A stretch of DNA of 64,000 bases from the NCBI GenBank assembly GCA_965203445.1, contig OZ241883.1, positions 832,001 through 896,000 of the forward strand, read 5' to 3'. Every line of letters begins with the position of its first letter. Position 1 is the first letter of the stretch. The notes beneath the pieces are model-generated. The model was not told the DNA's origin, did no database searches, and saw nothing but the letters and a program-made list of their open reading frames with translations. This document shows positions 1 to 64,000 of the stretch, in pieces. The translations under genes were made by a program, and so were the position numbers. This DNA comes from Candidatus Oxydemutator sp. (GTDB taxonomy: Bacteria > Pseudomonadota > Gammaproteobacteria > Poriferisulfidales > Oxydemutatoraceae).

Positions 1-92
1 TGCTTTGGACTAACAGGCTGGTGACGGCGCATTGACGATAGAGACTTTTTACTCAACAATACCCGCAACCCATTCCCCGACTGGTTCGCGCC

Positions 93-701
93 ATGCCCAC
101 AACAAGGCCTGCAAAGAATATGCCTCTCCCAGATCCTGACAGAGCAGGGCGATACCGCTGCATCGTGGTCGATCCGCCTTGGGACCAAGGCAAAACCGGT
201 CTGCGCGCCGTGCGCCCCAATCAGGGGATCGCGCTGGATTATCCGACCCTCACGCAACGAGAGATCTTTGAGATCGCGCCGTTGCAGAAGTGGGCCTCGA
301 CAAACGCCTTTCTATGGCTCTGGGCGACCAACAGCCGCTCGCGCTCCAGCGGCAAACCTGTTCTCCAGCAGGCATTTGCACTGATGGAGGCATGGGGGTT
401 TCGCTACTACACCATGCTGACGTGGGACAAAAAAACCGGCCCGTGCCCGTTCGGCCCCTACCAGATCACCACCGAACACTGCCTGTTCGGCTATCGCGGA
501 AAATGCGCGTTTGCCAAAGAATCCCTCGGCAAGATGAAGACGTGCTTTGAGGCCCGCGCAACCCGACACAGCGAAAAACCATCGGACTTTTACCGCGGGC
601 TCAGACAAAACTTTCCCGCCCCCCGGCTCGACGTTTTTGCGCGCGGGCCTCACTCCGGTTTTGACGGTTGGGGACTGGAAGCAAAAAGACGGGCGGCGTA
701 G
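93..701 (+). CDS. MT-A70 family (beta-class) N6-adenine methyltransferase
   Basis: YRCIVVDPPW catalytic motif, FLWLWATN, WGFRYYTMLTWDK, TEHCLFG, HSEKP, RLDVFAR and GFDGWG are the MT-A70 motif series. The true start may be the ATG at 120. Confidence 0.9.
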   Translation: MPTTRPAKNMPLPDPDRAGRYRCIVVDPPWDQGKTGLRAVRPNQGIALDYPTLTQREIFEIAPLQKWASTNAFLWLWATNSRSRSSGKPVLQQAFALMEAWGFRYYTMLTWDKKTGPCPFGPYQITTEHCLFGYRGKCAFAKESLGKMKTCFEARATRHSEKPSDFYRGLRQNFPAPRLDVFARGPHSGFDGWGLEAKRRAA

Positions 702-1504
702 CTTCTCGCGCCAATCGCTTGAACGGCGCCGAGTGGCTGAAGAATTCCTTCAGCATCTGGCGCGACCTGCCAAGAGACGGCGATAGAAAATCGCACCCCG
801 CGGCTTTTCCCGTTTCCTTGGTTAAAAAAACCCTGGATTGTTATGCAAACGGGTCCAGTAGTCTGGTTCTCGACCCCTTTGCAGGTTCTGGTTCCACCCT
901 GCTTGCCGCAAGCGCACAGGGCATACGCTCCGTCGGGCTGGACGTGAACAAGAAGTTCAAGGAGGTTTTTCTTAACCGTCTTGATCTATTCGACACCCAG
1001 GAACAAGGTGAGAACGGCAGCCTCTGGCGCTATGAGATTTGCGACGCGAGAAACCGTTCTGCTTTTTTTGAGATCGTACAGGAGAATTCCGTTGATTTGT
1101 GCATCACCTCACCACCTTACTGGAATATTCTGAATCGGCGGCGCTCCAGCGACGGCAAGACCGCCATTGCTTACTCCGATTCCGATTCCGACATCGCCAA
1201 TATCCCGTCCTACAAGGGGTTTTTACGCGCCTTCGGCGACGTGGCGCAAAATATCGGGAAAGCGCTGAAACATCGGGGGTATCTCATCCTGAACGTGATG
1301 GATCTCCGCAAGGGGAGCAAATTTTACCCGCTGCATCAGGATGCGTCCCTGGTAGTACAGGAACGTGGCGGGCTCGTGTTGAACGATATTATCGTGTGGG
1401 ATCGCCAAAAGGATTACAATTCTATGCGTCCCCTGGGTTATCCGCACAAGTTTATCGTCAATAAAGTCCACGAATACCTCCTCGTGTTTAGAAAAGAAAA
1501 ATAA
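668..1504 (+). CDS. DNA amino-methyltransferase, SPPY type (probably N4-cytosine)
   Basis: HPAAFP, then SAM-binding motif I VLDPFAGSGST, then catalytic DLCITSPPYW, IIVWD and a C-terminal HEYLLVFRK. Motif I precedes motif IV. The start is uncertain (TTG 668, overlapping the upstream gene). Confidence 0.85.
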   Translation: MGTGSKKTGGVASRANRLNGAEWLKNSFSIWRDLPRDGDRKSHPAAFPVSLVKKTLDCYANGSSSLVLDPFAGSGSTLLAASAQGIRSVGLDVNKKFKEVFLNRLDLFDTQEQGENGSLWRYEICDARNRSAFFEIVQENSVDLCITSPPYWNILNRRRSSDGKTAIAYSDSDSDIANIPSYKGFLRAFGDVAQNIGKALKHRGYLILNVMDLRKGSKFYPLHQDASLVVQERGGLVLNDIIVWDRQKDYNSMRPLGYPHKFIVNKVHEYLLVFRKEK

Positions 1505-1507
1505 CCG

Positions 1508-2452
1508 ATGCCGCAGAGTTTGTTTTCAGGCGACGAGATCTACAAGATCTTAGGGTACTTGGCGCATCCGCACGTGGCGATGCGCTACGACGTGCAGGTG
1601 CCGCCTCAAAAGCAGGAGGAATTTGAGTCGGAGTACCAGGAGTTGACCGGCGAACGGTGCCGTGCCCCAGGGCCGGGTTCCCGGGGATACTCCGTTTTAG
1701 GAGAGCACGTTGACAAGTACGCGGTTCAATATCGCTTTTCCTATGTCCCTGTGGGGATGGTTCCATTGTCACTGCAGAAAATTTCCAGGGATGCGGCTTC
1801 TGGCAGAAAACGCATAAGCAACAAAGAATTGGTCCTCGCAATGTTTAAGAATGGTCTCGTTTTGGGGGCGAATCCCTCACGCAAAATGATCATCTCCAAG
1901 ATGGATCCCGCCCGCCACGTTCGTTTTGAGCTCGGTTATGCCACCGCATCTATTGAGGGAGAAACTCTGAACTTCGCGGACTTTGAAGACAACTTTTCCG
2001 CTATAAAAACCAAACTGGAGGAGGCGTTTTCCTTGTTCGACGAAAAGCCTCATAAGATGGTTGCCTCCGTCAGAATAGGCCGTGCAGTGGCCTTTCGTCA
2101 CCACGTTTTGAAGGCTTACGGCAATCAATGTTGCCTGTGTTCCGATTCTTTGATGGATTTATTTGGAACACACGAGACTGAAGCGGCGCATATCGTCCCC
2201 AAAAGATTGCACGGTTCAGATGACGTCAGGAACGGACTTGCATTGTGCCGCAAACACCACTGGGCTTATGATCGCGGCTTGTTTGGCATAGAGAAAAATT
2301 ACTCGGTGGTGATTCCCGACAAGGTTGCCGCTATTCCCGAAAATGCATCTCTTGCGCGCTACCAGGGTGCGCCTGTCAGGGTTCCGCAGGCGAACATGGC
2401 CGCGGATCACGCTGCCCTTCAATGGCACCGGGAAAATATTTTGTCGGACTGA
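1508..2452 (+). CDS. HNH endonuclease (HNH_2-like), putative restriction endonuclease
   Basis: C-terminal FRHHVLKAYGNQCCLC...EAAHIVPK...DDVRNGLALCRKHHWAYDRGLF...ALQWHRE. Starts 3 nt after the MTase stop, so likely the same operon. The N-terminal ~170 aa were not recognised. Confidence 0.85.
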   Translation: MPQSLFSGDEIYKILGYLAHPHVAMRYDVQVPPQKQEEFESEYQELTGERCRAPGPGSRGYSVLGEHVDKYAVQYRFSYVPVGMVPLSLQKISRDAASGRKRISNKELVLAMFKNGLVLGANPSRKMIISKMDPARHVRFELGYATASIEGETLNFADFEDNFSAIKTKLEEAFSLFDEKPHKMVASVRIGRAVAFRHHVLKAYGNQCCLCSDSLMDLFGTHETEAAHIVPKRLHGSDDVRNGLALCRKHHWAYDRGLFGIEKNYSVVIPDKVAAIPENASLARYQGAPVRVPQANMAADHAALQWHRENILSD

Positions 2453-2473
2453 ATCAACTGTGACGTCGGGTCT

Positions 2474-3823
2474 TTATGTACCGTTCCCGTCCTCTATTTT
2501 GTCGCCAAGAAGGCAATATCTGCCATACATAACGGGGTATATCAGTGGACTGTTATAAATAACTGCGCTTGCCAGATTACTGCTCATTCCCCCCCTGACC
2601 AGGTTGTTGCGAAGATCAATAAATCGCATGGGGGTACCGATCCCTCTCGTCGCCTCAAGCAGTTTTTTATCAAGATCACTGAGATCAGCAAAAGTGACAT
2701 TGTCTTTTCGTATAATCTCTTCGCCATGGATATCGAACCACCCAGTCTGCCGCAGCATTTCCAACAAGGTAGTTTTTGAAGGTGCTTCCTGGATGGTTTT
2801 GGCCCTCTCAAGCGCTCTTATCACCTCGTCGGCATAGAGACGCCCGACAAGAGAAAATATCTTTTTGCAGACAAAGACCACTTTGTTATGTCGCCAGTTG
2901 ACGCGCCAGAATACTCCGGCGGGTCTATCCAACCACGCATAATCGGGACTCGCCTCGACGAACCGGGCAGCCGAGTCGGAAAGACCCGTTTCGTCCACGT
3001 TTGCGAACGGTTTATTTCTGAGCGAGACAAGCGCCTTTTTTGCTTTTTCAACGCGTTGTCGGTCACGAACCGAAATTAAAATCCCGTCGAATTCCATTAT
3101 CTCCCATGGAGTTTCAGACAATTCCGCCGCCTTGCGCAATGCCTCGTATGACAATCCTGTTTCAGAAACACCCTCCTTTTGCAGTAGTTCGGGAACGCCT
3201 CGTTTGTCCATAGGGAGAGTACTCTCCACCAACCGCAAGGCCTTCAAAAGCATGGGAGGACAACGACCGGCAAGAAAATCATTAATGTCTTTTTCAACTT
3301 CTTTTACGATTTGTCTAATACGCTCTCGCGTCACACCGATGTCTGTCCCCAGAACCTCCAATGTAGGAATACGGTTTCCGTGCCATCCGAATCTGGTCAT
3401 GGCTACTTGCCGCCGACGCGGTCTGGCAATTCTATGAACGATAAAGTGAAGTTCTTGATCAACGGTGTTGAGTGGATGCTCCCAAAGTGGCATGCAAGGA
3501 TCGGCGTTTCGGCTGATCCCTCGTTCCTGCAAAGACTGCGCGTCAAAAATCAGGTGGCGTCCCAATCCCTTTGCTTTCAGTAGCGCTTTGAGAAAATCAT
3601 CGAAATTGACATTGAGCCGCAGTCCGTGCGCTTCAAGAGCATTGATGATTTCTCTAAGTGTTTTTTGCCCCAAATTCGGGATATCGGATAGCGAAGCCTC
3701 ATCCTGCCGTGCAAGCCTCCTCACGGTATCAATGCCCTGGCCACGCAAACAATTCAGCGCACGGACACTTAGCACGAGTGCCTCAACTTTTACTTCAATA
3801 TCTATGTTCTGTGGAACACACAT
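2474..3823 (-). CDS. RNA polymerase alpha-CTD-like domain fused to a sigma70 region-4 HTH and an unrecognised C-terminal region
   Basis: LSVRALNCLRGQGIDTVRRL...LSDIPNLGQKTLREI resembles the RpoA CTD. RFGW...TLEVLGTDIGVTRERIRQIVKE is the sigma70 region 4.2 signature. The alpha-NTD and sigma region 2 are absent, so it is neither rpoA nor a true sigma factor. Confidence 0.8.
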   Translation of the reverse strand: MCVPQNIDIEVKVEALVLSVRALNCLRGQGIDTVRRLARQDEASLSDIPNLGQKTLREIINALEAHGLRLNVNFDDFLKALLKAKGLGRHLIFDAQSLQERGISRNADPCMPLWEHPLNTVDQELHFIVHRIARPRRRQVAMTRFGWHGNRIPTLEVLGTDIGVTRERIRQIVKEVEKDINDFLAGRCPPMLLKALRLVESTLPMDKRGVPELLQKEGVSETGLSYEALRKAAELSETPWEIMEFDGILISVRDRQRVEKAKKALVSLRNKPFANVDETGLSDSAARFVEASPDYAWLDRPAGVFWRVNWRHNKVVFVCKKIFSLVGRLYADEVIRALERAKTIQEAPSKTTLLEMLRQTGWFDIHGEEIIRKDNVTFADLSDLDKKLLEATRGIGTPMRFIDLRNNLVRGGMSSNLASAVIYNSPLIYPVMYGRYCLLGDKIEDGNGT

Positions 3824-3856
3824 GATGGTGGTTTTTTGCCTTTGCCCCGTACCGCC

Positions 3857-4141
3857 TTATTCCCAAACAAGCGTGGCTGCTTCGAGGTTGTTCCTCGGAA
3901 CGATCAACGACGTGTCGCCGCCGCGATATTCGACGAACTCATAAAGAGACGTGATCTTCTGCATTTTGCCGGATTTCATTCGGGCGGCAATTTTGCCGTA
4001 ATTCATCCAGTAGTCATCAAACCACCCTTCCCCGAGTTTCGCAAACGTCCCGTTCCCCGAAGTACCGTCCTGCATGCGAGCGCAAAATTTCCCGTCACCG
4101 GAAGGCGGCTTCCAGTTCTGCGGCCAGTTCCGCCAATCCAA
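3857..4141 (-). CDS. Hypothetical small protein, start uncertain
   Basis: A 94-aa Trp-rich ORF fills the gap between two minus-strand genes. Its TTG start overlaps the ATPase 3' end. No recognisable motif. Confidence 0.35.
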   Translation of the reverse strand: MDWRNWPQNWKPPSGDGKFCARMQDGTSGNGTFAKLGEGWFDDYWMNYGKIAARMKSGKMQKITSLYEFVEYRGGDTSLIVPRNNLEAATLVWE

Positions 4142-5306
4142 TCGCCTCTATCCCTTGCCCTTTCGGGTAGCGGTCGTCGCCGGCGTGGACGAGGAAGGCC
4201 TTGTCGGGCTTCACGTCGGCGAGGGCGGTGCGCAATCCCTTGTCGGCAACGGGCGCCAGTGCGCGCTTTATTTCGACGGCCCAAACCCGGGCGCCCGGCA
4301 GTTCCAGGACAAGGTCAATCTCGACGCCGGTCGCAGTGCGGTAGAAGCTGGCCTGCGTGCGTTGCGGCGCCGCCCGCAGCAGCGTCTCGATGACGAAACC
4401 CTCCCAGCTGGCGCCCGCTATCGGATGGCCGAGCACGGCGGCGGCATCGTCGAGCCGCAGCAGCGCGTGGACGATGCCGCTGTCGCGCACGTACACCTTG
4501 GGCGCCTTCACCAATCGTTTGCGCACGTTGGCGTGCAACGGCTGCAAACGGCGGACGAGCAGAAGGTCGTCCAGCAGGTCCACGTAGCGGGCTACGGTCT
4601 TGCCGTCCACGGCCAGGCTTCTCGCCAGCGTAGCGGCGTTCCAGAGGCCGCCCTGGGCGTGCGCGAGCATGGTCCAGAAGCGGCGCAACGTCTGCGCCGG
4701 AACGCGCGGGCCGAACGCGGGCACGTCCCGTTCCAGGTACGTGCGGATGAAGTTCTCTCGCCACAGCGCGCCGGCGGCGTCGCTTGCAGCGAGAAAACTG
4801 CGCGGAAATCCGCCTCGAATCCACAGACGCCGGCGTTGCCGCTCGCCCACCTCGCGGATATCGAAGGGGGCAAGTTCCAGATACGCGATACGGCCCGCCA
4901 GACTCTCGCCGGACTGCCGCAACAAATCCATCGAGGCGGAACCGAGCAGTAGAAACTGCCCCGCCGACTCGCCCTGGCGGATTCGCTCGTCAATGATCCC
5001 GCGCAATACCTGCATCAGCTGCGGCGCGCGATGAATCTCATCGAGCACCACGAGACGGCCGCGTTGCGCGTCGAGATAACCGCGCGCGTCGGCGAGTTTT
5101 TCCTGGTCGACGGGGTTCTCCAGGTCGAGATACAGGCCCGGCTTTCGCGCCCGTCGCCGGTGTCGCGCGGCGCCCGCCCGCCCAACGTCCCGCGCAACGG
5201 CTTGCGCGAGCGTCGTTTTGCCAACCTGGCGCGGCCCTATAAGAGCGACGGCGGGGAACAGCCGCAGGTGTTCTTCCAGGCGTGCGGCGAGAAGCCGCGG
5301 TATCAT
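4095..5306 (-). CDS. AAA_14 family ATPase with C-terminal DUF4143 and PD-(D/E)xK-like tail
   Basis: Walker A GPRQVGKTT, Walker B VVLDEIHR, FLLLGSAS, ESLAGRI, GGFP, TYLERD, KAPKVYVRDSG, GASWEGFV and EIDLV...AVEIK. Start placed at MIPR (5306) rather than 5336. Confidence 0.9.
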   Translation of the reverse strand: MIPRLLAARLEEHLRLFPAVALIGPRQVGKTTLAQAVARDVGRAGAARHRRRARKPGLYLDLENPVDQEKLADARGYLDAQRGRLVVLDEIHRAPQLMQVLRGIIDERIRQGESAGQFLLLGSASMDLLRQSGESLAGRIAYLELAPFDIREVGERQRRRLWIRGGFPRSFLAASDAAGALWRENFIRTYLERDVPAFGPRVPAQTLRRFWTMLAHAQGGLWNAATLARSLAVDGKTVARYVDLLDDLLLVRRLQPLHANVRKRLVKAPKVYVRDSGIVHALLRLDDAAAVLGHPIAGASWEGFVIETLLRAAPQRTQASFYRTATGVEIDLVLELPGARVWAVEIKRALAPVADKGLRTALADVKPDKAFLVHAGDDRYPKGQGIEAIGLAELAAELEAAFR

Positions 5307-5316
5307 CCTTCCCATC

Positions 5317-5351
5317 CTTGCAATTATGGAATACAAGTCCCGAATTGCAAG
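5317..5351. promoter_or_regulatory. 9-bp inverted repeat (candidate operator) between the divergent ATPase and dprA
   Basis: CTTGCAATT (5317-5325), a 17-nt spacer, then AATTGCAAG (5343-5351), 10 nt upstream of the ATPase ATG. A TACAAT -10-like hexamer lies at 5377-5382 on the plus strand. Confidence 0.45.
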
Positions 5352-5589
5352 TTTTCATTTTCTGCGGGGGCTTATATACAATGCCGCCCGCAATGGCGGA
5401 ACTTGCGACGCTGACTGGTGTCGTCACTGCGACCACGTACGGCGACCGAGCACGCTCTTGGCGCTGCGGCTGACCACGAAGGCGGCCAGGTTGCTTCCAG
5501 GCCAAATCTCTCCCAAAATATCAGGGCGTTCCATTTGCGTTCGGCGCTGGTCGTCATGCGCCTCCATACGGTTTGCACAACACACCGGC

Positions 5590-6711
5590 ATGAATGAAAA
5601 ACACAACGTCGAACAATGGCTGACGCTGAATCGCGCGCCGGGCGTAGGCCCCAGACGGTTTCTCGAGCTGCTGGAGCATTGCGGCGGCATCGGCGGCGTG
5701 TTCGAGGACGGCGCGCGCGCCGGGCTTTCGGACGAGACGATCCGCTTTCTGCGCGCGCCCGAGCGGGCGCCGATAGAAGCCGACCTCGAGTGGTTGCGCG
5801 AACCTGGGCACAGCCTCGTGACGTTCGCCGACCAAGACTATCCGAAACAGCTGCGGCAGCTGAAGGACGCGCCGCCGCTGTTGTTCGTAAAAGGCGACGC
5901 GGCGCTGCTGGGCGACCCGCAGATCGCCGTCGTCGGCGCGCGCGGGCCGACGCCCGCCGGGCGCGACTTGGCGCGCTGCCTGGCCCGCGACCTCGCGCAG
6001 AGCGGCATGCTCGTGACCAGTGGTCTCGCGCGTGGCATAGACACCGCCTCCCACCAGGGCGCGCTCGACGCCGGGCATCCCACCGTCGCGGTGATTGCGA
6101 CCGGGCCGGACTTGATCTATCCGGCGGAGAACAAATCGCTGGCGCAGGCGATCGCCGAACGCGGCGCGCTGGTATCCGAGTTCGCGTGCGGCACGCCGCC
6201 GCTCGCGGCGCATTTCCCGCGCCGCAACCGGATCATCAGCGGTCTGGCGCTCGGCGTGCTCGTGATCGAGGCCGGCGAGCGTAGCGGTTCGCTGATCACC
6301 GCACGCCTTGCCGGCGAGCAGGGACGCGAGGTGTTCGCGGTGCCCGGTTCGCCGCGCAACCCCATGGCCAGGGGCTGCCACCGCCTGATCCGGCAGGGCG
6401 CGACCCTGGTCGAGAACGCGCGCGACGTGCTGGCCGAGTTGCAGCCGCAAATCCGCGGCTTGTTGAAGCGCGATCAACCGGCGGACGCGGCAGCGACGGG
6501 GGGACGCGCGCCGGCGACGGACACCGGGGACAACGTGCTCGACGCCGAACACCTGGCGCTGCTCGAGCAGGTCGGCTTCGAACAAGTGACGGTGGACGCG
6601 CTGGTCGAGCGCAGCGGCCTGCCGGTACAGCAGGTGTCGGCGATGCTGTTGATGCTGGAGCTGGAAGGCTACGTCGCCTCCGGCGGCGGCTTTTATCAGC
6701 GCCTCAGATAG
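5590..6711 (+). CDS. dprA: DNA-processing protein DprA (Smf)
   Basis: DYPKQL...PPLLFVKGD, IAVVGAR, VTSGLARGID, HFPRRNRIISGL, SGSLITA, GREVFAVPGS, GCHRLIRQGA and C-terminal winged helix LLMLELEG. Start moved from 5218 to the ATG at 5590. Confidence 0.96.
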   Translation: MNEKHNVEQWLTLNRAPGVGPRRFLELLEHCGGIGGVFEDGARAGLSDETIRFLRAPERAPIEADLEWLREPGHSLVTFADQDYPKQLRQLKDAPPLLFVKGDAALLGDPQIAVVGARGPTPAGRDLARCLARDLAQSGMLVTSGLARGIDTASHQGALDAGHPTVAVIATGPDLIYPAENKSLAQAIAERGALVSEFACGTPPLAAHFPRRNRIISGLALGVLVIEAGERSGSLITARLAGEQGREVFAVPGSPRNPMARGCHRLIRQGATLVENARDVLAELQPQIRGLLKRDQPADAAATGGRAPATDTGDNVLDAEHLALLEQVGFEQVTVDALVERSGLPVQQVSAMLLMLELEGYVASGGGFYQRLR

Positions 6712-6730
6712 CGCCCCACCTTAGGCGACG

Positions 6731-6782
6731 CCTCGGGAGGCCACCGAGGACGACGCGGGCGCCGGCTTCCAGGCAGCCCGCG
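6731..6782. terminator. Two GC-rich hairpins between the convergent dprA and giant-gene stop codons
   Basis: CCTCGG...CCGAGG (6731-6749) and CGCGGGC...GCCCGCG (6754-6782). There is no U-tract, so these are not canonical intrinsic terminators. Confidence 0.3.
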
Positions 6783-6790
6783 CACAACGC

Positions 6791-9700
6791 TCAGGGGGCC
6801 GGGAAGCAGAGCGCGCAGTCGGGAATGGAGAGGGCGCCGTTCTGTATGATACGGAATTGATCCGCCGAGAGAACGTCGCCGTCAAAGTCCACGTCGGCAT
6901 CAATGACGTAGGAACCCGCGGCATCGGGAACGGCGTAATGGACGCCGCCGATAGCCGTCAGGTTGTGGACGCGAATAAACGCCTCGTCGGCAGCGTTGAT
7001 CCTGCCGTCTCGGTTGACGTCGCCGGCATACATCACGAACTCACCATTCGGCAAGGCCCGCTGACGATCCAGGTACGCCTGCTCGGTCCTGAAGTCCGCG
7101 CAATAGGCCGCCGCGTCGTCGGCACAACGCGCCAGCGCGGCCGCGGACATCACCGACAGATGGTTGCGGTGGTGTATCAGCACGTATAAATCCGGCGCCC
7201 GGTCGTCTATCACCACGCCAAAACGCACGTCCCCGCCGCGTATGACCCGATCCACGCCGACGACGTCGCCGTTGCTCAAAAGCAACGCCGCCTGCTTGCC
7301 CAGCGAGGTCGAAGTGGTGGCCGCAGAAGCACCGGCACCGCCGGCCGTCGCCCGCAGCTCGACCAACACCCAATCCACTATCGGCGCGGACACCGTCGAC
7401 GGCACGCTCGCCGCAGCCGCGCTCCACGGCGACGACCGATACGGCTGGCTCGCCGGCAGGTAGCTCCTATACGTGGTCTTCATCGGACGCCCGATGCCGT
7501 ACGCACCCTGCAAATATGCGCCGACGCGTATCGTCGCCCCCACCACGTCTTCGTCACGCACGATCAACGTTACCGAGTCCGCGCTTACAATCGAATAGTA
7601 GCCGCTTACCTCGTGGCTCAACGTGACCACCTCGTCGTCCACCGTTGCGTCGCCCGCCACGGACACCGTGACCGATTGCGACGTACGCCAGTTCGACGTC
7701 GTGAAGGTCAGCGTAGAGGCCGACACGCTCACGTCCTCGTTGTCGCTCCTTACGGTAATCGTCACGTCGCCTTGCGGCGCCTCGGTCAGCACCATCCTGT
7801 AGGTCGCCGTGGCGCCCTCCGACAATTCCAGCCTGGTCGGGTTCACGAACACGTGGGCATAGCGCACCGCAACAACCACCGTGTCGGTGTCCGAATACTC
7901 CCCGCGCGCGTCCTGCACGCGCAACGAGAACACCAGGTCCGCATCGACGTTCCCCGGCAGTTGCAGCGGCGTCGTGAAGGTCGGCGCCACCGCGGACGCG
8001 TCGCTCAACGTGACTCCCGGGCCGCTGGTCTGGCTCCAGCTATACGTCAGATCCTCGTCCTCGGGGTCGGAACTGCGGCTGCCGTCCAGGAACACCAACA
8101 CACCTTTGTCCACCACCTGATCGTCCCCGGCATCCGCCGTCGGCGCGTCGTTCGCACCCGGACGCACCGTGACCACCACCGTGTTCGTCGTCTGACCGCT
8201 CAACTGCCGTTCCACGGGCGACGACAGTCCGCGCGTGTCCGACACCACCAGCACGAACGTCAGGGTCTCGCTACTCGCCAACTGCACTGGTGCCGTGAAC
8301 GTCGCGCTGCGCATCCCGGCGCCGTGCAGTGTCACCATACTGCCGCTGACCTGACGCCAGCCGTACGTCAGAACCTCTCTCTCCGGATCGCTGCTGCCGA
8401 CGCCGTCCAACGTTACCACGTCGCCCTCGTCCACTACCTGATCGGCGCCCGCGTCCGCCGTCGGCGCGTCGTTTTCGCCCGGACGCACCGTGATCACCAC
8501 CAGGTTCCTCGTCATGCCGTCAAACTGCGCTTCCACGGGCGACGACAGACCGCGCACGTCCGACACCACCAGCACGAACGCAAGGGTCTCGCTACTCGCC
8601 AACTGTAGCGGCGCCGTGAACGTCGCGCTGCGCATCCCGGCACCGCGCAACGTCACCTGGCTGCCGCTGATCTGACGCCAGCCATACGTCAGATCCTCTC
8701 TCTCCGGATCGCTGCTGCCGACACCGTCCAGCGTTACCACGTCGCCCTCGTCCACCACCTGATCGGCGCCCGCGTCCGCCGTCGGCGCGTCGTTCTCGCC
8801 CGGACGCACCGTGACCACCACCGTGTTCGTCGTCCTGTCGGCAAACCGCGCTTCCCGTGGCGATGACAAACCGCGCGTGTCCGACACCACCAGCACGAAC
8901 GAAAGGGTCTCACTGCTCGCCAACTGTAGCGGCGCCGTGAACGTCGCACTGCGCATCCCGGCACCGCGCAACGTCACCTGGCTGCCGCTGACCTGACGCC
9001 AACCATACGTCAGATCCTCTCTCTCCGGATCGCTGCTGCCTACGCCGTCCAGCGTTACCACGTCGCCCTCGTCCACCACCTGATCGGCGCCCGCGTCCGC
9101 CGTCGGCGCGTCGTTCTCGCCCGGCAACACCTCGACCGACACCTCGGCAGACGAACTCGCATTGCGCCGATCCGTCGCCGTCAGCCGGAATACCAGCGTC
9201 GCCGTCTCCGCCAACTGCACCGGCGCCGTGAACGTCGCCACCGACGACGTCGGCTCGCCCAGCCCCACGTCAATACCGCCAATCTGTTCCCATCTATACG
9301 ACAGACGGCCACCATCGGTGTCCGTCGCACTGCCGCGCAACGTGACCTCGGCACCTTCGGCAACCACTTGATCGGAACCGGCATCCACCATCGGCGGCGT
9401 GTTGACGCCCAACTCCACATAGACCACCAAGTCATCGGTCGTCGCGGCACCGCGCTCGTCCGTAACACGCAACGCAAACGCTATCTCCGTCGCCGCACTC
9501 AAACCCGTCGGCACCACAAAGCTCACAGTCCTCGACGACGCATCGCTCAACGTAACGCCCAGCACCTCCGCACCGCTGGTCTGACTCCACCGATACCTCA
9601 ACTCCTCGCCCTCAGGATCATAGGCGCTGCCGCGCAATACCACCACGTCGCCCTCGCCCGCAAGCAGATCATCGCCCGCGTCCACCACCGGCGCGTCGTT

Positions 9701-12700
9701 CGCTCCCGGTCGCACCGTGATCACCACCGTGTTCGTTGTCCGATCGCTCAACTGCCGTTCCACGGGCGACGACAAACCGCGCGTGTCCGTCGCCACCAGC
9801 ACGAACGTCAGGGTCTCGCTGCTCGCCAACTGCACCGGCGCCAGGAACGTCGTGCTGCGCGCCCCGGCGTCGCGCAACGACACCTGACTGCCGCTGATCT
9901 GACGCCAGCCATACACCAGCATCTCGTTCTCCGGATCGCTGCCATCGCCGGCCAGCGTCACCACGTCGCCCTCGTCCACCACCTGATCGGCACCCGCGTC
10001 CGCCGTCGGCGCGTCGTTCTCGCCCGGTCGCACCGTGACCACCACCGTGTTTGTCGTCATACCGGCATACTGCGCTTCCCTAGGCGACGCCAAGCCGCGC
10101 GTGTCCGACACCACCAGCACGAACGTCAGGGTCTCGCTACTCACCAACTGCACCGGCGCCGCGAACGTCGTGCGACGCGCTCCGGCCCCGTGCAACGTCA
10201 CCGTACTGCCGCTGACCTGACGCCAGCCATACACCAGCGACTCTCCCTCCGGATCCCTGCTGCCAACGCCGTCCAGCGCTACCACGTCGCCCTCGGACAC
10301 TATCTGGTCAGCGCCCGCGTTCGCCGTCGGCGCGTCGTTCACGCCGGCCTGCACCGTGATCACCACGACCACGGGGGCTGCATTACCGCCCCGATCATCG
10401 TTCACATACAACGTGAACTCCAAATCCTCGTCGTTGACCAACTGCGTCGGCGCCGTGAACGTCGTACGCCTGCTTTCGCCAAACCCCTCCAGATTCACAA
10501 AGTAAGACCTGAGCGGATTGCTGCCGGCTCCGGTTTGACTCCAGAAATACCTCAGCGCATCGCCTTCCGGATCGCGCGCGCTGCCGATCAGAACCACCAC
10601 GGCGCCCTCGGACACCACCTGATCAAGCCCGGCGTCCACCTCCGGCGCGTCGTTCGGGCCGGCGCGCACCGTGATCTCCACCGTGTTCGTCGTGTCATCA
10701 CCCGACTGCGCTTCCCTAGGCGACGACAAGCCGCGCACGTCCGACACCACCAGCACGAACGCAAGGGTCTCGTCACTCCTCAACTGCACCGGCGCCGCGA
10801 ACGTCGTCGTTACCGACAGCGCGTTCGTCAGCGTGACGCTCCTGCCGCCGATCTGACGCCAGCCATACCTCAGCATCTCTCTCTCCGGATCGCTGCTGCC
10901 GGTGCCGTCCAGCGTTACCACGTCGCCCTCGTCCACCACCTGATCGGCGCCCGCGTCCGCCATCGGCGCGTCGTTCTCGCCCGGTCGCACCGTGACCACC
11001 ACCGTGTTCGTCGTCCTGTCAGCATACTGCGCTTCCACGGGCGACGACAAACCGCGCGTGTCCGACACCACCAGCACGAACGTCAGGGTCTCGCTACTCG
11101 CCAACTGTACCGGCGCCGTGAACGTCGCGCTGCGCATCCCGGCGCCGCGCAACACCACCTGGCTGCCGCTGACCTGACGCCAGCCATACGTCAGATCCTC
11201 TCTCTCCGGATCGCTGCTGCCGACACCGTCCAGCGTTACCACGTCGCCCTCGTCCACCACCTGATCGGCGCCCGCGTCCGCCGTCGGCGCGTCGTTCTCG
11301 CCCGGTCGCACCGTGACCGCCACCAGGTTCCCCGTCATGCCGTCATACTGCGCTTCCACGGGCGACGACAGGCCGCGCGTATCCGACACCACCAGCACGA
11401 ACGCAAGGGTCTCGCTACTCGCCAACTGCACCGGCGCCGTGAACGTCGCGCTGCGCATCCCGGCGCCGCGCAACGTCACCTGGCTGCCGCTGACCTGACG
11501 CCAGCCATACGTCAGATCCTCTCTCTCCGGATCGCTGCTGCCGACACCATCCAGCGTTACCACGTCGCCCTCGTCCACCACCTGATCGGCGCCCGCGTCC
11601 GCCGTCGGCGCGTCGTTCTCGCCCGGGCGCACCGTGACCACCACCAAGTTCGACGTCCTGTCGGCATACTGCGCTTCCACGGGCGACGACAGACCGCGCG
11701 TGTCCGACACCACCAGCACGAACGCAAGAGTCTCGCTACTCACCAACTGTACCGGCGCCGTGAACGTCGCGCTGCGCATCCCGGCGCCGCGCAACGTCAC
11801 CTGGCTGCCGCTGACCTGACGCCAGCCATACGTCAGATCCTCTCTCTCCGGATCGCTGCTGCCTACGCCGTCCAGCGTTACCACCTCGCCCTCGTCCACC
11901 ACCTGATCGGCGCCCGCGTCCGCCACCGGCGCGTCGTTCTCGCCCGGTCGCACCGTGACCACCACCGTGTTCGTCGTCTGACCGCTCAACTGCCGTTCCA
12001 CGGGCGACGACAGACCGCGCGTGTCCGACACCACCAGCACGAACGCAAGAGTCTCGCTACTCGCCAACTGTAGCGGCGCCGTGAACGTCGCGCTGCGCAT
12101 CCCGGCGCCGTGCAACACCACCTGGCTGCCGCTGATCTGACGCCAGCCATACGTCAGATCCTCTCTCTCCGGATCGCTGCTGCCTACGCCGTCCAGCGTG
12201 ACCACGTCGCCCTCGTCCACCACCTGATCGGCGCCCGCGTCCGCCACCGGCGCGTCGTTCTCGCCCGCTCGCACCGTGACTACCGCCAGGTTCGTCGTCC
12301 TGCCGTCAAACTGCGCTTCCGCGGGCGACGACAGACCGCGCACGTCCGACACCACCAGCACGAACGCAAGGGTCTCGCTACTTACCAACTGCACCGGCGC
12401 CGTGAACGTCGCGCTGCGCATCCCGGCACCGCGCAACGTCACCCGGCTGCCGCTGATCTGACGCCAGCCATACGTCAGATCCTCTCTCTCCGGATCACTG
12501 CTACCAACGCCGTCCAGCGTCACCACGTCGCCCTCGTCCACCACCTGATCGGCGCCCGCGTCCGCCGTCGGCGCGTCGTTCTCGCCCGGCAACACCTCGA
12601 CCGACACCTCGGCAGACGAACTCGCATTGCGCCGGTCCGTCGCCGTCAGACGGAATACCAGCGTCGCCGTCTCCGCCAACTGCACCGGCGCCCTGAAACT

Positions 12701-15700
12701 CGCCCTATCCGTCGTCGGCTCGCCCAACCCTACGTCAATACCGCCCGTCTGTTCCCATCTATACGACAGACGGCCGCCATCGGTGTCCGTCGCACTGCCG
12801 CGCAACGTGACCTCCGCACCTTCATCCACCACTTGATCCGAACCGGCATCCACCATCGGCGGCGTGTTGACCCCCAACTCCACATAGACCACCAAATCAT
12901 CGGTCGTCGCCGCATCGCGCTCGTCCGTAACACGCAACGCAAACGCTATCTCCGTCGCCGAACTCAAACCCGTCGGTATCACAAAGCTCGTAATCCTCGA
13001 CGACGCATCGCTCAACGCAACTCCCAGCACCTCCGCACCGCTGGTCTGACTCCACCGATACCTCAACTCCTCGCCCTCAGGATCATAGGCGCTGCCGCGC
13101 AATACCACCACGTCGCCCTCGCCCGCAAGCAGATCATCGCCCGCGTCCACCACCGGCGCGTCGTTCGCGCCCGCGCGCACCGTGACCACCACCGTGTTCG
13201 TCGTCTGACCAGCATACTGCGCCTCCACGGGCGACGACAAACCGCGCACGTCCGACACCACCAGCACGAACGTCAGGGTCTCGTCGCTCACCAACTGCTC
13301 CGGCGCCACAAACGTCGTGCTGCGCGCTCCGGCGTCGTGCAACGACACCTGACTGCCGCTGACCTGACGCCAGCCATACACCAGCATCTCGTTCTCCGGA
13401 TCGCTGCTGCCTGCGCCGTCCAGCGTCACCACCGCGCCCTCGTCCACCATCTGATCGGCGCCCGCGTTCGCCGTCGGCGCGTCGTTCTCGCCCGGGCGCA
13501 CCGCGACCGACACCGTGGCCGTGCCCACCGCGTCGCGCTCGTCCGTTACCGTCAACTCGAACACCAGCGTCGCCGTCTCCGCCAACTGCACCGGCGCCGT
13601 GAACGTCGCGGTGGCCGTGGCGGTGGTCATGGCGCCTATCGTCGCTCCCGTCAGCGCAACTCGACCGCCGCCGACCTGACGCCAGCCATAGCTCAACTCC
13701 TCTCTCTCCGGATCGTCGCTGCCGTCGCCGTCCAGCGTTACCATCTCGCCCTCGCCCACCACCTGATCATCGCCCGCGTCCGCCAACGGCGCGTCGTTCT
13801 CGCCCGCGCGCACCGTGATCACCACCGTGTTCGTCGTCTGACCGCTCAACTGCCGCTCCCTCGGCGACGACAGTCCCCGCGTGTCCGTCACCACCAGCAC
13901 GAACGTCAGGGTCTCGCTATTCACCAGCTGCTCCGGCGCCACAAACGTCGTGCTGCGCGCCCCGGCGTCGTGCAACGACACCTGGCTGCCGTCGACCTGA
14001 CGCCAGCCATACGTCAGATCCTCTCTCTCTGGATCACTGCTGCCTGCGCCGTCCAGCGTTACCACCTCGCCCTCGTCCACCATCTGATCATCGCCCGCAT
14101 CCGCCGTCGGCGCATCGTTCTCGCCCGGTCGCACCGCGACCGACACCTCGGCAGACGAACTCGCATTGCGCCGGTCCGTCGCCGTCAGACGGAACACCAG
14201 CGTCGCCGTCTCCGCCAACTGCACCGGCGCCCTGAAACTCGCCCTATTCGTCGTCGGTTCGCCCAGCCCCACGTCAATACCGCCAATCTGTTCCCATCTA
14301 TACGACAGACGGCCACCCTCGGTGTCCGTCGCACTGCCGCGCAACGTGACCTCCGCACCTTCGTCCACCACTTGATCCGAACCGGCATCCACCACCGGCG
14401 GCGTGTTGACCCCCAACTCCACATAGACCACCAAATCATCGGTCGTCGCGGCACCGCGCTCGTCCGTAACACGCAACGCAAACGCTATCTCCGTCGCCGA
14501 ACTCAAACCCGTCGGTATCACAAAGCTCGTAATCCTCGACGACGCATCGCTCAACGCAACTCCCAGCACCTCCGCACCGCTGGTCTGACTCCACCGATAC
14601 CTCAACTCCTCGTCCTCAGGATCATAGGCGCTGCCGCGCAGCACCACCACGTCGCCCTCGCCAGCAAGCAGATTATCGCCCGCGTCCACCACCGGCGCGT
14701 CGTTCGCTCCCGCTCGCACTTCGACCACTACCGTGTCCGTGTCCGTCGCCCCGCGCGCGTCCGCCACCGTCAACTCGAACACCAGCGTCGCCGTCTCCAC
14801 CAACTGCTCCGGCGCCGTGAACGTCGTGGTGGTCACGGCGCCTATCGTCGCTCCCGTCAGCGTCACTCGACCGCCGCCGATCTGACGCCAGCCATACGTC
14901 AGATCCTCTCTCTCTGGATCACTGCTGCCATCGCCGTCCAGCGTTACCAGTCCGCCCTCGTCCACCACCTGATCATCACCCGCGTCCGCCACCGGCGCGT
15001 CGTTCTCGCCCGCGCGCACCGTCACCACCACCGTCGCCGTCGTCGAAACCGCACCACGCGTGTCCGTTACACGCAGCGCAAACTCCAATTCCTCATCCGA
15101 CACCAACTGCACCGGCGCCGTGAAACTCGCGGTTACCGACATCGCGTTCGTCAGCGTAACGCGCACGCCCCGGGTCTGACTCCAGACATACACCAGCGCT
15201 TCTTTCTCCGGATCGTTACTGGCGTCGCCGTCCAGTATCACCACCGCGCCCTCGTCCACCACCTGATCATCGCCCGCGTCCGCCACCGGCGCGTCGTTCG
15301 CGCCCGGGCGCACCGTGATCACCACCGTGTTCGTCGTCCGATCGCTCAACTGCCGCTCCGCAGGCGACGACAGTCCGCGCGTGTCCGTCGCCACCAGCAC
15401 GAACGTCAGGGTCTCGCTGCTCACCAACTGCACCGGCGCCACAAACGTCGTGCTGCGCGCCCCGGCGTCGTACAACGACACCTGACTGCCGCTGATCTGA
15501 CGCCAGCCATACACCAGCATCTCGTCCTCCGGATCGCTGCCCGCGCCGGCCAGCGTCACCACGTCGCCCTCGTCCACCACCTGATCGGCGCCCGCGTCCG
15601 CCACCGGCGCGTCATTCTCGCCCGGAACCACCTCGACCACCACCGTGGCCGTGCCCGTCGCGTCGCGCGCGTCCGTTACCGTCAACTCGAACACCAGCGT

Positions 15701-18700
15701 CGCCGTCTCCGCCAACTGCGTCGGCGCCATGAACGTCGCAGTGGTCCTGGAGCCTATCGTCGCTCCCGTCAGCGTCACTCGATCGCCGCCGATTTGACGC
15801 CAGCCATACCTCAACTCCTCTCTCTCCGGATCCCTGCTGGCTACGCCGTCCAGCGCCACCATCTCGCCCTCGTCCACCACCTGATTGGCACCCGCATCCG
15901 CCGTCGGCGCATCGTTCGCGCCCGGGCGCACCGTGATCACCACCGTGTTCGTCGTCTGATCACTCAACTGACGATCCCTCGGCGACGACAGTCCGCGCGT
16001 GTCCGTCGCCACCAGCACGAACGTCAGGGTCTCGCTGCTCACCAACTGCACCGGCGCTTTGAACGTCGTGCTGCGCGCCCCGGCGTCGTGCAACGACACC
16101 TGACTGCCGCTGATCTGACGCCAGCCATACACCAGCATCTCGTCCTCCGGATCGCTGCCCGCGCCGGCCAGCGTCACCACGTCGCCCTCGTCCACCACCT
16201 GATCATCGCCCGCGTCCGCCGTCGGCGCGTCGTTCTCGCCCGGAACCACCTCGACCGACACCGTGTCCGTGCCCGTCGCGTCGCGCGCGTCCGTTACCGT
16301 CAACTCGAACACCAGCGTCGCCGTCTCCGCCAACTGCGTCGGCGCCGTGAACGTCGCGGTTACCGACATCGCGTTCGTCAGCGTGACTCCCCTGCCGCCG
16401 ACCTGACGCCAGTCATACCTCAACTCCTCTCTCTCCGGATCCCTGCTGGCTACGCCGTCCAGCGTCACCATCCCGCCCTCGTCCACCACCTGATCATCAC
16501 CCGCGTCCGCTATCGGCGCATCGTTCGCGCCCGGACGCACCGTGATCACCACCGTGTTCGTCGTATCATCGCTCAACTGCCGCTCCGCAGGCGACGACAG
16601 ACCGCGCGTGTCCGTCGCCACCAGCACGAACGTCAGGGTCTCGCTGCTCACCAACTGCACCGGCGCTTGGAACGTCGTGCTGCGCGCCCCGGCGTCGTGC
16701 AACGACACCTGACTGCCGCTGATCTGACGCCAGCCATACACCAGCACCTCGTCCTCCGGATCGCTGCCAACCCCGTCCAGCGTCACCACCTCGCCCTCGT
16801 CCACCACCTGGTCGGCGCCCGCGTCCGCCGTCGGCGCGTCGTTCTCGCCCGCGCGCACCGTCACCACCACCGTCGCCGTCGTCGAACCCGCACCACGCGT
16901 GTCCGTTACACGCAGCGCAAACTCCAACTCCTCATCCGACACCAACTGCGACGGCGCCGTGAAACTCGCGGTTACCGACTGCGCGTTCGTCAGCGCAACG
17001 CGCACACCCCGGGTCTGACTCCAGACATACGCAAGCGCTTCTTTCTCCGGATCGCTGCTGGCGCCGCCGTCCAGTATCACCACCGCGCCCTCGGACACCA
17101 CCTGCGCAACACCGGCGTCCGCCGTCGGCGCGTCGTTCGCCCCCGCTCGCACCGTGATCATCACCGTGTTCGTCGCGTTCACCCCGCTCACGCTCCGACC
17201 CCGTATCCGAGAACGCGTCGAAGACTCGCCGCGCTCGTCCGTCGCCACCAGCAGAAACTCCAATACCTCGTCTTCCACCAGCTGCGACGGCGCCGTGAAC
17301 GTCGCCACCGCCGACTGCGCGCTCGTCAGTGTGACCCTCCTGCCCACGGTCTGGCTCCAGCGATACCTCAACGTCTCCCTCTCCAGATCGCTGCCGACGC
17401 CGCTCAAAACCACCACCGCGCTCTCCGATACGACCTGATCCTCCCCGACCCGCACCGTCGGCGCATCGTTCTCGCCCGGCACCACCTCGACCACCACCGT
17501 GGCCGTGCCCACCGCGTCGCGCGCGTCCGTTACCGTCAACTCGAACACCAGCGTCGCCGTCTCCGCCAACTGCTCCGGCGCCGTGAACGTCGTGGTTACC
17601 GACATCGCGTTCGTCAGCGTGACCCCCCTGCCGCCGACCTGACGCCAGCCATACCTCAACTCCTCTCTCTCCGGATCCCTGCTGGCTACGCCGTCCAGCG
17701 TCACCATCTCGCCCTCGTCCACCACCTGATTGGCGCCCGCGTCCGCCAACGGTGCGTCGTTCTCGCCCGGGCGCACCGTGATCACCACCGTATTCGTCGT
17801 ATCATCGCTCAACTGCCGCTCCGCAGGCGACGACAACCCCCGCGTGTCCGTCGCCACCAGCACGAACGTCAGGGTCTCGCTGCTCGCCAACTGCACCGGC
17901 GCCAGGAACGTCGTGCTGCGCGCCCCGGCGTCGTGCAACGACACCTGACTGCCGCTGATCTGGCGCCAGCCATACACCAGCATCTCGTTCTCCGGATCGC
18001 TGCCCGCGCCGGCCAGCGTCACCACCTCGCCCTCGTCCACCACTTGGTCGGCGCCCGCGTCCGCCACCGGCGCGTCGTTCTCGCCCGGGCGCACCGTGAT
18101 CACCACCGTGTTCGTCGTCCGATCGCTCAACTGCCGTCCCACGGGCGACGACAAACCCCGCGTGTCCGTCGCCACCAGCACGAACGTCAGGGTCTCGCTG
18201 CTCACCAACTGCACCGGCGCCACAAACGTCGTGCTGCGCGCCCCGGCGTCGTGCAACGACACCTGACTGCCGCTGATCTGACGCCAGCCATACACCAGCA
18301 TCTCGTCCTCCGGATCGCTGCCCGCGCCGGCCAGCGTCACCACGTCGCCCTCGTCCACCACCTGATCGGCGCCCGCGTCCGCCGTCGGCGCGTCGTTCGG
18401 CCCCGGCAACACCTCGACCGTCACCTCGTCCGACGAACTCGCATTGCGTACGTCCGTCACCGTAAGCCTGAACACCAGCGTCGCCGTCTCCGCCAACTGC
18501 ACCGGCGCCGTGAAACTCGTGTTATCCGTCGTCGGCTCGCCCAACCCCACGTCGCGACCGCCGGTCTGTTCCCACCTATACGCCAAAACACCGCCCTCGG
18601 TGTCTCTCGCTCCGCCGCTCAATCGTACCGTTTCCCCTTCGCCAACCACTTGGTCAAGGCCCGCCTCCGCCACCGGCGGCGTGTTGGCTCCCAACTCCAC

Positions 18701-21700
18701 CGTAATGAGCACGGTGGCGGTCGCCGCCAGATCGCGCGCGTCCGTCGCCCTCAATGCAAATCCCAGCACCGCCGCCTCCGCCAGACCCGACGGCGCCACG
18801 AAGCTCGCGTTGATAGACGTTGCGTCTCTCAACGTAACCAACGGTTGACCGCTGGTCTGGCTCCATTGATACCTCAGACTCTCCAACTCCGGATCAAACG
18901 CGCTGCCACGCAGGGTTACCGTCTGGCCTTCGCTGACGAGCCGGTCGTCACCCGCACCCACCACCGGCGCGTCGTTCGGCCCGGCCTGCACCGTGATTAC
19001 CACGACCACGGGGGCCGCATGACCGCTCCGATCATCGGACACATACAACGTGAACTCCAAATCCTCGTCATTGGCCAACTGCGTCGGCGCCGTGAACGTC
19101 GTACGCCTGCTTTCGCCAAACCCCTCCAGATTCACAAAGTAAGACCTGAGCGGATTGCTGCCGGCTCCGGTTTGACCCCAGCGATACGTCAGCGCATCGC
19201 CTTCCGGATCGCGCGCGCTGCCGATCAGAACCACCACGGCGCCCTCGGACACGATCTGAGCAGGCCCGGCGTCCGCCACCGGCGCATCATTCGGGCCGGC
19301 GCGCACCGTGACCTCCACCGTGTTCGGCGTGTCATCACCCGACTGCGCTTCCCTAGGCGACGACAAACCGCGCGTATCCGTCACCACCAGCACGAACGCA
19401 AGGGTCTCGCTACTTATCAACTGCACCGGCGCCGCGAACGTCGTGGTTACCGACAGCGCGTTCGTCAGCGTGACGCTCCTGCCGCCGATCTGACGCCAGC
19501 CATACACCAGCATCTCGTCCTCCGGATCGCTGCTGCCGACACCGTCCAGCGTTACCACGTCGCCCTCGGACACGACCTGATCAAGCCCGGCGGCCGCCAT
19601 CGGCGCGTCGTTCTCGCCCGGGCGCACCGTGATCACCACCAAGTTCCCCGTCATGCCGTCAAACTGCGCTTCCACGGGAGACGACAAACCGCGCGTGTCC
19701 GACACCACCAGCACGAACGTCAGGGTCTCGCTACTTACCAACTGTAGCGGCGCCGTGAACGTCGCGCTGCGCATCCCGGCACCGCGCAACACCACCTGGC
19801 TGCCGCTGACCTGACGCCAGCCATACGTCAGATCCTCTCTCTCCGGATCGCTGCTGCCGACACCGTCCAGCGTGACCACGTCGCCCTCGTCCACCACCTG
19901 ATCGGCGCCCGCGTCCGCCACCGGCGCGTCGTTCTCGCCCGCTCGCACCGTGACCGCCACCAAGTTCCCCGTCATGCCGTCATACTGCGCTTCCACGGGC
20001 GACGACAAACCGCGCGTGTCCGACACCACCAGCACGAACGCAAGGGTCTCGCTACTCGCCAACTGTACCGGCGCCGTGAACGTCGCGCTGCGCATCCCGG
20101 CCCCGTGCAACGTCACCTGGCTGCCGCTGACCTGACGCCAGCCATACGTCAGATCCTCTCTCTCCGGATCGCTGCTGCCGATGCCGTCCAGCGTTACCAC
20201 GTCACCCTCGTCCACCACCTGATCGGCGCCCGCGTCCGCCGTCGGCGCGTCGTTCTCGCCCGGTCGCACCGTGACCACCACCGTGTTTGTCGTCCTGTCA
20301 GCAAACCGCGCTTCCCGTGGCGACGACAAACCGCGCGTGTCCGACACCACCAGCACGAATGAAAAGGTCTCGCTACTCACCAACTGTACCGGCGCCGTGA
20401 ACGTCACGATGCGCATCCCGGCGCCGTGCAACACCACCTGGCTGCCGCTGACCTGACGCCAGCCATACACCAGCATCTCGTCCTCCGGATCGCTGCTGCC
20501 TACGCCGTCCAGCGTTACCACCTCGCCCTCGTCCACTATCTGATCGGCGCCCGCGTCCACCATCGGCGCGTCGTTCTCGCCCGGTCGCACCGTGACCACC
20601 ACCGTGTTCGTCGTCTGACCGCTCAACTGCCGTTCCACGGGCGACGACAGTCCGCGCGTGTCCGACACCACCAGCACGAACGCAAGAGTCTCGCTACTCG
20701 CCAACTGTAGCGGCGCCGTGAACGTCGCGCTGCGCATCCCGGCGCCGCGCAACACCACCTGGCTGCCGCTGATCTGACGCCAGCCATACGTCAGATCCTC
20801 TCTCTCCGGATCGCTGCTGCCTACGCCGTCCAGCGTGACCACGTCGCCCTCGTCCACCACCTGATCGGCGCCCGCGTCCGCCACCGGCGCGTCGTTCTCG
20901 CCCGCTCGCACCGTGACTACCGCCAGGTTCGTCGTCCTGCCGTCAAACTGCGCTTCCGCGGGCGACGACAGACCGCGCACGTCCGACACCACCAGCATGA
21001 ACGCAAGGGTCTCGCTATTCACCAACTGCACCGGCGCCGTGAACGTCGCACTGCGCATCCCGGCACCGCGCAACGACACCCGGCTGCCGCTGATCTGACG
21101 CCAGGCATACGTCAGATCCTCTCTCTCCGGATCACTGCTACCGACGCCGTCCAGCGTCACCACGTCGCCCTCGTCCACCATCTGATCGGCGCCCGCGTCC
21201 GCCGTCGGCGCGTCGTTCTCGCCCGGCAACACCTCGACCGACACCTCGGCAGACGAACTCGCATTGCGCCGATCCGTCGCCGTCAGCCGGAACACCAGCG
21301 TCGCCGTCTCCGCCAACTGCACCGGCGCCCTGAAACTCGCCCTGTCCGTCGTCGGCTCGCCCAGCCCCACGTCAATACCATCCGTCTGTTCCCACCTATA
21401 CAACAGACGGCCGCCCTCGGTGTCCGTCGCACTGCCGCGCAACGTGACCTCCGCACCTTCGTCCACCACTTGATCCGAACCGGCATCCACCATCGGCGGC
21501 GTGTTGACCCCCAACTCCACATAGACCACCAAGTCATCGGTCGTCGCCGCATCGCGCTCGTCCGTAACACGCAACGCAAACGCTATCTCCGTCGCCGAAC
21601 TCAAACCCGTCGGTATCACAAAGCTCGTAATCCTCGACGACGCATCGCTCAACGCAACGCCCAGCACCTCCGCACCGCTGGTCTGACTCCACCGATACCT

Positions 21701-24700
21701 CAACTCCTCGCCCTCAGGATCATAGGCGCTGCCGCGCAATACCACCACGTCGCCCTCGCCCGCAAGCAGATCATCGCCCGCGTCCACCACCGGCGCGTCG
21801 TTCGCGCCCGCACGCACCGTGACCACCACCGTGTTCGTCGTCTGACCAGCATACTGCGCCTCCACGGGCGACGACAAACCGCGCACGTCCGACACCACCA
21901 GCACGAACGTCAGGGTCTCGTTGCTCACCAACTGCTGCGGCGCCACGAACGTCGTGCTGCGCGCTCCGGCATCGTGCAACGACACCTGACTGCCGCTGAT
22001 CTGACGCCAGCCATACACCAGCATCTCGTTCTCTGGATCGCTGCTGCCTGCGCCGTCCAGCGTCACCACCGCGCCCTCGTCCACCATCTGATCGGCGCCC
22101 GCGTTCGCCGTCGGCGCGTCGTTCTCGCCCGGGCGCACCGCGACCGACACCGTGTCCGTGCCCACCGCGTCGCGCGCGTCCGTTACCGTCAACTCGAACA
22201 CCAGCGTCGCCGTCTCCGCCAACTGCGTCGGCGCCGTGAACGTCGCGGTGGCCGTGGCGGTGGTCGTGGCGCCTACCGTCTCTCCCGTCAGCGCAACTCG
22301 ACCGCCGCCGACCTGACGCCAGCCATAGCTCAACTCCTCTCTCTCCGGATCGTCGCTGCCGTCGCCGTCCAGCGTTACCATCTCGCCCTCGTCCACCACC
22401 TGATCATCGCCCGCGTCCGCCACCGGCGCGTCGTTCTCGCCCGCGCGCACCGTGACCACCACCGTGTTCGTCGTCTGACCGCTCAACTGCCGTTCCACCG
22501 GCGACGACAGACCCCGCGTGTCCGTCACCACCAGCACGAACGTCAGGGTCTCGCTATTCACCAGCTGCTCCGGCGCCACAAACGTCGTGCTGCGCGCCCC
22601 GGCGTCGTGCAACGGCACCTGGCTGCCGTCGACCTGACGCCAGCCATACGTCAGATCCTCTCTCTCTGGATCACTGCTGCCTGCACCGTCCAGCGTTACC
22701 ACCTCGCCCTCGTCCACCATCTGATCATCGCCCGCATCCGCCGTCGGCGCATCGTTCTCGCCCGGTCGCACCGCGACCGACACCTCGGCAGACGAACTCG
22801 CATTGCGCCGGTCCGTCGCCGTCAGACGGAACACCAGCGTCGCCGTCTCCGCCAACTGCACCGGCGCCCTGAAACTCGCCCTATTCGTCGTCGGTTCGCC
22901 CAGCCCCACGTCAATACCGCCAATCTGTTCCCATCTATACGACAGACGGCCACCCTCGGTGTCCGTCGCACTGCCGCGCAACGTGACCTCGGCGCCTTCG
23001 CCTACCACTTGATCCGAACCGGCATCCACCATCGGCGGCGTGTTGACCCCCAACTCCACATAGACCACCAAATCATCGGTCGTCGCGGCACCGCGCTCGT
23101 CCGTAACACGCAACGCAAACGCTATCTCCGTCGCCGAACTCAAACCCGTCGGTATCACAAAGCTCGTAATCCTAGACGACGCATCGCTCAACGTAACTCC
23201 CAGCACCTCCGCACCGCTGGTCTGACTCCACCGATACCTCAACTCCTCGTCCTCAGGATCATAGGCGCTGCCGCGCAGCACCACCACGTCGCCCTCGCCC
23301 GCAAGCAGATTATCGCCCGCGTCCACCACCGGCGCGTCGTTCGCTCCCGCTCGCACTTCGACCACTACCGTGTCCGTGTCCGTCGCCCCGCGCGCGTCCG
23401 CCACCGTCAACTCGAACACCAGCGTCGCCGTCTCCACCAACTGCATCGGCGCCGTGAACGTCACGGTGGTCGTCGTGGTGGTCGTGGCGCCTATCGTCGC
23501 TCCCGTCAGCGTCACTCGACCGCCGCCGATCTGACGCCAGCCATACGTCAGATCCTCTCTCTCTGGATCACTGCTGCCATCGCCGTCCAGCGTTACCAGT
23601 CCGCCCTCGTCCACCACCTGATCATCGCCCGCGTCCGCCACCGGCGCGTCGTTCTCGCCCGCGCGCACCGTCACCACCACCGTCGCCGTCGTCGAAACCG
23701 CACCACGCGTGTCCGTTACACGCAGCGCAAACTCCAACTCCTCATCCGACACCAACTGCATCGGCGCCGTGAAACTCGCGGTTACCGACATCGCGTTCGT
23801 CAGCGTAACGCGCACGCCCCGGGTCTGACTCCAGACATACACCAGCGCTTCTTTCTCCGGATCGTTACTGGCGTCGCCGTCCAGTATCACCACCGCGCCC
23901 TCGTCCACCACCTGATCATCGCCCGCGTCCGCCACCGGCGCATCGTTCGCGCCCGGACGCACCGTGATCACCACCGTGTTCGTCGTCTGATCACTCAACT
24001 GACGATCCCTCGGCGACGACAACCCGCGCGTGTCCGTCGCCACCAGCACGAACGTCAGGGTCTCGCTGCTCACCAGCTGCACCGGCGCCACAAACGTCGT
24101 GCTGCGCGCCCCGGCGTCGTGCAACGACACCTGACTGCCGCTGATCTGACGCCAGCCATACACCAACATCTCGTCCTCCGGATCGCTGCCCGCGCCGGCC
24201 AGCGTCACCACGTCGCCCTCGTCCACCACCTGATCGGCGCCCGCGTCCGCCGTCGGTGCGTCGTTCTCGCCCGGAACCACCTCGACCACCACCGTGGCCG
24301 TGCCCGTCGCGTCGCGCGCGTCCGTTACCGTCAACTCGAACACCAGCGTCGCCGTCTCCGCCAACTGCACCAGCGCCGTGAACGTCGCGGTTACCGACAT
24401 CGCGTTCGTCAGCGTGACTCCCCTGCCGCCGACCTGACGCCAGCCATACCTCAACTCCTCTCTCTCCGGATCCCCGCTGGCTACGCCGTCCAGCGTCACC
24501 ATCTCGCCCTCGTCCACCACCTGATTGGCGCCCGCGTCCGCTATCGGCGCATCGTTCGCGCCCGGACGCACCGTGATCACCACCGTGTTCGTCGTCTGAT
24601 CACTCAACTGACGATCCGCAGGCGACGACAGACCGCGCGTGTCCGTCGCCACCAGCACGAACGTCAGGGTCTCGCTGCTCACCAACTGCACCGGCGCTTT

Positions 24701-27700
24701 GAACGTCGTGCTGCGCGCCCCGCCGTCGTGCAACGACACCTGACTGCCGCTGATCTGACGCCAGCCATACACCAGCACCTCGTCCTCCGGATCGCTGCCA
24801 ACCCCGTCCAGCGTCACCACGTCGCCCTCGTCCACCACCTGATCGGCGCCCGCGTCCGCCGTCGGCGCGTCGTTCTCGCCCGCGCGCACCGTCACCACCA
24901 CCGTCGCCGTCGTCGAACCCGCACCACGCGTGTCCGTTACACGCAGCGCAAACTCCAACTCCTCATCCGACACCAACTGCACCGGCGCCGTGAAACTCGC
25001 GGTTACCGACTGCGCGTTCGTCAGCGTGACGCGCACACCCCGGGTCTGACTCCAGACATACGCAAGCGCTTCTTTCTCCGGATCGCTGCTGGCGCCGCCG
25101 TCCAGTACCACCACCGCGCCCTCGGACACCACCTGCGCAATACCGGCGTCCGCCGTCGGCACGTCGTTCGCCCCCGCTCGCACCGTGATCATCACCGTGT
25201 TCGTCGCGTTCACCCCGCTCACGCTCCGACCCCGTATCCGAGAACGCGTCGAAGACTCGCCGCGCTCGTCCGTCGCCACCAGCAGAAACTCCAATACCTC
25301 GTCTTCCACCAGCTGCGACGGCGCCGTGAACGTCGCCACCGCCGACGACAGCGCGCTCGTCAGTGTGACCTTCCTGCCCACGGTCTGGCTCCAGCGATAC
25401 CTCAACGTCTCCCTCTCCAGATCGCTGCCGACGCCGCTCAAAACCACCACCGCGCTCTCCGATACGACCTGATCCTCCCCGACCCGCACCGTCGGCGCAT
25501 CGTTCTCGCCCGGCACCACCTCGACCGACACCGTGGCCGTGCCCACCGCGTCGCGCGCGTCCGTTACCGTCAACTCGAACACCAGCGTCGCCGTCTCCGC
25601 CAACTGCACCGGCGCCGTGAACGTCGCGGTTACCGACATCGCGTTCGTCAGCGTGACTCCCCTGCCGCCAACCTGACGCCAGCCATACCTCAACTCCTCT
25701 CTCTCCGGATCCCTGCTGGCTACGCCGTCCAGCGTCACCATCTCGCCCTCGTCCACCACCTGATTGGCGCCCGCGTCCGCTACCGGCGCATCGTTCTCGC
25801 CCGGGCGCACCGTGATCACCACCGTGTTCGTCGTCTGATCACTCAACTGCCGCTCCACGGGCGACGACAACCCGCGCGTGTCCGTCGCCACCAGCACGAA
25901 CGTCAGGGTCTCGCTGCTCACCAACTGCACCGGCGCCTTGAACGTCGTGCTGCGCGCCCCGGCGTCGTGCAACGACACCTGACTGCCGCTGATCTGACGC
26001 CAGCCATACACCAGCATCTCGTCCTCCGGATCACTGCCCGCGCCGGCCAGCGTCACCACGTCGCCCTCGTCCACCACCTGATCGGCGCCCGCGTCTGCCA
26101 CCGGCGCATCGTTCGCGCCCGGGCGCACCGTGATCACTACCAAGTTCGTCGTCATGCCGGCAAACTGCGCCTCCACGGGCGACGACAAACCGCGCGTGTC
26201 CGACACTACCAGCACGAACGAAAGGGTCTCGCTGCTCACCAACTGCACCGGTGCCAGGAACGTCGTGCTGCGCGCCACGGCGTCGTGCAACGACACCTGA
26301 CTGCCGCTGATCTGACGCCAGCCATACACCAGCATCTCGTTCTCCGGATCCCTACCTACGCCGGCCAGCGTTACCACGTCGCCCTCGTCCACCACCTGAT
26401 CGGCGCCCGCGTCCGCCGTCGGCGCGTCGTTCGGCCCCGGCAACACCTCGACCGTCACCTCGTCCGACGAACTCGCATTGCGTACGTCCGTCACCGTAAG
26501 CCTGAACACCAGCGTCGCCGTCTCCGCCAACTGCACCGGCGCCGTGAAACTCGTGTTATCCGTCGTCGGCTCGCCCAACCCCACGTCGCGACCGCCGGTC
26601 TGTTCCCACCTATACGCCAAAACACCGCCCTCGGTGTCTCTCGCTCCGCCGCTCAATCGTACCGTTTCCCCTTCGCCAACCACTTGGTCAAGGCCCGCCT
26701 CCGCCACCGGCGGCGTGTTGGCTCCCAACTCCACCGTAATGAGCACGGTGGCGGTCGCCGCCAGATCGCGCGCGTCCGTCGCCCTCAACGCAAATCCCAG
26801 CACCGCCGCCTCCGCCAGACCCGACGGCGCCACGAAGCTCGCGTTGATAGACGTTGCGTCTCTCAACGTAACCAACGGTTGACCGCTGGTCTGGCTCCAT
26901 TGATACCTCAGACTCTCCAACTCCGGATCAAACGCGCTGCCACGCAGGGTTACCGTCTGGCCTTCGCTGACGAGCCGGTCGTCACCCGCACCCACCACCG
27001 GCGCGTCGTTCGGGCCGGCCTGCACCGTGATTACCACGACCACGGGGGCCGCATGACCGCTCCGATCATCGGACACATACAACGTGAACTCCAAATCCTC
27101 GTCATTGGCCAACTGCGTCGGCGCCGTGAACGTCGTACGCCTGCCTTCGCCAAAATTCTCCAGACTCACGTAGTAAGGCCTGATGAACGGACTGCTGCCG
27201 ATTCCGGTTTGACGCCAGCGATACCTCAGCGCATCGCCTTCCGGATCGCGCGCGCTGCCGATCAGAACCACCACGGCGCCCTCGGACACGATCTGAGCAG
27301 GCCCGGCGTCCGCCACCGGCGCGTCGTTCGGGCCGGCGCGCACCGTGATCTCCACCGTGTTCGGCGTGTCATCACCCGACTGCGCTTCCCTAGGCGACGA
27401 CAAACCGCGCGTATCCGTCACCACCAGCACGAACGCAAGGGTCTCGTCACTTCTCAACTGCACCGGCGCCGCGAACGTCGTCGTTACCGACAGCGCGTTC
27501 GTCAGCGTGACGCTCCTGCCGCCGATCTGACGCCAGCCATACACCAGCATCTCGTCCTCCGGATCGCTGCTGCCGACACCGTCCAGCGTTACCACGTCGC
27601 CCTCGGTCACGACCTGATCAAGCCCGGCGTCCGCCATCGGCGCGTCGTTCTCGCCCGCTCGCACCGTGATCACCACCGTGTTCGTCGTCTGATCGCTCAA

Positions 27701-30700
27701 CTGCCGCTCCGCAGGCGACGACAGACCCCGCGTGTCCGTCGCCACCAGCACGAACGTCAGGGTCTCGCTGCTCACCAACTGCACCGGTGCCAGGAACGTC
27801 GTGCTGCGCGCCCCGGCGTCGTGCAACGACACCTGACTGCCGCTGATCTGACGCCAGCCATACACCAGCATCTCGTTCTCCGGATCGCTGCCCGCGCCGG
27901 CCAGCGTTACCACGTCGCCTTCGTCCACCACCTGATCGGCGCCCGCGTCCGCCACCGGCGCGTCGTTCTCGCCCGGGCGCACCGTGATCACCACCGTGTT
28001 CGTCGTCTGATCGCTCAACTGCCTCTCCCTCGGCGACGACAGACCCCGCGTGTCCGTCGCCACCAGCACGAACGTCAGGGTCTCGCTGCTCACCAGCTGC
28101 ACCGGCGCCAGGAACGTCGTGCTGCGCGCTGCGGCGTCGTGCAACGACACCTGACTGCCGCTGATCTGACGCCAGCCATACACCAGCATCTCGTTCTCCG
28201 GATCCCTACCTACGCCGGCCAGCGTTACCATCTCGCCCTCGTCCACCACCTGATCATCGCCCGCGTCCGCCGTCGGCGCGTCGTTCTCGCCCGGCACCAC
28301 CTCGACCACCACCACGTCCGTGCCCGTCGCGTCGCGCGCGTCCGTTACCGTCAACTCGAACACCAGCGTCGCCGTCTCCGCCAACTGCATCGGCGCCGTG
28401 AACGTCGCGGTGGTCGCGGTGGTCATGGTGCCTATCGTCGCTCCCGTCAGCGCCACTTGACCGCCGCCGATCTGACGCCAGCCATACCGCAACTCCTCTC
28501 TCTCCGGATCGTTGCTGCCGTCGCCGTCCAGCGTTACCATCTCGCCCTCGTCCACCACCTGATCATCACCCGCGTCCGCCACCGGCGCGTCGTTCTCGCC
28601 GGCGCGCACCGTGATCACCACCGTCGCGATCGTCGAACCCGCACCCCGCGTGTCCGTTACCCGCAGCGCAAACTCCAATTCCTCATCCGACACCAACTGC
28701 ATCGGCGCCGTGAAACTCGCGGTTACCGACTGCGCGTTCGTCAGCGTAACGCGCACACCCCGGGCCTGACTCCAGCCATACTCCAGCACCTCCTCCTCCG
28801 GATCGCTGCTGCCTACGCCGTCCAGTATCACCACCGCGCCCTCGGACACCACCTGCGCAAGACCCGCGTCCGCCGTCGGCGCGTCGTTCTCGCCCGCGCG
28901 CACCGTCACCACCACCGTGTTCGTCGTGATCTCTCCGCCCACGCTCTGGTTCCGTATCCGCGACCGCGTCGAAGACTCGCCGCGCTCGTCCGTCGCCACC
29001 AACAGAAACTCCAATACCTCGTCGTCCACCAACTGCGACGGCGCCACAAACGTCGTGGTCAACGACTGCGCGTCCGTCAGCGTGACCTTCCTGCCCACGG
29101 TCTGGCTCCAGCTATACCGCAACGTCTCTTTCTCCGGATCGCTGCCGCTGCCGCTCAACACCACCACCGCGCTCTCCGACACGATCTGATCCTCCCCGAC
29201 CTGCACCGTCGGCGCGTCGTTCTCGCCGGCGCGCACCGCGACCGACACCGTGGCCGTGCCCGCTGCACCGCGTTCGTCCGTTACCGTCAACTCGAACACC
29301 AGCACCGCCGTCGTCGCCAGCTGCTCCGGCGCCGTGAACGTCGCGGTTACCGACTGCGCGTTCGTCAGCGTGACCTTCCTGCCCACGGTCTGGCTCCAGC
29401 GATACCTCAACATCTCTCTCTCCGGATCGCTGCCGGCGCCGCTCAAAACCACCACGGCATTCTCGTCCACCACCTGATCATCGCCCGCGTCCGCTTCCGG
29501 CGCGTCGTTCTCGCCCGGTCGCACCGTGATCACCACCGTGTTCGTCGTCTGATCGCTCAACTGCCGCTCCGCAGGCGACGACAACCCTCGCGTGTCCGTC
29601 GCCACCAGCACGAACGTCAGGGTCTCGCTGCTCGCCAACTGCACCGGCGCCAGGAACGTCGTGCTGCGCGCTGCGGCGTCGTGCAACGACACCTGACTGC
29701 CGCTGATCTGACGCCAGCCATACACCAGCATCTCGTCCTCCGGATCGCTGCCAACTCCGACCAACGTAACCACCTCGCCCTCGTCCACCACCTGGTCGGC
29801 GCCTGCGTCCGCTACCGGCGCGTCGTTCGGCCCCGGGCGCACCGCGACCGACACCGTGGCCGTGCCCGCCGCGTCGCGTTCGTCCGTTACCGTCAACTCG
29901 AACACCAGCACCGCCGTCGTCGCCAACTGCTCCGGCGCCGTGAACGTCGCGGTTACCGACTGCGCGTTCGTCAGCGTGACCTTCCTGCCCACGGTCTGGC
30001 TCCAGATATACCTCAACATCTCCTTCTCCGGATCGCTGCTGCCAGTGCCGTCCAGCGTTACCACGTCGCCCTCGTCCACCATCTGATCGGCGCCCGCGTC
30101 CGCCAACGGCGCGTCGTTCTCGCCCGCTCGCACCGTGATCACCACCGTGTCCGTGCCCGTCGCGTCGCGCGCGTCCGTCACCGTCAACTCGAACACCAGT
30201 GTCGCCGTCTCCGCCAACTGCATCGGCGCCGTGAACGTCGCGGTGGTCCTGGCGCCTATCATCGCTCCCGTCAGCGTAACTTGCCCGCTGCCGATCTGAC
30301 GCCAGCTATACCGCAATTCCTCTCTCTCCAGATCGCTGCTGCCGTCACCGTCCAGCGTTACCATCTCGCCCTCGTCCACCACCTGATCATCACCCGCGTC
30401 CGCCACCGGCGCGTCGTTCGCGCCCGGGGGCACCGTGACCACCACCAAGTTCGTCGTCATGCCAACAAACTGCGCTTCCACCGGCGACGACAAACCGCGC
30501 GTGTCCGACACCACCAGCACGAACGAAAGGGTCTCGCTACTCACCAACTGCGACGGCGCCACAAACGTCGTGCTGCGTGCTGCGGCGTCGTGCAACGACA
30601 CCTGACTGCCGCTGACCTGACGCCAGCCATACGTCAGATCCTCATTCTCCGGATCCCTGCTGCCAACCCCGTCCAGCGTTACCACCTCGCCCTCGTCCAC

Positions 30701-33700
30701 CACCTGATCGGCGCCCGCGTCCGCCACCGGCGCGTCGTTCTCGCCCGGTCGCACCGTGATCACCACCGTGTTCGTCGTCCGATCGCTCAACTGCCGTTCC
30801 ACGGGCGACGACAGACCCCGCGTGTCCGTCGCCACCAGCACGAACGTCAGGGTCTCGCTGCTCACCAACTGCGACGGCGCCACAAACGTCGTGCTGCGCG
30901 CTGCGGCGTCGTGCAACGACACCTGACTTCCGCTGACCTGACGCCAGCCATACACCAGCATCTCGTTCTCCGGATCCCTGCCTACGCCGGCAAGCATTAC
31001 CACCTCGCCCTCGTCCACCACCTGATCGGCGCCCGCGTCCGCCACCGGCGCGTCGTTCTCGCCCGAACGCACCGTGATCTCCACCGTGTTCGGCGTCCGC
31101 TCACCAAACCGCGCTTCCGCAGGCGACGACAACCCCCGCGTGTCCGTCGCCACCAGCACGAACGAAAGGGTCTCGCTACTCACCAACTGCGACGGCGCCA
31201 CAAACGTCGTGCTGCGCGCTCCGGCGTCGTGCAACGACACCTGACTTCCGCTGACCTGACGCCAGCCATACACCAACATCTCGTCCTCCGGATCCCTGCC
31301 TACGCCGGCCAGCGTCACCACCTCGCCCTCGTCCACCACCTGATCGGCGCCCGCGTCCACCGTCGGCGCGTCGTTCTCGCCGGCGCGCACCGTGATCACC
31401 ACCGTCGCGATCGTCGAACCCGCACCCCGCGTGTCCGTTACCCGCAGCGCAAACTCCAATTCCTCGTCCGACACCAACTGCATCGGCGCCGTGAAACTCG
31501 CGGTTACCGACTGCGCGTTCGTCAGCGTAACGCGCACACCCCGGGCCTGACTCCAGCCATACTCCAGCACCTCCTCCTCCGGATCGCTGCTGCCTACGCC
31601 GTCCAGTATCACCACCGCGCCCTCGGACACCACCTGCGCAAGACCCGCGTCCGCCGTCGGCGCGTCGTTCTCGCCCGCGCGCACCGTCACCACCACCGTG
31701 TTCGTCGTGATCTCTCCGCCCACGCTCTGGTTCCGTATCCGCGACCGCGTCGAAGACTCGCCGCGCTCGTCCGTCGCCACCAACAGAAACTCCAATACCT
31801 CGTCGTCCACCAACTGCGACGGCGCCACAAACGTCGTGGTCAACGACTGCGCGTCCGTCAGCGTGACCTTCCTGCCCACGGTCTGGCTCCAGCTATACCG
31901 CAACGTCTCTTTCTCCGGATCGCTGCCGCTGCCGCTCAACACCACCACCGCGCTCTCCGACACGATCTGATCCTCCCCGACCTGCACCGTCGGCGCGTCG
32001 TTCTCGCCGGCGCGCACCGCGACCGACACCGTGGCCGTGCCCGCCGCACCGCGTTCGTCCGTTACCGTCAACTCGAACACCAGCACCGCCGTCGTCGCCA
32101 ACTGCTCCGGCGCCGTGAACGTCGCGGTTACCGACTGCGCGTTCGTCAGCGTGACCCTCCTGCCGCCGACCTGACGCCAGTCATACACCAGCATCTCCTC
32201 TTCCGCGTCCCTGCCGGCGCCGCTCAAAACCACTATGGCATTCTCGTCCACCACCTGATCATCGCCCGCGTCCGCCACCGGCGCGTCGTTCTCGCCCGGG
32301 CGCACCGTGATCACCACCGTGTTCGTCGTCTGATCGCTCAACTGCCGTTCTCTCGGCGACGACAGACCCCGCGTGTCCGTCGCCACCAGCACGAACGTCA
32401 GGGTCTCGCTGCTCACCAACTGCACCGGCGCCAGGAACGTCGTGCTGCGCGCTGCGGCGTCGTGCAACGACACCTGACTGCCGCTGATCTGACGCCAGCC
32501 ATACACCAGCATCTCGTCCTCCGGATCCCTACCTACGCCGGCCAGCGTTACCACCTCGCCCTCGTCCACCACCTGATCGGCGCCCGCGTCCGCCGTCGGC
32601 GCGTCGTTCTCGCCCGCTTGCACCGTGATCACCACCGTCGCCGTCGTCGAACCCGCACCACGCGTGTCCGTTACACGCAGCGCAAACTCCAACTCCTCAT
32701 CCGACACCAACTGCATCGGCGCCGTGAAACTCGCGGTTACCAACGTCGCGTTCCTCAACGTAACGCGCACCCCCCGGGTCTGACTCCAGCCATACGCAAG
32801 CGCTTCTTTCTCCGGATCGCCACTGGCGCCGCCGTCCAGTATCACCACCGCGCCCTCGGACACCACCTGGGCAAGACCGGCGTCCGCCGTCGGCGCGTCG
32901 TTCTCGCCCGGTCGCACCGTGATCACTACCGTGTTCGTCGTCTGACCGCTCAACTGCCGTTCCGCAGGCGACGACAAACCCCGCGTGTCCGTCGCCACCA
33001 GCACGAACGTCAGGGTCTCGCTGCTCGCCAACTGCACCGGCGCCACAAACGTCGTGCTGCGCGCCCCGGCGTCGTGCAACGACACCTGACTGCCGCTGAT
33101 CTGACGCCAGCCATACACCAGCATCTCGTTCTCCGGATCGCTGCCATCGCCGGCCAGCGTTACCAACTGGCCCTCGTCCACCACTTGGTCGGCGCCCGCG
33201 TCCGCCGTCGGCGCGTCGTTCTCGCCCGGCAACACCTCGACCGACACCTCGGCAGACGAACTCGCATCGCGCCTGTCCGTCACCATCAGACGGAACACCA
33301 GCGTCGCCGTCTCCGCCAACTGCACCGGCGCCGTGAACGTCGCCACCGACGACGTCGGATTGCCCAAAACCACGTCGCCACCACCGATCTGTTCCCATCT
33401 GTACGACAATACGCCACCCTCGGCGTCCGTCGCACTGCCGCGCAGCGTGACCTCCGCCCCTTCGTCCACCACTTGATCGGAACCGGCATCCACCACCGGC
33501 GGCGTGTTCGTCTCCAACTCCACCCGAACCACCACCAGCGCGGTCGTCGCCAGACCGCGCTCGTCCGTCGCCCTCAACGCAAATATCAGCACCGTCGCCT
33601 CCGCCAGACCCGACGGCGACGTGAACGTCGCCACCGACGACGTCGCACCCGACAACATCACCGTCGGCTGACCGCTGGTCTGACTCCACTGATACCTCAA

Positions 33701-36700
33701 CGTCTCGTTCTCCGGATCAAACGCCACCCCGCGCAGCACCACTTCCTCGCCCTCGCCCACTATCCGGCTCCGCCTCGCGCTCACCACCGGCGCGTCGTTC
33801 GGCCCCGGCAACACCTCGACCGACACCTCGGCCGACGAACTCGCATTGCGCCCGTCCGTCACCGTCAACCGGAACACCAGCGTCGCCGTCTCCGCCAACT
33901 GCATCGGCGCCGTGAACGTCGCGGTTACCGACTGCGCGTTCGTCAGCGTGACTCCCCTGCCGCTGACCTGGCGCCAGTCATACCTCAACTCTTCTCTCTC
34001 CAGATCGCTGCTGCCAGTGCCGTCCAGCGTTACCATCTCGCCCTCGTCCACCACCTGATCATCACCCGCGTCCGCCACCGGCGCGTCGTTCTCGCCCGCG
34101 CGCACCGTGATCACCACCGTGTCCGTGCCCGTCGCGTCGCGCGCGTCCGTTACCGTCAACTCGAACACCAGCGTCGCCGTCGCCGCCAACTGCACCGGCG
34201 CCGTGAACATCGCGGTGGTCGCGGTGGTCGTGGCGCCTACCGTCGCTCCCGTCAGCGCAACTCGACCGCCGCCGATCTGACGCCAGCCATACCGCAACTC
34301 CTCTCTCTCCAGGTCGCTGCTGCCATCGCCGTCCAGCGTTACCATCTCGCCCTCGTCCACCACCTGATCATCGCCCGCGTCCGCCAACGGCGCGTCGTTC
34401 TCGCCCGCGCGCACCGTGATCACCACCGTGTTCGTCGTCTGACCGCTCAACTGCCGTTCCACGGGCGACGACAACCCGCGCGTGTCCGTCACCACCAGCA
34501 CGAACGTCAGGGTCTCGTTGCTCACCAACTGCTCCGGCGCCACAAACGTCGTGCTGCGCGCCCCGGCGTCGTGCAACGACACCTGACTGCCGCTGATCTG
34601 ACGCCAGCCATACACCAGCATCTCGTTCTCCGGATCCCTGCCAACCCCGTCCAGCGTTACCACGTCGCCCTCGTCCACCATCTGGTCGGCGCCCGCGTCC
34701 GCCGTCGGCGCGTCGTTCTCGCCCGCGCGCACCGTGACCGACACCGTGGCCGTGCCCGACGCACCGCGCGCGTCCGTTACCGTCAACTCGAACACCAGCA
34801 CCGCCGTCGTCGCCAGCTGCTCCGGCGCCGTGAACGTCGCGGTTACCGACTGCGCGTTCGTCAGCGTGACCTTCCTGCCCACGGTCTGGCTCCAGCTATA
34901 CCTCAACATCTCTCTCTCCGGATCGCTGCCGGCGCCGCTCAAAACCACCACGGCATTCTCGTCCACCACCTGATCATCGCCCGCGTCCGCCGTCGGCGCG
35001 TCGTTCTCGCCCGGAACCACCTCGACCACCACCGTGTCCGTGCCCGTCGCGTCGCGCGCGTCCGTTACCGTCAACTCGAACACCAGCGTCGCCGTCTCCG
35101 CCAACTGCACCAGCGCCGTGAACGTCGCGGTTACCGACTGCGCGTTCGTCAGCGTGACTCCCCTGCCGCCGACCTGACGCCAGCCATACGTCAAATCCTC
35201 TCTCTCCAGGTCGCTGCTGCCATCGCCGTCCAGCGTTACCATCTCGCCTTCGTCCACCACCTGATCATCGCCCGCGTCCGCCGTCGGCGCATCGTTCGCG
35301 CCCGGGCGCACCGTGATCACCACCGTGTTCGTCGTCTGACCGCTCAACTGCCGCTCCGCAGGCGACGACAGTCCCCGCGTGTCCGTCGCCACCAGCACGA
35401 ACGTCAGGGTCTCGCTGCTCGCCAACTGCACCGGCGCCAGGAACGTCGTGCTGCGCGCTGCGACGTCGTGCAACGACACCTGACTTCCGCTGATCTGACG
35501 CCAGCCATACACCAGCATCTCGTTCTCCGGATCGCTGCCCGCGCCGGCCAGCGTTACCACGTCGCCTTCGTCCACCACCTGATCGGCGCCCGCGTCCGCC
35601 GTCGGCGCGTCGTTCGGCCCCGGCAACACCTCGACCGACACCTCGGCCGACGAACTCGCATTGCGCCCGTCCGTCACCGTCAGACGGAACACCAGCGTCG
35701 CCGTCTCCGCCAACTGCATCGGCGCCGTGAACGTCGCGGTTACCGACTGCGCGTTCGTCAGCGTGACTCCCCTGCCGCTGACCTGACGCCAGTCATATCC
35801 CAACTCCTCTCTCTCCGGATCGCTGCTGCCGGTGCCGTCCAGCGTTACCACCTCGCCCTCGCCCACCACCTGATCGGCGCCCGCGTCCGCCGTCGGCGCG
35901 TCGTTCTCGCCCGGCACCACCTCGACCACCACCGTGTCCGTGCCCACCGCGTCGCGCGCGTCCGTTACCGTCAACTCGAACACCAGCGTCGCCGTCTCCG
36001 CCAACTGCATCGGCGCCGTGAACGTCGCGGTGGTCCTGGAACCTATCGTCGCTCCCGTCAGCGTTACTCGACCGCCGCCGATCTGACGCCAGCCATACCG
36101 CAACTCCTCTCTCTCCGGATCCCTGCTGCCGTCCCCGTCCAGCGTTACCATCTCGCCCTCGTCCACCACCTGATCATCGCCCGCGTCCGCCAACGGCGCG
36201 TCGTTCTCGCCCGCGCGCACCGTGATCACCACCGTGTTCGTCGTCTGACCGCTCAACTGCCGCTCCCTCGGCGACGACAGTCCCCGCGTGTCCGTCGCCA
36301 CCAGCACGAACGTCAGGGTCTCGTCGCTCACCAACTGCTCCGGCGCCACAAACGTCGTGCTGCGCGCTGCGGCGTCGTGCAACGACACCATGCTGCCGCT
36401 GATCTGACGCCAGCCATACACCAGCATCTCGTTCTCCGGATCGCTGCCAACCCCGTCCAGCGTTACCACGTCGCCCTCGTCCACCATCTGGTCGGCGCCC
36501 GCGTCCGCCACCGGCGCATCGTTCGCGCCCGGGCGCACCGTGATCACCACCGTGTTCGTCGTATCATCGCTCAACTGCCGTCCCACGGGCGACGATAGAC
36601 CGCGCGTGTCCGTCGCCACCAGCACGAACGTCAAGGTCTCGCTGCTCACCAACTGCACCGGCGCCACAAACGTCGTGCTGCGCGCTGCGGCGTCGTGCAA

Positions 36701-39700
36701 CGACACCTGACTGCCGCTGATCTGACGCCAGCCATACACCAGCATCTCGTTCTCCGGATCCCTGCCTACGCCGTCCAGCGTCACCACGTCGCCCTCGTCC
36801 ACCACCTGGTCGGCGCCCGCGTCCGCCACCGGTGCGTCGTTCTCGCCCGGCAACACCTCGACCGACACCTCGGCAGACGAACTCGCATCGCGCCCGTCCG
36901 TCACCGTCAGACGGAACACCAGCGTCGCCGTCTCCGCCAACTGCATCGGCGCCGTGAACGTCGCCACCGCCACCATCGGATTCCCCAAACCCACGTCGCC
37001 ACCACCGATCTGTTCCCATCTGTACGACAATACGCCGCCCTCGGTGTCCGTCGCACTGCCGCGCAGCGTGACCTCCGCCCCTTCGTCCACCACTTGATCG
37101 GAACCGGCATCCACCACCGGCGGCGTGTTCGTCCCCAACTCCACCCGAACCACCACCCGCGCGGTCGTCGCCAGACCGCGCTCGTCCGTCGCTCTCAACG
37201 CAAATCCCAGCACCGCCGCCTCCGCCAGACCCGACGGCGACGTGAACGTCGCCACCGACGACGTCGCACCGGACAACACCACCGTCGGCTGACCGCTGGT
37301 CTGGCTCCATTGATACCTCAACATCTCGTTCTCCGGATCAAACGCCACCCCGCGCAGCACCACTTCCTCGCCCTCGCCCACTATCTGCTCCCGCCCCGCG
37401 CTCACCACCGGCGCGTCGTTCGGCCCCGGCAACACCTCGACCGACACCTCGGCCGACGAACTCGCATTGCGCCCGTCCGTCACCGTCAGACGGAACACCA
37501 GCGTCGCCGTCTCCGCCAACTGCATCGGCGCCGTGAACGTCGCGGTTACCGACTGCGCGTTCGTCAGCGTGACTCCCCTGCCGCTGACCTGACGCCAGTC
37601 ATATCCCAACTCCTCTCTCTCCGGATCCCTGCTGCCGGTGCCGTCCAGCGTTACCATCTCGCCCTCGCCCACCACCTGATCGGCGCCCGCGTCCGCCGTC
37701 GGCGCGTCGTTCTCGCCCGGCACCACCTCGACCACCACCGTGTCCGTGCCCACCGCGTCGCGCGCGTCCGTTACCGTCAACTCGAACACCAGCGTCGCCG
37801 TCTCCGCCAACTGCATCGGCGCCGTGAACGTCACGGTGGTCCTGGAACCTATCGTCGCTCCCGTCAGCGTTACTCGACCGCCGCCGATCTGACGCCAGCC
37901 ATACCGCAACTCCTCTCTCTCCGGATCCCTGCTGCCGTCCCCGTCCAGCGTTACCATCTCGCCCTCGTCCACCACCTGATCATCGCCCGCGTCCGCTATC
38001 GGCGCGTCGTTCGCGCCCGCGCGCACCGTGATCACCACCGTGTTCGTCGTCTGACCGCTCAACTGCCGTTCCACGGGCGACGACAGTCCCCGCGTGTCCG
38101 TCGCCACCAGCACGAACGTCAGGGTCTCGTCGCTCACCAACTGCTCCGGCGCCACAAACGTCGTGCTGCGCGCCCCGGCATCGTGCAACGACACCTGACT
38201 GCCGCTGATCTGACGCCAGCCATACACCAGCATCTCGTTCTCCGGATCGCTGCCATCGCCGGCCAGCGTTACCACGTCGCCCTCGTCCACCATCTGGTCG
38301 GCGCCCGCGTCCGCCGTCGGCGCGTCGTTCTCGCCCGGGCGCACCGTGATCACTACCGTGTTCGTCGTCTGACCGCTCAACTGCCGTTCCGCAGGCGACG
38401 ACAGACCGCGCGTGTCCGTCGCCACCAGCACGAACGTCAGGGTCTCGCTGCTCGCCAACTGCACTGGCGCCACAAACGTCGTGCGACGCGCCCCGGCGTC
38501 GTGCAACGACACCTGACTTCCGCTGATCTGACGCCAGCCATACACCAGCATCTCGTTCTCCGGATCCCTGCCTACGCCGTCCAGCGTCACCACGTCGCCC
38601 TCGTCCACTACCTGGTCGGCGCCCGCGTCCGCTACCGGCGCGTCGTTCTCGCCCGGCAACACCTCGACCGACACCTCGGCAGACGAACTCGCATCGCGCC
38701 TGTCCGTCACCGTCAGACGGAACACCAGCGTCGCCGTCTCCGCCAACTGCTCCGGCGCCGTGAACGTCGCCACCGACGACGTCGGACTGCCCAAAACCAC
38801 GTCGCCACCACCGATCTGTTCCCATCTGTACGACAATACGCCGCCCTCGGCGTCCGTCGCACTGCCGCGCAACGTGACCTCCGCCCCTTCGTCCACCACT
38901 TGATCGGAACCGGCATCCACCACCGGCGGCGTGTTCGTCCCCAACTCCACCCGAACCGCCACCCGCGCGGTCGTCGCCAGACCGCGCTCGTCCGTCGCTC
39001 TCAACGCAAACATCAGCACCGCCGCCTCCGCCAGACCCGACGGCGACGTGAACGTCGCCACCGACGACGTCGCACCCGACAACACCACCGTCGGCTGACC
39101 GCTGGTCTGACTCCACTGATACCTCAACATCTCGTTCTCCGGATCGAACGCCACCCCGCGCAGCACCACTTCCTCGCCTTCGCCCACTATCTGGTTCCGC
39201 CCCGCGCTCACCACCGGCGCGTCGTTCGGCCCTGGCAACACCTCGACCAACACCTCGGCCGATGAACTCGCATTGCGCCCGTCCGTCACCGTCAACCGGA
39301 ACACCAGCGTCGCCGTCTCCGCCAACTGCATCGGCGCCGTGAACGTCGCGGTTACCGACTGCGCGTTCGTCAGCGTGACTCCCCTGCCGCTGACCTGACG
39401 CCAGTCATATCCCAACTCCTCTCTCTCCGGATCGCTGCTGCCGGTGCCGTCCAGCGTTACCACCTCGCCCTCGCCCACCACCTGATCGGCGCCCGCGTCC
39501 GCCGTCGGCGCGTCGTTCTCGCCCGGCACCACCTCGACCACCACCGTGTCCGTGCCCACCGCGTCGCGCGCGTCCGTTACCGTCAACTCGAACACCAGCG
39601 TCGCCGTCTCCGCCAACTGCATCGGCGCCGTGAACGTCGCGGTGGTCCTGGAACCTATCGTCGCTCCCGTCAGCGTTACTCGACCGCCGCCGATCTGACG

Positions 39701-42700
39701 CCAGCCATACCGCAACTCCTCTCTCTCCGGATCCCTGCTGCCATCCCCGTCCAGCGTTACCATCTCGCCCTCGTCCACCACCTGATCATCGCCCGCGTCC
39801 GCCAACGGCGCGTCGTTCTCGCCCGCGCGCACCGTGATCACCACCGTGTTCGTCGTCTGACCGCTCAACTGCCGCTCCCTCGGCGACGACAGTCCCCGCG
39901 TGTCCGTCGCCACCAGCACGAACGTCAGGGTCTCGTCGCTCACCAACTGCTCCGGCGCCACAAACGTCGTGCTGCGCGCCCCGGCGTCGTGCAACGACAC
40001 CTGACTGCCGCTGATCTGACGCCAGCCATACACCAGCATCTCGTTCTCCGGATCGCTGCCATCGCCGGCCAGCGTTACCACCTCGCCCTCGTCCACCATC
40101 TGGTCGGCGCCCGCGTCCGCCGTCGGCGCGTCGTTCTCGCCCGGGCGCACCGTGATCACTACCGTGTTCGTCGTCTGACCGCTCAACTGCCGTTCCGCAG
40201 GCGACGACAGACCGCGCGTGTCCGTCGCCACCAGCACGAACGTCAGGGTCTCGCTGCTCGCCAACTGCACTGGCGCCACAAACGTCGTGCTGCGCGCTGC
40301 GGCGTCGTGCAACGACACCTGACTGCCGCTGATCTGACGCCAGCCATACACCAGCATCTCGTTCTCCGGATCCCTGCCTACGCCGTCCAGCGTCACCACG
40401 TCGCCCTCGTCCACCACCTGGTCGGCGCCCGCGTCCGCCACCGGTGCGTCGTTCTCGCCCGGCAACACCTCGACCGATACCTCGGCAGACGAACTCGCAT
40501 CGCGCCTGTCCGTCACCGTCAGACGGAACACCAGCGTCGCCGTCTCCGCCAACTGCTCCGGCGCCGTGAACGTCGCCACCGACGACGTCGGATTGCCCAA
40601 AACCACGTCGCCACCGCTGATCTGTTCCCATCTGTACGACAATACGCCGCCCTCGGCGTCCGTCGCACTGCCGCGCAGCGTGACCTCCGCCCCTTCGTCC
40701 ACCACTTGATCGGAACCGGCATCCACCACCGGCGGCGTGTTCGTCCCCAACTCCACCCGAACCACCACCTGCGCGGTCGTCGCCAGACCGCGCTCGTCCG
40801 TCGCTCTCAACGCAAATCCCAGCACCGCCGCCTCCGCCAGACCCGACGGCGACGTGAACGTCGCCACCGACGACGTCGCACCCGACAACACCACCGTCGG
40901 CTGACCGCTGGTCTGGCTCCATTGATACCTCAACATCTCGTTCTCCGGATCAAACGCCACCCCGCGCAGCACCACTTCCTCGCCTTCGCCCACTATCTGG
41001 TTCCGCCCCGCGCTCACCACCGGCGCGTCGTTCGGCCCCGGCAACACCTCGACCGACACCTCGGCCGACGAACTCGCATTGCGCCCGTCCGCCACCGTCA
41101 ACCGGAACACCAGCGTCGCCGTCTCCGCCAACTGCATCGGCGCCGTGAACGTCGCGGTTACCGACTGCGCGTTCGTCAGCGTGACCCCTCTGCCACTGAC
41201 CTGACGCCAGTCATACCTCAACTCCTCTCTCTCCAGATCGCTGCTGCCGGTGCCGTCCAGCGTTACCACCTCGCCCTCGTCCACCACCTGATCGGCGCCC
41301 GCGTCCGCCACCGGCGCGTCGTTCTCGCCCGCGCGCACCGTGATCACCACCGTGTCCGTGCCCACCGCGTCGCGCGCGTCCGTTACCGTCAACTCGAACA
41401 CCAGCGTCGCCGTCGCCGCCAACTGCACCGGCGCCGTGAACATCGCGGTGGTCGCGGTGGTCGTGGCGCCTACCGTCGCTCCCGTCAGCGCAACTCGACC
41501 GCCGCCGATCTGACGCCAGCCATACCGCAACTCCTCTCTCTCCAGGTCGCTGCTGCCATCGCCGTCCAGCGTTACCATCTCGCCCTCGTCCACCACCTGA
41601 TCATCGCCCGCGTCCGCCAACGGCGCGTCGTTCTCGCCCGCGCGCACCGTGATCACCACCGTGTTCGTCGTCTGACCGCTCAGCTGCCGTTCCACGGGCG
41701 ACGACAGACCACGCGTGTCCGTCACCACCAGCACGAACGTCAGGGTCTCGTTGCTCACCAACTGCTCCGGCGCCACAAACGTCGTGCTGCGCGCCCCGGC
41801 GTCGTGCAACGACACCTGACTTCCGCTGATCTGACGCCAGCCATACACCAGATCCTCTTCCTCCGGATCCCTGCCAACCCCGTCCAGCGTTACCACGTCG
41901 CCCTCGTCCACCATCTGGTCGGCGCCCGCGTCCGCCGTCGGCGCGTCGTTCTCGCCCGGTCGCACCGTGATCACTACCGTGTTCGTCGTCTGACCGCTCA
42001 ACTGCCGTTCCGCAGGCGACGACAGACCGCGCGTGTCCGTCGCCACCAGCACGAACGTCAGGGTCTCGCTGCTCGCCAACTGCACTGGCGCCACAAACGT
42101 CGTGCTGCGCGCTGCGGCGTCGTGCAACGACACCTGACTTCCGCTGATCTGACGCCAGCCATACACCAGCATCTCGTTCTCCGGATCCCTACCTACGCCG
42201 GCCAGCGTCACCACGTCGCCCTCGTCCACTACCTGGTCGGCGCCCGCGTCCGCTACCGGCGCGTCGTTCTCGCCCGGCAACACCTCGACCGATACCTCGG
42301 CAGACGAACTCGCATCGCGCCTGTCCGTCACCGTCAGACGGAACACCAGCGTCGCCGTCTCCGCCAACTGCTCCGGCGCCGTGAACGTCGCCACCGACGA
42401 CGTCGGATTGCCCAAAACCACGTCGCCACCGCCGATCTGTTCCCATCTGTACGACAATACGCCGCCCTCGGCGTCCGTCGCACTGCCGCGCAACGTGACC
42501 TCCGCCCCTTCGTCCACCACTTGATCGGAACCGGCATCCACCACCGGCGGCGTGTTCGTCCCCAACTCCACCCGAACCGCCACCCGCGCGGTCGTCGCCA
42601 GACCGCGCTCGTCCGTCGCTCTCAACGCAAACATCAGCACCGCCGCCTCCGCCAGACCCGACGGCGACGTGAACGTCGCCACCGACGACGTCGCACCCGA

Positions 42701-45700
42701 CAACACCACCGTCGGCTGACCGCTGGTCTGACTCCACTGATACCTCAACATCTCGTTCTCCGGATCGAACGCCACCCCGCGCAGCACTACTTCCTCGCCT
42801 TCGCCCACTATCTGGTTCCGCCCCGCGCTCACCACCGGCGCGTCGTTCGGCCCCGGCAACACCTCGACCGACACCTCGGCCGATGAACTCGCATTGCGCC
42901 CGTCCGTCACCGTCAACCGGAACACCAGCGTCGCCGTCTCCGCCAACTGCATCGGCGCCGTGAACGTCGCGGTTACCGACTGCGCGTTCGTCAGCGTGAC
43001 TCCCCTGCCACTGACCTGACGCCAGTCATACCCCAACTCTTCTCTTTCCAGATCGCTGCTGCCGGTGCCGTCCAGCGTCACCATCTCGCCCTCGTCCACC
43101 ACCTGATCAAGTCCGGCGTCCGCCGTCGGCGCGTCGTTCTCGCCCGGCACCACCTCGACCACCACCGTGTCCGTGCCCGTCGCGTCGCGCGCGTCCGTTA
43201 CCGTCAACTCGAACACCAGCGTCGCCGTCTCCGCCAACTGCATCGGCGCCGTGAACGTCGCGGTGGTCGTGGCGCCTATCGTCGCTCCCGTCAGCGTCAC
43301 TCGACCGCCGCCGATCTGACGCCAACCATACCGCAACTCCTCTCTCTCCAGGTCGCTGCTGCCATCGCCGTCCAGCGTTACCATCTCGCCCTCGCCCACC
43401 ACCTGATCATCGCCCGCGTCCGCTATCGGCGCGTCGTTCTCGCCCGCGCGCACCGTGATCACCACCGTGTTCGTCGTCTGACCGCTCAACTGCCGCTCCG
43501 CAGGCGACGACAGTCCCCGCGTGTCCGTCGCCACCAGCACGAACGTCAGGGTCTCGTCGCTCACCAACTGCTCCGGCGCCACAAACGTCGTGCTGCGCGC
43601 TCCGGCGTCGTGCAACGACACCTGACTGCCGCTGATCTGACGCCAGCCATACACCAGATCCTCTTCCTCCGGATCCCTGCCAACGCCGTCCAGCGTTACC
43701 ACGTCGCCCTCGTCCACCATCCGGTCGGCGCCCGCGTCCGCTACTGGCGCGTCGTTCGGCCCCGGTCGCACCTCGACCGACACCGTGGCCGTGCCTATCG
43801 CGTCGCGCGCGTCCGTTACCGTCAACTCGAACACCAGCGTCGCCGTCTCCGCCAACTGCTCCAGCGCCGTGAACGTCGCGGTGGTCCTGGAACCTATCGT
43901 CGCTCCCGTCAGTGTCACTCGACCGCCGCCGATCTGACGCCAGCCATACCTCAACTCCTCTCTCTCCGGATCGTTGCTGCCATCGCCGTCCAGCGTCACC
44001 ATCTCGCCCTCGTCCACTACCTGGTCGGCGCCCGCGTCCGCTACCGGCGCGTCGTTCGGCCCCGGCAACACCTCGACCGATACCTCGGCAGACGAACTCG
44101 CATCGCGCCTGTCCGTCACCGTCAGACGGAACACCAGCGTCGCCGTCTCCGCCAACTGCACCGGCGCCGTGAACGTCGCCACCGACGACGTCGGATTGCC
44201 CAAAACCACGTCGCCACCGCCGATCTGTTCCCATCTGTACGACAATACGCCGCCCTCGGCGTCCGTCGCACTGCCGCGCAACGTGACCTCCGCCCCTTCG
44301 TCCACCACTTGATCGGAACCGGCATCCACCATCGGCGGCGTGTTCGTCCCCAACTCCACCCGAACCGCCACCCGCGCGGTCGTCGCCAGACCGCGCTCGT
44401 CCGTCGCTCTCAACGCAAATCCCAGCACCGCCGCCTCCGCCAGACCCGACGGCGACGTGAACGTCGCCACCGACGACGTCGCACCCGACAACACCACCGT
44501 CGGCTGACCGCTGGTCTGGCTCCATTGATACCTCAACGTCTCGTTCTCCGGATCGAACGCCACCCCGCGCAGCACCACTTCCTCGCCTTCGCCCACTATC
44601 TGGTTCCGCCCCGCGCTCACCACCGGCGCGTCGTTCGGCCCCGGCAACACCTCGACCAACACCTCGGCCGATGAACTCGCATTGCGCCCGTCCGTCACCG
44701 TCAACCGGAACACCAGCGTCGCCGTCTCCGCCAACTGCATCGGCGCCGTGAACGTCGCGGTTACCGACTGCGCGTTCGTCAGCGTGACTCCCCTGCCGCT
44801 GACCTGACGCCAGTCATATCCCAACTCCTCTCTCTCCGGATCGCTGCTGCCGGTGCCGTCCAGCGTTACCACCTCGCCCTCGCCCACCACCTGATCGGCG
44901 CCCGCGTCCGCCGTCGGCGCGTCGTTCTCGCCCGGTCGCACCGTGATCACCACCGTGTCCGTGCCCACCGCGTCGCGCGCGTCCGTTACCGTCAACTCGA
45001 ACACCAGCGTCGCCGTCTCCGCCAACTGCTCCGGCGCCGTGAACGTCGCGGTGGTCGTGGCGCCTACCGTCGCTCCCGTCAGCGCAACTCGACCGCCGCC
45101 GATCTGACGCCAGCCATACCGCAACTCCTCTCTCTCCGGATCGTCGCTGCCGTCGCCGTCCAGCGTTACCATCTCGCCCTCGCCCACCACCTGATCATCG
45201 CCCGCGTCCGCCACCGGCGCGTCGTTCTCGCCCGCGCGCACCGTGATCACCACCGTGTTCGTCGTCTGACCGCTCAACTGCCGTTCCCTCGGCGACGACA
45301 GTCCCCGCGTGTCCGTCGCCACCAGCACGAACGTCAGGGTCTCGTCGCTCACCAACTGCTCCGGCGCCACAAACGTCGTGCTGCGCGCCCCGGCGTCGTG
45401 CAACGACACCTGACTTCCGCTGATCTGACGCCAGCCATACACCAGCATCTCGTCCTCCGGATCGTTGCCGGTGCCGGCCAGCGTTACCACGTCGCCCTCG
45501 TCCACCATCTGGTCGGCGCCCGCGTCCGCTACTGGCGCGTCGTTCGGCCCCGGTCGCACCGCGACCGACACCGTGGCCGTGCCCATCGCGTCGCGCGCGT
45601 CCGTTACCGTCAACTCGAACACCAGCGTCGCCGTCGTCGCCAACTGTTCCGGCGCCGTGAACGTCGCGGTTACCGACTGCGCGTTCGTCAGCGCGACCCT

Positions 45701-48700
45701 CCTGCCGCCGATCTGACGCCAGTCATACCCCAGCATCTCGGCTTCCTCGTCCCTGCCGGCGCCGCTCAAAACCACCACGGCATTCTCGTCCACCACCTGA
45801 TCATCGCCCGCGTCCGCTACCGGCGCGTCGTTCTCGCCCGGACGCACCGTGATCACCACCGTGTTCGTCGTCTGATCGCTCAACTGACGTTCCACGGGAG
45901 ACGACAGGCCGCGCGTGTCCGTCGCCACCAGCACGAACGTCAGGGTCTCGCTGCTCGCCAACTGCACCGGCGCCAGGAACGTCGTGCTGCGCGCCGTGGC
46001 GTCGTGCAACGACACCTGACTTCCGCTGATCTGACGCCAGCCATACACCAACATCTCGTTCTCCGGATCGCTGCCGGTGCCGGCCAGCGTCACCACGTCG
46101 CCCTCGTCCACTACCTGATCGGCGCCCGCGTCCGCTACCGGCGCGTCGTTCTCGCCCGGGCGTACCGTGATCACCACCGTGTTCGTCGTCCGATCGCTCA
46201 ACTGCCGCTCTCTCGGCGACGACAACCCGCGCGTGTCCGTCGCCACCAGCACGAACGTCAGGGTCTCGCTGCTCACCAACTGCACCGGCGCCAGGAACGT
46301 CGTGCTGCGCGCCGTGGCGTCGTGCAACGACACCTGACTGCCGCTGATCTGACGCCAGCCATACACTAGATCCTCTTCCTCCGGATCGCTGCCGGTGCCG
46401 GCCAGCGTCACCAACTGGCCCTCGTCCACCACCTGATCGGCGCCCGCGTCCGCCGTCGGCGCGTCGTTCGCGCCCGCGCGCACCGTAATCAGCACCGTGT
46501 TCGTCGAATCCTCGCTCCGACTCGAGGACAGGCCGCGCGTGTCGCTCACCACCAGGAAAAACTCCAGCTCCTCGTCGCTCGCCAACTGCACCGGCGCCGT
46601 GAACATCGGATTCGCCACGGAAGCGTCCGTCAGCTCCACCATACTGCCGCTGACCTGACGCCAGCCATACACTAGATTCTCTCTCTCAGGATCCCTGCCA
46701 AAACCGCGCAGCGTTACCACGTCGCCCTCGTCCACCACCTGATCGGCGCCCGCGTCCGCTACCGGCGCGTCGTTCGGGCCGGCCTGCACCGTGACCACCA
46801 CCGACGCGGGGGCTGCATTAGCGCCCCGCTCATCGTTCACATACAACGTGAACTCCAAATCCTCATCATTGATCAACTGCGACGGCGCCGTGAACGTCGT
46901 ACGCCTGCTTTCGCCAAATCCCTCCAGATCCACAGGGTAGACCCTGACGGACGGATTGCTGCCGCCTCCGGTTTGAATCCAGCGATACCTCAGCGCATCG
47001 CCTTCCGGATCGCGCGCGCTGCCGATCAGAACCACCACGGCGCCCTCGGACACCACCTGGTCAAGACCGACGTACGCCGTCGGCGCGTCGTTCGGGCCGG
47101 CGCGCACCGTGATCACCACCGTCGCCGTCGGCGAGCGTTCGCCTTGTGCGTCCCGCACCCGCAATGAAAACTCCAATGTTTCGTCCGACACCAACTGCAA
47201 CGGCGCCGTGAAACTCGCGGTTACCGACAGCACGCCCGTCAGCGTAACGCTCCTGCCGGCGGTCTGGCTCCACTGATACGTCAGCAACTCTTCCTCCGGA
47301 TCGCGGCTGGCGCCGCCGTCCAGAATCACCACCGCACCCTCGGACACCACCTGCGCAAGACCCGCGTCCGCCTCCGGCGCGTCGTTCTCGCCCGCGCGCA
47401 CCGTCACCACCACCGACGCGGTCGAAACCGCACCCCGCGTGTCCGTTACCCGCAGCACAAACCCCAGTTCCTCGTCCGACAACAACTGCATCGGCGCCGT
47501 GAAACTCGCGGTTACCGACACCGCGTTCGTCAGCGTAACGCGCACGCCCCGGGTCTGACTCCAGCCATACAACAGCACCTCCTCCTCCGGGTCGCTGCTG
47601 CCGGTGCCATCCAGTATCACCACCGCACCCTCGGACACCACCTGCGCAAGACCCGCGTCCGCCGTCGGCGCGTCGTTCGGGCCGGCGCGCACCGTCACCA
47701 CCACCGTGTTCGTCGTGATCTCTCCACCCACGCTCTGGTTCCGTATCCGCGAGCGCGTCGAAGACTCGCCACGCTCGTCCGTCGCCACCAACAGAAACTC
47801 CAATACCTCGTCGTCCACCAACTGCGACGGCGCCGCGAACGTCGTAGTCAACGACTGCGCATCCGTCAGCGTGACCCTCCTGCCCACGGTCTGGCTCCAG
47901 CGATACCGCAACGTCTCGTTCTCGGCGTCGCTGCCGCTGCCGGTCAACACCACCACCGCGCTCTCCGACACGCTCTGATCCTCCCCGACTTGCACCGTCG
48001 GCGCGTCGTTCTCGCCGGCGCGCACCTCGACCACCACCACGTCCGCGTCCGTCGCGTCGCGCGCGTCCGTTACCGTCAACTCGAACACCAGCGTCGCCGT
48101 CGCCACCAACTGCATCGGCGCCGTGAACGTCGCGGTGCTCGCGACGCCTATCGTCGCTCCCGTCAGCGTCACCCGACCGCCGCTGATCTGACGCCAGGCG
48201 TACCGCAACTCCTCTCTCTCCGGATCGGTGCTGCCGTCGCCGTTCAGCGTCACCAACTCTCCCTCCTGCACGACCTGGTTTCCGCCCGCGTCCGCCTCCG
48301 GCGCGTCGTTCGCGCCGGCCTGCACCGTAATCACCACGGTATTGGTCGTGTTACCGGTCCGTTCGGGGGTCGGATCCGAACCCAATCCGTGCACGTCGGC
48401 AACCACCAGCGTGAACTCCAACTGCGCGTCGGCCTGCAACTGCGTCGGCGCACGGAAACTCGGCGTCGCCGACGACGCATCACTCAAACTCACGCGCGCC
48501 ACGTCCACGCCGCCCGTCTGACGCCACTGATACGTCAGCCGATGATCCTGCGGATCGCTGCTCCCCGTGCCGTCCAGGATGACCACCGCACCCTCGGACA
48601 CCACCTGGTCAGGGCCGGCGTTCGCCGTCGGCGTCGTGTTGGCGCCCGCCTCCACCGTAATGACCACGGTGGCCGTCGTCGCCAGATCGCGCGCGTCCGT

Positions 48701-51700
48701 CGCCCTCAATGCAAATCCCAGCACCGCCGCCTCCGACAAACCCGACGGCGCCACGAAGCTTGCGTTGATAGACGTTGCGCCCGTCAACGTAACCAACGGC
48801 TGCCCGCTGGTCTGGCTCCATTGAAGACTCAACCTCTCCCCCTCCAGATCAAACGCGCTGCCGCGCAGGGTTACCGTCTGGCCTTCGCTGACGAACCGGT
48901 CGTCGCCCGCGTCCACCACCGGCGCGTCGTTCGGGCCGGCCTGCACCGTGATCACCACCGACACGGGGGCCGCACGACCGCCCCGATCGTCTTCCACATA
49001 CAACGCGAATTCCAAATCCTCGTCATTGACCAACTGCGGCGGCGCCGTGAACGTCGTACGCCTGCTTTCGCCAAATCCCTCCAGATTCACAAAGTAAGAC
49101 CTGAGCGGATTGCTGCCGGCTCCGGTTTGAAACCAGCGATACCTCAGCGCATCGCCTTCCAGATCGCGCGCGCTGCCGATCAGAACCACCACGGCGCCCT
49201 CGGACACGACCTGAGCAGGCACGGCGTCCACCTCCGGCGCGTCGTTCGGACCGGCGCGCACCGTGATCACCACCGTGTTCGTCGTGTCATCACCCGACTG
49301 CGCTTCCCTAGGCGACGACAACCCCCGCGTATCCGTCACCACCAGCACGAACGAAAGGGTCTCATTACTTCTCAACTGCACTGGTGCCGCGAACGTCGTC
49401 GTTACCGACAGCGCGTTCGTCAGCGTGACGCTCCTGCCGCCGATCTGACGCCAGCCATACACCAGCACCTCGTCCTCCGGATCGCTGCTGCCGGTGCCGT
49501 CCAGCGTTACCACGTCGCCCTCGTCCACCACCTGATCGGCGCCCGCGTCCGCTACCGGCGCGTCGTTCGCACCGGCACGCACCTCGACCGACACCGTATC
49601 CGTGCCCGCCGCGTCGCGCACGTCCGTCACCGTCAGCCGGAACACCAGCGTCGCCGTCTCCACCAACTGCAACGGTGCCGTGAACGTCGCCGCCGCCGTC
49701 ATCGGAGTGCCCAACCCCGCGTCGCGCCCGCCGATCTGTTCCCACCTGTACGCCAACGCGCCGCCCTCGGTGTCGCTCGCACTGCCGCGCAACGCGACCT
49801 CGGCCCCTTCGTCGACCACTTGATTGGGGCCCGCCTCCACCACCGGCGGCGTGTTCGCGCCCAACTCCACCGTGACCGCAACCGTGGCGGTCGCCGCCAG
49901 ATCGCGCTCGTCCACAACCCTTAACGCAAACCCCAGCACCGTCGCCTCCGCCAGACCCGTCGGCGCCGTGAACGTCGCCACCGACGACGTCGCACCGGAC
50001 AACGCCACCGTCGGTTGCCCGCTGATCTGGCTCCATTGGTACGTCAGCATCTCCCTCTCCGGATCGTTGCTGGCGCTGCCGTCCAACGTCACCATCGCGC
50101 GCTCGGTTACCGTCTGGTCGGACCCGGCGTCCGCCGTCGGCGCGTCGTTCGGACCCGGCCTTACCCGAACCAGCACCCGGTCCGACGAACTCGCGTTGCG
50201 CACGTCGGTTACCGTCAGCGTGAATTCCAACGTCGCCGTCGTCGCCAGCTGTGGCGGCGCCGTGAAGGTCGCGGTCGCCGTCGTCGCACCGCCCAACGCC
50301 ACCCGCGCCACGTCGAGACCGCCGGTTTGTCGCCAGCTGTACATCAGGCGTCCACCTTCCGAATCGTCGGCGACGCCGCGCAGCGTCACCGTCTCTCCTT
50401 CGGTCGTCACTTGATCCAGTCCGGCGTCCACCGTCGGCGGCGTGTTGGCGCCCAATTCCACCGTGACGATCACCGTGTCGGTCGTCGCCATATTGCGCTC
50501 ATCCGTCGCTCTCAATGCAAACCCCAACGTCGTTGCCGCCGCCAGACCCCTCGGCGCCGTGAAGGTCGCGGTCGCCGACGTCGCATCGCGCAACGTCACC
50601 AACGGCTGGCCGCTGGTCTGGCTCCACTGGTACCTGAGATTCTCTCCTTCGGGATCGTTGGCGGCGCCGCGCAGCGTCACCAACTCGCCCTCGCCTACGG
50701 TCAGGTCCATACCCGCGTTCACCTCCGGCGCGTCGTTCGGGCCGGCGCGCACCGTGATCACCACCGTGTTCGTCGAAGCCTCGTCGCGTTGGGGGCTTGC
50801 CACGGACGGCAAGCCGCGCGTATCGCTCACTATCAGGAAAAACTCCAACTCCTGATCCTGCACCAGCTGCGTCGGCGCCGCAAACGTCGTGACCGCCGCG
50901 CTATCGTCCGCCAGCACCACGTCCCTGCCGGCGATCCGCGTCCAGTGATACGTCAACGACTCGTTTTCCGGATCGCTGCTTCCGGTGCCGTCCAACGTCA
51001 CCACTTCGCCCTCGGCCACCGTCTGGTCGGGGCCCGCGTTGGCCGTCGGCGCATCGTTCTGGCCGGGTGTCACCGTGATCATCAGCGCGTCGGAGGGGCT
51101 CAGCAGGCCCCCCGAATCACGCACATTCAGCCAGAACACGAGAAGGACGGTCTCCGCCAGTTGGGTCGGCGCACGAAAAGTCGGACGCGCCGTCGCTGCA
51201 CCCGTCAGGGTAACGTTCGGTCCTCGGACTTGTCGCCACTGATAGGATACCGGCTGCCGCGTATCGCTATCTCTGCTGGCGCTGCCGTCGAGCGTCACTA
51301 CGGCGCCCTCGGTCACGGTCTGGTCCAGTCCGGCATCTGCTATCGGGCTCTGGTTCGGGCGTTGCAGCCCGACGTCGAAATTGGCGTAGCGCAAAGCCGG
51401 ATATTGCAAATCACTGCCGAAATCCCAGGGGGTGTCCACGGCGCCGTCGTTGTCCACGTCCACGTTCCAGGTGGTGTAGATACCGGTGTAGGTAGTGGGC
51501 GACTGCAACTCGCGGGTCGTTCCCGGCGTGCCACCGGCGCTGCTTTGTTGGCGGCTTCGATCTGTATCCCAGTAACTGTTGGCCACGCGGGCGGTACTCA
51601 AACCCTCACCCACCAAGCCGCCGCTCTGGCCAGTACTCAACGTGTAACTAGCGGTCACTACTCCATGGTTAAGGCCCACCAGGCCGCCACTGAGGCCGTA

Positions 51701-54700
51701 ATATGAGCCAACGCCGGAGGCAACTCTCCCTATGTTGATCGCTGCGTAACTGGCGACTATCGTTCCGGCGTTATAACCCACCAGGCCGCCAATTTGGGAT
51801 CTGCCAAAAATGGAAGCTCGAATCGAACCGATTTGAGGTAACTGTTGGGTTGTCAGTTCCCTCATCGCATAACAGGCTGCTATCGTTCCGAAGTTCCGGC
51901 CCGCCAGCGCACCGATGCTATTTCTTCCAGCTACTCTGACGTCAGGCAGCCCCACCCCCACTATCATGCCGCCGCTGCCTACTTGGCCGAACAAGCCAGC
52001 GTCGTCGCCCGCATTCCCCAAGGTATAGTCTGGCCTGCCCTGGTCGTTGCTGTCGGCCAAAAGGTTGATCGCAAGGCTCCTGATAGCGTAACCATTGCCC
52101 TGGAACGTCGCGTTGAACGAATCGTTGCGGTTGCCGATGGGGTTCCAGCCAGAACGCGGACTCACGTCGGAAGACAGTTCATAGCCGAGGCAACGGCCAT
52201 CGCGACACCCCATATCCGCTCGTCCGTCGGGGAAAGCCTCGTGATAACTCACGACAGCGGAACCGACCGGAACGCCGTCGCCGTCCAGATCCCAGCGAAT
52301 AGCGTTCAGCTGACTCTCGTTTCCGACTTCGATGAGATGATCGCCGTCCAGGTCGTAGCTCCTGTTGCGCTCCGATACCGCGATAGTGATCGTCAGAACG
52401 GCCGTATTGCCGTCCTCGTCGGTGACGCTGATGCGATAAGTGTCGGGACCGGATTTTGTCGTCGGCGTGCCTATGATGGTGCCGATTTGCGCCGTGGTGG
52501 GCTGGTCGTGGCGCAGTCCCTGCGACAGCGAGGGCAGATTCGAGTACGTCACCCGGCCGAAACCACCCGACGCCTGCGGCAGATTAAAGGAGACCGGTTC
52601 ACCCACCGTGAAAAGCCTCTGGATAGACGCGGGCGTGAAAAACGGCGGCTGGGGTCGCCGGATTACAAAGGGAACGAGCAGCGTCGCGCTGTCCGTCTCC
52701 GATCTGTCGGCGTCCTCATCGTGTGCGATAAACTCCAATACGTAGGTGCCCGGATTGTTTCCTATCTGAAAAGTTACACTCCGTAACCGAGGACTGGCAG
52801 GATCAGGTATTTGCAGTTGCAAGGTTTGCAGGAAAGAAGCCGTTTCTTCGGAAACCCCGTAGCTAAGGTTGCCGTCACCGCCCGACGCCCGCGGCAGCTC
52901 AATATAAAGGCCGAACACGAGATCGGGCCTCTGGCCTACTAAGATGGTCCGCGTAGTCTGTCTCGCATCGGCGGCAAACGTCGGATGCACGTTGCCGAGC
53001 ACGTTCGTGCGCGGCCCCCTGGTGACGGTATGCGCGCCAAGATCGAGATTGGCGTCGGCGCCGCCCGTCGCGGAGCGAATGGCGGCTGCGGCGGGCGTCG
53101 TCAGCGCCCGCGCCGATATATCAATGCCGTCATCGTCCCGATCCGGCGTGCGCACGCGGTATTCAAACCGCAGCGAACCATCCGCCTCCAGCCCGGCAAA
53201 GCTCGCGCGCGCGTCGGTGGTGCCGATGGTCAGCGCCAGTTGCGGCGTGCCCGTCACCGCCACCGGCCTGTCGAAGCCGACGTACGCGGTGATGACGTCG
53301 CGCCAGCGAAAAGCACCGCCGGCGCGCGTGGTGCCGTCAAGCCTGACGCTGTTCACCACCGGGGGCAAGGCGATACGGCCATCCACTCTGTGGCGCGTGC
53401 TGTTGACCACGGCGTGGACGCCGAGATCGAGATTCACCGGATTGCCGCTCTCCGACACGACGCTCTCCCCGGCACCCAACTTGATCGCGTCCGCGGCAAT
53501 GGAGAGACCGCCGACGTCGCTCCAGGTGGTCTGTACGACGGCGCGGAAAATCAACAGGGTATTGGTGTCGGTAGTGACCTGAGGGAAGCGCACGCTGGCG
53601 GGGTTCTCCAACCCGACTTCCAGCTCGGGCGAACCGTTGACGGAGATCGGATTGTCAAAGCGCACCTGCGCCTCTATCGTGTCGCCGGCGGTGTAGGTGT
53701 CGGTGCGCCCCTGGCGCCCGCCGAGGGACACGTCAACCACGACCGGCACGACTGTCACCGCCAATTCGAAAGTCAGCGTGTCGGTGTCCCCGTCTTCGTC
53801 GCTTACGGTCAGCACGTAGGTCGTCGTGGAATGCCCCGCGATCGGCGTGCCGCCGATGGCGGTCGGCGCGGTGTGGGTCACTCCCGCCGGCAGCGGCGGG
53901 GATATGCGATAGCTCAGCGCACCGTCGCCGCCCGACGCCTGCGGCAAAAACGTCGGAGGGTTGAACACGTTCAGCGAGAGAGTGAGCGATGGCGCCTCGG
54001 CACCGCCGAACGACGGAAACAAGTCCCGCACCACCGTGACCGCATAGGTCGTCACATACGCCGGGTCCTGCGCCGTCACCTCTGCGGTAATGACGGTTTC
54101 GCCGGCGCCGAGATCAACCTGATGGCCGAGCATCGTCGAATCCGCGTCCGCCGGCTCGATGCGCACGGTGGCGGCGGCGTTCGCTTTCGTTGCCGTCACC
54201 GTCAGGCGCATCAAGCCGCTGGCAACGTTGGCACGGTACCTGGTGACGCCGGAATCAAACGCCGGGGTCAGCGTGCCGTCCGAGACGACCAGCGCCCCCA
54301 GGGTCGCGTCGTCGGACAGTACCGGCGGCGGGGCCGGAGAAAGTGCGTGCGCGCGCAACGTCGGATATTGGCTCGACGTGCCGAAATTCCACGGATCGTC
54401 GGCAACGTCGTCTCCATCCAGGTCCACGTTCCAGTTGGCGTAGATGCCGGTGTAGGTAGTGGGGCCCTGCAACCCGGCGGGGCTTTGGCCCGTTCCCGCG
54501 CAGAAGCTGCCTACCGTGTTTGCGTTGCTCCAGTAGCTGTCGGTTACCGTTCCACCCCACCTCAAAGCCGGATGCGCAACCGTCAAACCACAACTGAAAG
54601 AAGCAAATCCCCCTTCGGGATTACCCGTCGCATAGCTCGCGATTATCGTTCCTCTGTCATTCACGTTGGTGCCGACCAGGCCGCCGACCGATCGGCGGGC

Positions 54701-57700
54701 TTCTACCGATGCCGTCGCATAGCTCGCGATTATCGTCCCCTCATTGCGGCCCACCAGGCCACCCACTTCCGTAAAGGCGTTTGCTATATGGCTATAAACC
54801 GCTTGGGTCTCCACTGTGCCTCTGTTTCCGCTTCTGAACCACGTGCCGCCCGTTGCATAACAAGCTGCAATTGTCCCGTCGTTTCGGCCCGCCAGACCAC
54901 CGACGTAGTTTCTCCCCACTACCAGAACGTTACGCAAACCGAGTCCGACAATCGTGCCGCTGCTGCCGACGTAACCAAACAGACCGACGTAATCGTTATC
55001 GAATCGGTAAATAGACAGCCTGTTATTTGCCGTGCCACCACCCAGGTTGGTACCGCTGATTTCATAGCTGTTGCCGTCGAAGGTGGCGTTGAACGGAGTG
55101 TTGGCATCGCCGATCGGGTCCCACTGAGAACTACCAACGTTCAAGTTGGATCCCAGCTCATACCCGCGACAACCGCTGGAAGGACACCCCATGCCCTGCC
55201 GCCTCGTGGGAAAAGCCGAATCGTAGGAAGCGGCGTTCGTCGGCATGCCGTCGCCGTCCAGATCATGGCGAATGGCGTTCATCTGCGCCACGTTGCGCAC
55301 CTCTATCAGACCATCGTTATCGAGGTCGTAATCGGTACCGCTGGGGCCGGTGCCGGGATCAACGGGCGGCGCCTCGCGCGGCTGCTCGGCGGGGCGGAAA
55401 TTGCGATACTGCAACACCGGATAAAAGCCGTTCGCAATGCTCCACGGGGAGTCGGCGGCGTTGTCGCCGTCCACGTCCGCGCTCTGCCAGGAAGAATACA
55501 GAGAGAGCGCGGAAGACAGCAGATCGGCAGTCGAGGCGGCCAGACCGCCGCCGCCACTGACCGACCAGCCGCTGGTTTGCCGATCCCATCCGCTGTCTAT
55601 CACGCGGGAGCCTCTGAAACTATGACCTACCAGGCCACCGAAGCTACCCGTACCCCCGGGTATGACGGCCCCTCTCGCGTAACTGTAGCGGATCGTGCCG
55701 GCGCTGCGCCCCACCAAGCCGCCGACCCGTCCGACGCCGGTGACCGAAGCGGCCGCGTAACTCGCCACCACGGTGCCGCCGCCGGCCAGCTCACCGACCA
55801 GACCGCCGGCGTCGCGCCCCGAGACCGCGCCGGTCACGTAGCAGGCGCCGATCCGGCCCGCGCTTCGGCCCGCAATACCGCCGACCCGGTGGCCGCGCGA
55901 CGTCACGTCGGCGTTCGCCAGACCGACTCCCAGCACCTCGCCGCCGCCACCGATGCTGCCGAACAGACCGGCGTAGTTATCGGCGCTGTTGATGTACAGG
56001 TTGGATATGACGCGGCCATTGCCGTGGAAAGTGGCGGTGAAGTCGTTATTGAGGCCGCCGATGGGTCGCCAACTGACGCGCCCGGTCGTCGGGAACGACA
56101 AATCCCGGGCCAGTTCGTAGCCGCTGCAACGGCCGCCGCAATCCACCTGCGGATCCAATAACGGGAAACCGGCGCCGTAGGCGGCGGCGTCAGCCCCGGC
56201 GTCGACCCGCCCATTGCCGTTCAAATCCCAGCGGATTGCGTCCAGTTGCCGAACGTCGTTGATCTCGATGAGGCCGTTGCCGTTGGCATCGTAGTCGAGC
56301 ATTCTGACGTCCAAATAAAAAGTCGCCGTCGCGGTGCGGTTCGCGCGGTCCGTCGCCGTGTAGGTATAGGGGCCGTAGATTCCGGCCGCGACGGCGTTGC
56401 CCGGCGCGTCGGCCCGCCCGGAAAGGACACGCGTCGCCGGGTCGAGCGAGAAGTTGCCCGGCAACGACGGCGACACCGTGTAACGCAGCGGCGCGAATCC
56501 GCCCGCGGCCGGCGGCAGCGTCATCTGGAAAGCCACCCGCCGTCGCAGGAAAATATAGCCGGGGGTCGTCGAATGGGCGTTGGAAATCGTCGCCTGCGGG
56601 AACGCCAGCGGCGCCGATGCCCGCGCGAACTGCGCCGAAATCTGCGCGCCCGCGCGCTCGTGCTTCGACGCCGGAAACTGGCTCGCGGTGCCGAAATCCC
56701 ACGGATCGTCGGCGACGCCGTCTCCATCCACGTCCACGTTCCAGGCGGCGTAAATCGCAACGCCGGCGTTGCCGGCGGTGTCGTCGTAACTGGTGGGCGT
56801 CTGCAAGTTGCCGATGGTCCTGGAGGTGCCGCCGTTGCTGTGGGAAAAACCGCTCAATACGGCGTTGTAGTAACTGGCGGCGACCGTGCACCCGCCGGAG
56901 CAGTCTGCATTACGGCCTATCAAGGCGCCGTGCTGCTGAACGTCGCCGGCCGGCCGAGTCGAGCGCACGCGGCCAATCGCGTAGCTGGCGATTACGGCCG
57001 CCGGTGCTCCCTGCGCGCCGACCAGGCCGCCAACCACGCTGCCCGTTACCGAGACCGAGGCATAAGAGGCTACGACGTCTCCTTGCTGCCAGCCCACCAG
57101 ACCACCCGTGCCCCATGCGCCAACCACCTGACCATCCGCAACGTAGCTGGCGGTGATCGTCGAACCCGTATGCATACTGCCCGCCAGGGCGCCGGCGTTA
57201 CTGCCGCCCGACCTTATATTCACGTCGAGCAGGCCGAGCGCCCTGATCACGCCGCCGCTTCTCAACACGCCGAACAAACCGCGATCACTACGCGCGGCGT
57301 CGCCGCTGTCAATGAACAAATGGGAGATGGTGTGCCCGTTGCCGTCGAAGACCGCGGCGAAATTGATGGGTTGCCAACCCGCGCCTCCGTTCCAATAGGC
57401 GCCGTTGGAATCGGCCGCCGTTATCTCGCCGTCGCCATCGGTGTCGAAGTCCAGGTCGGCCAGCAATTCGTAGCCCTCGCAGACGGGCCAGCAGTCGGTG
57501 CTCGGAAAAGCGAGGACGTAGGCGGAGGTGTTGGCCTCGGGCACGCCGTCGCCGTTCTCGTCCCAGCGCATCGCGTGCAACTGCTCGAGCGTTCGCACTT
57601 CTATCAATCGCGAGTGCGAACCTTCGAGTATTGTCACCGTAAGCCGGTCCGGGTTTATCGTCACCCTCTCGGGAGCAGGCGCCCCCGCAACAAAACCCAA

Positions 57701-59233: not shown

Positions 59234-59642
59234 GCGACGCTCATTCCTGACTACGCAAGTGAACAGTTTCCGCACAAAAAATTATTCTTATTTTATGTAT
59301 CAAAACCCGCACGTGGTCACGGCACCAAGCGGCTTTCTACCACGGTGGTCTTAGCGGACGAGGTTTGCGGATTTTGGGACAGAACATTATACCCCAGCAG
59401 GCCGGTTTCGGAAAACCGCCAATAGTCTCGTAAAATCATACGATTAGGTTCCCTTATATCCCCTCGGCCACCCTCGCCGGCCATTCCCCTCGCCTGCGCG
59501 CCGATTGTATAAGGCCAGAAACACGCCGGACGGATCGTGGTGGCCGCATACAGATTGTTGATAAAACGGCGACTATTCTTTATAGTAATTGCCCGGTTCG
59601 GCCGAAGAGTCTTTTCACTCACTTTATACGGAAATTCGCGCC

Positions 59643-59717
59643 ATGGAATTGTACCGCTCCGTCGTTATCGTCCTCGGCGTCGTCATCATGACGGCCGCTT
59701 TTCTGCTGGCCCGGTAA
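59643..59717 (+). CDS. Putative 24-aa single-pass membrane peptide
   Basis: ATG 59643 to TAA 59717 encodes MELYRSVVIVLGVVIMTAAFLLAR, one hydrophobic helix flanked by Arg, with mostly G/C-ending codons. It is too short for the ORF track, and the RBS is weak. Confidence 0.45.
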   Translation: MELYRSVVIVLGVVIMTAAFLLAR

Positions 59718-59774
59718 TCCGTCATCCGGGCCGTCATCCAAAAAATCCATTCCGAAGGCTTATTCCGAAGGGAC

Positions 59775-60464
59775 GTGATCCCAGGCCGGCGGCGGCCGCG
59801 CCACCAGGCGCGGGTGGCGCGGCGGGCGCGCCTTGTATTCGCGGCGGCGTGCGCCACGTGCGCGTTAGGCGCGGCGCAAAACGCCGGCGCGCTGTCCATC
59901 GTCGAACAAAAAAAGGTCGAGAACGACATCGCCGAGATGCTGTTCGTCGCCGAGGCGCAAAGCGTCGGGCGGCTGGGCGCGGCGGCGGACGCCGACGCCG
60001 CGATAGACTGGGCGTTGTCGCACAGCGCGGCCTACCCGAACGTGCGCATGGCCGCGTCGAACGTGCACGCGGTGCAACGCTACGACAGCCGCAGCGGGCG
60101 GCGCACGTGGCTCGCGCGGCGCGAGCTGCGCCTGGAGAGCAAAAACACCGAACGCCTGGCGCTGCTCGCCGGCGCGTTGCTCGCGCGCCTCAAGATCAGC
60201 CGCGCGCGCTTCAAGCTGTCCGAGCGCCTGCGCCGCATGACCGAGGTGCAGTTGATGAGCAGCGCGATGAAGCGCTTCGAGCGCGAGAAGCCGGCGACGG
60301 TCGAGCGCCCGAACTCCATCGAGGTCACCGTGGACAATCTGGGGCGCGCCGAAATGCCGCGGCTGGAGAGCCTGCTTGGCGGCGCCAAGCCGGGCGACGA
60401 ACAAATCCGGCCGGGATACAGCGTCATACGAATCACGTTGCGCACGCGCGATGCCCCGCGCTGA
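59775..60464 (+). CDS. SIMPL/DUF541-like periplasmic protein
   Basis: Basic then hydrophobic leader ending AGA. The pattern VEND.......EAQ, W.A.R.LRLESK....L..L.G.L, F.LS...R...E..L...A...F, and I.PG.S.I.IT resembles gammaproteobacterial DUF541 proteins. Confidence 0.6.
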   Translation: MIPGRRRPRHQARVARRARLVFAAACATCALGAAQNAGALSIVEQKKVENDIAEMLFVAEAQSVGRLGAAADADAAIDWALSHSAAYPNVRMAASNVHAVQRYDSRSGRRTWLARRELRLESKNTERLALLAGALLARLKISRARFKLSERLRRMTEVQLMSSAMKRFEREKPATVERPNSIEVTVDNLGRAEMPRLESLLGGAKPGDEQIRPGYSVIRITLRTRDAPR

Positions 60465-61359
60465 CGACGGCCACACGCTCCTCGGCAAGGCAAAACTGTA
60501 CGCGGAGCTGGCGCGCCTGCACCGCCCGATAGGCATTTATCTGCTGTTGTGGCCGACGCTGTGGGCGTTGTGGTTTGCGGCGGGCGGCGTCCCCGACGCC
60601 AAAATCCTGCTGATATTCATAGCCGGCGTCGTGCTGATGCGCTCGGCGGGTTGCGTCATCAACGACTACGCCGACCGCGAATTGGACGCGCTGGTCGAGC
60701 GCACGAGAGGGCGCCCGCTTGCGGACGGGCGCGTGCGTCCCGGCGAGGCGCTGGCGTTGTTCGGGGCCCTGGCGGCGCTCGCGTTCGCGCTGGTGCTGCT
60801 GACCAACCGCGAGACCGTGCTGATGTCGTTCGTGGCACTGGCGCTGGCGGCTTCCTACCCGTTCATGAAGCGCATCCATCCGCTGCCGCAGGCGCATCTG
60901 GGGCTGGCGTTCGGGTGGGCGATACCGATGGCCTGGGTGGCGCAGACGCAAAGTTTTCCGCCGCTCTCGATCTGGACGCTCTACGCCGCCAACACGACGT
61001 GGGTCGTCGCATACGACACGATGTACGCGATGGCCGACCGCGACGACGACGTGGCCGCCGGCATCCACTCGAGCGCGATCCTGTTCGGCGCGTGGGACAG
61101 GCGCTGGATAGGCGCGTTGCAGGCCGTAACACTCGCGCTGCTGTTCGCGGCCGGGCGTCTCGAGGGGTTCGGGCTTTTGTTCAACGCCGGGCTGGCCGCC
61201 GCCGCGGGCCTGGCCCTCTACCAACAGCGTCTGCTGGGCCAATGCAAACGCGAGCGGCGCGCCGCCGCCTGCCTCGCCGCGTTCGCCAACAACGGATACT
61301 TCGGCTTGGTCGTGTTCGCGGGGTTGTTGGCGGAGACGGCGGCGCGCCCCCCTATCTGA
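60451..61359 (+). CDS. ubiA: 4-hydroxybenzoate octaprenyltransferase
   Basis: RLHRPIGIYLLLWPTLWALW, MRSAGCVINDYADRELD..VERT..RPLA, YPFMKR and VAYDTMYAMADRDDD. The start at ATG 60451 overlaps the upstream stop. Confidence 0.96.
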   Translation: MPRADDGHTLLGKAKLYAELARLHRPIGIYLLLWPTLWALWFAAGGVPDAKILLIFIAGVVLMRSAGCVINDYADRELDALVERTRGRPLADGRVRPGEALALFGALAALAFALVLLTNRETVLMSFVALALAASYPFMKRIHPLPQAHLGLAFGWAIPMAWVAQTQSFPPLSIWTLYAANTTWVVAYDTMYAMADRDDDVAAGIHSSAILFGAWDRRWIGALQAVTLALLFAAGRLEGFGLLFNAGLAAAAGLALYQQRLLGQCKRERRAAACLAAFANNGYFGLVVFAGLLAETAARPPI

Positions 61360-61380
61360 TACCGGTCTGATGCCAGTCTG

Positions 61381-63423
61381 ATGCCGGAAGACGTCCCGTC
61401 CACTCGACCCGCGTCCCCGAGACTTTCGGCCACGTTCGCCGCGACGATGCTGGCCGTCGCCCTGCCCACGTTCATGGTCATGGTCACGGCCACGACGCAG
61501 GCGGCGGCGCAGGCGGCGGAGACGTCGGGAACCACGATACGGGCGCGCGTGTTTTTGCAGGGCGCGTACGACGGGGCCGGGCGCCCGATGAAGACCACGT
61601 ACCTGAAATACCTGCCGGCTGAACAGCCGTACGGCGGCGTGCCGTGGCGCGCGCCGGCAACCACCGTGCCGCGCGTTGCGACGAACGCGGACGGTTTCGG
61701 TCTGGCGGCGGTCACCGCGACGATAGTGGACTGGGTGCTGGTCGAGTTGCGCACCACGGCGCGCGGCGCCAGTGCCGACGCGGGTGCGGGCGCGGCACCG
61801 CTGGCCAGCCGCGCCGCCTTGCTGCTCAGCAACGGCGACGTCGTCGGCGTCGACACGAGCGCCTCGGCGCCCGCGGCGGTGGCGCGAACCGACGGCGTGC
61901 ATTTCGCCGCGGCGATAGACGACGCGCAAGACCTGTACGTGCTGATTCATCACCGCAACCACATGTCCATCATGTCGCCCGCTCCGGTGGCCGCCTGCGC
62001 CGACGACGGCGGCTATTGTATTGACTTCACGCGCGCGCAGTCTTACCGCAACGGGCAGTATGCGCTCCGCGGCGGGCGCGGTGAGCGCGGTGAGCGCGGC
62101 GGCCCATTCGCAATGTACGCGGGCGACACCAACCGCGACGGCGTGATTGACGACGCCGACCGGCGATCCATCCGCGCGCACAACCTGACGACCATCGGCG
62201 CCGACCACTACGACGAACCCGACGCCGCCGGGCGCTACGTCATAGACTCCGACCTCGACTTCGACGGCGACGTCCTTTCGGCGGACGGATTCTTCATCGT
62301 CGGTCGAGACGCCGTAAGAGGCGGGCTGTCGAGGCCTTCCAGCGACGTCGCAGGCTTGGCCGCCGAAGTCGAAATCTGCCGCAATCCGGCGGCCGCCTTC
62401 GCCACGACGCGCTCGGCGACGAACGAACACGGCGATTACTGGGTGGCCTACCGGTGCCGGGAAGTTTGCGACGACTGGCGCCAATGCCTGCAACGCAGCG
62501 GCTCCCGACAGGATCTGGCCTTTGTGGTGGATAACATGGGCGGGCGCCTCAGATTCTCGGTGGATCGCGGCGGCGACGAAGTGCTGTATTTGCAACGCGG
62601 CGTCGGCGGCATCTCATTCATGCCGTTTCTGCCCGACCAGATCGAGCGCGCATCGAGCGCGGGCGTCGTGATGGTGGCCTGGGAGTCGGGTTTCCACAGT
62701 TGGGGGTGGTTCACGCGCACGGCGCAGGCGGCGACGCGGGTGCCGCGCGTGACCAGGCGCATCGCCGCCATCATCGCCTGGGTGCACGAAAACCTGGCGG
62801 GCGACGCGCGGCTCGGCACGGTCGGTTGCAGCATGGGCGCGCAGGCGACCTTCGGCGCGGTCTATTGGCACGGGATAGACGAAGCGGTGGACTACCAGCT
62901 GTTCATCGGCGGCCCGGCGCTCTGGGACATCAACGCCGGATGCGGGCGGCGCACCTACGCCTCGGGCCATTGCGACCGCGACCCCGGCATCGCCTGCACC
63001 AGCGACGCGGATTGCCGCGCCCTCGGCGCGAACAGCCGCTGCGACAGGCTCGGCCCGATATACCGCCGCAACGTCTGGCTGTACGAACAAGTCGTCAACC
63101 ACGTCCACGCCACCACCGCCTGCGACGTCTCGCAAGCGCAAAGCCGCGCGCCGCTTGCGTCTTTTGACGAAAGCGGTTTCGCGTTCACCGACGGCGACTG
63201 GGATTTCGACCATCCGGTGGACTTTGCGATAGACCTGCAACACCGGCGCGGCGCCGACGGCGACGAGGATTGGGCGCTCAGCGACATGATGCGATCATTC
63301 AACGGCGTTACGTCGCAAGCCGGCCACGCCAAACGCTGGCTCACCAAAAGCAATGCCCGGCATTGCAACGCGGCCCACGACGGCCGCGCGCTCGACCTCA
63401 TCCGGGCATGGATGGGGCCGTAA
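61381..63423 (+). CDS. Secreted protein: N-terminal dockerin-like domain paralogous to the giant protein's C-terminus, plus a putative alpha/beta-hydrolase domain
   Basis: Hydrophobic leader ending AAAQAA. Residues ~50-305 match the giant protein's C-terminal domain. The C-terminal half has LGTVGCSMGA (G-x-S-x-G nucleophile elbow), a Cys-rich insert and late His residues (RHCNAAH). Confidence 0.75.
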   Translation: MPEDVPSTRPASPRLSATFAATMLAVALPTFMVMVTATTQAAAQAAETSGTTIRARVFLQGAYDGAGRPMKTTYLKYLPAEQPYGGVPWRAPATTVPRVATNADGFGLAAVTATIVDWVLVELRTTARGASADAGAGAAPLASRAALLLSNGDVVGVDTSASAPAAVARTDGVHFAAAIDDAQDLYVLIHHRNHMSIMSPAPVAACADDGGYCIDFTRAQSYRNGQYALRGGRGERGERGGPFAMYAGDTNRDGVIDDADRRSIRAHNLTTIGADHYDEPDAAGRYVIDSDLDFDGDVLSADGFFIVGRDAVRGGLSRPSSDVAGLAAEVEICRNPAAAFATTRSATNEHGDYWVAYRCREVCDDWRQCLQRSGSRQDLAFVVDNMGGRLRFSVDRGGDEVLYLQRGVGGISFMPFLPDQIERASSAGVVMVAWESGFHSWGWFTRTAQAATRVPRVTRRIAAIIAWVHENLAGDARLGTVGCSMGAQATFGAVYWHGIDEAVDYQLFIGGPALWDINAGCGRRTYASGHCDRDPGIACTSDADCRALGANSRCDRLGPIYRRNVWLYEQVVNHVHATTACDVSQAQSRAPLASFDESGFAFTDGDWDFDHPVDFAIDLQHRRGADGDEDWALSDMMRSFNGVTSQAGHAKRWLTKSNARHCNAAHDGRALDLIRAWMGP

Positions 63424-63589
63424 ATTCGGCCCACCCTCACCCAGAGGGAGAAGTTGTCCGCGGGCCCGTAATGTAACCCTCTCCCCAATTCTTGAAACAG
63501 GTGGGCTGATAAAACGGGTTTTAGAAATTCCCTGAACTCCAGTATGGGCGCCTGCCTCCGCTGCGATCGAACCACCTCGAAGTTATTGC

Positions 63590-63730
63590 AGTACAATAAT
63601 GGGAACTATATACGATTGTATGCAATCGTATCCATTTGACGTTTCACAGACCGTGCCCTGTCGGATAAAAGTTCCTTCAGGGTCTTACCGCCATCTCCAC
63701 GTCCGGCAGCCCCGTTCCCGGAGGCCTTCA
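63590..63730 (-). ncRNA. Probable TnpB omega-RNA scaffold / element right end
   Basis: Overlaps the tnpB 3' tail. Contains complementary GACGT...ACGTC segments and a perfect 9-bp hairpin ATACGATTG-N4-CAATCGTAT (63610-63631). Boundaries are inferred from known TnpB architecture. Confidence 0.45.
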
Positions 63731-64000
63731 AACTCATTACGACCTCACCCCGCTTCTTGATGTTCAGAGCAGCGTTCCAGTCCGCATTATCCCGATGACC
63801 GCAATCAACACAAACAAATAACGATTGCGATACTCTGTTCTTCTTGTTTTTGCACTTGCACTTGTTGCACGTTATACTCGTGTACTGAGCAGGCACATAA
63901 TTAACTTGGGTCTTGTAACCCAAATACTGTTCCATCTTATACCAGTCAGTCTTCAGTATCCCTTTGTTCAGGCCCGACTTGGCCTTCACATTCCTGCCGG
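63606..64000 (-). CDS. tnpB: TnpB-family RNA-guided nuclease, C-terminal part (runs off the window edge)
   Basis: GRNVKAKSGLNKGIL..W....YLGYK, VPAQYTSITCNKC and FVCVDCGHRDNADWNAALNI give the zinc ribbon and RuvC-III Asp. The DNA is visibly more AT-rich than the flanking genes. Confidence 0.9.
   Translation of the reverse strand, partial: GRNVKAKSGLNKGILKTDWYKMEQYLGYKTQVNYVPAQYTSITCNKCKCKNKKNRVSQSLFVCVDCGHRDNADWNAALNIKKRGEVVMSLKASGNGAAGRGDGGKTLKELLSDRARSVKRQMDTIAYNRI

Follow-up and report, generated by a model that had tools for sequence, protein, structure and literature searches.

A window of 64,000 nucleotides from Candidatus Oxydemutator sp. (the whole stretch of DNA analysed here) encodes the same ~250-aa domain twice, at the very end of a giant protein and near the start of a neighbouring secreted protein, which raises the question of what this module does for its carriers. 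A preliminary description read it as part of a modular surface-docking system. Our results support this interpretation, with docking by a putative dockerin-cohesin interaction.

Two copies of an X-module-dockerin unit

The giant is a secreted cargo protein of 17,494 aa encoded by a single ORF on the minus strand (6791..59275), and the domain is indeed its last. From translation and Pfam matches, the protein runs from a Sec-type signal peptide recognised by eye (59144..59233, minus; Met15 to A-Y-A, cleavage before Gln45) through an adhesin-type head (51356..59143, minus) of He_PIG Ig, Calx-beta, GLUG beta-helix and cadherin-like domains (Pfam, residues 1-5000) and a stalk of K319L-like PKD repeats (7856..51355, minus) to the C-terminal domain. 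The stalk was delimited by Pfam, whose scan left out window positions 29291-44275, and by a motif count that defined 112 repeat starts spaced about 95-100 aa and missed some. We disregarded the long ORFs antisense to the giant gene, which are shadows of its repeats.

The second copy belongs to a 680-aa protein read from one ORF on the plus strand (61381..63423). As first described, it follows a signal-peptide-like stretch (61381..61509, plus, by eye; the start codon is uncertain, and the near-identical protein P0001 begins 18 residues further in). The copy itself (61528..62331, plus) precedes a cysteine-rich cargo domain without family assignment (62356..63420, plus), which contains a G-C-S-M-G motif (62824-62838) that by eye resembles a nucleophile elbow; a putative alpha/beta hydrolase would be our guess. 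This part matched nothing in Pfam, NCBIfam or PDB sequences and has no paralogue in the genome.

The copies align colinearly, with all the blocks quoted in the preliminary description present: copy 1 (6794..7540, minus; the last ~249 aa of the giant) pairs with residues 47-319 of the 680-aa protein (151/275 identical, 55%, E 4e-77), and each has two F-hand loops 43 residues apart (6986-7021 and 6860-6895 in copy 1; 62125-62160 and 62251-62286 in copy 2). The original label of a ~250-aa dockerin-like domain is right about these loops but too broad: the dockerin is the last ~65 aa only (6833..7030, minus, in copy 1; helices 183-191 and 225-234), the first ~170 aa being an X-module (7031..7540, minus) with invariant DW and HRNH and a predicted Ig/transthyretin-like beta-sandwich. 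By this prediction the unit is an X-module plus dockerin (XDoc), of class I in both copies. Its first beta-strand, TIRVGAYLQGAY in copy 1 (7499..7534, minus; strand E2-7, pLDDT 95) and at 61534-61569 in copy 2, corresponds in sequence comparison to a stretch that relatives bear as a free C-terminal tag (see below).

The dockerin helix/F-hand fold had been set beforehand as a test, and AlphaFold, Foldseek and structure comparison agree on it. The model (pLDDT 90.3, pTM 0.90) has the dockerin loop-helix pair (2ozn_B: 55 residues, rmsd 1.8). The first ten Foldseek ranks all go to clostridial X-dockerin structures (E 1e-4 to 3e-3; next 0.26), and the best structural match is the clostridial type II XDoc 5g5d_B (Z 9.4, 154/156 aligned, rmsd 4.1), the next family after X-dockerins reaching Z 4.2. 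X-module and dockerin match as one packed unit (Z 9.4-9.6, 153-154 residues aligned over model residues 1-243), at 11-16% identity and an rmsd of about 4 Å. In sequence searches, phmmer against the PDB found the dockerin loops only (best E 0.004), and Pfam Dockerin_1 (PF00404) recognised copy 1 (26.4 bits, cut-off 22.9), gave no hit on copy 2, and passed its cut-off in 2/7 carriers for which the scan reached across the dockerin. No model for the domain was found in NCBIfam, the T9SS C-terminal domain models PF18962 and TIGR04183 matched neither window copy, and the ESM Atlas returned Bacteroidota hypothetical clusters with Dockerin_1 on 15-19% of their members. The identification assigns 11,041 clusters (at 50% identity), a very large family so far without annotation, to the X-dockerins.

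Further cargoes were to be expected from the preliminary description, and the genome holds 25 full XDoc copies, 24 of them at the C-terminus of large secreted proteins. The carriers add up to 146,011 aa, or 18.4% of the genome. A crude rule finds signal-peptide-like N-termini in 21/25 of them, against 224/824 background ORFs. Full or partial scans of the window giant plus 13 further carriers revealed no glycoside hydrolase family; as far as sequence tells, the scanned cargoes (with M12B, S8, PPC, LRR, GLUG, cadherin-like, PKD and Calx-beta domains) are adhesin-type and protease proteins, not cellulases. Of the cellulosome-like docking first proposed, the predicted X-dockerin fold and a candidate cohesin-fold partner (below) stand, while cellulases are absent from the scanned cargoes; nothing supports docking of XDoc to PKD repeats. 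A cellulosome-type plug-and-socket pair appears to hold 25 large secreted proteins at the surface of the bacterium, which would explain how a small-genome bacterium could display giants (18% of the genome) without individual anchors.

XDoc is C-terminal in 24/25 copies here and in 106/113, 167/187 and 8/8 copies of other sets. The domain had been called a position-independent tag: N-terminal and internal copies do exist, but as exceptions (1/25, window copy 2; 7/113; 20/187). Being nearly always C-terminal, like a secretion signal, XDoc could mainly be an export signal or piggy-back handle, which would bind in the periplasm to a cohesin protein or a T2SS component and thereby carry out a cargo that has no outer-membrane signal itself, maybe to release it afterwards; the N-terminal and internal copies suit a docking module more. 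The F-hands, for their part, bear on a second alternative. Loop 1 is present in 25/25 copies and loop 2 in 20/25, the remaining five having a degenerate second F-hand, as could be the case if XDoc served giant adhesins as a calcium-stabilised cap or for self-association and implied no cohesin partner, its tag form being a duplication-spread relic.

Candidate cohesins and their anchors

The preliminary description saw no cohesin-like partner in the window, and the partner lies outside it. In XDoc loci of the bacterial family, the downstream gene has an N-terminal domain with a predicted cohesin fold (scaffold of genome G009, model pLDDT 76), a jelly-roll beta-sandwich whose top 20 structural matches are all cohesins (Z 10.7-7.8, next 6.8; best match Z 10.7, rmsd 3.0, 144 aligned). 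Such a gene follows within 3 kb in 35/36 family loci, which speaks against a mere cap, and lies downstream in 15/16 family loci outside the model-building set. XDoc, cohesin and rhombosortase are found in 16/18, 18/18 and 17/18 family genomes, which are kin and so not independent samples, and in 0/22 genomes each of the order's other families.

In this genome, two N-termini are candidate cohesins by gene order and profile rank: that of an anchor scaffold of 1,761 aa (C1:1622100-1627385) and that of a 9,047-aa protein itself ending in XDoc (C1:1594987-1622130). A pooled cohesin-like profile built without this genome's rows ranks them 1 and 2 among 2,338 ORF N-termini (E 6e-5 and 0.46, the latter for the anchor), and their strands align by eye, pairwise profile matches to the family's cohesins being not significant. 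The family-only model missed both; Pfam cohesin (PF00963) matched none of 14 scaffold sequences at E 0.1, these two included, and appears below cut-off in 2/20 FCB neighbours. Relatives of the candidates amount to one protein, with 0/300 in class genomes and none in JGI metagenomes, and the ESM Atlas gave low-recognition hits only. Among FCB XDoc genes, about a dozen of 118 ORFs have a cohesin-like neighbour and most have none, a point in favour of the cap. A protein of G014 has four cohesin-like domains and proteins of G015 and G017 have two, against one candidate per protein here; a single anchor cohesin makes a thin scaffold for 25 giant cargoes, which counts against display.

Family scaffolds often end in a GlyGly-CTERM-like tail, by eye a Gly-rich motif, a hydrophobic helix and a basic cluster at the C-terminus, and lie near rhombosortase and type II secretion genes. 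Choice-of-anchor U precedes the tail in 7/9 family scaffolds (3 over cut-off), and none of the curated sorting-signal cut-offs, TIGR03501 included, was reached in 10 scaffold tails. In 7 genomes rhombosortase lies <0.8 kb behind the scaffold, and in 7 genomes gspD precedes the adaptor by 6-15 kb. The present genome has both rhombosortase (TIGR03902, 130.9 bits, cut-off 84) and GspD (TIGR02517, 470 bits, cut-off 351), at a locus unlinked to its anchor scaffold. The anchor differs by lineage: FCB carriers end in XDoc while their cohesin-like neighbours bear the T9SS C-terminal domain, and another genus of this class has IPTL-CTERM, so that one plug-and-socket logic would be coupled to three anchors (T9SS signal, GlyGly-like tail and IPTL-CTERM).

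The FCB arrangement, and the adaptor and scaffold genes placed behind T2SS genes in 7 genomes, would also fit the export handle. A membrane-anchor-type tail on the scaffold is unneeded for export alone, however, and the four cohesin-like domains in one G014 protein also tell against this explanation, which we consider improbable; it and surface display can both hold.

We favour XDoc as a plug for surface display, to which we give a probability of roughly three in four: the cargo-XDoc, or a tagged cargo with its adaptor, would dock on a membrane-anchored cohesin. A Sec signal peptide (by eye and by the crude rule) would take the cargo out of the cytoplasm, XDoc would adopt its predicted fold with calcium in the F-hand loops, and the dockerin helices would bind the cohesin at the scaffold N-terminus, as fold and gene order suggest. 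The scaffold, by analogy with VesB of V. cholerae and from gene linkage, would use the type II secretion system to pass the outer membrane and be held in the membrane by its GlyGly-CTERM-like tail, processed by rhombosortase. Here, the 9,047-aa protein, with its own terminal XDoc, could serve as an adaptor tier; class II XDocs might bind the anchor and class I XDocs, the window type, the adaptor, but this is a guess.

A split form in relatives

In relatives, XDoc is a stand-alone exported protein without the first beta-strand: on sequence evidence, the strand-1 motif, strict or loose, occurs in 0/30 of these adaptors versus 25/25 XDoc copies of this genome. The strand sits at the end of the relatives' secreted proteins, as the tag LRLRLRLFLEGPLR-stop. 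Ten family genomes have 216, 36, 26, 17, 16, 16, 15, 12, 7 and 5 tag matches (0-1 for a reversed-pattern control), and the genome with 216 has one adaptor. Matching tags occur in 13/18 family genomes, compared with at most 2 matches in 400 Bacteroidota and 399 other class genomes, and residues beyond the search pattern are also conserved (R 98/99, L 95/99). No tag was found in three genomes of one genus (g5) with strand-less adaptors, and no free tag in this genome, in 77 FCB-dominated loci or in 5 of those loci's genomes; a codon-restricted pattern gave 6 hits in JGI metagenomes, none of them in a secreted protein.

Relatives thus seem to have cut the plug in two. In most of them, the 14-residue C-terminal tail of each cargo, on up to about 200 proteins, would complete in trans the beta-sandwich of the shared strand-less adaptor, as complementary sequence and distribution suggest; the window shows the fused form of this device. 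Covariation over 329 fused sequences (effective 219) is weak. Its signals link strand 1 with the hairpin that precedes the dockerin (ranks 5, 18, 44) and, weaker still, with a strand around position 92, as might be expected of a central strand, but this is no proof. A quick tree, sampling 45/113 FCB rows and with three or four rows of this genome mis-cut, places 23/26 of this genome's rows in one clade (96), apart from the family adaptors (81); it gives no indication of whether the fused or the split form is the older.

Complete tagged cargoes, 65 in our sample and 62 of these from one genome, form one single-linkage group with shared modules and may therefore be related; such common modules would suit a cap. 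However, the stand-alone XDocs that have a signal peptide alone cap nothing, and in five genera the tag forms the exact C-terminal end while the domains upstream of it differ, so that we regard the cap as very unlikely. The split form also bears on whether the invariant HRNH and DW are a catalytic or covalent-linkage site, for instance for autoprocessing or for a spontaneous cross-link locking the strand. H124, R125, N126, H127, D56 and W57 are at least 90% conserved over 78 sequences and the fold weakly resembles isopeptide/ester-bond domains (Z 3.0-3.5), but the clear fold matches include no enzyme, the R of HRNH varies in adaptors, and R/K and E/Q are interchangeable in the strand, which therefore has no fixed reactive residue. 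We give this idea hardly any credence.

It is fairly probable, taken as a whole, that the tag is a new sorting signal: a 14-residue C-terminal beta-strand without a membrane helix, read by strand complementation and not by a protease, its reader being a soluble X-dockerin adaptor, so that >200 different secreted proteins of one cell would be plugged onto a single rhombosortase-anchored cohesin, and those proteins that bear a cohesin at the N-terminus and the tag at the C-terminus could link up head-to-tail as branched fibres. As less likely extensions, tag and adaptor might already pair in the periplasm, giving the cargo a T2SS ride, which we find rather doubtful, and other orphan short C-terminal tags might be donor strands for unrecognised adaptors, which is unlikely. 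The split plug is apparently an undescribed means of labelling proteins for the cell surface; as a natural short-peptide/adaptor pair it could become an orthogonal tagging tool, and it suggests a mechanism for short C-terminal tags without a recognised reader.

Comparison with known systems

Searches of the openly accessible literature returned no match to the XDoc/tag system and none to GlyGly-CTERM plus dockerin. The type II cohesin/X-dockerin pair of Clostridium thermocellum and Acetivibrio cellulolyticus (PDB 2b59, 5g5d, 5k39, 4u3s; PMC5141474) also places an Ig-like X-module before a C-terminal dockerin with two F-hands, and its cohesin sits on a cell-anchored scaffold with a possible adaptor tier, as is proposed here. 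In contrast to that pair, our XDoc (11-16% identical) has an X-module of about 170 aa vs 98, its host is Gram-negative, each cargo and not the scaffoldin carries XDoc, the scanned cargoes are adhesin-type or protease, and a GlyGly-like tail would be the anchor instead of SLH; the parts of the paper used here describe no split form with a peptide tag.

Non-cellulosomal Gram-negative cohesin-dockerin assemblies have been proposed in Ca. Stygibacter (PMC8542988) and for Cag_2037/Cag_2038 of Chlorobium chlorochromatii (10.64898/2026.03.19.712371). They share with our system that secreted enzymes or giant Ig-repeat proteins end in dockerins and that a cohesin protein is neighbouring or CTD-bearing. 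Both are annotated single cases, and the portions of these reports used here describe no X-module family, T2SS/rhombosortase anchor or strand tag.

The scaffold's Gly-rich motif, hydrophobic helix and basic tail, together with rhombosortase and GspD, recall the GlyGly-CTERM/rhombosortase/T2SS system (PMC6219818, PMC3237569). In that system, as outlined in the part of PMC6219818 used here, every cargo has its anchor, whereas here one anchored cohesin would serve many, and the scaffold tails score below the TIGR03501 cut-off.

Like the T9SS C-terminal domain, XDoc is a common C-terminal domain on many secreted proteins, and its fused form is widespread in T9SS-bearing FCB genomes; it differs in fold and size, and the T9SS signal there is on the cohesin-like partner. 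In donor-strand complementation (chaperone-usher and type V pili) and in the engineered SpyTag/SpyCatcher, an Ig-like domain minus one strand is completed by another polypeptide. The adaptor, by its sequence, would be a similar case, an Ig-like domain without one strand whose matching strand is found elsewhere. Unlike these systems, ours would have a soluble dockerin adaptor recognise a short natural tag at the C-terminus of non-pilin cargo, and it involves no usher, chaperone or known covalent bond.

The shared domain and its carriers

As the preliminary description had proposed, the giant ORF (6791-59275, minus strand, 17,494 aa) and its smaller neighbour (61381-63423, plus strand, 680 aa) carry the same domain: the last 249 residues of the giant align with residues 47-319 of the 680-aa protein at 55% identity (E 4e-77). 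Behind a signal-peptide-like N-terminus, the giant carries a head in which He_PIG, Calx-beta, GLUG and cadherin-like domains were matched, and then a PKD-repeat stalk. In the 680-aa protein, a signal-peptide-like start and the domain precede about 355 residues without any family or PDB match; its earlier "hydrolase" label keeps a G-C-S-M-G motif, recognized by eye, but no database match. Pfam Dockerin_1 was matched on the last 60 residues alone of the giant's copy (26.4 bits, cut-off 22.9), Pfam had no match on the second copy and no NCBIfam model covers the domain.

An AlphaFold2 model built from 78 sequences (pLDDT 90.3, pTM 0.90) predicts a beta-sandwich opening with a strand at residues 2-7, followed by two loop-helix motifs. 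In Foldseek, the ten best-ranked structures all contain the type II X-dockerin of clostridia, with E-values from 1e-4 to 3e-3 against 0.26 for the next match. Among 48,161 chains, only two reached Z of at least 5, both X-dockerins (3kcp_A, 9.6; 5g5d_B, 9.4; next 4.2); 5g5d_B aligned over 154 of its 156 residues, at an rmsd of 4.1. PMC5141474 describes the clostridial dyad: its X-module has 98 residues and seven strands, and its dockerin binds the cohesin through the helices of two calcium F-hands. The structural matches therefore indicate that the window unit is an X-module followed by a dockerin (XDoc), sharing 11-16% identity with clostridial X-dockerins, and the proposed dockerin-like character holds in the predicted loop-helix pair and in these best matches. 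That XDoc is a catalytic or covalent site appears very improbable.

The closed 2.38 Mb genome contains 25 full XDoc copies and two fragments, and with them the further cargo proteins that the preliminary description had suggested searching for. Twenty copies, including both from the window, have two intact F-hands (class I) and five have a degenerate second loop (class II). All but one lie at the ends of their ORFs (1,272-17,496 codons). The exception is the N-terminal copy of the 680-aa protein, the one case that fits the suggested position-independent tag, the other 24 of 25 being C-terminal. It is improbable that XDoc is a cap or self-association domain. Together, the carriers amount to 146,011 aa, taking up 18.4% of the genome, and, by a crude rule, 21 of 25 have signal-peptide-like starts vs 224 of 824 other long ORFs. 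An export handle, which would be compatible with docking, is an unlikely account of XDoc, if the least unlikely of the rivals. Full or partial scans of 13 more carriers matched M12B and S8 proteases and PPC, LRR, GLUG, cadherin-like, PKD and Calx-beta domains; none matched a glycoside hydrolase.

Ten XDoc-capped giant genes lie within 250 kb directly preceding the window (C1:569222-816606, minus strand), several with starts adjoining long G or C runs; the ORF at C1:793573-806802 starts mid-domain, with an upstream frameshift possible. The broken copies are at C1:1339579-1340763 and 1563043-1563327, one with the domain middle deleted. At one end of the window, on DNA of lower GC content, an MT-A70 methyltransferase, an N6/N4 methyltransferase and an HNH nuclease follow one another and probably form a restriction-modification cassette (93-2452, plus). 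The window also contains a 449-aa protein with Pfam matches to RNA-polymerase alpha-CTD, helix-hairpin-helix and sigma-70 region 4-like domains (2474-3823, minus), an AAA_14/DUF4143 ATPase (4095-5336, minus), DprA (5218-6711, plus), a proteobacterial UbiA directly 5' of the 680-aa XDoc gene (60376-61359, plus) and the final part of a TnpB-like gene (63606-63998, minus).

A 17-copy XDoc profile retrieved 11,041 matches (E 0.001 or better) among 1.84 billion cluster representatives. The best 77 loci from GTDB genomes belong to Bacteroidota, Chlorobiota/Ignavibacteria and Calditrichota, plus one Deltaproteobacteria and one unplaced record, and XDoc is C-terminal in 105 of their 118 ORFs. Apart from the window genome's family, XDoc was found within the class (400 genomes sampled) in two genomes, both from a single genus; it is present in 16/18 family genomes vs 0/22 from the order's other families. 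Family XDocs are mainly stand-alone exported proteins of 265-340 residues.

A probable cohesin-like partner and its proposed anchor

The gene next after XDoc has a conserved N-terminal domain, found in 18/18 family genomes and 0/22 of the order's other families. It lies on the same strand within 3 kb downstream of 35 of the 36 family XDoc loci (within 1 kb in 31), and in 15 of the 16 loci whose neighbour was left out of model building. As the genomes of the family are related to each other, these counts cannot be treated as independent. Pfam had no match on this domain; with a model from 47 sequences (pLDDT 76), cohesins fill the top 20 rows of a structure search (Z from 10.7 down to 7.8; next 6.8). 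The cohesin-like partner that had not been visible in the window would be encoded by this downstream family gene, with its predicted cohesin fold.

Many of these scaffolds end in a Gly-rich motif, a hydrophobic helix and a basic cluster, often preceded by a choice-of-anchor U domain; the tails fall below every curated sorting-signal cut-off. Rhombosortase is above cut-off in 17/18 family genomes vs 0/22 and lies less than 0.8 kb behind the scaffold in seven genomes; in seven, the adaptor (a stand-alone XDoc) is preceded by gspD at a distance of 6-15 kb. According to PMC6219818, GlyGly-CTERM, rhombosortase and type II secretion put VesB on the cell surface. The anchor is swapped in other lineages: about a dozen XDoc neighbours in Bacteroidota and kin (FCB) have a related domain (profile probability 87%, E 4e-6), most with a T9SS signal, and in the other genus the XDoc operon closes with an IPTL-CTERM protein. 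That operon (L266, L267 and L268, in G322 and G140) comprises a stand-alone XDoc with its first strand, then a giant XDoc protein, and two proteins combining a shared N-terminal domain with XDoc; this shared domain, which may be a further type of cohesin, also forms the N-terminus of the IPTL-CTERM protein. In G014, a 2,741-aa protein (L045:4868-13090) combines four cohesin-like domains with a tail of the anchor type, and we consider it a true multi-socket scaffold. G008 encodes a cohesin-led scaffold of 19,552 codons with a GlyGly-like tail (C1, from 928220).

The partner is less secure in the window genome than in its relatives. A candidate adaptor-type protein (C1:1594987-1622130, 9,047 aa, terminating in a class II XDoc) is directly followed by a candidate scaffold (C1:1622100-1627385, 1,761 aa, GlyGly-like tail), in the same order as in relatives, and their N-terminal domains resemble one another. 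The family-only cohesin model misses both, and no pairwise profile comparison with the family's cohesins was significant; a pooled family and FCB profile without window-genome rows placed them at ranks 1 (E 6e-5) and 2 (E 0.46) among 2,338 ORF N-termini, with strands lining up by eye. Rhombosortase and GspD are above cut-off, 0.5 Mb from this locus, and three other giants have GlyGly-like tails of their own. Rhombosortase, type II secretion and the proteobacterial UbiA agree with the probable gammaproteobacterium of the preliminary description. At least six near-identical coiled-coil-type ORFs stand in tandem directly after the scaffold gene (C1:1630809-1635513).

A probable split form and the proposed docking

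The first strand of the X-module (strand 1) is present in 25/25 window-genome copies and, by strict or loose pattern, in 105/113 FCB copies, the remaining eight being variants by eye. All 30 aligned stand-alone XDocs start just past strand 1 after the signal peptide (motif in 0/30), and the relatives' giants end in strand 1. A DNA pattern for strand 1 directly before a stop, with the reversed pattern as control, gave 216 matches in G004 and 36, 26, 17, 16, 16, 15, 12, 7 and 5 in nine further family genomes, none in the window genome and 0-2 in 22 genomes of other families, with 0-1 for the control throughout; a slightly stricter pattern gave at most two per genome in 400 Bacteroidota and 399 other genomes of the class. 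In the window genome's own genus, two genomes have the tag extended by 2-14 residues (6/7 and 11/12 matches). Counting the single tag of G008, 13/18 family genomes have it; in G007, G011 and G014, which have strand-less adaptors, it was not found.

The consensus, LRLRLRLFLEGPLR-stop, comes from 99 tag ORFs in fetched regions, a minority of the matches, mainly from G004 and with one chance match. Outside the search pattern, R at -11 (98/99) and L at -2 (95/99) are conserved. Among 65 complete tag ORFs of at least 150 aa, forming a single similarity group, 57 have signal-peptide-like starts; the cargo includes S8 protease, LRR, cadherin and Calx-beta proteins, and 11 short fragments are tagged too. 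Tandem short repeats each closing with tag and stop (L211:18723-19187 and L195/L219, in G004 and G013) look like a cassette reservoir or decayed duplicates. P0035 and P0036, 229-aa exported XDocs, are strand-less and FCB-like, so the split form may, judging from sequence, extend beyond the family.

Predicted folds, gene order, co-distribution and the pattern of strand 1, missing where a free tag could supply it, lead us to propose, at roughly three chances in four, that cargo docks on a cohesin anchored in the membrane, either through its own XDoc or through a tag that a shared adaptor completes. The F-hands of cargo XDoc would bind calcium and XDoc the cohesin; the tag would insert into the strand-less adaptor, of which G004 has one, with one cohesin scaffold, vs 216 tags. 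Transit would be through the T2SS, anchoring via rhombosortase, and class I and class II XDocs may form a hierarchy. Several giants of relatives begin with a cohesin and finish with a tag, which would permit chains.

Relation to known systems

The window feature is real, and the overall reading of XDoc in the preliminary description is supported. Its proposed split form resembles donor-strand complementation and SpyTag. Searches of the open-access literature, excluding subscription papers and supplements, found no account of this XDoc family, the rhombosortase coupling or the tag. Cohesin-dockerin assemblies are proposed for Ca. Stygibacter (PMC8542988) and Chlorobium (10.64898/2026.03.19.712371), and a review, in the passages covered, lists types I-III alone (PMC12484212). 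As to the suggested cellulosome-like assembly, the system is not a cellulosome by its cargo, the scanned carriers lacking glycoside hydrolases and hence the plant-polysaccharide enzymes, but its predicted mode of attachment is like that of the type II cohesin-XDoc of cellulosomes.

Follow-up and report, generated by a model that had tools for sequence, protein, structure and literature searches.

We observed that one gene in the window, the whole 64,000-nucleotide stretch of DNA analysed here, encodes a bacterial surface protein of 17,480 amino acids (aa), and that its tail is predicted to fold as a dockerin-bearing, XDoc-like module that is likely a retention device. Since this tail resembles a clostridial cell-surface clip, the giant protein carries a probable anchor.

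A single frame encodes the giant protein

The gene is read on the minus strand without interruption, in a single frame from an ATG at 59233 to a stop at 6791, with a GC3 of 0.83; the preliminary description of this DNA had the same 17,480-aa ORF. A GTG at 59275, upstream of the ATG, is an alternative start that gives a product of 17,494 aa. The remaining five frames contain 21-853 stops, and long plus-strand ORFs (up to 5,042 aa) were rejected as genes, being antisense shadows of the minus-strand frame. The parts of the protein are as follows.

6791..59233, minus strand: giant ORF, 17,480 aa, ~1.82 MDa once the signal is cleaved, pI 4.1
59144..59233, minus strand: signal peptide, aa 1-30, with predicted SPase I site AYA-Q (dash, cleavage point; from heuristics, with a weaker lipoprotein alternative via Cys20)
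51356..59143, minus strand: GLUG/Calx-beta/Ig head, aa 31-2626, ~2,600 aa
7856..51355, minus strand: stalk, aa 2627-17126, 142 K319L-like PKD (Ig-like) units
7544..7855, minus strand: one Ig/Calx-like spacer unit, aa 17127-17230 (weak fn3_6 match only; Calx-like label by eye)
6794..7543, minus strand: XDoc-like module, aa 17231-17480 (250 aa), predicted transthyretin-like beta-sandwich plus dockerin, with a CxxC-bearing tail at the end

The tail resembles a clostridial XDoc

Two elements within the module bear on its function.

7502..7543, minus strand: beta-strand 1 of the module, which by itself terminates 33 of 102 giant relatives
6836..7027, minus strand: dockerin with two F-hand Ca loops (loop 1, aa 17405-17416; loop 2, aa 17447-17458)

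Dockerin_1 scored 25.6 bits in the tail against a Pfam gathering score of 22.9. The F-hand ligands (positions 1, 3, 5, 9 and 12) are D, N, D, N and D in loop 1, which is canonical, and D, D, D, L and D in loop 2, where Leu at position 9 is the single deviation. D186 and D217 are invariant across 61 module rows; Dockerin_1 itself detects 14 of 61 members of the module family at E ≤ 0.01. The AlphaFold model of the tail has a pLDDT of 90.7 and a pTM of 0.90, and a Foldseek search with it placed cohesin-XDoc or scaffoldin entries at all of ranks 1-10 (E 8e-5 to 2.4e-3; next, 0.14). By VIA, clostridial XDoc structures matched with Z 9.1-9.7 (rmsd 3.7-4.4 Å, 147-157 residues aligned; next best 4.8); another comparison gave Z 9.6 and 9.3, with 4.4 as the next best. 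Identity in the structural alignment is 15-21%, with ~90 residues more in the module, and a PDB sequence search with the tail gave weak dockerin matches (best E 0.004). The preliminary description had seen no recognisable export or anchor signal; domain scans agree with it in finding no export model, and contradict it in placing Dockerin_1, above its gathering score and within an XDoc-like fold, at the C-terminus. Its suggestion that the C-terminal domain serves for retention gains support, and that domain now has a name.

Known export classes and a proposed route

The giant protein contains no GGxGxD, LPxTG, PEP-CTERM or GlyGly motif, no C-terminal transmembrane (TM) segment and no TM-plus-basic sorting tail. 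When aa 1-3400 and 17020-17480 were scanned against Pfam and NCBIfam, no autotransporter, TPS, T9SS-CTD or LapA-retention model matched; Por_Secre_tail and CHU_C had no match in the giant protein, and a custom CTD profile had none in the window. The flanks measure 6.8 kb and 4.8 kb, and none of the ten ORFs scanned in them was a T1SS, TpsB or T2SS gene. The absences listed in the preliminary description (RTX repeats, barrel, LPxTG, PEP-CTERM and TM tail in the protein, T1SS and TpsB genes in the flanks) are thereby confirmed.

These results support placing the protein outside the T1SS, T5SS and sortase-type adhesins. A signal peptide is present, and neither GGxGxD nor an NCBIfam retention model was found, as would mark T1SS RTX/BAP proteins, which favours the route other than T1SS that had been proposed. 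For type V secretion, no barrel or TPS match was found at the ends or in the flanks, and the tail is predicted to fold as XDoc. The protein lacks the type A or B CTD of T9SS cargo, the motif, TM segment and basic cluster of sortase, exosortase, rhombosortase and myxosortase substrates, and the tandem cohesins and cellulose-binding module of a cellulosomal scaffoldin: its scanned parts have no Cohesin or CBM match, and all 142 stalk units are PKD-type. T2SS substrates are a class whose membership no sequence signal defines; the presence of a signal peptide and the restriction of Cys to head and tail would be compatible with periplasmic folding and T2SS export. At 1.8 MDa the protein would far exceed any T2SS substrate known to us, which speaks against this route.

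We give about an even chance to the reading that this is a giant adhesin tethered to what is probably a gammaproteobacterium, exported by Sec, folded in the periplasm, probably passed through a T2SS and then held by XDoc-like docking. The signal peptide, assigned by heuristics, would deliver the chain to the periplasm, where its domains may fold one after another, those of head and tail with disulfides. The folded protein could cross the outer membrane as a beads-on-a-string candidate substrate of a T2SS encoded elsewhere. Judging from its predicted fold, the tail might then bind Ca2+ and dock non-covalently on a cohesin-like surface receptor, also encoded elsewhere. The 142 acidic PKD units would act as a spacer of ~0.5-0.6 µm, pointing the GLUG/Calx-beta head at host matrix or other cells. 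In favour of this tethered adhesin, Dockerin_1 lies above its cut-off with both Ca loops kept; against it, neither a cohesin-like ORF nor secretion genes occur in the window, and the module is distant from XDoc in sequence (15-21% identity) and longer.

The module is widespread and mostly C-terminal

A second copy of the module lies next to the giant gene.

61381..63423, plus strand: neighbouring secreted protein, 680 aa, with the nearest paralogous module directly behind its signal peptide

This module is 56% identical to that of the giant protein (DNA, 66% over 762 nt), and beyond it the neighbour has a domain that lacks annotation and contains a GxSxG motif. Its N-terminal position speaks against a strictly terminal signal. 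In protein matches the module is C-terminal in 156 of 168 and N-terminal or internal in 12; in ORFs from the loci listed, mostly of the Bacteroidota group, it is C-terminal in 108 of 114. The cargo is unrelated (S8 and M12 proteases, LRR, FG-GAP and GLUG proteins), and the tail may thus be a portable anchor common to many secreted proteins of the lineage. With 5,519 representatives matched at E ≤ 1e-3 and no dedicated model in Pfam or NCBIfam, the module marks thousands of secreted proteins overlooked by curated libraries. Searches of the plasmid and phage collections did not find it, and a literature search, mostly outside subscription journals, found no published description of the 220-250-aa module or of a strand-only tail.

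The window's module falls in a separate clade of 49 rows (SH-aLRT 100) in a quick tree; as this tree has no bootstrap or root, no direction of transfer is claimed. Modules of the loci listed share 29-41% identity with the window's module and none belongs to its clade, so that the evidence on partners derives entirely from distant relatives, mostly of T9SS-type lineages. In these loci, 12 of 16 T9SS-CTD ORFs directly downstream of a module gene carry a cohesin-like domain, against 2 of 49 others (p 4e-8, leave-one-out). The seeds were chosen by position; among non-seed rows the counts are 3/5 and 0/47, and a position-blind iteration from one seed stopped at five members (3/16 vs 2/49, p 0.09). 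A cohesin-CTD gene lies directly 3' of only ~12 of the 114 module genes. Three of 13 partner domains match Pfam Cohesin, below its cut-off, and the Atlas gives Cohesin clusters for them at 0.94 (share 13-18%); by sequence, the partner profile matched no solved cohesin (best E 0.28).

One Bacteroidota pair (L067) was modelled as a complex and reached 0.42 against 0.02 for the best control, with contacts agreeing in at least 96% and a partner pLDDT of at least 85. Of 157 solved pairs 116 attain the mark applied, as do 2 of 215 mismatched ones; at or below 0.60 these are only 18 solved pairs and both mismatches. The predictor possibly remembers the solved cohesin-XDoc complexes. The prediction lends weak support to binding between the cohesin-like partner and the module in L067. 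An N-terminal piece of another protein (P0070), taken by eye for a cohesin-like start fused to half a module, was rejected: it has no relatives and an iE of 1 on the partner profile.

Alternative readings: a strand signal or a released protein

Of the 102 giant relatives, 7 have a TM anchor in the terminal slot, 3 the full module and 33 only the first strand, which counts in favour of the tethered adhesin. It is conceivable, but in our view unlikely, that the operative signal is this first beta-strand, and that cargo bearing the module, or just the strand, is thereby directed into an undescribed Sec-dependent sorting route. The strand would be read by an export machine or would complete an acceptor fold by donor-strand exchange, as in type V pili, where a transthyretin-like acceptor domain is completed by the C-terminal strand of another subunit. 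By PSSM the strand-only ends score 8.2-32.1, where the highest of 20,400 internal background windows scores 4.8, and in 29 of 33 the stop follows one residue past the motif. These giants come from at least 17 distinct contigs with six different upstream domain groups, and 30 of the 33 have an AxA-Q-type signal peptide (0.06% of controls). A type A T9SS CTD terminates none of the 114 secreted-looking module ORFs in the loci listed. The beta-sandwich also has weak matches to Bacteroides pilin-type chains, at Z 2.9-4.2, which is within the noise range. One upstream domain, however, is common to 28 of the 33, so that they may stem from few truncation events. All 33 have a "FLEG" strand type and the window's clade has "LQGA"; the strand-only giants are therefore not the window's own system. 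An acceptor protein was not found, and the window's protein keeps the whole module.

We consider it rather improbable that the protein is released, or that its tail binds ligands other than cohesin. The tail would then be a Ca2+-binding cap or an adhesive for polysaccharide, host matrix or other dockerins; the protein would serve as extracellular matrix instead of a stalk tethered to the cell. The window has no cohesin, most module genes have no adjacent cohesin gene, and the N-terminal or internal modules, including that of the 680-aa neighbour, fit such a role. The strong C-terminal bias of the module, its place in the anchor slot and the cohesin-CTD neighbours in relatives favour the tethered adhesin instead.

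A broader proposal, doubtful as a whole, is that the tail belongs to a widespread, so far uncatalogued system by which Gram-negative bacteria sort and anchor proteins. CTD-less cargo of the Bacteroidota group would dock on a cohesin-CTD partner or exit together with it. A proteobacterial symbiont lineage that lacks T9SS would have re-wired the module to another exporter and would use it to anchor a 1.8-MDa fibre, and in related giants the module would have shrunk to a single C-terminal donor strand. If so, that strand would be a new 14-residue sorting signal working by strand complementation; the strand-only tail makes this a small, sharp hypothesis. Cultured carriers such as Flavisolibacter longurius (L038) make the pairing and the export route directly testable.

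Comparison with known systems

LapA, SiiE and MpIBP are giant T1SS adhesins without a Sec peptide, exported C-terminus first, with retention through an N-terminal module in LapA and MpIBP. Like them, the giant protein has a long acidic tandem Ig-like extender that would project adhesive domains; unlike them, it has a Sec peptide, and no retention module was found in it. Its stalk units match the PKD regions of the models for Rhombosortase/GlyGly-CTERM and MYXO-CTERM cargo (NF038111, NF038112), but whole-protein scores are far under the cut-off and the TM-plus-basic tail is missing. According to the available part of one report, GlyGly-CTERM and MYXO-CTERM signals both require T2SS for surface arrival (bioRxiv 10.1101/2023.06.07.544157).

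The nearest structural counterpart is the type II XDoc of C. thermocellum CipA/ScaA and CipB and of Acetivibrio cellulolyticus ScaA (PDB 2b59, 5k39, 5g5d, 4wi0), which in the accessible text likewise joins a transthyretin-like sandwich to a two-loop dockerin as the C-terminal part of a large protein bearing a signal peptide, and tethers scaffoldins to cell-surface cohesins (PMC5141474). Clostridium thermocellum CipB is, like the giant protein, a repeat protein without cohesins. Here, unlike in clostridia, the host is diderm, the module has 250 rather than ~160 aa at 15-21% identity, the cargo has no cohesin or CBM3, and the cognate cohesin was not found in the window. If the tethered-adhesin reading holds, cohesin-XDoc tethering of the cellulosome would extend to a half-micrometre adhesin of a proteobacterium, and a Sec-dependent route could carry a 1.8-MDa chain over two membranes.

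Among Gram-negative symbionts, Chlorobium chlorochromatii Cag_2038 also combines an Ig-repeat stalk (18 BIg) with a C-terminal dockerin, which is proposed, in the portion of the preprint at hand, to bind the cohesin of its neighbouring gene product Cag_2037; that work casts the dockerin protein in the role of holding a T1SS RTX protein (bioRxiv 10.64898/2026.03.19.712371). The giant protein differs from what that portion describes in its 142 repeats, its Sec peptide and the lack of a neighbouring cohesin. For Ca. Stygibacter (Cloacimonadota), signal-peptide enzymes with C-terminal dockerins and a cohesin protein with a C-terminal CTD were inferred from MAGs, the logic of the module/cohesin-CTD pairs in Bacteroidota-group loci; as far as the consulted text describes it, that system gathers many cohesins on one large scaffoldin instead of having single-cohesin neighbours, is not proteobacterial and has no giant stalk (PMC8542988). 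Omnitrophota dockerin-type giants share size, dockerins and a proposed attachment role, and T2SS-like genes were suggested for their export; in the sections available their dockerins are many and internal, their anchors are C-terminal TM segments and secretion loci lie adjacent (bioRxiv 10.1101/2023.11.21.568195), unlike the single terminal XDoc-like module found here with no adjacent secretion system.

The N-terminus

The most hydrophobic 19-mer of the whole giant protein is aa 7-25, with AYA-Q following; this heuristic bears out the classical signal peptide (AYA-QP) seen earlier. Reading the TRR start as a Tat signal was rejected, since size speaks against it and the FLK-type residues that the Tat rule leads one to expect are missing. 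We regard as improbable an N-terminally anchored lipoprotein cleaved before Cys20, with the tail as its distal end. Cys20 fits the broad, PROSITE-type lipoprotein pattern and is the only Cys ahead of aa 316, but it fails the strict lipobox, and hydrophobicity goes on past it (mean KD 1.72) up to AYA-Q. A lipobox occurs in 0 of 49 relatives (19 close relatives and 30 strand-only giants with an h-region), AxA-Q in 14 of the former and all 30 of the latter.

Stalk and head

The stalk units are 96-112 aa each, Cys-free, acidic and diverged, with a mean pairwise identity of 59%. PF22352 (K319L-like PKD) matches seven stretches in aa 2620-3400 above cut-off (362.8 bits), and the units resemble PDB 6nz0_Z (E 1e-12). 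With ~4 nm per Ig-like domain, the ~0.5 µm first estimated for the stalk is reasonable. A higher-order repeat of six units spans units 20-52, and a block of 26-28 units is duplicated (units 79-104 to units 105-132), with a dN/dS of 0.53-0.55 that indicates purifying selection; the stalk probably expanded through recent intragenic duplication. The full length is known from a single assembly, and it is very improbable that repeat misassembly inflated a protein that is truly several thousand residues shorter: some stalk blocks are near-identical (96-100%), a large block is duplicated, and the longest of the 102 relatives has 7,904 aa in a 5,500-17,500-aa search that did not return the window's own protein, but only 2 of 10,011 unit pairs share identical DNA, the longest exact repeat is 578 nt with only six of at least 300 nt, and the duplicated blocks diverge, which counts against an artefact since artefactual copies would be identical.

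The head, which holds 20 of the 24 Cys of the protein (within aa 1-2626), contains the following minus-strand features.

aa 34-128, 891-979, 1737-1827 and 2197-2290, minus strand: He_PIG Ig domains, with a weak one at ~2111-2176
58739..58849, minus strand: collapsed GLUG-unit remnant, aa 129-165, unit start and end kept, middle absent
aa 171-537, minus strand: three Calx-beta domains
aa 540-860, 980-1280, 1300-1630 and 2291-2620, minus strand: four GLUG-motif units of 300-340 aa with DxDxDG loops
aa 1654-1736, minus strand: one cadherin-like sandwich
aa 1830-2082, minus strand: two unnamed ~127-aa repeats

Rfam and tRNA searches found no feature in the window, and repeats at both ends of the giant gene gave nothing informative. 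Promoter and terminator scans were at about chance level, except for a terminator-like hairpin on the plus strand at 6672-6690. The GLUG remnant is 62% identical over 26 aa to the end of GLUG unit 3, and its middle appears to have been lost by deletion.

The C-terminus of the giant protein is predicted to fold like a known surface tether

We found that the last 250 aa of the giant protein match Dockerin_1 above its gathering score, with both calcium loops kept and one of them carrying a deviant ninth position. The structure predicted for this tail module from a 90-sequence alignment had a pLDDT of 90.7. The top ten Foldseek hits were all clostridial cohesin-XDoc (X-module-dockerin) or scaffoldin entries, and VIA-align matched the model to XDoc with Z 9.1-9.7 over 147-157 residues (rmsd 3.7-4.4 Å; next entry 4.8). 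A Foldseek-independent structure search gave Z 9.6 and 9.3 (next, 4.4). Clostridial XDoc is described in PMC5141474 as the module tethering scaffoldins to cell-surface cohesins. Because the tail matches this tether, the preliminary description was wrong that the protein lacks a recognisable anchor. The giant, although not a scaffoldin, would work like a cellulosomal XDoc-tethered protein; its membership of the XDoc system is putative and awaits a cognate cohesin.

The tail fold, its terminal position and its family context are computed results. Searches returned 5,519 module representatives at E ≤ 1e-3, of which the best 150 were examined; a whole-module model was absent from the libraries searched. 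The module sat at the C-terminus in 156 of 168 protein hits, as it did in 108 of 114 ORFs at the loci, and the 25 proteins scanned show it capping unrelated cargo. Among the loci listed (at least 76), 73 were from Bacteroidota, Chlorobiota, Ignavibacteria or Calditrichota, one from a deltaproteobacterium and one from an acidobacterium. Single loci carry up to 5-6 module-tailed genes in tandem. In a quick unrooted tree, the two copies in the window group with 47 other proteins as a clade of their own (SH-aLRT 100), with several paralogues on each long contig. The nearest paralogue lies in the window:

61381-63423 (+): adjoining secreted-protein gene, module directly after the signal peptide

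Its product ends in an unannotated Cys-rich domain with GxSxG and no Pfam match, possibly an alpha/beta-hydrolase; P0001, a separate record, is near-identical. In three further proteins (P0164, P0165, P0166), the module shares a chain with Pfam Cohesin domains, adaptor-scaffoldin-like.

Interchangeable C-termini and the proposed anchoring route

The route that we infer as the most likely, at about even chances, is one in which the signal peptide would direct Sec export into the periplasm, where the giant would fold before crossing the outer membrane by a T2SS encoded elsewhere. The XDoc-like tail would then dock, Ca2+-dependently, on a cohesin-like surface protein serving as receptor, and the stalk would project a putatively adhesive head.

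In 102 giants sharing the head (search range 5,500-17,500 aa), the C-terminal slot held a TM helix in 7, the full module in 3 and, in 33, a 14-residue motif resembling the module's first strand only. The slot appears to be an exchangeable place for anchors, in support of the view that the module serves as one. Strand-motif scores ran from 8.2 to 32.1, the background peaking at 4.8, and in 29 of 33 the stop follows one residue after the motif. The strand-only giants occupy at least 17 distinct contigs and six upstream-domain groups (28 in one), and 30 have an AxA↓Q signal peptide. Their tail is a candidate new C-terminal signal, of which we found no description in the literature searched. It could be vestigial or act as a donor strand; for the latter, strand exchange in type V pili offers an analogy, with structural support here at noise level. 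The strand motif is of 'FLEG' type and the window module of 'LQGA' type, and a strand-based sorting route is an unlikely explanation of the giant's export and anchoring. Strand-only giants (within P0177-P0246) have up to five paralogues per contig. Nine giants (P0197, P0198, P0206, P0208, P0215, P0220, P0239, P0245, P0249) share another unnamed C-terminus, in which an Ig-like strand is followed by a terminal motif containing GWR; this may be one more sorting tail that has not been described.

Putative cohesin-like partners beside relatives

Downstream co-oriented ORFs of at least 100 aa were present at 47 of 76 listed loci, and all 47 were scanned. Many comprised a signal peptide, a ~170-aa beta-sandwich and a T9SS type A C-terminal domain (CTD). 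Pfam Cohesin matched 3 of 13 such sandwiches below cut-off, and the Atlas gave Cohesin-bearing clusters at 0.94 for this partner domain, recognition being just below its threshold. By a leave-one-out profile, the domain was present in 12 of the 16 CTD ORFs lying immediately behind a module gene versus 2 of 49 others; non-seed rows alone gave 3 of 5 against 0 of 47, and two of those three were closely related. A position-blind search with one seed was weaker (3/16 vs 2/49, p 0.09). Such genes, of small size, occur in Ignavibacteria, Calditrichota and Chitinophagaceae, directly 3' of module-tailed genes, at these and other loci, L051 having two module-partner pairs in tandem:

L067, 3598-4488: signal peptide, cohesin-like domain, T9SS CTD
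L048, 7642-9683: same architecture
L075, 10593-11819: same architecture
L051, 10709-16070: same architecture

Co-folding of one pair (L067) scored 0.42 versus 0.02 for the best control, with contacts agreeing at ≥96% and partner pLDDT ≥85. Of 157 solved pairs, 116 reached the mark, as did 2 of 215 mismatched ones; at ≤0.60, only 18 solved pairs and both mismatches did so. The prediction lends weak support to binding, and resemblance to cohesin-XDoc complexes already solved may account for the score. For most module genes no cohesin-CTD gene is adjacent, and no cohesin-like ORF was found in the window, as would fit a giant released without a receptor; we regard release as quite unlikely and favour docking on a surface protein. 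P0070 (189 aa; signal peptide, a short stretch like the beginning of the cohesin-like domain, second module half) looks like a deletion fusion but was rejected as evidence, the searches giving no support. Comparable dockerin-cohesin arrangements have been proposed in the diderms Ca. Stygibacter (PMC8542988) and Chlorobium (Cag_2038/2037; bioRxiv 10.64898/2026.03.19.712371), so the principle is not new.

N-terminus and export

The Sec signal peptide described previously was recovered as two arginines, the protein's most hydrophobic 19-residue window and AYA↓Q, called by a sequence heuristic with a false-positive rate of 0.06% on 3,300 internal control windows. Cys20 fits a broad PROSITE-type lipoprotein pattern, as an N-terminal lipid anchor would have it, but the strict lipobox is not matched there and 0 of 49 relatives with an h-region have one; such an anchor is very unlikely.

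The absence of other known signals was borne out. A motif search of the protein found no RTX, LPxTG, PEP-CTERM, GlyGly or TM tail. Library scans took in aa 1-3400, aa 17020-17480 and 10 flank ORFs, the mid-stalk being the same PKD unit throughout; they found no autotransporter barrel in the two protein segments, no T1SS, TpsB or other secretion gene among the flank ORFs, and no TPS, T9SS CTD or retention module in any of these. We therefore rejected the giant as a T1SS, T5SS, T9SS or sortase substrate. T9SS has an established host range, and is unlikely here because the host is probably gammaproteobacterial: UbiA clears the proteobacterial cut-off, and in the plasmid collection both UbiA and DprA had their best matches in Gammaproteobacteria. 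The T2SS suggestion has three grounds: the exclusion of other routes, the restriction of cysteines to head and tail, and the resemblance of the stalk to the PKD regions in cargo of rhombosortase and myxosortase, reported to need T2SS (bioRxiv 10.1101/2023.06.07.544157).

Head, stalk and length

aa 31-2626: head with He_PIG Ig, Calx-beta (three domains), GLUG units, cadherin-like sandwich, two unnamed repeats
58739-58849 (-): fifth GLUG unit, collapsed to a 37-aa remnant
aa 2627-17126: stalk of 142 K319L-like PKD units (96-112 aa; mean identity 59%)

Four GLUG units of 300-340 aa share 36-45% identity with unit 3, and head segments 58819-59125 and 52339-52645 are alike in DNA (73% over 307 nt). 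This likeness and the collapsed unit suggest that head modules are gained and lost by recombination. Within the stalk (Asp+Glu 15%, no cysteine), units recur in a higher-order repeat of six, and a block of 26-28 units is duplicated. Ig-like units are ~4 nm long, at which the stalk would span about 0.57 µm. A sponge-symbiont host is suggested only by one named head relative, Ca. Poriferisocius, and by general background.

The reported 17,480-aa ORF runs as one uninterrupted minus-strand frame from its ATG at 59233 to the stop at 6791. Each of the remaining five frames has between 21 and 853 stops, and GC3 (0.83) is near that of flanking dprA (0.86) and ubiA (0.88), so the gene is real and host-adapted; long plus-strand ORFs were dismissed as antisense shadows. 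Because just 2 of 10,011 pairs of stalk units have the same DNA sequence, exact repeats are at most 578 nt long and dN/dS between copies is 0.53-0.55, the comparison favours true expansion with purifying selection over assembly inflation. This length was seen in one assembly and none of the 102 relatives (5,500-17,500-aa range) exceeds 7,904 aa, but the divergence of unit copies makes an inflated length highly improbable. Proteins of up to ~20,000 aa can carry signal peptides (PMC11573180), so the combination is rare, not unprecedented.

Other features of the window

93-3823: low-GC island (GC 0.49-0.60) with MT-A70 methyltransferase, N6/N4 DNA methylase and HNH endonuclease
within 93-3823: RpoA-CTD/sigma-region-4 fusion gene, convergent
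4095-5336 (-): AAA_14/DUF4143 ATPase
5587-6711 (+): dprA, convergent with the giant gene; terminator-like hairpin 6672-6690
59874-61359 (+): SIMPL (DUF541)-like gene (match below cut-off) and ubiA, divergent from the giant gene
63606-63998 (-): low-GC TnpB (IS200/IS605-type) gene, 3' end, extending past the window edge

The island is probably a restriction or defence cassette; its HNH endonuclease weakly matches phosphorothioate-dependent restriction enzymes.
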